64,000 nt of DNA. Origin: Eutreptiella sp. 'Long Island Sound 2002'. Lineage: Eukaryota > Protista > Euglenida. Positions 1 to 64,000 of the stretch are shown piece after piece. Both the position numbers and the translations under genes were made by a program. Under the pieces are notes generated by a model. The model was not told the DNA's origin and did no database searches. It saw only the letters and a list, made by a program, of their open reading frames with translations. Location: contig OZ038378.1 in NCBI GenBank assembly GCA_964036045.1, positions 187,550,001-187,614,000 on the forward strand. The letters are read 5' to 3'. The stretch's first letter is position 1. The number at the start of each line of letters is the position of its first letter.

Positions 1-1921
1 TTGTGGTTTGGCGGGTACATGCCAACGGCGAGAAGCATATTGCCACCTTTTTTGTGGTCTGATTGTTGCTGAGGGAGGCCTCAAGTGTTACAGGAGGCTT
101 TGCTCAGGGCCACATGGCACTCAATCACCTTGGGATTCGTGCCACAATCCGGTGGGGCACTTGGTCGGGAAGCATTGCCGGACGCTGTTGTTGTTAGATT
201 CAAAGGACAGGCACCATTGGAGGGAGAGGTTGAGCGGTCCGGCAAGGCCCCGTTTCCTGATGGCAACGGTGTTGGTCTGCATGGAGGCAGACATAATGCT
301 TTCTCTGGTCGTTTGATTGAAAAGGTGCATTTTTGGTGTGCCCGCTAGTTTGCACTACAGCTTTTCTTTCGGACCCGGGGTTCTTCCAAGAATGACTGCT
401 TTTGCACAAAGGGGCACATCTCAAGGTGTAGAAACATGAAGGAAATGGGTCAGTGCTCGCACATAACACCCTCCACACCCAGCGCAACACCCTCGAGATG
501 GCTATCACCATGACGGAAGCTATGACTGCGATCACAATCTACACCTCCAGCTCTTTGGTGTGCTGCACAACTACGGGCAATACCACATGCCAGTCGCATA
601 TTGCAACAAAGCTGTCTCAAGCTGCCTCTGTCTCAAAGTCCACCTGACGACGTGGTCAGTGTGTAGCAGGAATACCCCCATCTGGTCTTTTTTAAAGCTG
701 GTTGCTTGTCGCTGCCCTCGCCGCCCGCACTCATGAGGGTGCCCACCGCCTGCGACCACTTGCGACCCTTGAGAAAATTTTTGTACACGTCTAGCCATGT
801 TATAGCCCACACACTCCCTCCCTCGCTACCTCGGGCCTGCGCGCCCTCCCTCCATCCCTACAAGTGTGCAAAGCATTTTTTTGGCCCATTGATGGAAAGG
901 CATATCACGATTGTCTCTTGCACTACATAGTGGCATTGGCAATGGCTTGTTGGCTCCTTGTCAGCACAAGTGGTTGGAGGCAGGGAGCCTTGGCCTTTCG
1001 CCGCTTGGCACGATCAACACACACCTTGGAATAGCTTCCACTCAATTTGAGATATAGTCACTCAACAATCTCATCCTCCATATTGTTATTTTGAGGTGCA
1101 CTAGAGCCGGAGTTTGAATTTCTCCTTAATGTCCGGGTGGTGATGCCAAGGAACCACAACCTCATACTTCTAGAACCGACGCAAATAGAATGATACCAAA
1201 TTAATAACCACCTTCATTCACCGGAACAACTTTTCCTTCCGTGCTCACCATGTCCACGCCAAGGAGCGCGCACAATGGCAAAGGTCCAAAAAATAGCATA
1301 CAATAGCTCCACACGAGAACGGAAGAATGCATGTGTGTCATTGTATGTGGATGCCGTGCGACCAAACTCTTTATTTGGAGGTTTTCAAGTGGTGCAACAA
1401 CATGTGGGCGACCAGCATAGGCACCATGCATCCGCCAACCAAATTCCCACATTCATTTTATGCCGAGGTACAAAGTTGGTGAACAAAGTGTTGCTCCTCC
1501 CACACATGTCATGACGGCATCAGCCTATGAAACAATTGCGCTCGGGTAAAAAGACAGTTTTTTCAGTAAAAACAAAAATGTTGTCAAAAAGTACTTTCAT
1601 GTCAAAGAACGCAAGAAAATGTGTAGGTAGAGGGGTCACAACCCATAGTACCCACGGAGAGCCCTCCCCTTGGAAAAGGAAAAGGGGGGGGGGGCATCTC
1701 AAGCGCCTGCAACCGCTTTGGACCGTTGGCACCCCCCATGCATGTGTCGTTGCTTGGTGGCAATGATCGGACATGCACAGCGTGAAGCAACACCCACCAA
1801 CCGATAGTGCAAGGAGTTCACTTTGCCGGACATGTGCACCGCCTACAATTGTCTCCAGTGTTGTGCCTCACAGGGTTAGGGTACTCATGCGTCAATGGGG
1901 CAGCCATGCCCCAAAGCCAGC

Positions 1922-2381
1922 AGGCGACCGACCCCATAACCAGTGCGTGAGCGACCCATGACCGTTCAGTGACTGGCCCCATGAGAGGCAGGCAACACAA
2001 TCCAAGACAGGTGGGCAGGCGACCCAATGACCGGCGGGCAACCAACCCCATGACCGGCCGGCAACCAACCCCATGACTAGTTTGCGACCAACCCTATGAC
2101 ATGTGGGCGACTGACCCCATGACCGGCGGGCGACTGACCCCATTACCGGCAGTTTACCTCCCTCACCCATAACCGGCGACCCCATGTAGGAGCAGCGGGC
2201 AACCCCATGACCGGCGGGCGACCAACCCCCTTTCCGTTGGGCAACCAACCCCGTGACCGGCAGGCAACCAAACCCATTTCCGTCGGGCAATCGACCCCAT
2301 GACCGGCGGGCGACCGACCCCATTACCGACCCCATGACTGGTGGGCGAATGACATCAAACCCGGCGGCGACCGACCCCATA
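1922..2381 (+). repeat. Degenerate ~20-bp minisatellite (GACCCCATGACCGGCGGGC-like)
   Basis: About 20 imperfect copies of (A/G)ACCCCATGACCGGCGGGC(G/A); interrupted at its right end by the family A element; inverted copies of the motif occur at 3650-3815. Confidence 0.85.
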
Positions 2382-2386
2382 GCTTG

Positions 2387-3113
2387 GGGGGCGCCTTAAG
2401 CGCAGTGCGCGCAGTGCAACTATTTGGGCGTTTGGCCGTAGTAGAAGCCCATACTTTGTGGTACTTTGGGCATCATTGTTGTTTGGTAGTAGGTTTTGAT
2501 GCATTGGGGATCTGGCATTTTTGCATGCTCACCGTGTTTCACCCATTTCTACTTTTTTCCACACATTTTTTGCCCATTTCCACCACATCTACTCTTTTTC
2601 TCGGTTCATATGATATTGATATGGTGATACCCTTTGAGGGTGCCTGCTACAGGACATCATACTTCCCTCCTCATTTCTCAGGCCCATTTTCTCCATGGAT
2701 CTCGGTATTGGGGATAAGGTGTTCTACACCCGCTCCAATGGCCTGCAACCTCCTACCACGGTGGTTGGGACGGTTGAAGACGGACTCCTCCACTTGGAAT
2801 GCTACCAAGATGGGTTGAGAGTGGTGAATCAGCAATGCAAGATGGAGTCCATCTCCTTTGCCATCCCAAGTTCAGACTCGCCACCTGATTGCCCTCCATC
2901 TCCGCTGCCCAACACATAGTCAAGTTTCCCCCCAAAGGCCGCCGGTCCTTCACCATGCTACAAGAACCGGGAAGGTCCCCCTCAAGGTCCCCTCTAGTCC
3001 AATTTGGGTCGCCTAATTCTAAGGGTGTTTCCAAGGGGCGTGCCTAGGGGCTCTTCGGGGGGAACATAGTCTAAAAGTAGCGCGCAGTGCGCGCGCAATG
3101 CAAGGATTCCCCC
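2387..3113 (+). mobile_element. Family A non-autonomous TIR element, copy 1 (3-bp TSD, PIF/Harbinger-like)
   Basis: Ends GGGGG...CCCCC flanked by TTG/TTG; subterminal GCGCAGTGCGCGCAGTGC at both ends in direct orientation; end sequences shared with 28038-28833 and 59749-60416. Confidence 0.85.
2695..2919 (+). pseudogene. Truncated Tudor/SH3-like mini-ORF carried by element A1
   Basis: MDLGIGDKVFYTRSNGLQPPTTVVGTVEDGLLHLECYQDGLRVVNQQCKMESISF is clearly homologous to the N-terminus of the 62073-62639 ORF; preceded by CTCATTTCTCAG (AG at 2680-81). Confidence 0.6.
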
Positions 3114-3810
3114 TTGCGGTCGACTGCCCCCAGTGTGGGGGTGGCTCCCCCTGAGCCAGGAGGCGGCCGCCCTAAAACTGGCAGGCAGCTGACCCCATAA
3201 CCGGTAGCTGGCCACCTTTTTAACCAAGAAGAGACCCTCGGTGAGCAATGCGTACCAGATTTTCGAGTACAAGATGATCATGAGCCAATTGCATTGCGTG
3301 ATTAGGTGATTGTGAGCGGGTATGACCCATGAGGGTATGGCTTTGAGGTTGTTAAACCTTTGGATCTCTTTGCCTCCTACATCCATGACTTTGTAGCGGC
3401 GAGAGGCCTGCAGACGCACAACTCCATGAGTGGGAGTGTTGTGACCCATTAGTCCAACCTCAGGGCAAGAGACACCGTCCCGTTTCTTCAATGAGCACAT
3501 TGGACAGCAAATGCCATTTCGCACAGTGCCACGGTTTGACCTTACAAATATTCTAGACCGCGAACCCCAACAAGCAATGGGTGTTGACAATCAGGGCTTG
3601 ACCCTAAAGCAAGGCAAATATCGAGGTGAATCGCCCCTGGGCAGGGCGAATAATCGTTATGGGGTCAGCTGCGCAATGAATCCTCCCCAAGCCAGGGCGA
3701 CTATTGGTATATGGTCGGCTGCCGGTACAAATATCGTTATGGGGTCGGCCACCTGCCTGGGTACGGCGGCGGCCACCCACACGCACAGTTACGGCGTTGA
3801 TCGCCCGCCG

Positions 3811-4168
3811 GTTTGACCAGAGGGGAACGACCATGCAAGCACATAGGCAAACCAAAAAGCGAGAGGAACAGCACATCAATATGCAGTCCTGGCCGACGTC
3901 ATTGGTTGCAAGTAGCAAGAATTGCCATGAAAACCCACCTGGGGTGGGTGGGGGGGGCTGTGTTCTGCCAGATAAAATTTCAGACCGACAAAAAGGGGGA
4001 GAGCATATGCGACACACACACGTGCACACACAGAGGCTGTGTGCTGCATGGGTCAAACTTCGGTTTGCTAATGGCAAACATCAGTTTGACCAAAGGGGAG
4101 AAACCATGCAAGCACACAGGCAAACCAAAAAGCAAGAGGAACAATACGTCAATATGCAGTTTTGGCCC
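3811..4168 (+). repeat. 84-bp direct repeat pair (3811-3894 and 4085-4168)
   Basis: GTTTGACCA(G/A)AGGGGA...CCATGCAAGCACA(T/C)AGGCAAACCAAAAAGC...AATATGCAGT occurs twice, about 274 bp apart. Confidence 0.8.
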
Positions 4169-4767
4169 GCAAAAGATTCAGCACCCGACTGCATGATATG
4201 TCCCCCGCGCCCCCCAGCATGCCCAAAAACACGCCAGGGGACAAGCAACATGCAAAGGGTCAAATCTGTCCAAGCAGCAAAAATCAAAACTGTTGTGGCC
4301 TTCGTACCTGCAGCCCGAGGCGGCGCTATGCGTCCAGTTGGGCAGTGCTGGTATCCCCATGAAAAACAGAAAAAAAATCTGCTGAAAGGGTCGGCCGGGT
4401 TAAATTCACCTAGGACACAACAGAGATAAACCGGAGGAGGAGTGCAAATGACGGTACACACGCCAAAGGATGCAGTTTTGCACACGCAATCCCAGACTGG
4501 CTTTCCCCGCCACATAAGACTGCCGCACTACAAAACTATCAACGACCAGGAAAACATGATTCCAGCCCAAGGCCTCAATGAACATTACTGAAAACTCCAA
4601 GGCTCAGAACCCCACAGCCTGCTAATTGAGCCCAGAATTGGGCAAAAAGCAGAAAAAGATTCCCATGCCCACCCTCCACAAAGCCTCCCTTCAGACCGAG
4701 CCATATCGCGCCCCGTCAAAAAACACATAGGTGCCCCAATCACATCGGCGCTTCAGCAGCAGCAGGG

Positions 4768-4900
4768 ACCATTTACACAGGCCCCAAGGGAGGAGATGCA
4801 ATAAATGTATGGGGGTGTCATGCTGGTAGTACCATTTACACAGGCCCCAAGGGAGGAGGCCCACCAACACATGCACCAACACATGTATGGGGGCGTCATG
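4768..4900 (+). repeat. ~62-bp tandem duplication
   Basis: CCATTTACACAGGCCCCAAGGGAGGAG and GTATGGGGG(T/C)GTCATGC each occur twice. Confidence 0.7.
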
Positions 4901-7271
4901 CAGCCACTGCGGTGACCACAGTATGTGAACCCAAACACGCGCCATGAAGGGAAGTACCCCCTAGCTTGGGCACACATACTACAGCAAACGCCCCCCAAAA
5001 CAAAACAAGTGTTTGCGCTTGCCGCATGCCAACTGAAAGCAACGTGCAATGAGCGCGGACCAGTTGCTCTTCACCATGCTGACCTTGCCTGTCCGTCATT
5101 GCTTGTCCAACCTCAAGAGCCTCATGACGACATTAATGAGTTGGAGCTCCCAGTGCTGGAGCTTGACGACTCCATGGTGACTGTGGAGTCCCACCCGGAT
5201 ATTCGCCCTGGCCTCGGGCGAATCTAGCCGGAATCGAGGGGGGGCACGCGGATTCTTGAACGCTCAACCCAGGCACCTTGTTTGCTGTGGTGTTGTGGCG
5301 AACATAATCATGATGCACGTCACTCCTGGGGCACAGGAGGTCGTATTTACAAAAAATCTGTGTGGCCAAAGTCAAGATGTTGACCTGAGCACTTGCATGT
5401 GGGCAACATGTAGCGCAGTTGACCATTGAGGTAGTTTTTGGCCTGCCAACTCCTCACTCGTTTTGCTTCAGTTTGCCGTTCACAATGGCGGCCCTTGACT
5501 TGGAAAGTTCTCTTGAGCGCGCAGATTTCTTTGGCATTGTGGGCGCCCCCTCGAGGCTTTCGAAGTCATCCTCGGTGTTGTCAAAGATTCCGCAAAAGCC
5601 TTCTCCAAGTGTGACACCCAGGCCAAAGGTTGCACGTCCTCGGCCACCAAAGCTCAAGAACAAGGGTATGCAAACTGGTAGAGGTTTGGGGCACAATGCA
5701 CACTTTTGTGTGGTTGTGTGGGCGTCCCTTCTGCTGGGGGTCTACCTGTGTTCCAGTGCAATCCCCGCGCTTCGTGCGCTCGCCAAGATTGCATAGGTGT
5801 ATCACATGGCGGCCGCATCCCCCCACCGAAATAACGGCGTCCATAGATGAGCATGCAAAAAAAATTGTGGCACGACCTTTGCACTATCCTAAGACTGCCA
5901 ACGAAGCGTCGTGCGGGGGGTGTCGGACACGAGCGGTGGGGTGGTATCCCCGTTGAGAGTGGAGCAGGGGGGTGGGGGGGGGGGGGGGGCAGGGGGTTTG
6001 AGAGGGGTGGGGGGAGTCCATGCGCTGTCTCATGTGACGAAACGGGCTCGCCACTGGGGACTTCCTTCCCACAGAAAGGTACCTTTGGATACCTATGCCA
6101 CTGACGAGTGTTGTTTCTGTTTGTCTTGTTGCTGCTCTTCTGTACCCTTCCCGAATGGGGTCCAGGGTTTTCCAGATATTTTCACGGAGGACAGCCCCTT
6201 CAGGACAGCCCCTTGTCCCAGTCGGTTACCTGCCAACCGCCCGCTGGTGCCCAACAAAAATGGCCAAGTTCTTGTTGACTATGCACCGACTGTGGGTGCA
6301 GGTTCACATTTATGAAGGTTCACATGTACCCTCTCTCTTTGCCAATGACAAACATCATTGGCAATGATCTGAAACGGTGTAATGCTCTGGTTGCCTTCTC
6401 CGATGGCGGGGTGCGCGTTTGTTGGGTCGCGCGTAAATCAACGAGATTTTTTTTCGGGAGTTGAGGACAGCCCTGACTCTTTGGGGCAGGTAAGGGTGCA
6501 GTGAAGGACCACGGCACATTTCCACTTCCCTGGGTGCACTGCCGCCCCTCCAGGAGTGATTGGTGAATTGAGGCCCAATTCTGGGGTGCCCTAGGCTTTG
6601 TGGTGTGGGGAGTCCTCCCCACTTTAGAGGGGCTGTGCTGCGCCTCTAGCGGACGTTGGCTGTACTTCCATTTTGTCCACACAGGCATCACGTTCAGCAA
6701 GATGGTGGGAAGGGAGGCCAGCATCTGTGGGCAGCCTCTTATGGCGGGTCTTGCCTCACTTCATCTGGACTCGCCTCTGGATCGAAATGCTCTGGATCAA
6801 GTCTACCAACGACTCCACAAACGATCCCCAGCCACGGACTTCTCTAAGAGTTCTCCGCGTGCTCCCGCGAGAAAGGTATGCTCTGTCTCCTCTGGAGGTG
6901 AGGGAGGTGGAGGTGGTGTGTAAGGACTGCTGCTTGGCAAGAGCCCGACCACTGTCTAGACCACGTAAAAACCAACAGCCAGCAGCAGTGTATGTCCGTA
7001 CGCGCGCGCTCGCACGTGTGTGTTGAATACCCTTTGAACTCTTCCATAGAACGAAAGACGCCTGGGGCTGCTCTCCGGCTCCTGGGCGCTGTCCAACAAA
7101 TCTCTCCACCTTCGTGCCTCTCGAAACCAAATGTGCTTTTCATTTGCTAAAGTTGATGCAACGTGTCCTGTGCTAGGACAGAAATATCTGAAGACTGCCT
7201 CAACTACTCGGTGCACAATCCATGCCTACCCATTTGCACATGTTCGCCTTGCTGGTGACGCTGCTCACGCC

Positions 7272-7388
7272 AGGCACACACACACAAAAATGCACGGACG
7301 CGCGTGCACACGCACGCCTGCACGCAGCCGGGCAGGCAGACGCACACACTCACGGGCAAACACACACACACGCACGCACGCACACAGT
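7272..7388 (+). repeat. (CA)/(GCAC)-rich microsatellite
   Basis: Direct reading of CACACA/GCACGCAC runs. Confidence 0.8.
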
Positions 7389-7960
7389 GCAGCACTGCAA
7401 AAAAGCAATACCTCTTCAGCAACAATTCATGAACCCTCGGTTGGGTGGCCTGGCGGTAGGGCGTGAGGAGGAAAGTCACTGTAGGTCGCGTTTCGTGAGG
7501 AAGGCGCGGGCCGATCTGCCATTGCCCCTTACATTCACGAAGGCCTACGCATTTCGTTCGGTAGGGTCTTCAGAAGCCGACTCCGTCGAACAGGGACTTC
7601 AGTAGGCCTCCTGAACTCCCGAAACGACATTGTGCGACCATCAATATGGGTCGGCAGTCGGGACGAGAACAGGCCCTCTTCTGGATGGAGGAGGACAAGG
7701 AAGAGTCGGAGAATGCCCACATCATCGAACTGATTCTGAAACGAGCGTTACAGCCCAAGCCACCACCGCCCTCGGCGACGGAGAGCGATCGTGGCACGCC
7801 TGTGTACAAAGGTATTCCTTAGCACGCCTGACGTAAGTGTTGGGATAATGATGGGTCGAACGTTCGTGCATTCAGCTTCTTGTGGTGTCGTGCCGCTGTG
7901 ACTCTCAAATTTCAACGTCCTCCAGACTTCAAGCTGTTTTGATCTCGAATCCCACGGCAG

Positions 7961-8409
7961 GGATTTTTGGTCTCTCTCAAGAGAGAAGAAGTACATCACG
8001 TGCATGCCCACTTTGCAACTTCCGGCCAAGATGACGTGAGCGTCTCCAGTTGGCCTTTGTTGTCGGGTGTAGTGAGCCCCCCATTCCCGTTTTTTGGGGA
8101 TGGACTGGAGGTTCGACAAAGGCACGTCTTGGAAAGAACTGGACAGACAAATATGCAACACAAATTCGTACTCGGACGTGCATCCGTCGCCTCCGAAACC
8201 CCACGCGCTGTCCGTTGCACCATATTAGACCTCCAAACGACGAACCCATGACCCTCCATGCAGGCTGGGCCAGCACTGAAGCAGAAATTAGAGATTCTAT
8301 TGTGCTGTCATGCAAGTGGACAGGTGCCTCCGACGTTTGGCGTAGTTTGAAATTGAGAGGAGTGGTGGGAGATTCGAAAAGTCCGACGCGCTATCCGTTC
8401 TGCCCCTGA
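7961..8409 (+). CDS. Candidate exons (7961-8035, 8229-8409) of an unidentified gene
   Basis: CAG|75-nt phase-2/2 exon|GTGAGC, then an in-phase open segment PPNDEPMTLHAGWASTEAEIRDSIVLSCKW...PFCP*; strong GTAAGT donor at 7833; no family recognised. Confidence 0.2.
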
Positions 8410-9894
8410 TTTCAGCGAAACGACGACTCTTAGACTGGCAACACGAGTCCAACCAACACGTGGGATGCCTACATCATTGCAAAACACTGAGTAATGTCTT
8501 TTGCGGTCCCAATTTTTGCTTACAATAGAAAGGGGTGCATGTGCTGGGAGGGTCTGACATGGTTCACTGGTCGATGATCGGAAATTGGTTGCGTTGCTGT
8601 GCATCCGGCTGGTGTTTTTCGACAGAGTGTGGTACGCGGCGGCAAATCCACAAATGGTGCAGTGCCCGGGAATGTGTGTGGTGAGGTGTTGTCCAACCAA
8701 CACCTGCTGTCGTTTCCGCAGTTCTTGCTGTTTGCACAACGGTAGGGGGGGATTTCCCGGTGCCGTATTTCTCCATCTAGCGTTGCTGCTCGTAGGTCGC
8801 CTGGATTTTTTGACGCCAGCGCCACCAACGATGTTGCCTGCGCCTTCAATGCATGATTTCGAGCTACCAGTGCACCACCGCAGCGGCTGTAGCGTCTGCA
8901 ATGATCCCCGCTTCGCGGAGAAAATGTCCCGCATCGACGCTGAGATGGATGGCAACCACGCGCACCAAGGTTTCTTCAACACAGCCCCGGGGCCACCTCC
9001 TGTGTACATGAAGGCGTTACTGCCCAACGCCAGAATTGAAGCAGCGCCGCTGTAGGTGGGGATGGTGTAAGCGCCTTGTAAGTACGTTCTGGTAGCTACC
9101 ATGTGTCCAACGTGCCCATGTGACACATTGGGTACCACAATACGTTCTATCCAGAACAACATCTGCAGCTGGTAAATTGAGTCAATCTACTCCTGCCTCT
9201 CGATCTTGACCTGCAACACCATATTGTTAGCGCTGCGCTGTCTGCTTTGATACTTGTTCGACTGGATTGCCTTTCTCAAGGCGACTGCACTGCGATGGAT
9301 CCCGATGACCAGAAACGCATAAATTGGCCCCCCTCCTGTGTATTTATTCTCGGTTTTTCCTTTTCGGCGGTGGAGGCAGCTCGGATTCGCATGTTACACA
9401 AACTCGTTGTGATAATTTCATTCTGATCTCCTCAGCCAATTCTCTTCTCTTTGAGGAAAATGCGTGGGAATTAGGCTGTGGAACTGGGCATGACCGAAGC
9501 ACTGATCGATGCAAGTTCTACACCCTCTTGAGCAGATGGCACCCTCAACGAGTTTACGACACTCGTTTCCCAGGTCGTTGGGTGGTGCACAAGTCTCCCT
9601 AAATGTCTGTTGCCGCGATTTCGCCCATATATTGTTTGCCAGTCAGGTTTTGTCAGCCGCCTTACCATGTTGTTTCCTTCGAAGTTCTGTATGCAGCATG
9701 AGAAGAATTTTAATGCCCTTCCTGGAGATTGCAATTCCCAGAGATTCCCCTGAATTCTGTGCCAGATCGCACTCAACACCCCTCTGACTGTACACTGCCA
9801 TTTTTTCTGCAAGTTTTTCCAGGGGTGGGTGGAAGGGTTGAGGGCCGTCAAAATAGCTCCACGCTTTGTTTGGCGAAGAAGGTTTGCCCCGTTT

Positions 9895-9972
9895 CATGTG
9901 TGTGTGTGTGTGTTTGTGTGTTTGTGTGCCTGCATGTGTGTGTGTGTGTGTGTGTGTGTATGTACGTGTGCG
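9895..9972 (+). repeat. (TG)n microsatellite
   Basis: Imperfect TG run read directly. Confidence 0.9.
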
Positions 9973-10425
9973 GGTTTTACCGAGAAGGTGAGGGATTTCA
10001 TGAACGGTCTTCTCTCCTCCTGTTGGCCTCCCAGGCTCCACCATTCGTACAGAACCGTTCCCGCGCCCCTCCAAAGCCCCAACCGTCAGGTTGGTCTGGT
10101 TGGGTGAAGTTTGCTTTCAAACTGTGGCTGGAGCGCAGAGTGATGACAGACAAAGAACGCTGCCCAATGTACAAGGTCGCTTCTTCTTGCAAGAAAAGGG
10201 CTGCCTCCCCATGCATCGGCGTTGTTTCCTGCTTCCGACCAGCTCCAGCATCGTTGTCATCCGAGTCTCGTCTCACATTAAAGCGACGATAGCACGTGGA
10301 AGTCACGTGGTGTCTGTTCAATTCATGTCCAAGATTTTGCCTCAAATGGCACCACACGCGTTAGGGATGGGCTTGGTAACGAGGAATTTTGCAGCATCTA
10401 TTGAGGCGCTTGCGCTGAAGTCACC

Positions 10426-10643
10426 GGTATGGTATGGTATTGGTATTGGTATTGGTATTGGTATTGGTATTGGTATTGGTATTGGTATTGGTATTGGTAT
10501 TGGTATTGGTATTGGTATTGGTGTTGTATGGTATGCTATGGTATTGTATGGTATGGTATGGTATGCTATGGTATTGGTATTGTATGGTATTGTATGGTAT
10601 TGTATGGCGTTGCTGTTGGTTTTGGTTTTGGTATTGGTATTGG
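10426..10643 (+). repeat. (GGTATT)n hexamer array grading into degenerate (GGTAT)n
   Basis: About 14 perfect GGTATT units (10436-10519) followed by GGTAT/TGTAT variants. Confidence 0.95.
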
Positions 10644-12096
10644 CATTGACAAGGGATTGGTGTACTAGTATGCTGTACCTTCGATGGCTTTGCCGATCGT
10701 CTTTTTGTTAATGAACGATTTAAATGTACTGAACCTGCACGACCTCTCTGACCCCATATTGTTGTATGCTTTGGATTGGATGCCCCTTTGCAATCCTTTT
10801 CATGTGGGTGGAAGTTTTGAGAACACTAGCTACTTGACCTGCACCATCCCCGTCACCACAGTTTTCCTTTTGGCCAGGTTTCTTTCTTCCTGCATCGTCT
10901 GGAGGTACCTCTAAGTGGTGCAACGAGCGCTTCAGTGTGTGGTGCAATTTCCACGATCCTGAGGAACGGTGCACGCAAGGCCAAGCAACACATTTTTCTG
11001 TCAACGAAAACTCCGTTCTACGATTAAAAAAAAGCGTCGCCTCACCCAAAAGGCTATTTGTGCTGCTACCTGCCAGGATAATTGCTTAGCTGCCCGCACC
11101 GATTGTTTGCCTGCCCAAAAGCGTATTTGCTTGTTTGCCTGCCCAAGTGTTTTGGGAAGGCATCCAGTTGGGCAGGCAAACAGTCGGATCCAAGGGCGCA
11201 TGCAGGTTGTAGCGCTCCCAAGCAGCAACAGCAGCATGCAACAAGCAGTGGGACGAGGCAGCAGGTGGAAACCGCAAGGGGTGTTGGGGGTGGAGCAGGG
11301 TTGCACCACTCCTCAACACGGATGGACAGTGCTGTAAGGCTCCTGCCATGGGCCATGCCCGGGATCTGTTTGCTTTGCTCTACGTTGGGGCTGCTGGCAG
11401 TCTTTGTACAGTGCTTCTGCCCCTGGATTGCCGTTGGGACCGCACCCATGTGGATTTGCACACAACCGGTGGACTTGGGCAAGCAACACGAGGTGTTGTC
11501 TCCACAACTCGTGATGGGGGGGTACGATGCATACATGCAACACATTGGGGGCAAGAGGCGGCGTACAATACATGTTGTGCAACACACAGCATGCTGCTCG
11601 TCTCCCTGTTTCACTGGTCGGCCCGCAGCAGCCCTTATGGACACTGTCAGCGCCTGCACCTCCGGTGCATTTGCCCACGTGAATGCTGGCCGGCCAAACA
11701 CGCCCGAAAGTTTCTAGGGCCCCCTTCAATGGCCCCTCTTTGTGGACTCAAAAATGCGCAGACATACACCGGCTTTTCAAATAAATCGTGAAACTCAACA
11801 ATTTTTTCACTATCGACCGTTGCCCAGTGCAGCGGCGTGCCCCACTCTCCCGTCGGTCGCTCGGACCCCCCACACGGCACCACAAGGCCCCTCCTCCCTT
11901 CGCTGCGGGCCTTGGAACGGGGATGAGTTGACCCGTAACAAAGGGAACGGTGCACGATCCGAGTGAATCAGTGGGGCCCTGTACTCCCGGGGCCGTTGTA
12001 TGTGAGCTCGGCACAGAGCTATACGGGGCATAACAAAGGTTTGCTGCGTCGTTCTGACCATGTGGAACATCACACTGTTTGGCTGTACCAGCCCGA

Positions 12097-12389
12097 GGGG
12101 GCGTGCCGTGCGCTGTGCGAAAAGTTGGCTGTTCTCCACCACCGGGAGTTCGGTAAGTTCAGAAGATTGAAAGGACGTCATTGAATGGATGCTGCAGTGG
12201 ACGGGGCTATAGGGGGCAGAATTTAGGTCCCTGGGACCCATGGCAAGCATCAGATGTTTGAATTTTTGAGTTTTGAATTGATTGTGCATGATTCCGCAGG
12301 TGGGTGGTTTTCAGGGTTGTTACCTGGATAATCACCGTAATAATTGGCGCTGTGCGCGCGCTGTGCCCGCGCTGTGCGAAAATGCCCCC
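12097..12389 (+). mobile_element. Family B minimal non-autonomous TIR element (293 bp)
   Basis: GGGGGCGT...ATGCCCCC flanked by CGA/CGA; GCGCTGTGC(G/C)CGCGCTGTGC repeats at both ends; nearly full-length match to 63003-63326. Confidence 0.9.
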
Positions 12390-12712
12390 CGAGTCTCGCA
12401 GTTGATGCATGATTTGAATGTTTCTTGATCTCTCTCCATGGTCGCTGCGCCGTCCTCACCCCCTCCATGTCGTGCCCTGGTCCAGCCGCATGTTCGTGCA
12501 GGCAACGCCCAAGCGCGGTTGGCGTTCAAATAGGAGTCCGGGCCGTTCGGGCTGTGAGCAGCTGCAGTTCCCGCTGCGTTTCGGATACGCTAACCACAGG
12601 CCGCCTCCTTTCCATGGGAGAAACTCCCGGTCTGTCCTCTGACCACTGAGCCATCTGCAGTCCATTGTGTCTGGTTTGAGGCGCCTGTGCATATCACCCA
12701 CCTTTGCACCAC

Positions 12713-13112
12713 CACCCCCGTTTGCACCCCACGTTCCCCACTACCACCACCTGAACACCGCCCTTGTCAGAACAACACGAGGGGTTGTTGATGCAACTTT
12801 TGGAACCGTGGAATTTGGCGGTTCCTTTTTCGGGTTGTCTATGAAGATCAAGTTTCCCGCGATTCGGGGCTGGGGATGGTATTCCAGGGATGCGTCTTAC
12901 TGTCCTTTTTGCCCCTCCCTTCAGTACGCGACTCTGATGCACCTCCATGGACATGGCTGCCTGGGCCCTGGATGATGCATTGCTGTGCTGCTTGTGTCTG
13001 TTCACGGTGCACCTAAATAGCGCCCTTGTCAGAACAACAGGAGGTGCTGCTCCCGTCGTTTTCAGTGTTTTTACCGTCTTCCTCGCAAGGGCCCGGAGGA
13101 GGGGGGGAGGGG
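12713..13112 (+). mobile_element. Family I repeat, copy 1
   Basis: About 260-bp core shared with 49135-49590 and 50918-51221; CGCCCTTGTCAGAACAAC occurs directly repeated near both ends; C-rich left and G-rich right flanks (ends approximate). Confidence 0.7.
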
Positions 13113-16002
13113 TCTACGGCGTTTCCAATTGTATGTGAACTCAGTGACAGGTTGACAGATTGATCCAGTGAGGCCTGCATGGCGTTGGTTCCATACGTAC
13201 CGCCGCGTCTTCACTGAAGTTTGCTTTTTCAGTGGTCCATCCACTGGCATCTTTGCGTCCTTGTTGACAGAAAGGTACCTATGGTCTTGTAGGCCACTGA
13301 TGAGCCACATTTCTTTCTGCGCTTTGTGCTGATCGCGTCTTGTGCTCACGCACCATAGCCCAGCATTCCTTCGGGGGGGCATACTCAAGTTCTCCCCGTT
13401 GCATCAGCACGGCCTTGTCCAAGCACGGCGACCCTGTCCGACCGCAGCTCCTGTGGTGTGAATAACCCTAACTTGTCATGTCTAACTGCGAGCAATCTGT
13501 ACTCGGAACCCCAAGTCATCCAGGTGCACGTGGTGCGCACCTTTGTGGTCGCCAGACGACTTTCGAATGAGCGAGAACTTGTCTACGCATGGGGTGCCTG
13601 TCTGACCGTCATTTGACCTGTATTTGGCCGTGCTCGCGCAAAGGGCGAAGGCTGCTGTGCGTCCTGGCTTTGTTTATCTCAGACATGCTTCTGCCTGCAC
13701 TGTACATTTTTGTGGCTTGTTCTGGCTGTGTATATGTATGTGCTCTGGTGCAGTCCTATCGCATCGCCTTATATCGCAGGGCTTGCGAGGCTGGGAGTGG
13801 CATTTGTGGCCGTTCCTCTTCCGCGACTGTCCACACGTGTGTAATCTGTCGCTGTGAGCGCACACAAGGTTGATTGACGTATGCGTTGTTGGGTGTAGAT
13901 TTTGTCTTTTGGGGGGGGGGACGGGGATGCAATATGGGTTTCGTGTGTGTCCTGTCTGGTCACCGTATGCACACACGCACAATGAGAACCACCAAAGTAG
14001 TACAAAGCGACAACGGCGAGAGACAGAGTAATCAAGTGCAAAGAAGTGTGGGTTTTCAGGCAGTGTCGCGTCATGCAGCGTTGCAATGAGCTGAGCCACC
14101 CTCAGATCGATGGGCTTCATTTGTCCCTCGCTATTTCGTGGCTAGTTTTCGGCCACCTGCAGTGGTGAGCTGCGCTGCTCTGGTTTGTGAGGAACTCAAT
14201 GTGGGAGGGGGTGTAGGTGGTCTGCCGAAGTCAGCTTTCCTCTTGCGGAGCACTGTGCTGCCCGAACCACGCAACCAGTCTTTGTGACCATGGAACAGTA
14301 TTTACAGTGTACCGCTCTGTCTCAGCCCCAGATCCCTGTGGCAACGCAGTCCTTGGGAACGTTGCGCAAGGGAGTGGGTGGTTGCGTCGGGTCGGGTCGG
14401 GGCACGGGCCTTAGTCTGGGTCAAGGTGCTCAAGGTTGCAACAGCCTTAACAGCATTGGATGTGCAGCACGACCGGGACCGACACGTCCGAAGGTGCCGT
14501 GTCAACATTGGTCGACTGCTGATAGTCCTGCAGGCGGGAGATACCCCCCCCACTCCCCCCGTTGCTGTATGTGTGGACCCGGGGACCGCAGGATGGAGGG
14601 GGTTGGCAAGAAGAAGTCACATTGCAGTCGGAGGAGAAAGACAAGGCACCTTGATGCAGTGGTGATGGGGCAGAAAAGCGAGGGATGAGGGATGTGGAGG
14701 CACAGCAAGGAGCCACAATAGGTAAGCGGGACAAGTAGCAAGAAAGGGGGGGGCATCGTGCAGGAGGTGCGGGAACAATGAGTGCCACCAGCCAAATGCA
14801 TCGGCTTGGTCTGGTGCTGCAGCATACCCCATGGGTTTAAATGCACGAAAAGGCTGGGAAGGTCCGATAGCCGATGCCAATCGATTTGTAAACTGGGTGC
14901 GGATCGAAAGGGCACTGTGAATGGAATCGGGGGATGATTGTGCATCCGTCTGTGATTCGATCGCATTCTGACCAATTGAGAATGTGGGATATGGGCACCA
15001 CGGTGTGGCCGAAACTCACTTGGTTTGACCGCCCAAATCGTTCTGTGCTGCGCTGGAAATGGTTGGTATGGCCATCCTGTCGCCAGATTTGATTCGCAGT
15101 CCCATTGAATAGGTTTTTTCCCAGCATGGTCCCTGTAGTCCCCGTCCCTGTAGCTTCCCTGGCCTGGTCCCTGTAGCACTGTCAGACACTGTGCACTTAA
15201 CAATATCTGCCTCCAGGAACACCCTTGCGCTGTGGGGTGGCCACTGTGTGTTCCTGTTGCTTGTTCCTGGGCCCGCTGGACCCTTCGGGATCACGATTGT
15301 GAGAAGCGGTCGCAATTAGTGTGGAAGTTTGCACCCGATAGATCGCGAATTTTGTGTGTTATGTGGCATGCATTTCATGCGAGATCTCACTGAGACACTC
15401 GCTGTGTCTGATCCAGCCCGCTCTTGTATCACGGTACCACAGGACCAAACAACCGTGGCTCCATCGTTTAAACCAAACCTTTGACCCCTTAACTCCCAGC
15501 CTGTCACTGTGAGCATGCTCTGCAAACGCCATGAGCCTGCAATCCCAGACATGCTCCAAACACAGAACACACCCGCAAGAGAAGGTCTTGATGTCTCTGT
15601 CTCTCATGTATCCCTGGCACCTGTCACACTTGAATGATGATGTACATACCCAGATTGTCTGTTTTTTCGTGCTGAACACCCGTATCCTGCAGCTTCTGTT
15701 GTGTTCCAGCAGTGCAGTGCCATGTTCTGAACCAGCCTCTGGTCTTCTAGGCATCTCACCGGCAGAGGAGGAGGTAAGAAGAGCGCCACTTTGTTTGCGG
15801 CTGACTACTTTCCGGCACACCGCAACCCTGGAGCTCCCCCCACGCGGCCCTCTGGTCTTCTAGAAATAAGTGCAACGTGTTTACAACCAAGTCGGTCCAT
15901 GTGGCAGGCAGTATCACCTCAGTCTGCGGGCCACTGGGGTGGCAGAGTGACCAAAACCTTGCCTGCCCACGAGAAGCCCAGGCCTTTGGAAAATCTCATG
16001 TA

Positions 16003-16402
16003 CCCCCCCCCCCCCATAAGCTCCGCCCTTGTCCAAGCTACAGTAGGGGTAGGAACCATATTAAATTGGGGCCTAATTTTAATTCGGTACCAAACGTAGT
16101 GCAGCCACATAAGACATGGGTTTGGTGACGAATTTGTCATTTACACAGAGTCATGGACACGTTTGTTGTGAGTGTTTGCCCACTTGAACCCACATAGCTC
16201 TGATTTTGGGTATATTTTGCATTACATTCCCCTTGCTTGCACCAGCTCACCATGCAATCTTCTCTTTTTGAACCTGGGCGCCCGCTGTCGGTAGTTGTAT
16301 GTGTCGCGCACAAGCTACGCCCGTGTCCAAGCTACAGTAGGCGTAGGGACCGTATTAATTTGGGACTGTGGCGTAGCTCATACAAGGGGGGGGGGGGGGG
16401 GG
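16003..16402 (+). mobile_element. Family E MITE, copy 1 (poly-C/poly-G TIR, TA TSD)
   Basis: TA|Cn...GGCGTAGCTCATACAAG Gn|TA; internal direct repeat GCCC(T/G)TGTCCAAGCTACAGTAGG near both ends; homologous to 52748-53031. Confidence 0.85.
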
Positions 16403-17142
16403 TAGTTGATCATTTGTCACAAGATCTCTTGTTATGTGCACCTTCTCGCTAGTGAGATTGTTGCGCTGAGACACCACCAGTTGCCCTGCGGCTGCTTGCC
16501 CTAGTAGCAATGCACCCTGATCACCGGTAGAGCCCCGGTGCCGCCGACGTGCCTCAATCAACATCAATCCACTAGGCCCACAAAACCGGGGCCCCCACAC
16601 CGCTTGTATTGAAACAAGCCCACGTCATCATCAACACAAACTTTGCAGCATTCACTGCTGCATTACAACACAAGGACATCATCACAGCCATTGCAAAAGT
16701 AGTGGAGGTGCACGTTCATGCAAGCAAAGCCCGAACTCAACGTCATAGACCTACCACTCGCCGCACTGGGTTAGGCAGGGGAAGTTCACACCAAGGGAGG
16801 TGTTGAGTGAACAAGGTGAACTGTCGGTTGAAGTGCTATGATGTCTCCATGCAAAGTGCGGGGGGAGGGGGGGGTGTTCTATCAACGGCTATTGCCACAA
16901 GTGGTGGCGCCGCGGGATTTGCCTCTTGTGTGGGTTAAATCGCCCACCGCTTATCAGCTGCTGCGGCATCTATGAGGGAGTACCGGGCACGGTGCACACA
17001 CGGTGCAAGTATTTGACTTGTTCTCAGGACCACTTCCTCTAATTTAGAGGGTAATGCATGCTGTTGTTAGGGCAAAAGGCCACAAATTGTCTACCCACAT
17101 CCTCTAGGCAGATGCAACTCAGTGATTCCGTTTGTAGGCAGA

Positions 17143-18331
17143 CCCCCCCCCCCCCCTTCAACAAACTCCCACCCCTTGCAATCCCCCCCCCCCTGGGGAG
17201 ACCGTCACTTCCATGTTTTTCTAGTTAACATGTATTGTGCTGGTTTGTGTTGCCCATCTGCTTTACGCATGGCCTTGTATTGCTTTCCCATTACTTCAAA
17301 TCAAGCACCTGTGTGTGTTCCATGATATTTTCTCTCCAAAAGCGTTGTATGGGTGTGTTGTGTTGCTACTTCAAACCCAAGATGTTTTCTCCCGGTGACC
17401 ATTTACGGTACCACTCCCGCACACTTGGTGCACATGTGTTGGCCACTGTCGTGGGCCCTTCACCAAATGGGCCACAGTTTTGCCACATTCAGTGCCTCCA
17501 AAGAAGTCGGTGGCTGCCCCCAAGGCAAGAGCAAAGGCTGCCCCCCAGCCAAGAGCAAAGCCAGCCGCCAAACGGGCTGGTCTGGCTGTGCCAAACCAGC
17601 TCTGCGCGCCATTGCCTCCTCCTCATCAGCCACTGCAACACACCCCGTGCCTGTCATGCAAATTGAGCATGTGCAACAGTTCAAAGTGTGTTATTCTCGT
17701 AAGTAGAAGTTCTTTACCGTTCCTTTGGATCCTCAATAACATTTGTGTTGGATGAAACACATTGGCATTTATGCACTATTTGACGGGAAGTACACCAGCA
17801 AAGCCCAACGAGAAGGTAAAAGATGTGCATGACTGCTATTTTGCAAGGGTGGTAGAATATTTCACGCGCTTTTCTTACTACCCCCCCCCCCCTTTGCAAA
17901 CTCCCCCCCCTTGCTATCCCCCCCCCCACCCGGGAGACCGTCACTTCCATGTTTTTCTAGTTAACATGTATTGTGCTGGTTTGTGTTGCCCATCTGCTTT
18001 ACACCTGCTTTGCAACACACCACGTGCCTGTCAGGCAAATTGAGCATGTGCAACAGTTCAAAGTGTGTTATTCTCGTACCCAGAAGTTCTTTACCGTTCC
18101 TTTGGATCCTCAATAACATTTGTGTTGGATAAAGCACATTGGCATCAACGCGAAAGTCGCTTCACACGTGTTCTCTTTGCTTGCATTAGTGGAGGGTACC
18201 ACAGTTTGCCTTGAAATACCCTTGCAATCCCCCCCCCCCCCCCGGGAGACTGTCACTTGGCGACCGTCTCCCCCCCCCCACCCGGGAGACCGTCACGCGC
18301 TAACCCGGGAGTTTGCAAGGGGGGCGGGGGG
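17143..18331 (+). mobile_element. Family F compound element: cargo-bearing copy (17143-17880) followed by a complete short MITE (17881-18331)
   Basis: TA|CnTTTGCAAACTCCC...GGGAGTTTGCAAG Gn|TA for the short copy; blocks 17180-17330 and 17630-17790 are duplicated in it. Confidence 0.8.
17382..17590 (+). pseudogene. Frameshifted Tudor-like + Lys/Ala/Pro-rich mini-ORF carried by element F
   Basis: MFSPGDHLRYHSRTLGAHVLATVVGPSPNGPQFCHIQ, then in another frame VPPKKSVAAPKARAKAAPQPRAKPAAKR; AG immediately before the ATG. Confidence 0.5.
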
Positions 18332-20399
18332 TACCTACCTTGTTGTACAAAGGTGGTTGTTGGTTTTGGGTGGGTTTATCCGTTAATCCGTTCTGGTGTG
18401 GTTTCTTGCATATGCACGCAGTTTGCACGTAGCCATGAGATTTGCAAGGGCTAAAGATGTGGAACAAAAATTCAAGCCCAAAAGCTCCACACCCCAAGAA
18501 GGCGAGGCTATAGGGGCAACCCGTGCTGGGATAGCGGGTCCACGCTTGATAGGCTGTCCACCACTGCCCCCCCCCCCCCCCCACCCACCATGGGCAGTAC
18601 AGACACCGACTCTTCACTGTAATGACCTAACCCAGGGAGGGAAAGGTAGAGTTAGAGCTAGATAGCACTGTGATGGCATGGACTTGAGGTTTGGCCAATT
18701 GGGTGCCAACTTCATGCGAGACCACAAGAACTGTCCAGGTGCCCCCCCAAGTATGTATATGCACGCCCCAGGGCGGGCAGATAGCAAAAGGAGCGACACA
18801 ACAATCACCAGGAGAGGAAGGAGCCAATGACCGATCGTTCAGGTAAGTGCTGTACGCATAGAAGAGCTCATTGTACATAGCATTGATGTTGGGAGCAATG
18901 ACTCTAACGGGACTGAGCATCTATGGTTCCAGAACGCTATTGCCCTGGTGTAGACCCGCTCTATGATGTTGAATGTGTTTGCGGCCCCCCACCCACCCAC
19001 CCACCCACCCACGGGGGGTGTGACCCCTCGGGTCTAGACGCCAACTAGCCCCCCAACGAACCGTTGCCCGAAGGCGAAGGCGAAGGGAGGGGGGGGGGGG
19101 GGGGCTGGGAAGGGCGAATGAGAGGGCGGGGTCGGGCACCTCCGAATAGTTGGACATGCGGCCCAAGTGTCATCCGACAGTTCTCACTGCCCCTTGCCCC
19201 AATAGAGGGTAGGGTATCATCGGCTTGGGTGTTCCCAGCCATAGTGGGAACCTCAGGGGGGTGGGCTCCTGAGGCTGTCATGGGATTTGAGTTCCACAAT
19301 GGCACAAGACATACATAGATATATAGGGGTTGGAATGCACATGCATAACCGTGGCCATAGTGACTCAGGGTGGTGGCCTCGGACCACACGCCATGATGGT
19401 AGGAGGAGGAGGAAGAGGAGGCCGGCCATCAACTTGTTGTGCCCCCGGCTCTTCTTGGATTTCTTTGGAGGCATGTTTACTAAACAAAATTGGAGGGGAT
19501 GGTGGAGGCACACAAAGGAGTTGCTGTTGTACCCACGGGATCTTCAATCAGCCATGTACACCACAGAAACGAGCGCTGAGTCCGACACTATCGTGGCCCG
19601 GCAACTTCGGCGCCTATGAACTCCTTAGGCCGGTACCTTTGACAACTACCTGTTGGCTGGAGGCCCCCTTTGGTGTGTGGGGGGAGGGGGGGGCTGTTGG
19701 CGTCCTAGAACGCACAGAGTCGCAACCCCCGGGCCCCCACCCATCAAATGCTACAACGGTTCCAAACTTACAGCATTTCTGAGCAATCAGAATTGTGCCT
19801 CAAGGGTTCGGGTGCAGACAAATGCCGAGCACAAGCAGCAGAAGAGGGAGCAGCAGAGGTAGCAGAACAGCGATTTGACCTTCCCAGCATCCTGCCTTTT
19901 TGAGTTTGCATTTACCACACTTCCCCTACACTTTGGTTGTTGTGCCAGTGAATGAACCCGCGAACATTGCTACACATTCATGCCAGGACGTGCATATGTG
20001 GGAGCACTTCATGACCTGCTTGTGGCCCGCTTTGCTTGTTTTGCCTATATGTTCTCACCTCTATGCCTCTCACAGTGAGTGGGATGGTGTGCTCGCCGGT
20101 GCTTATCGGTGCTTATCGGTGCTTATCAGCATGGCTTGAATTGGACATATGGTTTGCTGCCTGTAAGTTGAAGATTGCAGTGTGAGCGGTCATTAAATCA
20201 ATTTCATCCCCCACCACGGCAGGTTCTGGGATTGGGATTCAAACCTGGGGCCCCTTTTACGCCGCCCCATTATGGCAGCTTTGGGTTGTGGTTGTCATCA
20301 CCTCTTTCAAAGTTCTTTTCTGGTGCAGCAATGTTGTGCAAGAACTCATGTTCTGTCCCAAACCAGAGGATACTTGAGTAAGTGCTCCCTGAAACTACA

Positions 20400-20711
20400 A
20401 TGGGTCGGAACAAGCGGAAGCCTCGACCAGAGACGGCTGGCAGTGCTTCGCAAGGTGCCGGAGCCGAAGAGAAGCAACAGACGGAGTGCGAGCCAAGTGG
20501 AACAAAAGAGAAGCAACAGACGGAGGGCGAGCCAAGTGGAACAAAAGAGAAGCAACAGACGGAGTGCGAGCCAAGTGGAACAAAAGAGAAGCAACAGACG
20601 GAGGGCGAGCCAAGTAGAACAAATGAGGCTGGCAATACCTCTGGCGACCCGCCAATAGTGGCCCAGGTGGACGCTGGCGAAGCTTCTGGCGACCCACCGA
20701 TAGTGACACAG
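20400..20711 (+). CDS. SET gene exon 1 (low-complexity repeat N-terminus)
   Basis: MGRNKRKPRPE...DPPIVTQ|GTGATA, phase-0 donor; further 5' or intermediate exons cannot be excluded. Confidence 0.65.
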
Positions 20712-23700
20712 GTGATATTCCTACCCCCTCTTCTGTCAATGTCAGGACGTGTGGGCCTTGGCCCTCCTTACATGCCCCCCGCCCAGGGAAGTATTGGAAT
20801 GGCTGTACACCACATGACACTGGATCCCCCTCCCCGCCCCTGGACCCCCCCCTCCCTCCTCCCCTTCTATGTGCAATCGAACAGGGAAAGTTTGTGGAGG
20901 TGAAAAAACCACTTTGGCCACCTACAACCGCCACGTGGCAGTGCAGGGTGCTTCTGTGTGGATGTGCAGTGGTATGTTGTGGCACTGTTGTCTGTTTGTG
21001 TTGCAGGATAGACCATGGAACGCTTTTTGCAGGATAGACCATGGAACGCTTTTTCCCTGTTAAAAGGCAGTGAAAACTGCCACTGTTCAAGAGATGGTTG
21101 CTGCAATCATGTATTTTCGTTGTACTGACGCTTTCAATGGGAAGCGGAGAGAGGAAGCCCCCAAATCAGGTGAAAAAGGCTGCTGCTTCCATACAAAGCG
21201 GGTACTAACTTCACAACACAGGGCATTGTGCAGTGCTGCGCAACGGATATGTCTTCAGATGACATTTCTGAGAACAAATACCCCTGTCCCACACAAAACT
21301 GCACATCCTATCCCCAACATATCCTTGAACAAGTGCTGCTTTTCCTTTCCTCAAGAAGAGTATTGCCTCTTGCATTCCATTGCACACTCAACGTCAATCC
21401 AGAGGTATGCTGGTGTGCCTCGCTAATTTTTTTTTCCTTTTTGGGCGGGACACCCTAAGAGGAGGGGGGTCCCAGCCAACCCCCTGCTCCCTCCCTTCTA
21501 ATACCACCCTCGCCCCTCCCCGCTTGCCAACTTGCTCAGTAGTCACCCTTGAATTTCCCATGGGGCTCAGTAAATGGGTGGGTGGGGAGGGGGGGGGGGT
21601 CAAAAAAAAAGGGCCTCAGCAACAAACCTTAGGCAACTTGGGGCCTCCGAAATGAGAGCCTTTTTGCCTCCTACAGGAAAGCCCGTGGGGGGTGGGTGGA
21701 TTTTGATGACCCCCACTCCACCACCCTGGAGCAGTCCCCCCCCCTTCCTTGCGCCCCTGGGGTGGGGTTCTATTGGAAACAGATGTGTACAAATGTGGCA
21801 TGTGGCATTGGTGGTGTGTGTTTGAGGACACGGTAGTCCCTGCTGCAGTTGCTTCTCACAGCGGCATCCCACCTACGCCTCCCAGTACCGGGTATCGCGA
21901 AATCTGAGTTGGAGGTTTGCAGCTGGATGTCGTGGAGTCGTGGATGTCGTGGAGTCCTAGTCAATGGAAGAGCCAGAATCAGAGTCCTTACCCAAACTGC
22001 AGCTCGAAGTAGGACTAGGGCTGATGACCGAAGGCCCAGAAGACTGTTTTTATCCAGTTGCTGCAGGAGGGTGCTTGCCAGCAGGCAACACCTCCGGTGG
22101 CAATTTGAGTGTGTAGTCCTAAAAGGGCACGGGGTGCACACAACTCATGCACTGTTGTGTGGCCCCACACAGCTGGTTGGCACCACACTGTTTAGTGCCC
22201 CAGTTGTTGGAAGTGCCTGATACTGCGTGGTACTGCTCAGAGTTTCAGAAGGAGGGAGCTGGCCCGAGAATCTTAGGGGGCAGAATGGTCCCCAGAAGTT
22301 GGTGGGGGGGCGTTGCCATAAAGGCTAAGTAAGTGTGCGGGTGGGGGGACCCTTGGGGGTTGGGGATTAGACTCCTGAGGGGGTTGGATCAGGGTCATAC
22401 TGTGGCATGCACAGACATACTTTGTTGCTGTGTTCTTGCCTCATATCTGCACTCATGGCTCGTTCACCCATTGTTTTCCTTTTCAGGTGTCCCTGCCTCA
22501 CGTGCAAAAGAGATTAACAATAAATGGGAAATGTCGTTCTTTGCAGGAGATGATGACAACAGTAAATACCAAGTATGTGATGTGGCCTGCGGCTGAAAGT
22601 TCTCAGTCGGGGCAACAAAATGGCAGTTCTTGTACGCCCGCTGCTTTGCACTGTACTTATTTCTTTCGAGCCTCTCAGGCCAATTTCAAAGGAGTGGTGT
22701 CAATTGCGGACTGCAAAGTAAAGGACGGGATCCATCTTTTGTCCCATTAGGGAATGTCCTGATACCTGGAATACCATTGGAGAATAGGTATGGCTTAAAA
22801 CATTTCAGTATTTACGGCCCGCACGCGTGAGGTCAGATTCTTTGGAGTTCCCTGGGCACGATTGACAATCTGAGTGGTCTGTGATCTTCAGGGGGCAGCT
22901 GCAGCGGCAGCACTGGCAGCACAAGCGAACCCGCCCAGCGGTAGTACATGGGTAACAAGACGCACCACACAACAGCATCAGCAGCAGCAAGGGAGGCTCT
23001 GTGAGGCTGTGATGGCGTGTCAACGTCGTGTTGCGAGACGGATGCTCGTAGGTTTAGGGCGACAAGCGCTGAGTAGGCCATCGGATGTGCAAACGGGGCA
23101 TTGGCTAACCAGGGGGCTGTTCGGCAAGGTTTGTGGATGTCCGCCATCTTTCACATTGTGGGTCCTAGTACTGGTTGGCAAGCGTAGCAGTCGGTCAGCC
23201 ATGACCATTACTTCCGCATAAATGCACATTCTTACACTTGCTAACGACCACCCAGATCCCCAATGTCGTGGATGGCATTCTTCTCAAGGCTTCTCAAGGG
23301 TTGCACCCAACGACAATCCATATTTGTCTCAGGTGCACAGTGCATATTTCATCTGAAACTCCCAAATCCTCACTCGTTTCCCAGTCATGATCTGGGCTTG
23401 CATCAGGAGCGCCTTACCCTCCTGGACATCAAGAAAATTCGAACATTGCCACTAGACAGACGACATGCTGCTGAGCGGAACAATCACGACAGCATGGTCA
23501 TCACTTCGATTTGAAGGCGAGTTTTGAGGCACACCATATTGTACCGGAGAAGGCTCCAATCAGCAGCCAATCACATGCGATCACACAGCCTAAAATGTGC
23601 ACCAAAGCAATAAAAGACAAGACGTTTGTCCAAGCGGGGCATTTACATTGAGGGAACCAAATAGTGATTGACAGATTAAATGACCACGCTTGGAAGTAGA

Positions 23701-26700
23701 CAGCTCCGATATTTTGCCAAACTCCCCCCCCCCCCTTGCGCAAGCACCGCCTTGTCTAAGCACCAGGACCCGGTCTGACCGTCACTTTTACCGAATTTTC
23801 TGACCACGGCTTTTACGGGCAGAAAGTAGGCAAAGCGTGATTGTGTGCCGATTGTAGATGGAAAGAGGTGCTGTTTCATGCTTGTGATGAGGCCTCCTGC
23901 TCATAGCAACATTGTGCTCGTTACTGCACCCCACTGCTCTTTGTTTTGGTGTGATTTTCAGCCATGACTACTGTCGGTACCCCTGGCTTGGCTGGTTGGT
24001 GCTTGTGCAAGGGGGGGGGGGGGGGGGTATTGGAAGAGGCAAGCACAAAGTGTACTGCAATCCAAGTTGTCATCAAACCGGAGGCAAATACATCCATGCC
24101 CACATGGTGGCTTTTTTATCTCATATGAGAGGTCCCCGCTTCTGAAAGCGACTTTCGGCGAACTGGCTGCAACGATATGGCTAACGAACAGCAGTTGCTG
24201 GTCAAAATACATTTTCTTGACTTAATTGCGTGATTGAATCCGGCAATTTATTGTTATATGCGTTGTGTTGGGCAGGGGGCAGGACATTGGGCTCGCAGGA
24301 AGTGCGGCGCGTGGCACATACATCCCTCCGGGCGTCGCCGGAAGCGCACGCCCTCTTTGACGACATTGCAGACTGTCCTTCGTCCAATGCACAAATTGGA
24401 GTTGTTGCAAAGTGTGCATGCAAGGTTTGCATAGTTGGGCTACCTGCATCACATGTGCTGTTGATATGGCTGTTGTTCAGATATGGCAGCACACTGTGGC
24501 AGAAGTACATTGAACGGCATGAGGTGTCGCCTGAGGTCCTGGAAGTCGTCGTGGACAACACATACTTCGACAAGCAATCCACAGGGCTGCCGTACGTTGG
24601 CACATTGTACTCAGCGGCAATGGCTCATTCAGAAGCCATGAGAGCGAACCCGATGGGATACACGGAAAGGTTTCTTTTGCCAAAATTGAACAGGTATTGG
24701 ATCTCTGAGTGAGGGCATGGAGACGCAGATTGGGACCGCAACCCAGACCTGTGCCTGAATGGGAGAAATTGGTGGCGCGTCTCAAGACCCAATCTAGTCG
24801 CTGGAAAAGTGGTTGAGGGCAAATTGTGGCGGTTACAAAACGGTTGGACGGCGCCTGGAAGGCGCTTCAGAGAGCTGTGCGCATGCTGTGCGCACATTTC
24901 GTATCGCACTGCACCATAGAACCATACTTCATGGTATTTGGGGGCTATGGGATTGCCGCTTCACCAAAACGGCGGTGCGTTCAACATCAGTGGCCTCCTT
25001 TCCAAATTTTGGCACTTTGCGCCTACAACACGCTGACAGTGTCCACAATTAGCAGACCGCGTCTACTTGGGGTAGAGACTACAGACCTCAACTCCTATGG
25101 TCCATCGGTAAACAGGAGGGGTGCACAGGTGAATAGAGTGGCGTGCGGTGTAAAATGTGCTTATTCTTGCATATTATATATTAGGGGCCTTCGGCCCCAC
25201 ATGGGGCACTGCGCACCCACCCTTGGGGGGGCCGAATGTGCAAAAGTGCCCAGTGCCCCGGGCACCACCCAACTGCGAGTGGGACAACCCGACAGCCACA
25301 ATGGGATGCAGGGAGCGACATGCTACCCCCCCCGGCGCCGCACACCAGAAGCAGTGAGCATGCCAGCAGAAAAAGAAAGAGCCCGAAACTGGGAGGAACA
25401 CAAGCAGCACAACAACTGGGCACAGGGCCGCCCCACACACGGCAGTGAGATGAGCCCCAACAGGACACACAACAAGACACAAGGGAACCATGAGGTGCGA
25501 GCACTGCAGCAACCACCAAATGCGGCGCACGCAGAGCGAGCCATCAGCAAACACCCTCCCTCCCTCTACAAGGTGCCCACGTACTCCACAAGGGCGGGGG
25601 CTGCGCCCCGCGCACCGGGAGGTGCCCGCCACGGGGGTGGCAACAGGGCCGTGAACAGCCAACCGCGCATGGGACAGTCCACGTCGTACGGAGATGTGAA
25701 ATCCTCGTACGGGGGGGGGGGGCAGGCAGGGGGGACAGGAGGGGGTGCGCGACATGGGCACCCAGGAGCGCCACCAGACAGGGGGAGGAGCAACACAGAC
25801 ACACAGAACGCGGGAGCCACACCAAGAGGGACAAGGGCGAGCACAGCAGACAGGAGGAGGGGCACAGCAAGGCAGGAGAGGCAACCAGAACAGCGGGAAC
25901 AGGGAACCAGAATGGAGCGGATGGTGGAGCGTGCACATGGGAGGCAGCAACAATAAAGGGGATGGCTTGGCCAGCCAGCCCCATCGCTACCGGGTGCCAG
26001 GGCAACCCCTGCTCAACCGGCATCAGGTGGGGGGTGTCTCCCGCAGCCCAGATGGGCTGTTTGCGCAACAGGAGCGGGAGCCCATCAGGGGCAGACCAGC
26101 CGTTAGGGGGAAAAGGACATATGGTGGACGGCCCGGACAGCGCGTGGAGGAACAGGGCACCTGGGCCTCACAGAAACACAGCAAGGCAGGCTATGGACGG
26201 CCTGTGGACAGAGGTGTATGGACAGCAAAAACAGTCAAACGACCCCGGCAACAACCAGCACATCCTCAATACGCCAATTATTGGGCGCCGCTGACGCGCA
26301 AACGGCACACCATGCCACATTCAGCACAGCCCCAACACACCAACTACTGGGCTCCGCGAATGCGGAAACGACACCAGCAAGAGCACCGGCCGCAGCGGCC
26401 GACAGAAAGCAGCGACCTGATGCAACATGCGAAGGGAAGAACGGGTGACCGTCCAGGGCCCCGTAAACACGGGGGGGCGGCCGGGCCCGGTCCTTGTATG
26501 CGACACCCCCCAGCCCCCCCGGTTTTGAAAGATAGTGGTGCCGGGTCGGCCACCAACAAGTGTCCCTAGAGAAAACTGTCCGGCGCCGAAGGCACCAATT
26601 TTTTTGTCATACTATGTGTTTATACTCAAAATACTCAAAATTTTGTACAGAATTCATATTTGTGTTAAAACAACAAGAAAAAATTTTGACATGAAGGAGG

Positions 26701-27829
26701 GCTACAGGAGGGCTACAGACCCTGGCAGCAACCCTAGCCCTAACCCTTGCCCTATGCCCTAACAGTAGCCCTAACCCTAGCCCTAACCCTAGCCCTAACC
26801 CTAATCAAGACTGAATATTGGGACCGAGCTGGTGGGGGAGGGAACATTAGATATGAATGGTGAGGGACATCAAGAATGATTCACACATTGATGGCTCTTG
26901 ACAAAGTGAAATGCACCTGAACCCCATCACCACGAGGCCCACTTTCAAGGCTTTTTGGACTTCTCAGGGGCCAAAATGCCCCAAAATGGGCTCAAAATGG
27001 GCTCATTTCACCCTTTTGTGCACCCCAAATGGTCTACGATGAGTTTTGGAAAAATGTGTTTTTGACCCATTTTTGACCCATTTTTGGTCCCAAAACAGCC
27101 CATTTTCAAGGCATTTTGGGATTTTTGGGAGGACCCAAATGGGCCACCACAAGCTCAAAACAGTCCAAAAACACTTGTTTTAGCGTCGCACATGGTCTAG
27201 GATCATTTTTGCGGAAAGTCATATTTTTACCCCTTTCGGACCCTGTTGACCCATTTGGGTACCCACCTGTTTGGGCTTGAGCTTGCAGCTTGCCGCAGCC
27301 TAGTGGGCCTAGGTATTGGGGTGTAGGCGTCCGTTTGGGCAAATCTGAGGGGTGGAAACCACAAAACGTGGGGGGTTGCGGGTGGAGTAGGTGCCCTCGG
27401 AATCGCATTTTGAGCCATGTAGCCAAAGATATGGCCTATTCTTGGTTTGTGGCTGTCGGCATTTGGAGCTTTTGGGGGCCTTTTTGGGCCGCTTCCGCGG
27501 CATATCATGGAGTTAGAGGGCCGCAAAGAGCTCGTTGACACGGGGAAGTCAAGCGGCACGTGGAGTGTACCCACCGTTTCCCTTCGTTTGGCCGTTTTGA
27601 ATGTGTTCCAAGGCTTTTTTGGCCCAAAAATGGCTGTTTTTGGCCCTAAACTGCAGTTTTTGAAACTGAGGTCCGCCACTTGCGGATCCCGTTCCCGGCC
27701 GCCACCGTTGAGTTTCTTGCTCAAACTTTGTGTGATTGTACTTCACACCCATAGGTATCATCCACCAAAATTTCACCCGAATCTGAAGCACCACGACGGA
27801 GTTGTGATTTTTAGCCATTTCGCGCGTGC

Positions 27830-27864
<35 letters not shown>

Positions 27865-30026
27865 GCTGCTAAACCTGGTAGGTCCACCCTAGACACTAAA
27901 AAGGGTTATAAAACCAAGACTGGTTCCACCAGCTCGGTGACCCTAACCCTAATCAAGACTGAATATTGGGACCGAGCTGGTGGGGGAGGGAACATCAGCT
28001 ATGACTGGTGAGGGACATCGAGAATGATTCACACATTGGGGGAATCTTTGCACTGCGCGCGCACTGCGCGCTACTTTTAGACTATGTTCCCCCGGAAGAG
28101 CCCCCAAGCACACCCCTTGGAAACGCCCTTAGAATTAGGTGACCCAAACTGCCCCAGCTCAAGAAAGATGCAAACCACCTTCCCTGAACATAACACACAT
28201 CATGCACATCTGGAAAGGCCATGCACAGCGCATTGGTCGCCACCCTCAAGAACACACAACTGTCTTTCTGGTCCATTGTCAACTAAGTACACATTGAGAA
28301 TACGCAACTTGTGTGCACAACATGACACAGTTGCAGAATCAAAGAAATGTCACACTGTCACATGTGTGCGTGTCTATGCAATCCGTACAATATTGCAATT
28401 CACACTTGTCACACATGGACATCTTTTCAGGGTCAAACTTGGTGCAACAAAGGGCACAAACATCCCCATCATCACCCACAACATCCTCATCATCATTGTC
28501 CTCCTGTGTAGGTGCGGTCCATACATGTGCAGGTACGTGTTCCCACGGACCATATGGAGGGTACCGTACCTGTCTTCGAATCAAAAATTGCTGCAAATGC
28601 AAGAGTACACGCACGTACTCATGCAACTCCGTACCGGATCCCCTCCATATGCTACGTCATCCCTGCATTCTCGGGGGTCCCCAAAAGAAGGGGAACAAAA
28701 TCAGAAGTCAAAACCTACGCTAGGGGTCACCATGATGCCCCTAGGGGCCCCTAGTATCACAAAGTATGGGTCTCTAGTACGGCCAGACGCCCAAATAGTT
28801 GCACTGCACACGCACTGCGCTTAAGGCTCCCCCATTGATGGCTCTTGACAAAGTGAAATCACCTTGCAAGTGAACCCCATCACCACGAGGCCCACTTTCA
28901 AGGCTTTTTGGACTTCTCAGGGGCCAAAATGCCCCAAAATGGGCTCCAAATGGGCTCATTTCACCTGTTTGTGCACCCCAAATGGTCTACGATGAGTTTT
29001 GGAAAAATGTGTTTTTGACCCATTTCTGACCCATTTTTGGTCCCAAAACAGCCCATTTTCAAGGCATTTTGGGATTTTCGGAGGACCAAAATGAGCCACC
29101 ACAAGCTTAAAACGGTCCAAAAACACTTGTTTTAGCGTCGCACGTGGTCTAGGATCATTTTTGAGAAAAATCATCTTTTTGCCCCTACTGGATGGACCCT
29201 GTTGACCCATTTGGGCACCCACCTGTTTGGAGCTTGCAGCTTGCCGCAGCCTAGTGGGCCTAGGTATTGGGGTGTAGGCGTCCGTTGGGGCAATTCAGAA
29301 GGGTGGAAACCACAAAAAGTGGGGGGTTGTGGGTGGAGTAGGTGCCCTCGGAATCGCATTTTGAGCCATGTAGCCAAAGATATGGCCTATTCTTGGTTTG
29401 TGGCTGTCGGCATTTGGAGTTTCCGGGGGCCTTTTTGGGCCGTTTCCGGGACATATCATGGAGTTAGAGGGCCGCAAAGAGCTCGTTGACACAGGGAAGT
29501 CAAGCCGCACGTGGAGTGTACCCACCGTTTCCCTTCGTTTGGCCGTTTTGAATGTGTTCCAAGGCTTTTTTGGCCCAAAAATGGCTGTTTTTGGCCCTAA
29601 ACTGCAGTTTTTGAAACTGAGGTCCGCCACTTGCGGATCCCGTTCCCGGCCGCCACCGTTGAGTTTCTTGCTCAAACTTTGTGTGATTGTACTTCACACC
29701 CATAGGTATCATCCACCAAAATTTCACCCGAATGTGAAGCACCACGACGGAGTTGTGATTTTTAGCCATTTCGCGCGTGCTGCTTGCTGCTTGCTGCTTG
29801 CTGCTGCTGCTGCTGCTGCTGCTAAACCTGGTAGGTCCACCCTAGACACTAAAAAGGGTTATAAAACCAAGACTGGTTCCACCAGCTCGGTGACCCTAAC
29901 CCTAACCCCCCCCCCTTCACCCCTGGCTGGACGCCCCCCCTGACCCCGGCCAGACCCCCCCCCCGACCCCCGGCAGGAACCCCCCCCCCGACCCCCGGCT
30001 GGACCCCCCCCCCCCCCCCCCCCCCA

Positions 30027-30057
<31 letters not shown>

Positions 30058-33000
30058 AACTGCCCCCCCCCCCCCACAAGTTTTGACAGATAGCTGGGGG
30101 GTATGTCGCATCAGGACCGGTTGTAGTCGCCCCCCGTGCCCGTAAAGGAGCAACAACCAGACGGAATGTCACACAGGGGGGGCGAGTTCGTATATGCTGG
30201 AGGGATATATGTTGGGCTACCCATACCCCCCCCCTCAACATCACCTCTGAGGCATATGAACCTTTTTGGAACAGCAGAGGTCCTGAAAGTGTTCTCAAAG
30301 CCCCCCTTTCCCCTCCTTCCCCCCACCTCTCCTCCAGGATGATGGAAATGGAGGAACCAGAGGAGCCAGAGGAGCTCTGGGACAGCGAGGCAGAAGGGGC
30401 AGGTGGTGATGGGTCGCCGGACAGTGACAGTGATGACGCGGACAGTGACGAGGAGCACTTGCTCAAATGGAGGAGCTAATTGAGGGCAGCATAGTGAGTA
30501 AATGCATCCAGCAGTGCGTGTGTTTTCAGTTCGTCATTGCAAAGAGTTGCCTAGTTTGCAGTTGTGTTCCAATGAGTTGCTGAAAGCAGGCCTGTTCACC
30601 ACGTCCAATCACTGGCTGTGGTGTCGCTGGTGCTTCGGTGCATGGTGATTGATTCATTGCTCCCCTCCACAAATGAATTGCCCCCCGACCCATGACCCAT
30701 GGGAAAGGGCCGATAGACCCCGAGGTGGAGGATTCGAACCTGAGGTTTGACACCGGTACTTGGAAACACGCCTCGTCGTGCACGTGTTGGCGAATGGTCC
30801 TTGGAGATCGGATGCATTCCCAGAAACTCCCACCACGAGGGGGCGGATGGCGATGAGACGAGAGCGTTCCTGCTCCTCCCTCACCCGAAACGAGTGGTGC
30901 ATGCCCAGTCGTGCAGTGTAATGTGGCAGACGCCGGCAGGTCTGATGGCTTTTTCTGCAGTTATCTTCTCGAGAACAACCAAGACCCTGTTGCACCGAAG
31001 ACATACGTTGAGTACATTACAAAGTGCATCTCCTGCAATTATCTGCCTCGATTGGACGTGCAATGGACACCCGAAAGGTGCGTGAAAAGAGCTGTGCACC
31101 TGTAGACCCCCACGTCGGGAGGCATCGACCACAGTGAGGCTGGCACTAGTGGGGGACAGTGTTAAGACGGCAAAAAGGGCCCGGGGCTAAGGTGTACTGG
31201 AAACAAGTCGCCACTACAGGACGGACATCGCCGCGGTGTCAATACATGTCACAAAAGCACTGCGATGTGAGTACAGCTGTGATGGGCCACAAGAGCGCAG
31301 TTGATCATTGATGGGCAGGTCACGCGAATGACAGGCACGGGACACCGAACGTCCTACACCGTACCTATCCAGCCTTCATGGAGCTGGAGCCCCAAGTCTC
31401 CCCCAGGGGCCGACACATCAGGCCTTGAATGAAAAAATCAAATTTGTCACTGCAGAAAGCTTTTTTTGGGGCCATATTTGGGACATGATTTCTTGCTTCT
31501 GGATCTCAGAGCCCCCACCCCACGCCTCTGCCCCTCCACCAGGTCTGCCCAGCCTCATTGGCAGTACCGTGCAAATTCTAAAGATTTGCGAAAATAATTA
31601 ATTCCTGGCACAAGGTGTTGTTGTCCGCAAAAAAAAGAAACGCAAAAAAAATTAATTATTGGATTCATGCCTTACGCAAAAATGGGTTCCGCGAAAAAAA
31701 TCGCAAAAATAAAATAATTTTTGCCCCTGCCCCCCTTTTTGCAAGAATGCCAGAATTGCGCTCCAGAAAATGGGAGTGCTGCCAGGGCATGCGAACCTGC
31801 TATTGCAGCGTGCTCGCAAACCCTCTGATGCGCAGCCAGCCCCAAAGCAACCGAAGGCCAGTTCTGCCCCGAAGCCTGCCCCAAAGGCAGTGGGATTTTT
31901 CGCGGGGAGGAGTGTTTTGTACACTTGTGGCAACGGGGCAACGGTTCGGGCCAAGGCGGTGAAAAATCATGGGAATGGCAAATATGATATCCAGTTCCAA
32001 CAGGATGGCAATGATGTGGTCCGCCTTTCTGTGCCTAGGGCCAAATTGCGAATTGCATAGGTGACCTTTTGTGTGTTCATCGTATTTCTCTTTCACAGCC
32101 GTGTACAGTGCTGTGGTTTTCTTGTTGTCTGATCCTGCAGACTTTTCTGTGGCATATTTTCAGCATTTCATGCACAAAAGGAATCAACCCCAATCCCCAA
32201 AATGCAAAAAAAAACCGCAAAAAATTTTTAATTTTTGGTCCAACACCCTACGCAAGAATAGGTTCCGCGGAAAAAAAAATCGCAAAAAAAAGATTTTTTT
32301 GCCGATTTTTGCCCATTTTGGATGCTGCCGCAAAATTTTTGCTTATTATTAATTCAAAACACCCAACCCAAAATTAGGATTCCGCGAAACTTTAGGATTC
32401 GCACGGTACTTACTCTGACCCAACCCTTCCGGCCCCCGCCCTCTCCCAACACCCTCCCCATGCCTCTCTTGAGCAGAACTACCAAGCCTCCATTAGACTC
32501 CTGAGGTGCAGCAGACCCTCTGGGACTCTGGCCCTAGTGCAGCCATGGCTACTGCTGTTCCGAGTCTGAGTGCGCCACATTGGAATCCCATGTCTGTTTC
32601 TTTGGGACTGCACCAGGGCGACAACAGGCCTTTTCACAAGCACAGACTGCCGCTTTCTGCAGCTAAGATCCCTCCCCGACTGTGTTCTGGCCACGGATGC
32701 ATACACCATTGACGGAATTGTTTTGGTGATTGCCCGGGTGGCAGGGGGTCGGAGCCCGATCACCAAATGCCGCGCCCCTGTTCGAGCATCCCTGCCTCTA
32801 CCCTTCCTTGTGTGCAGTACCCACCAGCCCGGTGTTCCGCTTGTGTGCAGGGGCTGGGGGCTGTTTGCCGCAGAGGAGTTGCTGCTGTTCGATTTCCTCG
32901 GGGTGTACACTGGACGGTTGCATTTCCTGGACGACATTCCTACGGAAGAGAGGCTGAAGAACGCGTACCTCTGCACCTTCCCTGCGAAGGAGAAAGGGTT

Positions 33001-33226
33001 GGTTGCCAACGCAGAGTCGCACGGGAACTACACCCGCTTCGTCAACCATGACGAGACGCACAACATTTTCTGTATTCACCTGAACATTAACAAAGTGCCG
33101 TATATGGCGCTGGTGTCATCTGGGTGCTCAGCTGGGGCAGAGATATTGTGGAACTACGGTCAGAATTACAACAAGAATTGGGAGGGGGTGGATGAGGCAG
33201 ATGGGATTGAGGAGGGCAGCGGTTGA
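20400..33226 (+). CDS. SET-domain protein lysine methyltransferase, join(20400-20711,22487-22572,24481-24693,30961-31077,32851-33226), 367 aa
   Basis: All four introns are GT-AG with matching phases (0,2,2,2). Spliced product reads ...LPRLDVQWTPER|GWGLFAAEELLLFDFLGVYTG...ANAESHGNYTRFVNH...EILWNYG, i.e. the SET GxG, RFxNH and ELxxxYG motifs; no post-SET cysteines. Confidence 0.85.
20469..20624 (+). repeat. 39-bp coding tandem repeat x4 (EKQQTE[C/G]EPSGTK)
   Basis: Alternating TGC/GGC variants give a 78-bp higher-order unit; in frame with exon 1. Confidence 0.9.
22487..22572 (+). CDS. SET gene exon 2
   Basis: TTGTTTTCCTTTTCAG|VSLPHVQKRLTINGKCRSLQEMMTTVNTK|GTATGT; phase 0 in, phase 2 out. Confidence 0.75.
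23724..24027 (+). mobile_element. Family D MITE, copy 1 (in SET intron 2)
   Basis: TIR CnTTGCGCAAGCACC / GGTGCTTGTGCAAGGn; homologous to 51459-51725; contains TTTTCAG|CCATG and a truncated ORF start at 23964. Confidence 0.85.
24481..24693 (+). CDS. SET gene exon 3
   Basis: TGTTGTTCAG|YGSTLWQKYIERHEVSPEV...FLLPKLN|GTATTG; 213 nt, phase 2/2. Confidence 0.8.
26735..26804 (+). repeat. Degenerate interstitial telomeric (CCCTAA/CCCTAG)n
   Basis: About 10 CCCTAA/CCCTAG units directly abutting the 1.14-kb element. Confidence 0.85.
26805..27940 (-). mobile_element. Telomere-repeat-inserted non-coding element, unit 1 (1136 bp)
   Basis: Flanked on both sides by CCCTAA; near-identical second unit follows after (CCCTAA)2; 13-bp asymmetric inverted repeat ACCGAGCTGGTGG (26823-35 / 27926-38). 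Strand is arbitrary (TTAGGG strand). Confidence 0.75.
28038..28833 (-). mobile_element. Family A element, copy 2
   Basis: ATT|GGGGG...CCCCC|ATT; the paralogous empty site CACACATTGATGGCTC at 26882-26897 has a single ATT. Confidence 0.92.
28339..28503 (-). pseudogene. PHD/zinc-finger-like exon carried by element A2
   Basis: CAG|EDNDDEDVVGDDGDVCALCCTKFDPEKMSMCDKCELQYCTDCIDTHTCDSVTFL*, with Cx2C..Cx2Cx4Cx2C..HxC spacing; upstream 66-nt GT-AG intron (28504-28569) and 21-nt mini-exon. Confidence 0.55.
29906..30076 (+). repeat. C-rich tract with ~31-bp GACCCCCCCCCGACCCCCGGC units and long C runs (G-quadruplex-prone on the minus strand)
   Basis: Direct reading; follows the last CCCTAA. Confidence 0.8.
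30338..30479 (+). CDS. Candidate alternative terminal exon (acidic) within SET intron 3
   Basis: 36-nt pyrimidine tract + CAG, phase 2 as in intron 3; MMEMEEPEEPEELWDSEAEG...DSDSDDADSDEEHLLKWRS*. Confidence 0.35.
30961..31077 (+). CDS. SET gene exon 4
   Basis: TTTTTCTGCAG|YLLENNQDPVAPKTYVEYITKCISCNYLPRLDVQWTPER|GTGCGT; 117 nt, phase 2/2; supplies the first SET beta-strand. Confidence 0.88.
31567..32406 (+). mobile_element. TA-flanked non-autonomous TIR element (Tc1/mariner/pogo-like) in SET intron 4
   Basis: TA|CCGTGC...GCACGG|TA; 27-bp TIR with 22/27 identity; ~105-bp A-rich internal direct repeats (31621-31730, 32200-32305). Confidence 0.88.
31770..32060 (+). CDS. 96-aa cargo ORF: Lys/Pro/Ala linker + Tudor/SH3-barrel-like domain
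   Basis: Intact ATG-to-stop; PAPKQPKASSAPKPAPK then FFAGRSVLYTCGNGATVRAKAVKNHGNGKYDIQFQQDG; pyrimidine tract and CAG 3 nt before the ATG. Confidence 0.5.
   Translation: MGVLPGHANLLLQRARKPSDAQPAPKQPKASSAPKPAPKAVGFFAGRSVLYTCGNGATVRAKAVKNHGNGKYDIQFQQDGNDVVRLSVPRAKLRIA
32851..33226 (+). CDS. SET gene exon 5 (catalytic core)
   Basis: TTGTGTGCAG|GWGLFAAEE...GNYTRFVNH...AGAEILWNYG...*. Confidence 0.92.
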
Positions 33227-33267
33227 CCAGGCACAGGCAACGAGAAGTCTGGCAATACCTGGGAAGA

Positions 33268-33610
33268 TGGATGGTATAGAGTAATGGTATGCAGTGACGG
33301 CACAGAGTGGTTGCATAGAGTAATGCTAAAGTGTGATGGTATTGAGTTATGCGACAGTACACAGTGATATCGAGTACTGCTACAGAGTGATGGAGGAGGG
33401 TATTGCCATAGAGTGGTGGCACAGAGTAATGCTCTAGGGTGATGGTACAGAGTGATGCATAGAGCACAGGGTAATGCACAGAGCAATTCTGTAAAGATAT
33501 GGTGCAAGAGCAGTGTGGGAGAGTGATGGTACAGAGTAATGCTGGTGTTGATTAATGCCATAGAGTCATGGTACAGGATGGTGTCGATTAATGCAATAGA
33601 GTGATGATGA
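33268..33610 (+). repeat. Degenerate ~13-bp minisatellite (GTGATGGYACAGA-like)
   Basis: Recurring AGAGT(G/A)ATG(G/C) units just 3' of the SET stop codon. Confidence 0.75.
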
Positions 33611-36443
33611 GGATTCATGCTATGGGGTGATGGTATGCAGCAATGTGAACAACACAGTAATAGTCTCGGATCTGCACTTGTCCATGGGTTCCCCTGTCCA
33701 GGGGGGCAGGGGGTTAATGCTGTATGGATCCTTAATGCCTTGACCACAACCCGCCGCCATAGAGAAACAGAAATGGTGGGGTCAAGACAGCGGCTTGGCG
33801 GACCTTCAGGAGAAGATTGACGCTGCATCATGCGGTGAAGAAAAAACGGTGACTGTCCAGGGCCCCGTAAAGAAACCACAAATGGACTATATGTCACACA
33901 GGGGGTTCAGGGATGGGCTGCACTGACCTTGGGGGATATCATGTGATCGGGAGATGACGAAAAGCGGCTGAAAAGATGAAATATTTCGCATATTTCCATG
34001 TATTTCTGCATTTCCCCCGACGATTGCCCTGAACCCATGGGAATCCGGTCCCGGTCAAGCCAACCCTCCCCCACCCCCTCCCCCAAAGGGCCCTTTGGCT
34101 GCCGGCTGTCTGTCCACCAATGGGCTGTACATAGATATTTCATCTGACAAACACCACCCCCCTCTCTCAGGGCCAATTGTTGGATGGATAGTGCAGGCGA
34201 GGGGGGGGGTGGGGGCGCCGACTGCAGATTCCCGTGCCTGAGCCCCTGTTGAGGGGTGAGGCCCATTCACATGGAACAGCAGGTCAAGGCGCATCGTGTC
34301 AGGGCGGCATGGAGTGTGCCATCCGCCGTGCTGGGCTGGGCTGGGCTGGTAGCTCAGAACACACCATACTCACAGTCGTCAACCCCCGTCACTTCATGAC
34401 TCTGCCGGGGGCAGCTGGATAACGTATGCAGTCCAAGCCGTTTGCCCTGCCAGGCCTCGCTGGGGCGTGGACCCCAGGTGGGCAGTATGCTGCAATCACG
34501 AGCAGCGGGGCCGACATTCCAGTAAACTGCACTAACCCCCTCCCCCACCCCTTGGGTGGGTCGGTTGGTTGGTTGGCTGTTAGGGTCAGCCGAGCGGGCC
34601 CCCACTTTTCTCCCATTTTTTGAACCCGCCCCATCCACCCTCAACCCAGTGGGTGGACAGCCAACCCGCCTATCCACAGGTGGAGGATTCCCGACTCAAA
34701 AGTGAAAAAGTGCGTGCACCAGGAAGTACCAGGGGGGAGTGCGCACTTGTTGGGGTTCTGCGTAGTTCTGCGTGGCCCCATTGCTGTGCTGGGGGTTCGT
34801 ATGGTTGGTGGGTGAAGCCTTTCGGTGCTGGTGGTGGAGAGGGCTTCGATTCGGTTGGCCGAGGGGGGCAGGTGCTGGTTGCAGGTTGCAGCGAGGAATG
34901 AAGCGCGCCTGCGCATCTGCCTCTTTCGGAGCGCCCTTGTCAGACATCTCTTTTGGCAGCATGACAGCTGCTGTCATGTTTGGGCCGAATTTGGGGTTCG
35001 GCCCAAATATTGCCTAAACTGCACGCAAAGAAAAATTGCTAGACCTCGCTAAGCGACAATCTAGGCCCAAAGTCACTATAGGCGTCAAAGTCGGGACCAC
35101 ATGCCCTAACCCTTGTCCCTTAGTTGAACCAAAACCCCTCCGGATTTGAGAATGGCGCCTTCGCCAACATGGGTCATGGTGCCGGGTGCCTCCAATTGGC
35201 GATCGCTCTGGGGGTCTCCCGCTGCCGACATAACTCTCCTCCTGTTGGTGAGGCAAGGGGCAGCAGGTGGGTGCTGAGATGGCGGGGCAGTGCATACTGC
35301 AAACCCCCCCCACTTGTTGCCTTCCAGGGTTTGGTGAGATTGGGGCCATGCCAGGCTTCTAAAGGGGCATTTCAGTCCCTGAGGGGCTTCCGCATTGCTG
35401 GAGTGTGGCCCTTGTAGCGGCGTGTTTTCCAGTGGGATGGCCTACCAACAAATGTCGATGGTGCTGGGGGGCAGGGCATTGTGAATCCGTGTCGTGGATT
35501 TCTGCTCGAATCGAAAGGTTTCCACCGCAGCTATTTAAGGAAACCATCAATTTTTCTTTCAAAGTTGTACAAGGTCACACCACCTACTGATACGGGGTTC
35601 TGGTGCAGTCCCTATTTGGGGACCAAATATTTGATCGTCATGGCTGTGCTTGTTTCGCACTTGTGTGCACTTGGGTGTGCAGGATGGCACCACCCCCTCC
35701 TTGCGCAACCACTGCCTTGCGCAACCACTGCCTTGCGCAACAACCAGCCAAACGGCGCTTCAAACGGCGCTTCTTCTGGCACTACTTGATAAACCATGGT
35801 GTCATCCAACCACCAGCTGGTCAAACGCTGCTTTTTGGCAAACACTGTCCAGTGCTCACCCGCTGGTCAAACGGTGAAACATTGCTGCACCGGAGGGTGG
35901 GGGGGGGGGTTTAGGACAAAACATGAACCCACACCCCTTTGCCTCCCCTTTGAGGTGGAAGGGGGGGGGGGGGGGTTGTGGGTGGCTGGACCCCACCGAA
36001 GGCCCAGTGCCAGTACGGCGGCGCCACACCCCATGGCCCAACAGAATCCCTGCCCCCTTCCCTGGGACGGTCACTAAGCAGTACCCTTCTTCGAGGGCCC
36101 ATCCCCAAAACAATGCAGTCGCCCCTACCGGTCCGAAGGCATGCGTTGTGTACGTCACTTTCTGCCTGCCACTGTACAATACTCTGCTCCGGCTCGTCTC
36201 GGAGCGCATGTACGCGAACTCAGAATCGGCAATAATGGCGGGGTCGCCTGTCCTGCTGTCCATCCGACTCGGACCTGATCTTCCGTTGGATGGCGTTCAT
36301 GTGGACCAAACGGTTGCTGGCCAACAGAGAGCACGGACCCTGCCTGTCCTATTCACGAAGCGTCATGGGCCAAGTGGACTGCTGGTGGTGTTGATTGCAT
36401 GGCGAGTGGACTCGACGGAGGCGGTCCTTGTGTTGCTTGGATT

Positions 36444-36745
36444 GAGGGCGCTCTTGCCACGGTGCGCGCGCAGTGCGCGCGCGGTACCCTCCGAGTGGTA
36501 ATTGCAACCATCAACAAGGAACAAAAACGGAACAAAAACTACCCTGAAGCCTTTGGGAATTATTGGCAACCATACAAAAACCCCAGGAAGACAGGTGGTC
36601 GCCTTGCAACTGAGGTTTTCCAGGATTCTATGGGCTGTTTGGGTGGGGAAATCTTGGGATGGTTCCCCGGTGTTTGGCCACTAATAGTTGCCCCCGCTGC
36701 GGACGCGGTGCACGCGCGGTGTGCGCGTGGTGCAACAACTCCCAC
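36444..36745 (+). mobile_element. Family C minimal element (302 bp, 3-bp TSD)
   Basis: ATT|GAGGGCGCTCTTGCCACGGTGCGCGCGCAGTGC...GGTGCAACAACTCCCAC|ATT; both ends homologous to 51403-52524. Confidence 0.8.
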
Positions 36746-38466
36746 ATTGAAGCGACCAGTGCATGCAAGGCTGAGGGCTGGGCCCTTAGCCAGGGCCAGG
36801 CGGATTGCTTCTACATCCGGGGGCTGAGGAGGACTAGGGGCGCACCAGAAGTGTCGCCCATTGGGTCTTTTTTGGGGGAGGGGGCGGGTTGATGTGGGGA
36901 GGGAGAGTCGGCCAGCGGAGACCATGTCCCAACTTTGCCGGTGGTATGTGCCCCAAAGGGTCCGGAGAATGGGAGCACTTTGCGAGGATCCTGACGCTGC
37001 ACGTCTGAGTTGAGGGTAAGGCCGGGGCAGAGAGGGTATTCTGGAGTGTCTGGTACCAGAAGGAGGTCTGTGAGTGTGAGGGTGAGGTGCGCCATGCTTT
37101 GGAGCACCACCTGCACTGATTGATGATCCTCTGGAGCGGGGGTCGTCGTTCTGCCGGGCCGGAGTACCATCCCGGAGGGAGAGCAACTCACCTCTGTAGT
37201 CACAAGGGGAGGCAGGGAGTGGGGGATTTTCTCTACTGTATTGTACGCGAGGGGTGGGGAAAGCACAGGACGTGTGCTGTGCATTGTTGGCTGCCTTTCT
37301 TGCTTGGCGGCTGAAACACTACCGCTGCTACCTCCCCGGGGGACCTACAATCTGTGGGAGGTGCCAGACGGTGCCCTGCTGACAATCTGTGGCGCAATTC
37401 CGCCGCGTTTATTGTTGGAGCACAATGCACAAGTATGCCAGAGTGACTCTGGAGGGTGGCCACCATCGTCAGTTTGCCAGTTGTCCATTGTCCATTGTCT
37501 CTTGTCAGTTGGCCAAGACACGGCTTGTTCAACATACAGAGGGCGCATGTATGGCACTAATTGGGCAGCAAATCACCTCGAAGAGAGGTTTTTGATTCGG
37601 TCCCGAGTCTCAAAGGTGAAGAAACGTGCTTGGGTTGCGTGTTTCAGCCGTTCGTTGGTTGCAGTCGTTGTATGTATGTGGTTCGGGCACCGTTCTTTTT
37701 GTTTGAGTCACAACACTATTATGTCCAGCATTTGACAACAGCACTTAACATTCTTTAATGCACCTGGTAGACGTGGTAGACAGGTGGTGAACACATGCAC
37801 AAATGGAACATGTACCCGCTCGCAACAAGCAGCCATCGGAGTGTGGTGATGCTTTTGTGGTCATTGAATGCATAACGAGAGCCCACCCCCCCCCCACCAG
37901 GGCTCCTTTAACAACTCAGAATGTGGGGTGGGGTGCGCCCCCCCCCCCCCCCTGGACCGCCCCCCTCCTCTTTCAAAGGTTTGGCCAAATTTTCTTCCGG
38001 GCCTTCGGCCGATCAAAAATTTTCTCTGGCGCCAATTCGCCTAAACCAAAAATTTTCTTCGGCGACTTTGGCGCCTCTTAAAATTCAGCAGCACTGGTTG
38101 GGGGCGGGGGGGGGCGGGGCTGGACCCTCCCCTTAAGGAGCACTCCCCCCCCCCTCCATACCCCGCAATGCCATCATACAGTGACCACACGCTTCCTACC
38201 ACCGCGTTTGTGACAGATGTTGTCATGCTTCCTCTTGGATCGTACTGCAGCGAAACTGAGGTACCCCGTAGTTGACCGCATTCAGGCACGTCACACAAGG
38301 TCCTGATAGTCAAGCACGGCTGCTCTGCCCCCACGTGCCCTGCGCGGATTGCACGTACACCGCGCCGGTCGCAACCCCCAGTACCTCCACCGCCGTTGAA
38401 GACCAACAAACACGTGGCGTCTGTGCACTGCCTGCGACTGGCCGAGGTCGATCTGACCATAGCGCT

Positions 38467-39162
38467 ATGATCCCCCCCGAGGCCCTTGAGGATGGAGACA
38501 TCATGAACCCCGTTGCACTGTCTACGCTCTGCTCTGTTCCCTTTGAAGAGCCTGCGGATGACGCAGACATCCGGTTTGACAATGCCGTGGCCCTACTGGA
38601 GAAGCTTGTGCACGATGAGGGCTTCGAGGCCCGCCAGCAGGCCTTTTTCCTGGAGCACTGCGAGGAGTTCACGGACGAGGAGGAGAACAAGCTCATCTAC
38701 ACCGACATTTTCAATCGGTACACCGCGCAAATCGAGGACCTGGTTCTCCTCCGGCTCACCATCGAAATCCCCGGCTTCGATTTGGAAGAGTTCATGGAGC
38801 TGCTGGAGGAACGGCACACGGAGGTCAGTGGGGAAGCGCTCGATATCCTTGCGAGCTGCACGGACTTTGAGGCGTTTAAGCAGACGATGCTGGCCGTCAG
38901 GCAGCAGGAGGATCAGCTGGATGACCGTCTGGAGCAGGCGCTGTCTCGGTTTTTCGCCGCGGATGACGCAGGGATCGACGACGACGATCTGGACGTGAGG
39001 AGCGTTGATGATGAGGACGTGGCGGCTTCTGAGACTCGTGCTGCAGACGATGAGGGCGGCCCTTCCACGCCTCTCATTACGCCGTCACCCCCCCCTAAGC
39101 CTCGCAATTCCATCGTGGGTACTCGCAACCTGCGGCGCATCGTGGCGGAGGCAAATAAATGA
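38467..39162 (+). CDS. ARL2BP: ARL2-binding protein / BART-domain protein (ARL2BP/CFAP36-like), intronless, 231 aa
   Basis: FFLEHCEEFTDEEENKLIYTDIFNRY...FDLEEFMELL...LDILASCTDFEAFKQTM matches the BART domain pattern; strong GC3 bias; CATAG|CGCT|ATG. Confidence 0.85.
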   Translation: MIPPEALEDGDIMNPVALSTLCSVPFEEPADDADIRFDNAVALLEKLVHDEGFEARQQAFFLEHCEEFTDEEENKLIYTDIFNRYTAQIEDLVLLRLTIEIPGFDLEEFMELLEERHTEVSGEALDILASCTDFEAFKQTMLAVRQQEDQLDDRLEQALSRFFAADDAGIDDDDLDVRSVDDEDVAASETRAADDEGGPSTPLITPSPPPKPRNSIVGTRNLRRIVAEANK

Positions 39163-41723
39163 CATTGAATAGCAGCGGAGGCACGGTGACTGAGTGCTGA
39201 GCAATTCAGGCAATGGGAGAGCGAGCGGGGGGAGAGCGAATGGGTGAGCGATATCGCGGTCCGCAATTTTTGCAAATCTTCTCGGGGAAGGGTGTGTATG
39301 ACAGTGATGAAGCAGAAATTTTCAGATGAGGATGAGGATGCCCTGCAGCAATTGCCTCTGCACAAGGGGGGGAATTATTCGGCCGTTTGAAGTCATCACT
39401 AAAAGGGGGGGATTATTAAGGGGGGGGATTATTAAGCGGGGGTTATCACGGCGATCGCTTGGTCCACGGCATCTCCCAAAACAGCGCTGCCAAATCCGGT
39501 GTAGCCATCGTCCGGCGGCGAGAAATGGAGTTGTGGCCACCGCAATTTGCAGGCCCAAACGCCCCGCCAACGTTAAAGGCACCGTGATTTGATTGTGTTC
39601 GCGTCATTTTCTGTTTGCCCAACCCCCTTTTTCCGTGTCTTTAAAGGGGGTGCAGGGGGTCCCATACAGGGGCTTACACGACCATTGCAGTACCTCCGCG
39701 GTTGAGACCATGATTTTTGTGGTGTCAATGATGAAGGAATGCGCTGTGGTCGACTCGTGAGGCCTGCCCGACCCGTGTCTCTCAGGATTGGCGAAGCTCT
39801 GCTGCTGCCTGAGTGTGTTCATAAGTCAATGCGTGACGAGGCCCGCCTCTCGGACCGCACCGAGTGCAGGCCCACGCGTTTCATTATATGCACCACACAA
39901 GCCCGCCCCCCCTTTTCCCCCTCCACATGTCCAAGCCTCCCCAAGGGCTGGGGGGGGGGGGGGGCGTCATTTTGTGAAGTAAAAACCATTGCACAGGGAA
40001 TGTTCAGGGGGTTTTGGCAGCCTGGCTGCTGCTCTGCTCATTGCCTTGCACACCCTGAACGACCCTTTTCCTATTTTGTGTGTGGTGCAGGTTCACGCCA
40101 TTTCCTTTGCAGGATCTTCTGGCTCACTGATCGATAGCCATGGGTGATGGCAAACAAGACACCCATGTTCTTGCACACATTCATGGAGAGTAAGACAGAG
40201 AGCAGTGAGATAGCAAGCAGTGGCCTCTCAACCTCTGAGGACAGTGGGTTCGACCCTGATGTTGCAGAGTTCTGCAGAATTCTTCCATCTTTAATGGGAG
40301 CAAACGAGGACATCCTCAAAATCACCAACCGCCCCATGCACAGTCCTACAGCTGTCAGTCAATGATTGGAAGCTGCTCATTCCTGTCCAAATAGTCTTTG
40401 AACATAGCCTGCGCAACCCCTGCCATAGCAGGATGGTCTAGTCCGCTCCTGGAATCCATTGTCTACCCATTGCCGGTGCAGAGAGGGGGGGGGGTTTCTA
40501 AGCCCGAACCTGCCAGTTGATTGCTGCAGCTTTGCCCAGCCCTTTGTAGCTGGGTCTGCTGTGTTTACGGCGTTCACGCGTCCTGGCAAACGCACCCCAA
40601 TCGAGGGCGCTGTGCATGTGCTGTGCACAGACTCCCCCAGTGCCCGGGTGCCACCACCTGAGGGACGCCCACTGGGCGACCGTTCCCAGGGGTACGGGGG
40701 GGGGGGGGGCGGTCGTCAGGGGTGGACACAGGGCGGTGAGGGTGAGTCCGTCTTGTGGGGCAACACCTGGTTTTTTGAGCTTTTGATGTGCTGACGCCAG
40801 TTGCATGTGCTGTGCATGAATTCAGCTGTGTTGGACCCCCTCCCCCCATAGCATATTCCTACTGGGTTTTTCAACCTAAGGACCACAATTGAGCCTGACC
40901 TGGGTGGGCCCAGTGGGGCCAGCCAAAGCGCGCCTGAAGCAGAAGTGACCTCTGACCAGGATGCACGCCCGACCCTGCAAAGTCCAAGCATCTGCAACCC
41001 CAGCCATTCAGAATGCACATCGGTGGACCTGAATGAACTGGACGCCACCAGCGTGGGCAGTAGGCGATGGACGTTGTGGGGAGCAGGCGTGGCCAGAGCC
41101 TAATGCAGACATTGCAACCTGACCATTGAGGCCCCCCAATAGAAGTAGAGGTGGAGTACCGTGAGCATTGGCCACCGGAAGTGCAATTTGGCACACCAGT
41201 CACCCAGTTTTTTGAATGGGAAAGTAGATACCTGAGGAGCGAGGGTGTTGCGGTGTGTGGGGGGCATCTTGTGTCCCCTCTCCATTTTGGAATCCCCGAT
41301 GCGGCAGCGGTTGTGTAGCCATCTTGCTCCTCTCCGCTTTTGAGGGGCCCTGGTACAGCACCGCACTCCTGGGGACCTGAATCCTGGCAACAACACCAAT
41401 GCTGTCAGAGCATCGGAAATGACCATAAGTACCTGCTGGGAACCTGTCGGTGTGACCACCAGCATTGATGTAAGATGGTGCACAAATCCAAGTGTTTGCG
41501 TAAGGGAGAAGTGTGTTGCCAGGATGGCATTTGTGATGACGATTCATGCCCCATGCTGGACCATGCTGAACCTATGCGGCAGCATGGTAGCCCATGTTGG
41601 AGCCTGCCGGACGGGGTTGTGCCGGGGAGGGGGGGGTTCGCCATCCAGGAAAATGATGGGGATTGGCGGAAAGGTGGGCATTGGGCTCGTCCCCACACAG
41701 AAGCAATGAGGGGTGTGTATATG

Positions 41724-42357
41724 GGGGGCGTATTGCGCGCCGTGCGCGCGCTGTGCACAAAGTCTGTTTAGGACAATACCCAAGCTGCATAGTGCCTTGT
41801 TATGCATTTATATGAGCTGCTTGCATGCTTTGCCTTCATGTTTTGTATCCTTTCCTATAGTTTTGTGGTATCTACCAAGAATTTGGATTTGGATTCTGAT
41901 TACGAACTATGGCTTGCGATGAGGAAGAAATGGAGAAGTTGCGACAAAATAAGGCGCGGAAGAAGTGGAAGGAGGCTGAAAAGGTGGCATCACAATCAGC
42001 AACAAAATCCCAAGCTCCTAGTGTCTCGGAATTATTCCGGACACTGTGGTGAGGTTGTTGAGACAACTGTGAAAAAGGTTCGCGGATATCTCAATATGGT
42101 GGTGGATGAGGTTCGATGGTCTCACCGCTTGAACCATTATAATCATAGCCCACGTGACCCACTTCACTGACTCTATGCCCATTAGCTCGATGGGCGGTGG
42201 CCTTGGGTGGCTTGGGGGGTGGTGAAACATTAGGCTATCCAACATTGTGGGGGTGTAGTATGGTTTGTACAGGCAAGAATATTGCCAATGGTAGCAAAAA
42301 CCCTCAATTTCTTCCTGTCATGTGCGCGCTGTGCCCGCGCTGTGCACACACGCCCCC
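41724..42357 (+). mobile_element. Family B element with a unique 560-bp interior
   Basis: ATG|GGGGGCGT...ACGCCCCC|ATG; GCGCGCTGTGC repeats at both ends; interior has a pyrimidine-AG site and a K/E-rich fragment (MACDEEEMEKLRQNKARKKWKEAEK...). Confidence 0.88.
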
Positions 42358-44433
42358 ATGGTATAACTGCGGCCTCGGACATCTGCTGAACGAGCAAAGT
42401 GCAGAAGGACAGAGCAGCAGCAATTGTGCGACGCGCCTTCTCAAGAAACCGAAGGAGGGCTGCAAGGAGTCTGGTGCACAGAACCCGTGTACAGGAGGGT
42501 ATTGAACCGGTAACATCATTGACCACCGACACAGCGATGTGCAGACCTTGTAAGAGAAACAGGGGCCTCCCTTTGACCAATGACCATCATGCTGAAGGCA
42601 CCCAAACCCTTGATCCTAAAGGCCTCGTTTCGCGCTCACTGAGACTGATCCCTGCCGTGTGCTGGTGTCCATCTAAGTGTCGCTTGTGGGGTTGCCTATC
42701 CTGACCAACCACAAATTTCACAAAGTGCAACTCTTTCACTGAACGGCCAAATATGGGCTCTGGAGGCCAAATTTCGCACTCCCTGCCCTACAATTAGACG
42801 TACGAAACTCAAGGAACACCTCCACAGATACCCCCAGATGATGCACTGACCCAAGGGAGCATCAGTGAGCAGTACTCCCGTGCACCACAAGCTTCAGAGT
42901 TTGCTGCGAGGGAAACCCCGTGGGCAGTCCATGCAATGTGGTTTCACAGCCTTGAGTAGCAGGGCAATCAGCAGCAGCAGCAACAATGAGGCTTGGCCTT
43001 TCATCGTGCAAGATCCCTGTGTTGTGTGTTGCTCTGCATCGAAGCATTTCTCCCCTGCTTGTTCTTTTGCTTGCAGGGTTGTTTTTTTGGGTAGATTTGG
43101 TTGGAGGATGGCGCAATGTTCTGGGCTGCTCTCGGGGAGGGTAGGCTTGAGACTAGAGTCCGGGGCAAGTCCCAAAAAAGTAGCGCGCTGGGCAAACACC
43201 CGCCTTCCCCCCCCTTTGGTTAGTCTGGCATGAGGTCAGGATTACGCTGGTTATTTGAAAGCCTGACATCATGGCCCCCTTGGTGCTACAGTTGCGATCG
43301 AGGTATCCCATCCACTAGTAATGGTGGCGAGGCTGCCACGAACGGAGAATCTCGTTCTGGTTGGTTGGCGCTGTGTGGTTCCTGAGTGAGACGAATCAAA
43401 TACAGAGGGGTACCGCACCACCCGGCCCTTCCGCTGGAAGTCCTGTGAAAACCCTTCTGCCCGGAACCGAGGACTGTTGTAGGTCAGGGGAAGAGAAGGA
43501 CCAAAAAACAGAGGGGCAGGGGCAGAAAACACTCGCCATGTGCAACAACAAAAGGGGCCAGGCAAATTATGTGAGGATGGGGGGTTTGCCTGGCAAATGC
43601 GATACACCAATAGGTGGTTGAGGGGCTTGGGTAGGGGTTCATGCCACGTTTTGGACTGATTGGCACCTGGAGAAAAGCTGTTCGTCCCCACCACCCCTTC
43701 GTGGCACTGATTCAGTGCCATCTCAACCCTCCCTGTCAGATGTTATTGCTAGTTGCATTCCTCTTGGGTTGCCCAAGTCGCCCAAATTTAGACAAATGAA
43801 AGGAAGCCGCATGTCCAGTGACATCAAAGGTGCTCTATTGCCTGGGTAGTGCAACTGTGGCACCCCAGTATTCCAAGCCTTGCCTTGTGCTGCGCCTTGC
43901 ATGTACTCTGTGTGCCAGTACACTCTTACAGCTAATCCACAAATTATGGGGCGGCCATGAATGAAAACTGTTGTTTTCCTTTTCTTGCTGGTCCGTGAAC
44001 ATGATGAGTTGGAGACTGCATTATTGGACCATATCACAGCCCATCAACGTTTCTGCTGCATGAGAAGCAGGGGCACTGCATACCCCCCCCTCTCCCCCGT
44101 GTCATCCCCCCTCCCATGTTGTCCCCCCCCCCCCCCACCTTGGGGACTGCCAAAAATCAGTAACAGGGCAAACCTCCAACGTAGCCGTATTGTGCCTCAA
44201 TGCTGCTTGTGCCTCACCTTCAATGTGTACGACGTTTGGTGTACGGTGGTGATCACCCACTCCAACCACGCCTCGTAGAGGCATTTGAAGCATAGAGGCG
44301 GTTGTTGTACAGGGTCCCATTTTCTGTCCAATGCAGCCGCCTCCCCCATCCCCCCATCGTCTTCTCCCCACCTGTATGCGACCCCCCCCCAAGTTACCCA
44401 AGGACCAAGTTATGAACTGGTTTCCTTTTGCAG

Positions 44434-44511
44434 ACCTGGGCTCCGTTGCTACCAAAAGTCGTTATACTTAGCACCTCGCTCAGATGAGCACTACATTGTG
44501 TCATGGACATG
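44434..44511 (+). CDS. Isolated candidate internal exon of an unidentified gene
   Basis: TTTCCTTTTGCAG|78 nt, open in phase 2/2 (PGLRCYQKSLYLAPRSDEHYIVSWT)|GTGAGC. Confidence 0.25.
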
Positions 44512-45716
44512 GTGAGCCCCATTTTATGAACAAATTGATCAATTCGTGGAAAAAAAGAACGCTGCTTGTCACTGCTGGAGGTTGTTATGCTGTGGCTTTA
44601 TTGGATTCTTTTCGGGGGTTGGCAACGCTGTTTGTAGGCTGATTGGTTTTCATGTTTGTAAATTGTGCTGTAAATCCGAACACAATGTCAGTGTGTGCAT
44701 TGCGTAGATTGGGTAGCGCAACACCCCTGTGCCATGGGAAGTCTCACGGACCATGTGAGGGCCACGGCTATGGGAATTCAAGGGGACTTGCTCAGCAGCT
44801 GAATTACATTTGCTCACCGAGCCTCGAGGTGCTCAATGAACAACAATGTACGTACAGCCCACAGCGTCACGTATGAGTGCAGGATGAGCCGCTAGTCAGT
44901 TGGTCAGGGTAGGCAGTGTCGCACTCGCCGATGGCTTACATGGCCAGGGACCCCCCCCCTTGCCGCCCCCCCTCAAAGGACCCCGCAACCCCACACCAAC
45001 GGTGACCAACGAGGAACAACCCGCTTGGTCGCCAGTGGAGCCTAGAGAATTGGTTTGGTGCCTGTGGACCGGGGCACAGAACCCCCCCCCCCCACCACCA
45101 CCTGGGGTTTTGCTTTAATCTTCATTGCGGCAAGGGGGAAGGGGGGGGGGGCGGCTTCCCCCCTTCCCCTGCACCCTCTCTGCTCTACATCAGCTGAGAA
45201 CCTGGGCTTTGGGAACTGGTCATGGGCAGGCCCAAAAAGATGCCCGGCGCGCTAAAGCCCCCCCTGTAAGGCAATGAATATGGGCTTGACATGGAAGAAC
45301 AACTACACACTCTTTAACATTTTGACGTGCGCCGAACGCACGGAGAAACTCTTGTGGGCCTTCAATAGGGGAGGGTAAATCTGGGGCTAAAGTCGGGATA
45401 GTCGGTACAAAAGTAGCGCACCGGGTGCGCGTCGGGCAAACATTCTCCCACAGATGACCATTTCCCAGGGCTCATAGCCCCCGGAATTGTGTACATTCAA
45501 AATGCTCCGAAAAAGCCGAAACAAAGTCAGCCCCCCCCCCCCCCCCGGTCCCCCCTCCTGACCCCCCTGCCCACGCTGCGGGGGTTGGGGTCCAGCACCG
45601 AACTGAACCCCCCTGGCGTGCCCTGACGCCCCCCCCCCCCCCCCACAGTTGGGCAGGGTAGGCAGGGGCGCGCAAAAACATGGAACTGCACTGACAGTGC
45701 CTCCGTTTGTTCAGGG

Positions 45717-47150
45717 ATGCCCCGCGTCATCCCCGGGCGATTGGAGACAACCCACGGGTCACGGCGCGCCGCCTCCAAGGCCGTCTTCATCCTCGCGGCG
45801 CTGCTGCCCGTCGGAGGCCACTATGCCAAGCACTTGGTGGGGCCTCTGAAGCCCTTCTTCATGAAGGACCATTCCTTTGGGTTGTCGAACACGCAGTTCG
45901 GCGCGCTGCTCTTCGCCTCCGACTCGGCCCTGTTCTTCGCCCCGTTGCTCTCCGGAATGGTCGTGGACTCCATCGGCGCCTTCTTGGCAGCCACCGTGTT
46001 CTGTTTCCTGTCGCTATTTGGGCACGTGTTCTTTTGTGTGGGGGTCGTCAAGCACAGCCTCTGGAACAGCATCGTCGGAAGGGGCGTCTACGGCATCGGG
46101 GAGAGTGCCGTGAGCATCGCGCAGGCGGGCATCATCTGCCATACCTTCAGCCGCGCCGACCTGACGATCGCGCTCGGGATCGGAGAGAGCGTGCGGGCCT
46201 CTGTGAATTGGCTCGGGAAGGTCCTGCCGGTCACGCTGGCCGACCTGACGGGCAACTACAAGTGCGCGTTGTGGTTCGGGGTCCTCCTACTCCTGGTCTC
46301 GCAGATCATTTCCCTCGCGATCTTCATCATGGCCACGCGCCCCCACGAGAGCGGGGCCGGCACGCGCGACGCCGGCGCGGCGTCCCCGAGAGCGCGACGG
46401 CGCGTCCTCCGGGACTTTCCGCTGGAGTTCTGGGTGTTGACGGGCATCCACGCGCTGATGAACAACGTCCACAACGTCTTCAGCGGCATCTCAACCGACT
46501 ACCTCTCGAAGCGGAACTCGCTGTCGGTGGAGACGGCGGCCCTGCTCAGCAGCCTCGAGAACGTGGGCCCCATTTTCTTCTGCTCTTGGGTCAGTTGGCA
46601 CGTGAGTCGGTACGGGGGCCGGCTGTACTGGATGCTCTTCGCCTGCGCATGCTCCGTGTGGGGCTTTGCGCTGCTGGTGCTTCAGCCCACGGTCCCGGTG
46701 GCGCTTTGCATGGTCCTGCTTTCGTTCAATACCATCATTCTGCCCACGTTGCTGCGCTCGTCGGTGCCGCTGCTGCTGCACCCGGACATGTACGGGCTGG
46801 GGTTCGGCCTCTACACGGGGCTGACGGGACTGGGGGGGAACGTCAATATTTTGGTGGGCTGGCTCAAGGATGTGAGTGGCAGCTACGAGGGCGGGCTGTA
46901 CCTGCTGACGGGGATGTCGCTGCTGGGCGTCGTCCTGTGTGGGTGGGTCCATTACCTGGATGCGTCGCGTTTGGGGTGTCTGAACCTGGCGGAGGAGCAG
47001 CTGAGGGGGCACGAGGAGGAGACTGCACGTCTGATCCCGGGGACGGAGGATCAGCTGGTGATCGACGTGCCTCAGTCGCCGACCGGGCGGCGCAGTAGCT
47101 GCGGTGCGGGTGATACAGAGTCCGAAGTGGGACGGGCAGGGAAGTGTTAG
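45717..47150 (+). CDS. MFSD1: Major facilitator superfamily transporter, MFSD1-like, intronless, 477 aa
   Basis: About 12 hydrophobic segments; FAPLLSGMVVDSIG and GRGVYGIGESAVSIAQ resemble MFSD1 GGFLIDR / GRFVFGIGGESLAVAQ; strong GC3 bias; TTTGTTCAG|GG|ATG. Confidence 0.85.
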   Translation: MPRVIPGRLETTHGSRRAASKAVFILAALLPVGGHYAKHLVGPLKPFFMKDHSFGLSNTQFGALLFASDSALFFAPLLSGMVVDSIGAFLAATVFCFLSLFGHVFFCVGVVKHSLWNSIVGRGVYGIGESAVSIAQAGIICHTFSRADLTIALGIGESVRASVNWLGKVLPVTLADLTGNYKCALWFGVLLLLVSQIISLAIFIMATRPHESGAGTRDAGAASPRARRRVLRDFPLEFWVLTGIHALMNNVHNVFSGISTDYLSKRNSLSVETAALLSSLENVGPIFFCSWVSWHVSRYGGRLYWMLFACACSVWGFALLVLQPTVPVALCMVLLSFNTIILPTLLRSSVPLLLHPDMYGLGFGLYTGLTGLGGNVNILVGWLKDVSGSYEGGLYLLTGMSLLGVVLCGWVHYLDASRLGCLNLAEEQLRGHEEETARLIPGTEDQLVIDVPQSPTGRRSSCGAGDTESEVGRAGKC

Positions 47151-48518
47151 AATGGCCGCGCACCGCAGGAGGGGGGGTTACCCCCCCCCGGAGCCCCCCC
47201 CCCCCCCGACCAAAGGGACCATCGTGGGAAAAATGACATTTACGATAGGGAAATCTTGTCGGGCCATTTTTGGTACACACACTTTTGGGTCCCACACAGC
47301 CCCCCCCCCCCCCCCCCCTCCTCTTTGGGGACCGGTAGAAGCTCAACTCCCAAACCCTGGGATTTGCACTTGACCCGCTGCCGGGCAGTGCTTGAACCCG
47401 CGGCTTCAAGCGGTTCGGGCCACTTTTGGAAGATGACTGTGTCGCACGTGCAACCGCGGGCGGTTGCCGTCCGACCGCCTTCGGCTACGTGTCCCTCGTA
47501 AGGCGGACCGGTTCGGTTTACCATCCAACTGCCGCCGGGCACCGCCCCACCGCTGTTACGACTGAGCGGATGATTTCCCATTTTCTCTTGTCTTCTTCAA
47601 TGAGGGAGCGCCTCTTCACAGCGCCGCGCACTTGTGCTGATTGTCTCCCCCCGCGCTCACAGAAAGTCAGCCCGGTGCTTAGTTGCTCGGGAGCCAACCG
47701 AGAACCCCCCCTTTCGGTTGAAGTCGAGCGATTCAGGAAATGGATCATGGCTCCTTTCTGGACCCCCCCGCCCCCTACTCCGGGGGCGATTGTCCATTCC
47801 TCCGACGCCTTGCAACCGCCAGACTTCCCCCCCAACCGCTTTTCCAACGGCCAGTAACCGCTTCGAAAAACATTCTCAGACCTCCGCAGGCCTACCCCCA
47901 GTCAAGCACAGGCCTGATCACCGGGCCGTAGAATGCTCTAATGTCGCTCTGGGCCCAAAGTTACACACGTACCCCCCTGGCCCCCGGCTTGAGAGGGGCC
48001 CTGTGGCGCGGGAGTTCTTGTGTGGCTCAGAGCTCACCCTCCAGCCTCAGACAATCGAACGGCCCAGGGGCTCAAGTCTGTACTCAAAGCACAGTGTCTC
48101 AATGCGATCAGATGGTGATGAGGGCCGTGTAGCCGGAGCCAAGCCCTCCGCCCCCCCCCCCCCCTGCCGACCTCGCCTGGTCACAGGCGCCGGTGCGCCC
48201 CGCCGCAAGCGATCTGTGATGGGGCCCTGCGGTGCCGTAGCAGCACCGTCATTTGCATGTCGCCATCGCCTGTCCCCCTGATGGATGGGCTGGAGGCTCC
48301 AGAGATTGCAGGGGGTGACGACCGTGGGGCCACACCTCCATGGGGGTGGTTGCCATCACGAGCTTTGGAAGTATCGCATGGGCGGTTCCGTTTGTTTTCT
48401 TGGAATAGGGAGCGGTGCATTTGCTACTGCTGTTCTCCCTCTGCTCTGCCCCCCCCCTTCCCCCGTCCCGTACAGATCCCCCCTGCACTTGCAGGGGGAC
48501 CAGACCCCTCACCAGTCC

Positions 48519-48704
48519 CAGACGATTTTGTCCAACGCGAAGCCTGGATGGCCCTCGGTCTGTCAATATGCTGTGTGACTTCGATGTAGGGCACGGCCCA
48601 CTGTACATAGTGGATTGCAGCTTTATTGTGGAGGACACATCTTATTGGACCAAAGGCTGAAAGTGCCTATGGCGGGGGCATGCAGTAAATCAGACCCGAC
48701 CATT

Positions 48705-48786
<82 letters not shown>
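48519..48786 (+). mobile_element. Family H short repeat with (CT)n tail, copy 1
   Basis: About 190 bp near-identical to 53545-53724, followed by about 39 CT units. Confidence 0.7.
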
Positions 48787-48788
<2 letters not shown>

Positions 48789-49134
48789 GGTCCGGTGTTG
48801 ACTGGTGGGGGGCCCTGGGGTCGGATTGGGGCTTTTGTGTAGCAATGACAAGTTCATCGGCCAGCGGTATCGGTGTGTTGGGCTGAGCCCCTTCAAGGGC
48901 TGGAACGGAAGATCGGTCACAGCAATCCCTTCGGGGGTTGGCACCAGAGACTCGCGGGGTGATACTGACGTGCTTGCTTGCGATCCCCGGCGCAGGAATG
49001 ACGCACCCGCTCGCTGTTCTGCCTACGATTGTTGTTCAGTTGGTGCTCACGTCGTTGCCCCTTCTTTTTCAGCTGATCCAGCTTCCCACCTCCGCAGTTT
49101 GTGAGATGTGAATTGTGGGGTGTTTCGTTGTGAC

Positions 49135-49590
49135 CCTCCCTCCCCCCTTCCCCCTGCCCTTTCGCAAGGGCAGTGCTCTTGTCAGAACAACACGACGTGT
49201 TGTTGCCTTAACCGTTGGAACCATCGAACTGGCAGTTCCCTTTGATTAACTATGAAGATCAATTTTTTACCTGCGATTTGAGGCCGGGGATGGTCCCCCA
49301 CCCCCTTGTCCATCCCCCCCCGGGGGTGGGGGGAACCGTCGTTCCTTGGGGGGGGGGGGGGATGGACAATGGGGGGGGGGGGCTACTTTGGTGGTGCTGA
49401 GCGCGCACCTGCCACCTTTCTCTCCCTTTCCTGCGCCCCCCATAAACGTGGTGTGGACCTCAATGATGCTTGGTTTGGCTATGACTGCCTGTGTCTCCTC
49501 ACGGTGCCCATCAACAACGCCCTTGTCAGAACAGCAGGAGACTTTGTTTGGGCCAGTGCTTTTACCGTTGCTCTCGCAAGAGAACGGGGG
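49135..49590 (+). mobile_element. Family I repeat, diverged copy 2
   Basis: CTTGTCAGAACA at 49177 and 49522; core similar to 12759-13090; ends approximate. Confidence 0.6.
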
Positions 49591-50917
49591 CGACTACACC
49601 CCCCCTCCCCCTCCCAAAAAAATCAACCGACTCTTGTCATGCGACCATACACACAAATTCGCTGTAATTTCAGGCAAAAGGAGCAAAAATGGAAGCAATC
49701 GGGGTCCCCTTATCTCGAAGGCGCAGTAATGCTACACCCGTTGTCCAAGTCTCACGCCCGGGGGCCATCCGCGCGCACTCTTGTTTTGGGAGGGTTAGTG
49801 CATCGTCGACACTGTTCGCTTCTCAGTGGCACTGCCCGTGCCACGGCGGTGCCAGCGACTGCTGACTTTTGACTGAAGCGTGGGGATGTGCTGCGCGTTG
49901 CTCATTGCATTGGTGCGTGAGGATCAGGGCTGCCGCCTGCAGGGCTCACGTATGCCACGCGCACCAGTGCTTGGGATGGCGTTGCCGTGCGGAGCCAGAC
50001 GGGCGCTGTTTTGGGCACAGTTTCGCGAATTTCAGGCCGGAAATTTGCGAATCGAGCGCCTGCCGATGGCGGGAAATGGCTGCCATTGCTGTTGTGCGCG
50101 TGGGGACGGCGCTGCAAACGCTCCTTCAGCAAACGGATGTGGCCGAGCCCGCCATGAATCGTGCTGCCGACGTGGTCGCGCAGCTTGTTGGCTTTGGCTG
50201 TGCTGCGATGATGCTGCCCCACGACGGACTACTAAGGCTACCTGCAGGTTTCCTTACCACACAGGCCAACATGGCGTGACTTGCAACGCAGCACTAAGAA
50301 ATCTGCCGTCTTCAGTCTCCAGTCGCTCCCAGGCAGTCTCCGTCTATCCTTGTGCAGTATTCAACCTCCCTTGATCATCCTCAAGCTGCTGCAACGGCAG
50401 CCTATTTCCACAATCGATCCAGCCTCCCTGCTTTTTGAGCCATGACCCTAACTTCAGCACCACGTGGACATGCACACAGTGGCATTGCCGTGAAACAGCA
50501 AGAAAGCTTTCTGGCTGCGGCAAGGGTGGTTGCCAGTAGGCGAATCAACCAGGGCTGATGAGCAATCCCATACCTTGCCTGAGCCCCAAGCCCTTGCCCC
50601 CCCCCCCCCCCCTGAGCTGCGCCAAGTACCCCACCAGCGCGCGCCCCACACACTCCCAGACCGCGCGCGCCATACACACAGGCACGGCGGCATCTCCCTC
50701 CCACGTGTGTCACCGCGGGGTACGGGGGCGGTCAACAGTCCGGCAGGCCTTGAGACCGGACAGCCGTGAATCGACCGGACCAGTTGTGTCTGCGCGGGTA
50801 CGGGCGCAGAGCGTGGGCCTGGGCATTCAGAAGAGGCCTTGACCCAACCCAACCCAATCCAACCCCAGAGCTAGACCAGGCTCGATTTATATATGTACGT
50901 CTGTCATGTTTACATAA

Positions 50918-51221
50918 CCCCCCTTTTCCAAGAACAGCGCCCTTGTCAGAACAACATGAGGTGTTGTTTCTGCAAGTTTTGGACCCGAGGAATTTGGCGG
51001 TTCCATTCTCTGGTTGTCTGCGAAGATCAATTTTTTCCTGTGACTTGGGGCTGGGGATGGTATTTTGGGGATGCACACTGTCCGCTTTTTGCCCCTCCCT
51101 TCAGTGCGTGAGGTCGATGCACCTCCATAGACATGGCTGTCTGGGCCTCAATGATGCATTGCTGTGCTGCTTGTGTCTCTTCACGGTGCACCTAAACAAC
51201 GGCCTTGTCAGAATGGGTGGG
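50918..51221 (+). mobile_element. Family I repeat, copy 3
   Basis: Cn...CGCCCTTGTCAGAACAAC...GGCCTTGTCAGAATGGGTGGG|TA; high similarity to 12759-13035. Confidence 0.75.
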
Positions 51222-51458
51222 TAGCCAAACCACTCCCACCCAACCCATGTGCATGTATGCCCTCGTCCAGGTACCAGCAGCGTGGGCGTGCAGGGGATTG
51301 ATGGGCCTAGCATTGGGGATTGACAGGCCTCGCAGTGGGGGAACATGAGACGTGGTGGGTCTATTGTATTATATTATAGGGTCCTGGGTATGTGGATAGA
51401 TGGAGGGCGCTCTTGCCACGGTGTGCGCACAGTGCGCGTGCGGTGCACCTTTTGGGTA

Positions 51459-52263
51459 CCCCCCCCCCCCTTGCGCAAGCACTGCCTTGTCTAAGCACAT
51501 GAGCCCGTGTTACCGTCGTTTTGATGGAATTTTCTGACCACGGTTTTTATGGTCAGAAATGTAACATTATGCGATTGTGCTTCGCTTGTAGAGGGAAAGG
51601 GGGGCTTGATCATGCTTGTGGTAGTTCCTCCTGCTCATACCAACATTCTGCTTGCAATTGCAACCCAATGATGTCCCTGTTGATGTGATTTTCAGCCATG
51701 GCTCATGTTGCTACGCCTGGCATGGCTGTTACGTACATCCCGTCCACCGGTGAACATGTCTCCGCAACAATCATTGGTCCGTGGGCTTGTCTAAGCATGG
51801 GAGCCCGTGTTACCGTCGTTTTGATGACTTTCAGGGTGCTTGCTATGGCCCCGGTACTCTACCCCACCCTCCGTGGGGGAGTGGCCCCCTAACCCCTTTA
51901 CCTTTCCCTCTCTTCGCGGAGCACAGCGTCTCTGCACGGAATTGCCTGGCATGGCCCGACAGGGCCAGGGATGGGTTCGTGACCCCCATGCACGACACTC
52001 CACCATGCTGTACAGCATGCAGGAGGGTGCTCTGTCTTCCAACAGCGCGGAGGGGCTCATGAAGCATGGGCGGGCCTCACGTGAGGCAACCTAAAGGACG
52101 GAGGGGGGAGCCTCTTGTCATACAGGGCGGCAGCTCTCCAGAAACCCGCGCGACTTGCCCCTTGGGTGAGTTTGGGGGCTGGAATGGGTAGAAGCCCCAT
52201 GGACTATTGCTCCTTAATATGATTTCCTTCCTTTCAGGGTGCTTGCGCAAGGGGGGGCGGGGG
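51459..52263 (+). mobile_element. Family D element, cargo-bearing copy 2 (TA TSD)
   Basis: TA|CnTTGCGCAAGCAC...GTGCTTGCGCAAGGn|TA. Confidence 0.85.
51698..51781 (+). pseudogene. Truncated Tudor-like mini-ORF in element D2
   Basis: TTTTCAG|CC|ATG AHVATPGMAVTYIPSTGEHVSATIIGP aligns with PGDHLRYHSRTLGAHVLATVVGP at 17382. Confidence 0.5.
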
Positions 52264-52747
52264 TATATCTGGGGACCCTCCTAGTGGTAACTGCAACTAT
52301 CAAGAGGCCTCCAGGAAAGAACAAACAATACCCAGAAGCCTCTGGGGTTTGTTGCCAACCATAAAAGAAAAACCTAGGAAGACAGGTCTTGTGCTTGCAA
52401 CTCAGCTTTTCCAGGGTTCTATGGGCTGTTTGGGTGGGTGCATCTTGGAACGAGTCACCGGTGTTGGACCACTAATAGTTGCCACGGTGCGGATGCGGTG
52501 CGCGCACGGTGCAACGACACCCTCTCGCATCAATGGAGCTGGTGAACCAGGTGTCACCCTCATTGTACGAGGGATGGCATGCTTTGGCTAGGCAGGGGGT
52601 ACTCAATGCAGTGGGGCTCACTTTCATGAGTTGGTGGATGTGGGTGGTCACAACCCAGAGGGCCACCACGCATTGTGTTTCATGTCGGCCACCTTTTTGT
52701 GGCATATTGCCGTTGGGGAAATGTCTGGGTAAATGTGCCAACAGTAG

Positions 52748-53031
52748 CCCCCCCCCCCCCCCTTGTATAAGCTACGCCCTTGTCCAAGCTACAGTAGGCG
52801 TAGGGACCGTAATAATTGTGTACGTAATTTAATTACGTACGAAATGTAGTGCGGCCACATAAGACATGGGTTTGTCGTCACATTTGCCAATTTCAGCACA
52901 TGTGGCCTGCGCACGTGTGTGCTGGCAGTTGTACGTGTTGCGCGCAAGCCACGCCCTTGTACAAGCTACAGTAGGCGTAGGAACCGTGATAATTGTGCAC
53001 ATTGGCGTAGCTTATACAAGGGGGTGGGGGG
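52748..53031 (+). mobile_element. Family E MITE, copy 2
   Basis: Perfect TIR CCCCTTGTATAAGCTACGCC / GGCGTAGCTTATACAAGGGG; internal direct repeats near both ends. Confidence 0.88.
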
Positions 53032-53544
53032 TGCACAGAGAGCGTGCAGGGGGCACGCGAAAGGCACATTGTGCAAGCTTTACACTTCATGAACAGGTTT
53101 TTGCATGAAGTGGACATCAGCCAAAGCAAGCATTTGTCGGGACCAATTTAAGTCTCTGTGCCTCGTGCACACTGGGAAGCCTCCGGGCGTGGCAGTCTCC
53201 CACTGCATAACCTGATTTCAGACTCCGCTAATCCTCACTACGTGTCAGATCATTTGTGGGATCATTGTAGAACTGGACAGCCCTGAACCTTGACTCTGAC
53301 AGGCTGTCTCGAGTACCAAACAGTGAGCAGGCTACGCCAGCTCATCTTGGTCTGGGCCACAAAAAAAAAGCACTTTTCGGGACCAACTGGGGATTTTTGA
53401 AAAGACTTTGTAGAGCCACGATTTTTCGAAATATGATTTTCACCTGACACCCACCCCCCCCCCCCTGTTTCCGTCAGACAGCCAGCCTCCAAGGCCAGAG
53501 GAGTGCCGAGTACGACTATCAGTGCCACCTGCGATTCATAGGTT

Positions 53545-53756
53545 CAGACGATTTTGTCCAACACGAAGCACGGATGGTCTGTCAATATGCTGTGTGACTT
53601 CGATGTAGAGCACGGCCCACTGTACATAGTGGATTGCAGCTTTATTGTGGAGGACACATCTTATTGGACCAAAGGCTGAAAGTGCCTATGGCGGGGGCAT
53701 GCAGTCAATCAGACCCGACCGTTGCTCTCTCTCTCTCTCTCTCTCCCTCCCTCCCT
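53545..53756 (+). mobile_element. Family H short repeat with (CT)n tail, copy 2
   Basis: Same 5' boundary (CAGACGATTTTGTCCAAC) as 48519; shorter CT tail. Confidence 0.7.
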
Positions 53757-55523
53757 GCTTCAAGCGGTATCCCTGATATGCGCTTGTGGGCAGATGTTTG
53801 ACTGAGGAAAGCTTTGTGTCCCTGGTCAACCAGGCTGTGGTTTCAATGAATTACCTCTCATTCCTTATAAGTTGAGTGGCCTCACAGCGTGACAGCTGTT
53901 GCTGTTCTTGATGACGCATATGCCTCAGACGGGGCAAATGGTACTGCTCCAGCAATATGTTCATACTGTACGGGGCGCAGGGGGGACGCCATGTTGCACT
54001 CAAGCTGCCTATGCTTGAGTGTTCTGGGAGTGTTCCCCTTAACTTTCTGGTTTCTCAAACTTGCTCGAACACCTCGAAAATCAGCCATCAAAACTAAGAC
54101 TGGGTGCTGCATATTCCTTGGGCTTACGTGCCTTGTTACGCCATTTCGATTCACATCGAAGCAATAATTATCAAATTACAAAACACATCCGCCCTGTTGA
54201 GTGCAGGCGCCCCTGGCATTAAGGCGTGTACAGACCATGCCTGAAACAAATCTTCATTGCCGTTCATCGCAAATGCTAAGCTCCACTCTCTGCGCCTGCC
54301 TTTGCACCAGAAGCCATATGCTCTCAGGGGCTTTGATCAGTGTGATGCTTTAATGACTCCACGTTGCTTTTTGGTTGCCGAGGAGGGGCGCTGAGGGGAG
54401 CTGGGGGCCTTTCATGTGCCCCATGCCTGCTCCATTGCATCACGTGCTCGCATGCTTTGCTGCAGCATGCTGCCGTGGGTGGCCATTTGCTGGTGCGCAA
54501 GGTGGGCATCAGCCATGAGTGGGTTAGGCAAATTGCAGGGCATTCCCAGGTTACAGCACCTCAGAATCCCCTGTAATGATCCGTACCTGCGCCCCTTCCC
54601 TTCCGAGTGCACTACATATGCATGTGTGCACGTACGAGGGTGTGGCGTGATGCCCAGCAGTGGTTGAACAATGCGACCTCTTTTCATCAATGGTTCATGT
54701 CTTGCACCCTGTCCTACGTTCACGTGGTGCATAGCCTCCCAGAATATATCTTGGCCCATCAACAAGGCCTCTCATTTGGTGACGCAACAGCTGTCGCCCT
54801 GATATGCCTCCCATTTGACCTCTTATGTGTAGGACATGTTGCATTCACTTCAAGTTGTCCGTTATTGGTGTACATATTGGTGTACATAAGCTGACCCAGC
54901 TGATGCATTAGACCAAGCAGGTAGTGAACAGAGACAGCTCCCCAGGTAAAGCTGGAACACATGCCAAATGTGGAGCCCTCGTTTGTACTATATGCCCTAC
55001 TTCTTGAACCAGGCGGTTGCCTGAGAGCTCACATTACACTCTTTGAACTTGTTGAGCCTGAGCAAAAAAAAAGATGCATTTGACAAAGTGGTTTTCTGCT
55101 TGGTCACGGATGTTTTCCGGTTTATGCAGGGTTCTGCATCTCAAATGTGCACTGTACCAGCAAAGTATGGACGTTTTCAGGGCACAAGGATGTGCACAAC
55201 CAACTGCATGGAACTAGAGATATGATCACGTGCGCATCATCATTGCACACTTTTTGCCATAGAGATGTGTCATCAAATTTTAAGGTCTGGTGTGTGAAGC
55301 ATTCCAACTGGTGTTTCACCACTCTCACTGTCGGATGGCACTAATAACTAAAACCAGCTTGGAGGCTTCATGGCAATATGAATGTGCATTATGCAGAATA
55401 CACAGTTTTTTTTTTTACACAATTTTAGCCATGGATTTTGATCAAAAACGCAAAAGTGACAGTTTGCCGAACGCCCCGTGGAGGCTGCACAAAGGGGGGT
55501 GTGGTGTGTGTGTGTGTCACTAA

Positions 55524-58500
55524 GGGAATGCCATGCACGCAGTGCGCACGCAGTGCGAAGTTTTGGATGTCGGCAAATACTCGAACCCTAGTTTTGGCCC
55601 CTTTTCACAAGTTTTTGGTTCCGTACAAGGGTTTTTTTGGCTTCCCAAGCATTTAGGATGTGGCATATTTGAATTGTCAATCATTTCCCCCTAATTTCCT
55701 CCCCTGCAAGCTTTTCCGTCAAGTGACCGAACTCATGGTTACCAAGGACCACGAGTTCGTTGGGAACTCTACATCTCCCCCCTTTGCCTTCCTTTCATAC
55801 CCCTTTCACATGGGCATATCGCTTCCTTTGGGGAAGCGGCTTACAAGGGTGTTTTGGGCCACTTAAGGGTGTCGAAAACCCAAGTCTTTATCGTGCGCAA
55901 ACGCTAACTTTGTGTACTTGTGAGCATGAACGTAAATAACTTAACAAAGACCAAAAGCTAGAACTTGAACATGTGTGCATCTTGCATGCCCTTGCATAGT
56001 TGTACTTTATAAGGCTGATTTGCTTGTTGCCCTGGGGCCGTAAGGCCCGCCGTTCGCTGTCCGGCCGCGGGGGAGGGGCTCCGCGGCCGCCAGTGACGCT
56101 CAGCTGTAAAGCTGACCCCGGTGATTATCCCGCCGGATTAGCGCTGCCGTACAGGTGGCAACGGACGAAGTTCCGGACGAACCGAAAGCATAATTATGGA
56201 TGGCAGGACAGGCCCTACAAAACTATAGTCGGGCTTTTTTTTTTACTGGCCAGAATCCGGATTTCTGGTCAAAAATCGGCGCGCACGCGTGACCAATGGC
56301 TGTCGCCGACATTTTGCCTGTTGAACTCAGCACCTAGCTACAGTTGACGAAAATTCGATTTAAGACCATGAATGTGAAGGATTTTAAAGCCCGAATAATG
56401 CTGTCAAACCGGATTTCCGCAAAACTGCACGAATCACTGTTTCGGAACACCGATCCCCGTTTTCCGCCAGCAGCGTGTTCGACGGCGAGGTTTTGACTAA
56501 ATATTCGTGTTCAGCGTGAAAAACTACCCAGATTTGGCTTTCGGTTTATCAAAATTCGAGCCGGTAGGCCAAAGATATGATTTTTTCAAGTTTTGATAAA
56601 GGTGGCTCAGTTTGGCCATTTTGGCCTGTTTCGTAGGCCTGTTGTAGCGAAACCGAAGGGAGTTAGCAATGAACCGGGTGACAATCCAAGTTCATTTGCA
56701 CCCAAATGATGTGAAAATGCCCAAGGTTGACCACTCCAGCCTCCTCTTGATGCCTAGAAAGAGGGTACAAACGGTAGAAAAAACAGTACTTAGAGAAGGT
56801 TGCTGTCTCCATTGTACAGCCTTGTCAAAGCGCTATATCCCGGCCCAGGGATCGAACCTTTGTGCAAACTAGTCCCGTATGGGTGCAATGGAACGGGTAT
56901 AAGCAATGTTACGTCCCTATGGCCTCTATAGAGAGCACTTGGGGGCGAAAACTCAAAGATACGTGCTTTTTAAGCTGTGTTTTTGGGTGCTGTCACAACA
57001 GCAGCCTACCAAAATCATGGGTCTCCCCCCCGGTGTTCCGGTTGCATGCCCATGCTTTTGTGCGACTTCAACCAAGTATTTTTGAGCAGTTTGGACTTAG
57101 AGGGAGGGGAATGGCCACTAGTTTGCCTGGTCTACTCCCAAAGACCCCTAGATATAGCAGCCGGGGGTTTGGCATTTTGGTCAAAAATGGACATTTTTGG
57201 TTTGTGGGTCCATTTGTCGGAGGTCGTTCTCCGACATACCGTGGAGTTAGAACAAAGTGTTGGGCTCGTTTGAAAGCTGAGAGCATGTCCTAAAAGGATA
57301 ATAGGACCCGCCACAGGCCGTCTCACACCCATTCCTTGCAAAAAATGCATCTTTGGTGGTCATTTTTGACAAAAATCAGTTGTATCTTGTGCGTACCCTG
57401 CCACGGCAAAATGTGTACCTGTCGGCACGTAGTCAAGTAGGAAGCACATATGTTACTAAGCCCTCAACCAAGCATAATAGAGTCATTTGGATCTAGAAGA
57501 ATGCAAAAGGTCAATTGTTTGCCCATTGAAGCCCCATTGGCCCGGATTTATAAGCGTTGGGGGTTTTGCATTGTTGTGTAAAGTAGCAATTTACAGTTTA
57601 TGCTTCCATTTGTCGGACTTCGTTCTCGAACATATTGTTGAGTTGGAACGAACCGTTTGGCTCCTTTGAAAGGTGAAGACATATCGTAATAGAATTCGAG
57701 GAATGAGCATAGTCTAGCTTGTGACCATTTTCCGCAAAAATCAGGTTTTTAGTCATGTTTTTCGGTCAAAATTAGCGCGATGAAATGTGTACTTGTTGGT
57801 ACGTACCAAAATTTCTTGTACTTTTGGCTTTCTAGGCTTGGGAAGGAGGAGCATAGCGAGTCCTTCCCAAGCCTAGTCACAAAGCTAATGCCATGGATTC
57901 TATCTTTTTTTTTTTTTTTTTTTGTCTTTGTAACTGCATTTGCATTTGCATTGCATTGCATACCAATTTTGCAAATGGGTAAATTTTTGCTGCGATGTAT
58001 ATTATGCTTAGGTTGTATTGTTCTCGTGATGGATCGCAGAAACACAGGAACTATTGTTTTGGGCGCGTGTAGTAGCATGTAGTGATGATAGTTGCTCTTT
58101 TTTTATTTTCGTCATTCTCTTTTTCGGCTGAATAATACAATGTGTACCGAAAACAGTGTATGGACCAAAAGTGTGATGTAACACAATCTGTATCACAATG
58201 AACAAGAGCTATGAAGTATGCATTCTTTGGTCTATTTTGATTAATATTTTGACTAAAAAAATGAGCCATAATGCAATTCCACTTCATCCATGCCCCTCCT
58301 ATTAAAAACACACACAAAAAAACCCTGGTATGTGACATGGGCATGTGACATGGAGGTGACTAACAGTAACTACCACTATCCCGCCGGGTCTTGTCGCGGG
58401 TGGGCGGGCCGGGCTTACCATCAGCGCTTGTTCATAACGACACTTGATTACCAAGCTGAAGGCAGATTTGTTGTTCTGATGTGGGCTTTGCTGCTTCGCC

Positions 58501-58607
58501 GTGCTAGTAAACAGGTGACAGGTATTCTTGGGTGAGTATCCTAGCCTCTGCGTGTGCAATATGCACGCAGTGCCCACGCAGTGCGCACGCAGTGCAAACA
58601 CTTAGCC
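55524..58607 (+). mobile_element. Putative 3.1-kb family J element (TAA TSD, GCACGCAGT subterminal repeats)
   Basis: TAA|GGGAATGCCATGCACGCAGTGCGCACGCAGTGC...GCACGCAGTGCCCACGCAGTGCGCACGCAGTGCAAACACTTAGCC|TAA; TIR is very weak; interior is AT-rich with a ~100-bp repeat pair (57210, 57606). Confidence 0.4.
56034..56244 (+). ncRNA. Candidate structured RNA or hairpin cluster ending in T10
   Basis: Two GTAA-capped stems, an 8-bp GC stem, nested long-range pairings and a T10 run at 56235-56244; family not recognised. Confidence 0.3.
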
Positions 58608-59335
58608 TAAATATCTTCAGCCAAATCCATAGCGTTCACTATCATACAGCTCATCTACAGCGCTGTCCGCACTGCAGTGGTGTGTGTGTGTGTGGGTGGT
58701 GGGGGGGTGCAATAAGTACCCCATGGGCACTGTGCACCTACTGGGGTCAAACCACGTGTTCAGCTGCCCCTTCAACTTCAACTTCAACCGCGGGCCCTCA
58801 GACGTGCTTCCAATAATTTTGTGTGAGGATTGTATAAAGGGATCGGAGGCTCTTGCCCAGCCCCACTCCTGTTGCACCAAAAACTGCCCTCCCCTTTGGT
58901 ATACTCCCCACAACCACCTTTACTTCGCTCACAAAAAAGAACAAAAACAAATTGCCAGGTGCTTGTGTTGATGTTATTCTCACCATTCATAGGGCATAAT
59001 TGTGGTTTTAATGGAAAGATGTATTTCACACATGATGTCACCAAGATGAAATGGCCAAAGTCAGAACTACTGCCCTAGTGCCTCGAAATGGTCGGCCCTC
59101 ATTTGTCAATTTCCCTTACCCCCATCTCATGCGCTGAGTATTGGGGTCTGTACGAGGGGGGCAATGTGGTTCAGAACCTGCAACCCCTCACCCCCTTGGG
59201 ACACCCCAGTTCTTGAACCCGCCTTTTAGCCGATTGAGATTTTCAGGGAATTTGGCAATGCCGCAGGCGCCGGTAATTTTTTCCGGGCGTATGGCATGGG
59301 GTAAAAAGGTTTTCCCACCTTATGTAGTAGGACAA

Positions 59336-59462
59336 GGGTAGGAAAAATCCATGAGGCAGGAAAAATACATAGGGGTAGGACAAATCCAAAGGGTATGAAA
59401 ACTCCCCAACGGTCGGGGAAATCCACAGGGTACAAAAAATCCACAAGGGTAGGAAACCTCCA
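59336..59462 (+). repeat. Degenerate ~20-bp tandem repeat (AGGGTAGGAAAAATCCAC-like)
   Basis: About 6 imperfect units. Confidence 0.7.
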
Positions 59463-59748
59463 CTACTTTCTTCTGTTCTTTTTTTTTAGTCTTGGCCTCA
59501 TTGGGTTGAATGGGGTTGTGCTTGTGTTATAGCAGATTCTTGTTGTGTTATGGTGCAGCAGCTTCATGAACTGAGAGGACGTTGGCTGGAATTGCCTAGG
59601 CGGGGACATCTACCGTAGTATCTGTGAGTTGCAAGTCAGGCTGAGCAAGGTATTGTGATGCATGTATATTGTGGACCCCATGGTGTAGTGAGTTTGAAGG
59701 TACGACGTGCCATGTGGGATGTTCACGTTTAGGGCGAAACCTGATCCC

Positions 59749-60416
59749 GGGGGAGCCTTAAGCGCAGTGCGCGCGCAAAGCAACTATTTGGGTGTCTGGC
59801 CTTACTAGAGACCCATACTTTGAGATACCAGGGGCCCCTAGGGGCGTCATGGTGACCCCTAGCGGAGGTTTTGGATTCTGATTTTGTCCCCCTTTGTTTG
59901 GGGATCCCCGAGAATGCAGGGGTGACGTAGCATTTCCCCCCTCTTTTGGGCCCCAACCTTCCTTGATCTTCCGCGATCGCATCGAGCACGCGCAAGTCTG
60001 CAGATGTTAATATGAAACATCGTCATGTGAAGGAACTGTTCAATCGAGTTATGTAAGATACTTCGATGTCTTTTGAACAGGGTTTATCTTTGGATTGTGG
60101 AATTGGTTTCGAATTGGTGCCCCGCCTAAAGATCCTGCGAGAGGTTGTTGAGTTTTGGGAAAACGAGACGATTTTCAAGAGAGAAACGACAATGGAACAG
60201 AAAGACAGTTGTGTGTTGTTGAGGGTGGCAACCAATGCGCTGTTCATGGCTTTTCCAGTTGTGCATGATGTGTGTTATGTGAAGGGAAGGTAGTTTGCAA
60301 CTTTCTTGAGCTGGGGCAGTTTGGGTCACCTAATTCTAAGGGTGTTTCCAAGGGGTGTGCTTGGGGGCTCTTCGGGGGGAACATCGTCTAAAAGTCGCGC
60401 GCAGTGCAAAGATCCC
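59749..60416 (+). mobile_element. Family A element, copy 3
   Basis: First ~190 bp and last ~240 bp match A2; right terminus degenerate (GCAAAGATCCCACC); different central segment. Confidence 0.8.
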
Positions 60417-61195
60417 ACCTCAATATGTCTACACATTGTACGTGTAGGCCTTAGCTGTAGAACATGTACAGAACACCCCAAATGAAAGCTGCCACACAAT
60501 GCATTCTGATGGAACACGGTGGAATATGTATCTTAACTCACGGATACACATGAATGTTGCTGTCTGATAGGTCTACTACTGAGTGAATGCATGAATGTGG
60601 GGATTAGAATCCGATTAGTCGGCTGGGGGATCATCCAGAAAACCCTCCTGAGCTAGCCAGTCAAGCACGGGTTGTGTGACCACAATACACATTGAACTAA
60701 ACCCAAGTGCTCGTGTGAGTAGTATGTGGGCCTTTGTGACACGCGGCCTCATTGGCAAGAAGACCTTGGGGCAGGCTTCTTTGTGAGCAGGTTGTGGTGA
60801 GAAGTTATTCCCCCTTTTGCATATGTCAAACACCCGTGTGTTGGGTGCAGTGCCCGCGTCTTGGGTGCAGAAGACCTGCAGCTGATGTGAATATGGAAAC
60901 ATGTCGTATTTTGGACCGTTAGGCAGCAGTTACATCTAACATGGAGGGAGCATTAGAAGCGGCGCGCGAGTGCACAATCATCAGGGTGACTGGCAGCAGC
61001 CCAGCAGAAGTGAAAAGAGCATAATGGGAAGTGTGTGTTGCATGGTTTTGTGTCGGTGTGTGTAGGGGGGTATAGCGTCCTCAAAATTGTGTGTGCCAAC
61101 AGCCAGAGCTGTCAGGCGTGGCGCTCACCAGAGTGCATATGCGGAGGTGGGGTATTCTACCCCCCCCCCTTGTCTAGGATAAACTCCGCACCACC

Positions 61196-61810
61196 GTGGA
61201 TGACCGATACACAGTATGCCCCTGGCGTAAAAGACAAGACGTGTGGCGCCTTGTAAAACAACTCCTACACAAAGCAAGCTTCACAGCTTACGCAACAAGT
61301 ACAGAAAGTCCATTTTTGATGCTCAGGAAATTGCAGCCCAAATTTCGCCCCTTTGGCAGACGACTGTGCAATCGGACTATGCAATATGAGGAGGGTGCAT
61401 TTGTGGAAAAATGCAAGTCATATCTCGAAGAAAATTTTCAAAGAAAAAATATTTCTTTAATGGCGAAGATGCCGATCAAACCTCTCTCACTTGAATTTGT
61501 GGAAGCTGCTTTGGAGGGATGGAATCACCGCTGCTGTGTATGTTACCTTTCGTGAATTCTTTGCACCACTTGTGTTGGAACTCTTTCAAAATATTTTACA
61601 GACAGGGAGATTAAATCAGTACTAGTCAGAGGCAATGCTAAACCCCATACCTAAGGCATTCGGTGCATGGGGGTAGAGGACTTGAAGCCTCTAATCCTAC
61701 AAAGCGTCTGCCACAAGTGGGCGGTTGCCATTGTGGTGCTCCAACTACCAGATCTTATCTATGCCATTACACCGCCACAGCAGCGTGGCTTCATTAAGGG
61801 TAGATACATA
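61196..61810 (+). pseudogene. Decayed non-LTR retrotransposon reverse-transcriptase fragment
   Basis: VEDLKPLILQSVCHKWAVAIVVLQLPDLIYAITPPQQRGFIKGRYI matches the LINE RT N-terminal pattern (RPIxL..K......Q.GF..GR.I), preceded by PLSLEFVEAAL; in-frame stops; cut off by a family B end. Confidence 0.65.
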
Positions 61811-62072
61811 GGGGGCGTACTGTGCGCTGTGCGCGCGCTGTGCGAAAAGTAGGCCATTCTCCACCACCGGTAGGCAGTTTTTTGGGTGTAGGATTGCCGC
61901 AGGGTACTATTGCCGTTGTGTGTCCTTGTAGCATCAACCTTCCCCCTTCTTGCATGTATGTACCCTTGCAAACGGGCACCCTGAGGCCGGTATATGGTGA
62001 TACATTCTCAGGGTGTTTGCTGCAGGGCATCATCTTTTGCTCTCATTTCTCAGACCCTCTATTGCATTCCCC

Positions 62073-62639
62073 ATGGACTTTAATGTTGGAGATAGGGTGT
62101 TCCACACTCGCTCCAATGGGATGCGAGTTCCTGCCACAGTGGTGGGGTTTGCGCCCGACGGCTTACTCCACTTGGAGTATTTCCAAGACGCGGTGAAGGT
62201 GGTGAATCGGCAGTGCAAAGTTGAGTCTATCTCCTTTGCCAGCCCGAGTGCCGACTCACCGCCCCCCTCCACACGCAGCCCTTCGCCCCCACCCGACGAT
62301 CGGGGAAGGAGTCCATCAAAATCGGCAACTCCATCACCCCGTGCAAAGCCGCGCGCCCCCAAGACTACAAAACGGTCTCGGGAGGCTGGTAAGCAGCTCG
62401 CTGCCACCATGAAGACCTTGAAGGGTGGGCTGAGTTCGGTAAGTTCGGAAGATTGGAAGGAAGTTCTTGAATGGCTGCTGAAGCGGAAGGAGGACACGGG
62501 CAAGATGAAGTGGGATGACGCCGCTTGGCATTTCTTACCACGATGGGGAATTGCTGACAGCAACGACCCACAGTGGGATGCCTGGCGGCGTCTATTTCAA
62601 ACAACCGCAACACATAAGTACCGGTATGTTGCTGTTTGA
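62073..62639 (+). CDS. 188-aa element-borne ORF: Tudor/SH3-like N-domain, Ser/Pro/Lys linker, Trp-spaced Myb/SANT-like C-domain
   Basis: Intact ORF; MDFNVGDRVFHTRSNGMRVPATVVGFAPDGLLHLEY...; EDWKEVLEWLLKRKEDTGKMKWDDAAWHFLPRWG...QWDAWRRLF; CTCATTTCTCAG 19 nt upstream of the ATG. Confidence 0.6.
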   Translation: MDFNVGDRVFHTRSNGMRVPATVVGFAPDGLLHLEYFQDAVKVVNRQCKVESISFASPSADSPPPSTRSPSPPPDDRGRSPSKSATPSPRAKPRAPKTTKRSREAGKQLAATMKTLKGGLSSVSSEDWKEVLEWLLKRKEDTGKMKWDDAAWHFLPRWGIADSNDPQWDAWRRLFQTTATHKYRYVAV

Positions 62640-62853
62640 TGCTTTCCATGGGTCCCAGGGTCCTGAATTCTGCACCTTGCAACCCCTGCTGGTACACCAG
62701 GAATTTTTTTTTTTGGTCTGATGCTTGCCATGGGTCCCAGAGTCCTGAATTCTGCACCCTGCAGCCCCTGCTGGTACACCGGGAATTTTTTTTTTTTAGT
62801 CTGATGCTTCCCATGGGTCCCAGGGTCCTGAATTCTGCACCCTGCAACCCCTG
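62637..62853 (+). repeat. ~82-bp tandem repeat x2.6
   Basis: TGATGCTTnCCATGGGTCCCAG(G/A)GTCCTGAATTCTGCACC at 62637, 62719 and 62802; inverted homologues at 63129-63182 and 12203-12254. Confidence 0.85.
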
Positions 62854-63002
62854 TTTTGCATCTGATGCACCCATTCTGCCCTCTTTGTGCAGAGTGACGC
62901 AAAACGCGTTCAAGAAGGGTGGTTCCGCACGCATTGGGGCACATGCTCGTGCACCGGCCGAGGTCCACGGTGGTGGTAATCCTGAAGCTCCGGAGACCCT
63001 GT

Positions 63003-63326
63003 GGGGGCGTACCGTGCGCTGTGCGCGCGCTGTGCACGCACTGCGAAAAGTTGGCTGTTCTCCACCACCAGGGGTTCGGTAAGTTCAGAAGATTGAAAGG
63101 ACGTCATTGAATGGCTGCTGCAGTGGACGGGGCTATAGGGGGCAGAATTTAGGTCCCTGGGACCCATGGCAAGCATCAGATGTTTGAACTTTTGAGTTTT
63201 GAATTGATTGTGCATGATTCCGCAGGTGGGTGGTTTTCAGGGTTGTTACCTGGATAATCACCGTAATAATTGGCGCTGTGCGCGCGCTGTGCCCGCGCTG
63301 TGCGCCCGCTGTGCGAAAACGCCCCC
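63003..63326 (+). mobile_element. Family B minimal unit (324 bp)
   Basis: Nearly identical to 12097-12389. Confidence 0.88.
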
Positions 63327-64000
63327 ACAGTGCCACAGTCGTGGTCAAAAATGGTGTCAAATGATGGCACACATGGTTTTGCATTTAGTGATTGTGTACT
63401 GTGTTGGACGTTTTTGCTGCTACCCTTCCAATCTAATGCATACGGATGGCCCATGTGTTGAGGGACCAGGCGTTTCATTCCAGCGATTAAGCAAATTGCA
63501 ACACAAGAGTGACGAGCTGGTCGATTGCCGCTGCCTATTCATCCATCCATCAATCATCAATAAGCGCTTCTTAGTGCTGAGGAAGCACCCAGGGGCTCAA
63601 ATAACGGAGAGAGTGGATTTGCAAAGAGCACGGGCCAGGGTTTGCATGATGTTCCAGTGAGCAGGCACATGGAGGGTTCTGACTTCATTTTTCTTTGGGC
63701 CGGCCTGAGGCGTGCAGAACACCAGAGCATCTCCAGAAGGCGGCAGTCTTGCAGAAAGGAGAGTGCCAGTATTTCTGCATTCTCCATACCTCTTTTCAAA
63801 GGCTTAATCGTAGTTGGCCAAACTTTGTGCGCCTAATGTACGGGATACAAGGTGGATGTGGTTGTGAGGGCAGGGGATTGAAGTTCCCAATCTCGAGACT
63901 TTACAGGGATGCTGTTTCAAAATGCGCGAATCTCGGGAAAATCGGGGCAAATAGGGATTCAATTTAGATTTTTGATGATTTATGTGGAAAAATGGGGAAA

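Follow-up and report, generated by a model that had tools for sequence, protein, structure and literature searches.

The VANC anti-silencing proteins of Arabidopsis are encoded by transposable elements (TEs), have a proposed role in chromatin and come from a gene of their own in an autonomous Mutator-like element. Gypsy-10_Ec32 of Ectocarpus, an LTR retrotransposon described as the first TE reported to have a Tudor domain, carries it at the end of its integrating enzyme (PMC12477816, 2025). Fusions of chromatin domains with TE proteins have been described across eukaryotes, including Chromo and PHD on Gypsy, hAT and other elements; the fusions noted there are those of Chromo, PHD, SNF2 and SET, a Tudor domain on Harbinger or pogo not being among them, and these readers keep their methyl-binding cage (10.1101/2021.11.30.470311). 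In these fusions, as well as in chromovirus integrases with their chromodomains, a TE enzyme carries an additional domain resembling the Royal family, proposed to tether it to chromatin. Here, five open reading frames (ORFs) carrying all or part of a similar barrel are described in a window of 64,000 nucleotides of Eutreptiella sp. 'Long Island Sound 2002' (contig OZ038378.1), and it is proposed, with a probability of about 85%, that they are transposase remnants in cut-and-paste transposons that have lost internal sequence in a Eutreptiella-like euglenid, with the barrel as a terminal domain and cage-less tether of the parent enzymes. As in Gypsy-10_Ec32, the Tudor fold sits at the end of the integrating enzyme; however, the carriers here are DNA transposases from two superfamilies, with the barrel at one terminus or the other and without the cage, and unlike VANC the barrel has no separate gene. 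A literature search on Tudor/Agenet domains with transposases and on Eutreptiella transposons, covering mostly open-access texts, gave no account of this arrangement; what is added here is the C-terminal SAM-barrel form, together with tests of the aromatic cage and of selection.

All five peptides of the first-pass annotation were found at their positions on the forward strand (ORFs at 2695, 17382, 31770, 51698 and 62073). The motif they were said to share is real, having five matches in the window against zero in 200 shuffled versions, and profiles built with one lineage left out recover the held-out sequences: A/B at 40 bits, D at 37 bits and F at 34 bits, scores reached by 0 of 2000 shuffles each, and the element with 27-bp terminal inverted repeats (TIRs) at 16 bits, reached by 1 of 2000. 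The carriers had been called unrelated-looking; instead, families A and B have 74% DNA identity over the barrel and the D and F barrels are close (z=15), so the sequences form three lineages (A/B, D/F and the 27-bp element) and not five. The occurrence of carriers in both the 3-bp and the TA target-site groups was confirmed, each ORF being inside a TIR element (TTG/TTG for A; TA/TA for D and the 27-bp element). The ORFs are not all whole units, since family F breaks after 37 codons and family D after 28, and the Met at 31770 is internal to a SAM domain. The Lys/Pro/Ala-rich segment attributed to three ORFs does not apply to 17382, where it sits in another reading frame. A sixth candidate barrel at 54827 on the minus strand (9 bits, E 0.47) is missing the first strand and was taken as a chance match.

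The family A element (2387..3113, + strand) is a Harbinger-like, non-autonomous element of 727 bp with GGGGG termini and a TTG/TTG target duplication. It has the first 74 codons of the transposase (2695..2919, +), comprising the whole barrel (about 2695-2865), with the near-invariant Ala21 and Tyr36 substituted, and the start of a Pro/Ser linker. Two other family A copies have no barrel: one (28038..28833, -; 3-bp duplication ATT/AAT-strand) keeps the transposase C-terminus with its zinc finger (28342-28656) instead, and the other (59749..60420, +) retains a different internal piece, the three copies in the window having kept three different pieces. The 5' part of a Harbinger-like family B element (61811..63002, +) has 97% identity to a 3.36-kb copy, L001. 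Its transposase exon 1 (62073..62623, +) encodes the barrel (62073-62243), a Ser/Pro/Lys-rich linker and a Trp-rich helical segment, and is followed by a predicted intron of phase 2 (GT-AG; 62624..62892, +), which contains tandem repeats of 83 bp, and the start of exon 2 (62893..63002, +), which is truncated by the next element. A B-type miniature element of 324 bp, without the barrel, occupies 63003..63326 (+). Among estuary metatranscriptome contigs, none spans either junction of the predicted intron. The assignment of 62073 to a Harbinger Myb-type accessory protein was rejected, because the helical segment has no Myb match and the reading continues through the intron into the transposase.

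Longer copies were taken from a closely matching Eutreptiella-like assembly. In L001 and L002, the barrel, intron, exon 2, DDE and zinc finger are colinear within one TIR pair, with ATA/ATA flanking L001. The barrel is followed by DDE_Tnp_4 pieces in a single ORF in P0265 (E 1.7e-5, 24.9 bits against a cut-off of 24.8) and, more weakly, in P0278 (E 0.0013) and P0011 (E 0.0045). Core or zinc-finger motifs were found in 26 of 94 family A/B matches, 19 of which also have the barrel. The A/B barrel stands at the N-terminus of a Harbinger-like (DDE_Tnp_4) transposase that is encoded by one gene and has a zinc finger at its other end. The DDE_Tnp_4 core, 3-bp duplication and short TIRs are those of the PHIS superfamily (PIF/Harbinger, Pangu, Nuwa and ISL2EU; PMC4482050); in contrast to it, A/B have one gene, an N-terminal barrel and a C-terminal zinc finger, with no second Myb/SANT ORF seen in L001 or L002, both of them deleted copies, and the duplications seen (TTG/TTG, ATA/ATA and ATT/ATT) include no TWA.

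In families D and F, the barrel is N-terminal in poly-C-ended elements at TA sites. Family F is present as a composite (17143..18331, +), in which a barrel-carrying copy from 17143 is followed by a 450-bp copy without the barrel (17881-18331) that has TA/TA on its flanks. The first 37 codons of its protein (17382..17492, +) encode three barrel strands; the splice-acceptor AG upstream of 17382 is mutated, and a deletion at 17492/17493 joins this start out of frame to the C-terminal tail of the protein. The family D non-autonomous element (51459..52263, +), with poly-C/poly-G termini and a TA/TA duplication, has the first 28 codons (51698..51781, +), or two barrel strands, and the remainder of the 51698 ORF is the 3' subterminal repeat of the element read as codons. 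In retrieved copies both barrels run on into longer proteins, and a longer D copy has, beyond the barrel, a WW domain (E 8e-8) together with a PIP-like motif and the beginning of a helix-turn-helix-like region. The latter two features and the TA duplication are shared with the pogo superfamily, whose PIP-boxes (PMC5371812) are comparable to the D/F motif. Another D/F copy (L009) has a short P-x-I-I-F-K-G piece, without a Pfam match, that weakly matches the core of the pogo copy L004 (p=0.04). No long D/F copy came up in two metagenome scans, and the F internal piece had no BLASTP match to the pogo core. From the TA sites, the motifs and the weak match, D and F are probably pogo-type.

The 27-bp-TIR element (31567..32406, +; 840 bp, CCGTGC termini, TA/TA duplication) is a non-autonomous pogo element with L004 as its parent. 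It retains about the last 100 codons of the transposase (31760..32060, +): the end of the SAM domain, a Lys/Pro/Ala linker and a C-terminal barrel (31893-32057) with the natural stop. In L004, a DDE_1 piece lies upstream of a frame that is interrupted by two stops and leads into SAM (E 5e-4) and then the barrel; the piece scores 0.96 in the atlas and shares 196 features with DDE_1 clusters, with a Pfam E of only 0.17-0.2. The TA duplication and DDE_1 core are those of the pogo superfamily, and the comparison places this barrel at the C-terminus of a pogo (DDE_1) transposase, after SAM. The literature search found no description of a pogo element with C-terminal SAM plus barrel or with N-terminal barrel plus WW.

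The Tudor/SH3-like fold suggested earlier was obtained by structure prediction. Two independent AF2 models give a five-strand SH3-like barrel (pLDDT about 84-90 over the barrel) with VIA Z of 8.0-9.0 to PWWP, PHF19, LBR and TDRD3, which is little more than the usual background of this fold. A Pfam search of the five window ORFs gave no significant match, and no curated Tudor/Agenet Pfam model was matched above its cut-off among 26 members (best SH3_12 at E 0.0055, ahead of 53-BP1_Tudor at E 0.024 and Agenet at E 0.22). A sequence search of solved structures matched TDRD2 only weakly (E 0.15-0.5); TPR, lectin and Rrs1 matches were set aside as chance. The models predict an uncatalogued Tudor/Agenet-like (Royal family) domain of ~57 residues. 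Reader Tudors are recognized by an aromatic cage of 3-5 residues, as in PHF20L1 Tudor2, which requires W97, Y103 and F120 (PMC13285377). Aligned to TDRD2 and compared in spacing with PHF20L1 Tudor2, the barrel has Arg13, Val19 and Tyr36 at the three cage positions, two of the three aromatics being replaced in every lineage, and the barrels contain no Trp. Because of this missing cage, the suggested role as a reader of methyl-lysine or methyl-arginine marks is not supported. A true reader with a non-canonical pocket, targeting insertion to marked chromatin, would fit the conserved Tyr11 and Tyr36 and the structural neighbours PHF19, MTF2, LBR, TDRD3 and AGDP3; however, non-readers such as NusG KOW, ribosomal L21e and DNA-binding PWWP reach equal Z, and this explanation is considered unlikely.

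A more serious alternative, though still given less than even odds, is that the barrel of the 27-bp element is a look-alike from a separate Tudor-fold capture, the five then not being one family. It is the only barrel at the opposite protein terminus and is basic where those of the other lineages are neutral; its pairwise score against F is weak (p=0.28), its held-out score is the lowest, and it groups with dinoflagellate Agenet-like repeats and not with A/B/D/F (95/90 support) in a tree of 56 columns without a true root and with a long-branch warning. Against this, it scores z=6.3 to the B barrel and has in common with the other four a Tyr-Thr-Arg-x-x-Gly motif and the cage loss. The dinoflagellate proteins (Prorocentrum CAK0893932.1, Breviolum) are the nearest sequence relatives outside the elements, with a common G-D-x-V-x-Y ... 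A-x-V frame, but their repeats are tandem, in cellular proteins, and contain an invariant Trp, absent from the TE barrels.

In the preferred reading of the ORFs as transposase remnants, a protist Agenet-like domain would have been captured, probably twice: as the N-terminal A/B and D/F form, which could have passed between nested elements by recombination, and as the SAM-linked C-terminal form. In the parent transposases, where the barrel sits at one terminus and a long disordered linker joins it to the core, it may have been a tethering module, steering or stabilising the transpososome by binding DNA, an unmodified histone tail or a chromatin protein of the host. More speculatively, the two superfamilies may have converged on and swapped a cage-less Tudor-like tether for one particular chromatin factor of the host, or for a surface of unmodified histone, directing insertion, with which short barrel derivatives could compete. 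The targeting of cut-and-paste enzymes is less understood than that of retroelements, and a Tudor-fold domain at either end of DNA transposases of two superfamilies, under purifying selection and in hundreds of copies, suggests that such enzymes were repeatedly selected to carry a host-tethering module. The barrel is also a small soluble domain for testing, from a lineage with little-studied chromatin.

That the barrel is common to transposon superfamilies was upheld, as both the Harbinger-like (A/B) and the pogo (27-bp element) transposases carry one. The idea of a mini-gene cassette was not, because in A/B and the 27-bp element the barrel and pieces of the transposase are colinear and in frame, and in D and F it runs into longer proteins. 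The five ORFs are internal-deletion remnants of transposase genes, ordinary deletion debris, and the barrel would owe its persistence in short copies solely to its position 240-350 bp from a TIR, where internal deletions usually stop. The barrel is cut mid-domain in two of the five window copies, the other three having substitutions at near-invariant sites, and ends inside the domain in 52 of 278 retrieved copies; all retrieved long copies have stops, frameshifts or deletions, with no intact autonomous copy among them. Between subfamilies, dN/dS is 0.07-0.42 (mostly 0.1-0.4), indicating purifying selection on the barrel. It is improbable that some short derivatives of this transposase domain now make a selected small protein (a decoy, inhibitor or anti-silencing factor), a weaker form of the earlier idea: beside the mid-domain cuts, a synonymous excess is absent between close copies, the closest giving dN/dS of 0.66 and 0 synonymous against 2 non-synonymous changes. 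For such a protein speak the start codon and upstream acceptor AG retained in A, B and D, the recurrence of in-frame barrel-plus-tail F derivatives (P0138, P0141, P0142 and P0144) and the barrel-bearing P0138 and P0160, derived from Eutreptiella/MMETSP transcripts. Estuary metatranscriptome contigs also tile 61835-62408, but they are strandless and cover non-coding miniature elements too.

The window DNA is eukaryotic and rich in transposable elements (TEs), and a Tudor/Agenet-like domain of about 57 residues, here called the barrel, is common to five ORFs starting at 2695 (family A), 17382 (family F), 31770 (a pogo element with 27-bp terminal inverted repeats, TIRs, at 31567-32406), 51698 (family D) and 62073 (family B). 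The five peptides were found where the first-pass annotation had placed them, its motif matched five times in the window and not once in 200 shuffles, and all five ORFs lie within TIR elements flanked by 3-bp or TA duplications. The carriers had been described as unrelated-looking families; however, A and B (Harbinger-like) are kin, with a DNA identity of 74%, and so are D and F (poly-C-ended elements; z=15, C-terminal region in common), leaving three lineages. Each lineage was recovered by a profile made without it, the 27-bp element most weakly. All but one of the contigs of the examined homologues belong to the ENA long-contig assembly ERZ25074135, and one relative is an MMETSP protein labelled Eutreptiella gymnastica (taxid 73025); on this basis the window DNA probably comes from a Eutreptiella-like euglenid.

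The Tudor/SH3-like fold proposed for the motif was borne out by structure prediction for both 62073 and the 27-bp family. The AlphaFold model of 62073 (mixed alignment) is a five-strand barrel with pLDDT 84 and, by structural comparison, most resembles a PWWP domain (Z 9.0), the Tudor domains of PHF19 and MTF2, the NusG KOW and the LBR Tudor; Foldseek also ranked Tudor domains first, with no match below E 0.001. The second model, from the 27-bp family alignment alone, has a SAM domain joined by a disordered linker to the same barrel. No Pfam model matched the barrel at its cut-off. Among 1.8 billion proteins the barrel profile had 429 matches at E 0.001. Some 140 of the top 150 were judged, by reading, to be fragments of these same elements, the remainder being mostly tandem Agenet-like repeats, two labelled dinoflagellate.

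In the Harbinger-like families, the barrel and DDE_Tnp_4 pieces are fused in a single ORF of deletion products (proteins P0265, P0278 and P0011). A 3.36-kb B copy with an ATA duplication (locus L001, 97% identity with the window B) and locus L002 together show the barrel followed, in this order, by a Ser/Pro linker, a helical segment, a predicted phase-2 GT-AG intron, exon 2, the catalytic region and the zinc finger, each copy having a stop, frameshift or deletion at a different site; the spliced B model was searched exon by exon. The window B remnant has exon 1 and the intron (62624-62892) but stops 36 codons into exon 2, where a miniature element interrupts it. The family A copies retain the barrel (2387-3113), a middle piece (59749-60420) or the C-terminus with the zinc finger (28038-28833; 44% identity to the B C-terminus). 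The B intron contains 83-bp tandem repeats (62637-62853) in differing copy number among copies, and this unit is also present inverted within B miniature elements. Another locus, L012:287-619 (ERZ27267618), has an A/B-type barrel and 5' region fused to a coding piece with a D-x-x-H motif, which may represent a third type of transposase or a junction formed by chance.

In longer relatives of the 27-bp element, the 31770 frame is open farther upstream, where it encodes a SAM domain (E 5e-4), and in locus L004 it runs about 110 codons beyond that, across two stops, with a DDE_1 piece preceding a probable intron; the barrel is thus the C-terminal domain of a pogo transposase. In the window copy the element's 5' end runs straight into the final portion of SAM, and the ATG is a Met codon from within the protein. 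A SET-domain ORF (PF00856, E 1e-8; 32780-33226, + strand) adjoins the right side of the insertion, and may be a host gene or TE cargo.

As the search for a D/F catalytic domain retrieved none, these families are assigned to a probable pogo type on their TA sites and motifs. Their window copies have the barrel cut after 28 (D) and 37 (F) codons, and complete barrels are found in copies outside the window. Beyond the barrel, the D protein has a WW domain (E 8e-8), a PIP-like motif and a helix-turn-helix-like start, and the F protein a similar PIP-like motif and, in one copy, a short pogo-like core motif. The D protein P0181 (L006:8001-8777) combines the WW domain with PIP-like TLDKFF, where F has TLDAFL. 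A VWAK...GKLYF C-terminal domain (L007:8356, L011:8665, L001:13366, L009:9010) followed by a Lys/Pro/Ala tail (also at window 17492-17740) is common to D, F and a sister poly-C-ended family, and is a possible second barrel, PWWP/Tudor-like, in these proteins.

In A, B, D and F, 237-308 bp separate the 5' end from the ATG, which directly follows a pyrimidine tract and AG in intact cases, and the stop of the 27-bp element is 346 bp from its 3' end; internal deletion spares such element ends, which would explain why remnants survive. Deletion breakpoints take no account of domain limits: 52 of the 278 retrieved barrels end within the domain, in searches biased to whole ones. The barrel is missing altogether from several of the window's D, F, B and related miniature copies. 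The barrel is a real domain, but the stand-alone mini-gene cassette of the first-pass annotation is the wrong unit, the window ORFs being deletion remnants of transposases. Between subfamilies dN/dS is 0.07-0.42, which shows that the domain mattered in active elements; the closest copies have 0.66, or two non-synonymous and zero synonymous changes, from small counts. The three whole window barrels are all altered at near-invariant sites (A at Ala21 and Tyr36, B at Tyr11, the 27-bp element at Arg13).

Reader Tudors have a cage of 3-5 aromatics, which in PHF20L1 Tudor2 is W97, Y103 and F120, and W97A/Y103A abolishes binding (PMC13285377). On the barrel, this spacing gives Arg13, Val19 and Tyr36, and the TDRD2 alignment also sets Val at the cage Tyr, the register coming from sequence alignment and spacing rather than model coordinates. 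Because the cage aromatics are replaced at Arg13/Val19, methyl-mark reading, the role suggested earlier, is unlikely. Three barrels are about neutral in charge and the SAM-linked one is basic; as a best guess, the barrel would tether the enzyme flexibly to a host protein or an unmodified tail, or to DNA in the case of the basic form.

The 56-column tree (midpoint root, with a long-branch warning) separates the A/B and D/F barrels from a group made up of the SAM-linked form and dinoflagellate repeats (95/90), a grouping that fits two captures, one being an N-terminal module common to the Harbinger-like and TA-site lineages. P0294, from a 563-bp ENA contig, is an additional barrel lineage beside D/F. 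The elements are often nested (F within a sister element in L009, A within F in L006), and nesting could be a route for sharing the N-terminal module, in either direction. Fusions of TE enzymes with chromatin domains are already known (10.1101/2021.11.30.470311), and the first report of a Tudor domain on a TE concerns a Gypsy element (2025; PMC12477816), whereas here the Tudor-fold domain is on DNA transposases, for which no report was found in the literature.

Estuary metatranscriptomes contain window sequence, and their contigs, given with no strand, between them cover the region of the B barrel; 62560-62623 and 62880-62943 both lie outside every contig, and no GT-AG joint is listed. Two of the transcript-derived proteins are deletion derivatives. 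Transcription of some copies is likely, and any functional small protein would be hypothetical. Elsewhere in the window, a telomere-like hexamer run (26732-26803) lies beside a duplicated 1.07-kb unit (26886-29905), and a coding-looking segment at 24221-24900 (+ strand), with no Pfam match, is broken by stops.

Follow-up and report, generated by a model that had tools for sequence, protein, structure and literature searches.

A non-coding unit inserted at a fixed position of telomere-like hexamers in Eutreptiella, probably a non-autonomous rolling-circle transposon

Two copies of a non-coding unit of about 1.1 kb stand head to tail among telomere-type hexamers in a stretch of 64,000 nucleotides from the euglenid Eutreptiella sp. 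(the window), and they raise the question of what kind of element this is and how it came to sit in these repeats at one fixed position. We consider that the unit is probably a non-autonomous rolling-circle (HUH/Rep) DNA transposon, most like Helitron2. We read it this way because of its asymmetric 13-nt repeats, its 5' hairpin, the T at its 5' end, its insertion without target duplication and its homology to the front part of a Helitron.

The sequence-only reading of this locus had described head-to-tail units inserted in hexamers at GGG^TTA, and both the sequence and TRF agree with it. The order along the window is a degenerate (CCCTAA/CCCTAG)x12, unit 1, (CCCTAA)2, unit 2 and again (CCCTAA)2. 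The degenerate tract (26732-26804, plus strand; 11.8 copies by TRF with 74-83% match) is native to the transposon that hosts the units. Unit 1 (26805-27940, 1136 bp) is separated from unit 2 (27953-29893, 1941 bp) by two hexamers, CCCTAACCCTAA (27941-27952, plus strand), and two more, also CCCTAACCCTAA (29894-29905, plus strand), are the rest of the host tract. Both units lie on the minus strand if, as we suppose, their top strand is the one in TTAGGG orientation. On that strand each unit is preceded by GGG and followed by TTA, and it reads 5'-TC[ACCGAGCTGGTGG]...[CCACCAGCTCGGT]CCCAATATTCAGTCTTGA-3', so that what follows TTAGGG is TCACCGAGCTGGTGG.

The reported asymmetric inverted repeat of 13 bp and the direct repeat of 8 bp could both be located in unit 1. 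In minus-strand reading, sequence and folding place the 5' repeat, ACCGAGCTGGTGG, at 27926-27938, 2 nt from the 5' end, and its 3' counterpart, CCACCAGCTCGGT, supported also by an identical pair in 30 of 36 local copies, at 26823-26835, 18 nt from the 3' end. Seen from the plus strand, the 13-nt ACCGAGCTGGTGG lies at 26823-26835, 18 nt from the start, and its complement at 27926-27938, 2 nt from the end. The direct repeat CAAGACTG occupies 26806-26813 and 27915-27922. Unit 2 carries an unrelated nested TIR element of 796 bp (28038-28833, strand not assigned), with ends GGGGGAATCTTTGCACTGCG... and ...GCTTAAGGCTCCCCC and a 3-4 bp duplication ATT(G). Once this is removed, 1145 bp remain that are 96.2% identical to unit 1. 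Unit 1 is the younger of the two, with a median identity to other copies of 98.2% versus 94.9% for unit 2. The absence of an ORF holds for the units, where stop-free frames of 114-245 aa vary between copies without any Pfam match (a search of Rfam also gave none), but not for the nested element, which has an ORF of 246 aa (28084-28824), again without a match in Pfam. The closest recognisable coding sequence to the locus is a SET-domain ORF at 32570-33226.

The hexamers had been taken as telomeric, a description that does not hold. They belong to a TIR transposon of about 580 bp ('host C') that spans 26468-30138 with its insertions and is flanked by an 8-bp target duplication, CCCGTAAA, found at 26460-26467 and, as an identical octamer directly outside the inverted ends, at 30139-30146 (both plus strand). 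The left arm (26468-26731, plus strand) begins with the TIR CACGGGGGGGCG and is present in copies elsewhere, its homology with L003, L008 and L021 starting near 26469. By sequence and TRF the right arm (29906-30138, plus strand) is made of C-rich tandem repeats of 24-32 nt, followed by a TIR that ends in ...CGCCCCCCGTG. A first look gave 1,621 candidates for the left arm in the genome, and the 40 that were scored had 94-100% identity. A sister host family bears hexamer tracts even when unfilled. The hexamers of this locus are an internal tract of a small TIR transposon, not a telomere. Copies of the unit are dispersed along the chromosome as well: on contig 1 the first ones appear at 0.59-0.72 Mb, with none before 0.59 Mb, and their density is about 3-4 per Mb.

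The genome contains about 8,000 copies of the unit, thousands of them young. All 40 of the copies scored from 4,809 first-look candidates were full length, with 97-98% identity. Among exact plus-strand starts, CTAA was directly upstream in 5,994 of 6,633 (90%), and CCC directly followed 6,699 of the 7,899 exact plus-strand ends (85%); any fixed 4-mer is expected beside a unit end at about 0.4% by chance, and the hexamer register is far above this level. The 36 non-redundant local copies, from at least six distinct outer contexts, all had the same register and the same orientation with respect to the hexamers, and 30 of them carried an identical pair of 13-nt inverted repeats. Compensatory changes between the two repeats were not informative among the local copies, because these are too young. 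The subfamilies have diverged interiors and conserved ends, with 97-100% conservation over the first 60 nt and the 3' subterminal 35 nt or so also kept. A metagenome scan provided one environmental contig with the same junction and no coding copy of the unit. The proposal of a non-autonomous element aimed at telomere-type hexamers is thus supported by a fixed position and direction both locally and over the genome, and the outcome that would have spoken against it, other copies lacking CCCTAA in a fixed register, did not occur: their flanks have the same register, and unfilled paralogous sites exist.

Empty sites were found in host family A, of which 142 copies are unfilled. Their hexamer alleles equal the filled alleles minus the unit, which indicates that insertion takes place without target duplication and without loss. 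Some filled host copies could descend from one filled transposon instead of from independent insertions. The unfilled paralogous sites refute the idea of an immobile composite satellite or segmental repeat with integral hexamers that spread by recombination only, which we regard as most improbable. In its favour, a number of arrays are plainly organised as higher-order repeats (periods of 2267, 1161 and 1188 bp), but thousands of copies are single and dispersed in unrelated contexts, and the spacers between units in other arrays vary (6, 12 or 18 bp). Besides, neighbours are less similar than distant copies: array neighbours elsewhere are 92.7-95.3% alike, and unit 1 is nearer to distant copies (98.8%) than to the adjacent unit 2 (96.2%).

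The exactness of both ends also bears on retroelements. Penelope-like and SART/TRAS-like elements are directed to telomere repeats, where they pile up head to tail, and the unit could likewise be a telomere-specific retroelement that inserts by target-primed reverse transcription, either an endonuclease-less Penelope-like element or a passenger of a SART/TRAS-like LINE. We find this very unlikely, as nearly every copy has exact termini on both sides, with no series of 5' truncations, and there is neither a poly(A) or repeat tail of the unit's own nor a target duplication. The hallmarks of telomere-specific non-LTR and Penelope-like elements (5' truncation, 3' tail, target duplication or microhomology) are therefore missing from the unit.

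We compared the ends with the definition of Helitron2 (PMC3627910). In these elements an asymmetric inverted repeat of 8-15 nt lies 0-2 nt from the 5' end and takes part in a 5' hairpin, while its 3' partner is located some 20-30 nt before the 3' end and is followed by a terminal hairpin; insertion is into T^T or T^C, always with the same orientation, and duplicates no target sequence (PMC3627910). Most of these features are present in the unit when read on the G-rich strand. Its 5' repeat has 13 nt and is 2 nt off the end, the 3' repeat is a perfect complement 18 nt off the 3' end, and the 5' repeat pairs with the next 12 nt in a hairpin of -9.6 to -11.3 kcal/mol (z -2.3) that is also present in the metagenome copy. 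The unit begins with T on this strand and inserts in one orientation, free of duplication, and owing to a shared T the target fits GGG^TTA and GGGT^TAGGG alike. The head-to-tail junction folds into a 13-bp stem (z -4.8). A hairpin of Helitron2 type was not found at the 3' end, where the main family folds at -0.9 kcal/mol (z +0.24). A perfect 3' palindrome was dropped as a family trait, being present in only two genomic copies, in tandem.

The interior of the unit has relatives in the same genome. Positions 211-1011 (G orientation, about 800 nt) align colinearly, at 73-76% identity, with non-coding sequence at the front of a Rep+PIF1 Helitron family (group 3), and a (GCAA)n microsatellite is found at the matching place in both. 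The homology is only internal and the termini differ; Helitrons capture foreign DNA. None of the three Helitron groups sampled contained a Rep-helicase element with the termini of the unit. Groups 1 and 2 were discarded as partners, both being canonical Helitron1 (hairpin then CTAG|T; 5' TC), and so was group 3 as a direct partner, with its other termini and TA-rich target sites. A candidate junction TTAGGGTTAGGG in L048 turned out to lie inside a 3' region, and the long variant L004v, considered as a coding copy, is a unit interrupted by another TIR element. A hunt for longer parental elements used IUPAC 'not' patterns placed where the 5' block joins the 3' block. There were 217 matches, and among the 100 listed no autonomous parent appeared: about half ran into the terminal part of a different repeat (CACCCCGTAATGC...), the others being small indel variants. 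From the 3' side there were no matches. The CACCCC repeat had at least 335 candidate places, none near a Rep match, and no similarity to group 3. Long coding copies with the same ends, which the sequence-only reading had envisaged, thus did not come to light, the hunt returning short variants or nothing.

Against the Helitron2 reading stand the failure of these searches to find a Rep-helicase element with the unit's termini, the missing 3' hairpin, the internal position of the group 3 homology, and the existence of TATE in the same phylum. TATE, a VIPER-like tyrosine-recombinase (YR) retrotransposon of the euglenozoan Leishmania braziliensis, in the same phylum as Euglena, clusters in tandem at exactly GGG^TTA (PMC6681497), as the sequence-only reading had correctly stated. 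The unit might accordingly be a non-autonomous, SIRE-like derivative of a TATE/VIPER-like element that enters GGG^TTA by site-specific recombination. Insertion free of duplication is compatible with a recombinase, and the inverted repeats bracket the joint in the head-to-tail junction, but a circle junction would put a spacer of 20 nt between these repeats, against 6-8 nt in the core sites known for tyrosine recombinases. Split direct repeats A1 ... B1 A2 B2 occur in VIPER and in at least one TATE copy (PMC6681497); in the unit there is no B1/B2 pair, just one 8-nt direct repeat. TATE encodes RT/RH/YR, whereas the unit is non-coding, shows homology in its interior to the front of a Helitron rather than to RT/RH/YR sequence, and has ends that match the Helitron2 definition (PMC3627910). 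The suggested kinship with TATE is not supported by these features, and we hold it to be unlikely.

A passenger of another or undescribed single-strand (HUH) transposase, a Replitron-like Y1 Rep or an IS200/IS605-like enzyme, appears rather unlikely too. The target would in that case be read through a 5' subterminal TAACCC/TAGGGT hairpin: TAACCC occupies nt 32-37 of the conserved 5' end, inside the predicted hairpin. Insertion is orientation-specific, scar-free and sequence-specific, the pattern hunts did not find a RepHel partner, and a short direct repeat, CAGTCTTG, is found at or near both ends. Replitrons share with the unit orientation-specific and mostly duplication-free insertion, short direct repeats at or near the ends and a terminal palindrome (Craig, 2023; PMC10288648). 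However, their direct repeats are terminal, while CAGTCTTG is at the 3' terminus of the unit but 18 nt inside its 5' end, and the asymmetric inverted repeats, together with an interior that matches a RepHel element, favour Helitron2. The TAACCC motif was noticed post hoc and is mutated in one subfamily copy. Whatever the transposase, it is conceivable, if quite improbable, that it locates the hexamer via the unit's own DNA, with TAACCC, the complement of the target GGG^TTA, paired with TAGGGT in the subterminal hairpin and acting as a guide, as in IS200/IS605, or as a decoy for a domain or a host protein that binds telomere repeats. If true, such self-guided targeting would also explain the use of the same position by TATE.

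Returning to Helitron2, the nearest described relatives in structure are its non-autonomous elements in Chlamydomonas (Helitron-1N1_CRe; Bao and Jurka, 2013; PMC3627910), with which the unit shares asymmetric repeats, 5' hairpin, 5' T, strict orientation and absence of duplication. Chlamydomonas Helitron2 has the target TTTT^T/C and short high-copy derivatives that are 95-98% identical (PMC3627910), and the unit likewise has a sequence-specific target and high-copy, short, near-identical derivatives. It differs from Helitron2 in that its target is a telomeric hexamer, its 3' hairpin is not convincing, a RepHel with matching ends was not found and its arrays would form by re-insertion into hexamers beside earlier copies. 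Telomere-repeat-specific, telomere-capping Helitrons have been described on the germline chromosomes of Paramecium and were inferred to insert strand-specifically, creating internal blocks of telomere repeats (PMC13085455). As in these, telomere repeats with a single polarity flank the unit on both sides. The Paramecium elements differ from it in being autonomous, in lying at the ends of chromosomes and in having the C-rich strand as top strand (PMC13085455). The unit is non-coding and dispersed, is mostly located in short tracts borne by other transposons and, provided that it is correctly oriented as a Helitron2, has the G-rich strand as its top strand.

Concerning the class of enzyme, the strand that moves and the chemistry of cleavage, we infer the following course. 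A Rep-helicase acting in trans would nick the G-rich top strand of the unit at both ends, and the two asymmetric inverted repeats, by pairing perfectly, would signal the stop. The freed strand would be joined into a TTAGGG repeat at GGG^TTA, always in one direction and with no duplication; given the 1-nt ambiguity, the cut GGGT^TAGGG is equally possible and would be a T^T site as in Helitron2. A circular form of the unit would carry the joint ...CAGTCTTGA|TCACCGAG... At this locus unit 2 probably entered the tract of the TIR transposon first and later gained its nested element, and unit 1 would have landed afterwards in the hexamers beside it. Other arrays may grow likewise by re-insertion, some additionally via unequal crossing-over.

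Rolling-circle transposons are usually held to require just a dinucleotide as target. About 8,000 young copies that recognise a telomere repeat of 6 nt, always with the same register and direction, are a natural system for studying how such an enzyme chooses its target, although the practical value is limited pending the identity of the mobilising enzyme. For genome annotation, the unit accounts for thousands of blocks of 'interstitial telomere repeat'. Small TIR transposons have here spread short interstitial tracts of telomere-like repeats, and these tracts become nests for head-to-tail pile-up. Parallels exist in the telomere-capping Helitrons of Paramecium and in TATE of Leishmania, an unrelated element that shares the GGG^TTA position.

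We have re-derived the arrangement in the window, which belongs to contig 1 of a 2.28 Gb assembly, from the sequence and with TRF, and the layout described in the sequence-only reading was borne out. A degenerate CCCTAA/CCCTAG tract of 11.8 hexamers (26732-26804) is followed by unit 1 (26805-27940, 1136 bp), a spacer CCCTAACCCTAA (27941-27952), unit 2 (27953-29893) and again CCCTAACCCTAA (29894-29905), and the asymmetric inverted repeat (13 nt) and direct repeat (8 nt) of the units lie where they had been placed. The extra length of unit 2 is due to a nested 796-bp TIR element (28038-28833) and to nothing else; without it unit 2 measures 1145 bp, with 96.2% identity to unit 1. The nested element has its own TIRs (GGGGGAATCTTTGCACTGCG.../...GCTTAAGGCTCCCCC), a duplication of 3-4 bp (ATT or ATTG) and an ORF of 246 aa with an ATG start (28084-28824) that had no match in Pfam. 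The units themselves were rightly described as lacking an ORF, i.e., their stop-free frames of 114-245 aa differ among copies, and neither Pfam nor Rfam gave matches. The recognisable coding sequence nearest to them is a SET-domain ORF (E 2.4e-8) at 32570-33226 (+), with ARL2-binding (38272-39162) and MFS (45717-47150) ORFs farther away.

The unit is mobile and its target is fixed. A genome-wide search with unit 1 yielded 4,809 first-look candidates, and the 40 that were scored were all full length with 97-98% identity, array neighbours being 6, 12 or 18 bp apart. At 30 extracted loci all copies read CCCTAA|TCAAGACTG... and ...CTCGGTGA|CCCTAA-like, in a single orientation relative to the hexamers and within at least six unrelated outer contexts. 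The flanks recorded genome-wide, a check that had been proposed, show the hexamer in fixed register: the + strand start (25 nt) has 6,633 exact occurrences, 5,994 of them (90.4%) directly preceded by CTAA, and the + strand end (24 nt) has 7,899, with CCC directly after 6,699 (84.8%), the chance expectation for a fixed 4-mer being ~0.4%. Copies are dispersed at ~3-4 per Mb, and the first 0.59 Mb of contig 1 showed none.

The hexamers in the window are no telomere. The region 26468-30138 is a single copy of a small TIR transposon, host C, with ends CACGGGGGGGCG... and ...CGCCCCCCGTG and an 8-bp target duplication CCCGTAAA (26460-26467 and 30139-30146), so that what had been called telomeric hexamers is an internal part of this transposon. 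Host C without the units measures ~580 bp, and the telomere-like tract inside is native to it; its left arm has at least 1,621 first-look candidates genome-wide (94-100% identity in the 40 scored). C-rich tandem repeats of 24-32 nt are also found in host C, at 29905-30075. In a sister family, host family A (~800 bp), the TIRs are related and there is a similar telomere-like tract. Using a gapped pattern spanning this tract we have found 142 unfilled family-A copies genome-wide, with hexamer alleles such as CCTAA-CCCTAA-CCCTAG-CCCTAA-CCCTAG. These alleles equal the filled copies L006, L012, L019, L025 and L028 minus the unit, and insertion therefore occurs without duplication and without loss. 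The unfilled copies, together with the fixed register and orientation, support the earlier proposal of a non-autonomous element homing to telomere-type repeats.

The kinship to TATE suggested before is a different matter. What had been said of TATE itself was correct, as TATE, a VIPER-like tyrosine-recombinase retrotransposon, forms GGG^TTA tandem clusters in Leishmania braziliensis; split direct repeats are present in VIPER and in one or more TATE copies (PMC6681497). The unit shares with TATE the hexamer position (GGG^TTA) and the phylum, but the split direct repeats are absent from it, leaving the kinship unsupported. Read on the TTAGGG strand (G orientation, the minus strand of the window), its structure is 5'-TC[ACCGAGCTGGTGG]AAC CAGTCTTG G...[CCACCAGCTCGGT]CCCAATATT CAGTCTTG A-3'. 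Helitron2 is defined by asymmetric inverted repeats, the 5' one lying 0-2 nt inside the end and the 3' one subterminal, together with a 5' hairpin involving the 5' repeat, a 5' T and no target duplication (Bao and Jurka, PMC3627910). Most of this is found in the unit: both asymmetric repeats, the 5' T, no target duplication and a 5' hairpin formed with the 5' repeat (predicted fold of -9.6 to -11.3 kcal/mol, z -2.3). Besides, one shared T makes the site ambiguous by 1 nt, GGG^TTA or GGGT^TAGGG, and the second writing is a T^T site like that of Helitron2. The Helitron2-type 3' hairpin is missing, its fold being negligible in the main family; a perfect 3' palindrome at locus L029 was rejected as a family feature, being confined to those two tandem copies genome-wide. 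At the head-to-tail junction both repeats are predicted to pair into a 13-bp stem spanning the joint (z -4.8 and -6.9). Subfamilies with interiors only 45-90% alike have the first 60 nt 97-100% conserved; the 3' end has a similarly conserved subterminal stretch of ~35 nt, and its final 5-12 nt are variable. There is also a conserved 5' subterminal hairpin at nt 32-54 of the element (window 27866-27940, minus strand), in which TAACCC, the complement of the GGG^TTA target, is paired with TAGGGT; this pairing might serve as a guide or decoy, or might be due to chance. A Replitron-like element is a minor alternative, since insertion is oriented and scar-free in Replitrons as in the unit, and both have short direct repeats close to their ends (PMC10288648). 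Helitron2-type rolling-circle transposition is the best-supported mechanism and in our judgement a moderately probable one, with the mobilising enzyme still missing from the genome hit tables and short pattern matches. Telomere-repeat-specific Helitrons are known from the Paramecium germline; these are autonomous, occupy the ends of chromosomes and follow the C-rich strand (PMC13085455), whereas the presumed top strand of the unit is the G-rich one. Our literature search found no paper on Euglena Helitrons or Euglena telomere-repeat-targeting elements.

Unit 1 is closer to copies on other chromosomes (median 98.2%, maximum 98.8%) than to unit 2 (96.2%), and unit 2, where the nested element was already present, is ~95% identical to all other copies. 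Judged by these identities, units 1 and 2 are two separate insertions. In nine other arrays the neighbour identity was 92.7-95.3%. Neighbours are less alike than distant copies, and arrays therefore grow by fresh insertions into hexamers beside older copies. Some arrays also show later unequal crossing-over: the long unit arrays at G000:C5:11.309-11.317 Mb, C1:22.174-22.183 Mb and C7:33.006-33.020 Mb of the genome repeat exactly every 2267 bp (a higher-order repeat of two units), 1161 bp (at least 9 copies) or 1188 bp (12 copies). Such arrays indicate that unequal crossing-over, or multimer transposition, was added to single insertions. In a copy at L013:311-1500 the initial 43 nt (G orientation) are missing, and with them the 5' inverted repeat, and 47 bp of the target are duplicated exactly and in direct orientation on its two sides. 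It is thus reminiscent of the 'one-ended' Helitron2 insertions in Chlamydomonas (CRe-1/2/3), which are 5'-truncated and flanked by duplications.

The Pfam Rep domain PF14214 gave 863 candidates in the genome, the best 150 of which form three Helitron groups. Groups 1 and 2 are canonical Helitron1 (5' TC, and a hairpin followed by CTAG|T), group 2 forming direct head-to-tail arrays. A canonical Helitron1 family with an ORF of ~1,900 aa is clustered head to tail at a spacing of 12-22 kb (e.g., G000:C11:29.17-29.24 Mb), and the 3' hairpin and CTAG of one copy directly adjoin the 5' TC of the next (L046:640-690; L048:6100-6190). Group 3 codes for Rep, PIF1 helicase, SAP and a DnaJ-like tail, without AP endonuclease. 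Its 3' end forms a strong hairpin (z -2.9), its asymmetric repeat is short (ACTACACC / GGTGTACT) and its insertion sites are TA-rich. The non-coding front of group 3, in the same orientation as the Rep gene, is colinear with positions 211-1011 of the unit (G orientation) at 73-76% identity, and a (GCAA)n microsatellite ~70 nt from the 5' end is common to both. Neither the first 210 nt nor the last 125 nt of the unit matched group 3. Because the interior matches and the ends do not, the unit appears to have arisen by internal deletion from a lineage that is sister to group 3, keeping its front 1 kb and last 125 nt; the genome hit tables and short-pattern matches did not reveal this sister lineage.

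The search for long copies with the same ends, also proposed earlier, gave matches on one side of the junction and no coding copy. Patterns joining the end of the 5' block to non-unit sequence had 217 matches genome-wide, and the converse pattern for the 3' block had 0. Among the 100 matches listed of the 217, about half run on into CACCCCGTAATGC... and the remaining ones are indel variants. CACCCCGTAATGC is the end of another repeat, which has 99% identical copies at no fewer than 335 candidate places, also outside units (L017). This repeat is seen at L008:3689-4145 and L017:3545-4143, and in roughly 100 copies it comes after the 5' block of the unit, exactly at the junction of the 5' and 3' blocks. 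It may have invaded site-specifically, or be a remnant of a longer ancestor of the unit. A scan of public metagenome contigs gave no coding copy and one contig with a unit at 91% identity (L055, Ga0180434_10377456, 1101 bp). Ahead of this unit lie the 3' end of a further one and three degenerate hexamers (TTATGG-TTAGGG-TTGGGG), and the family is therefore also present in environmental, euglenid-like DNA.
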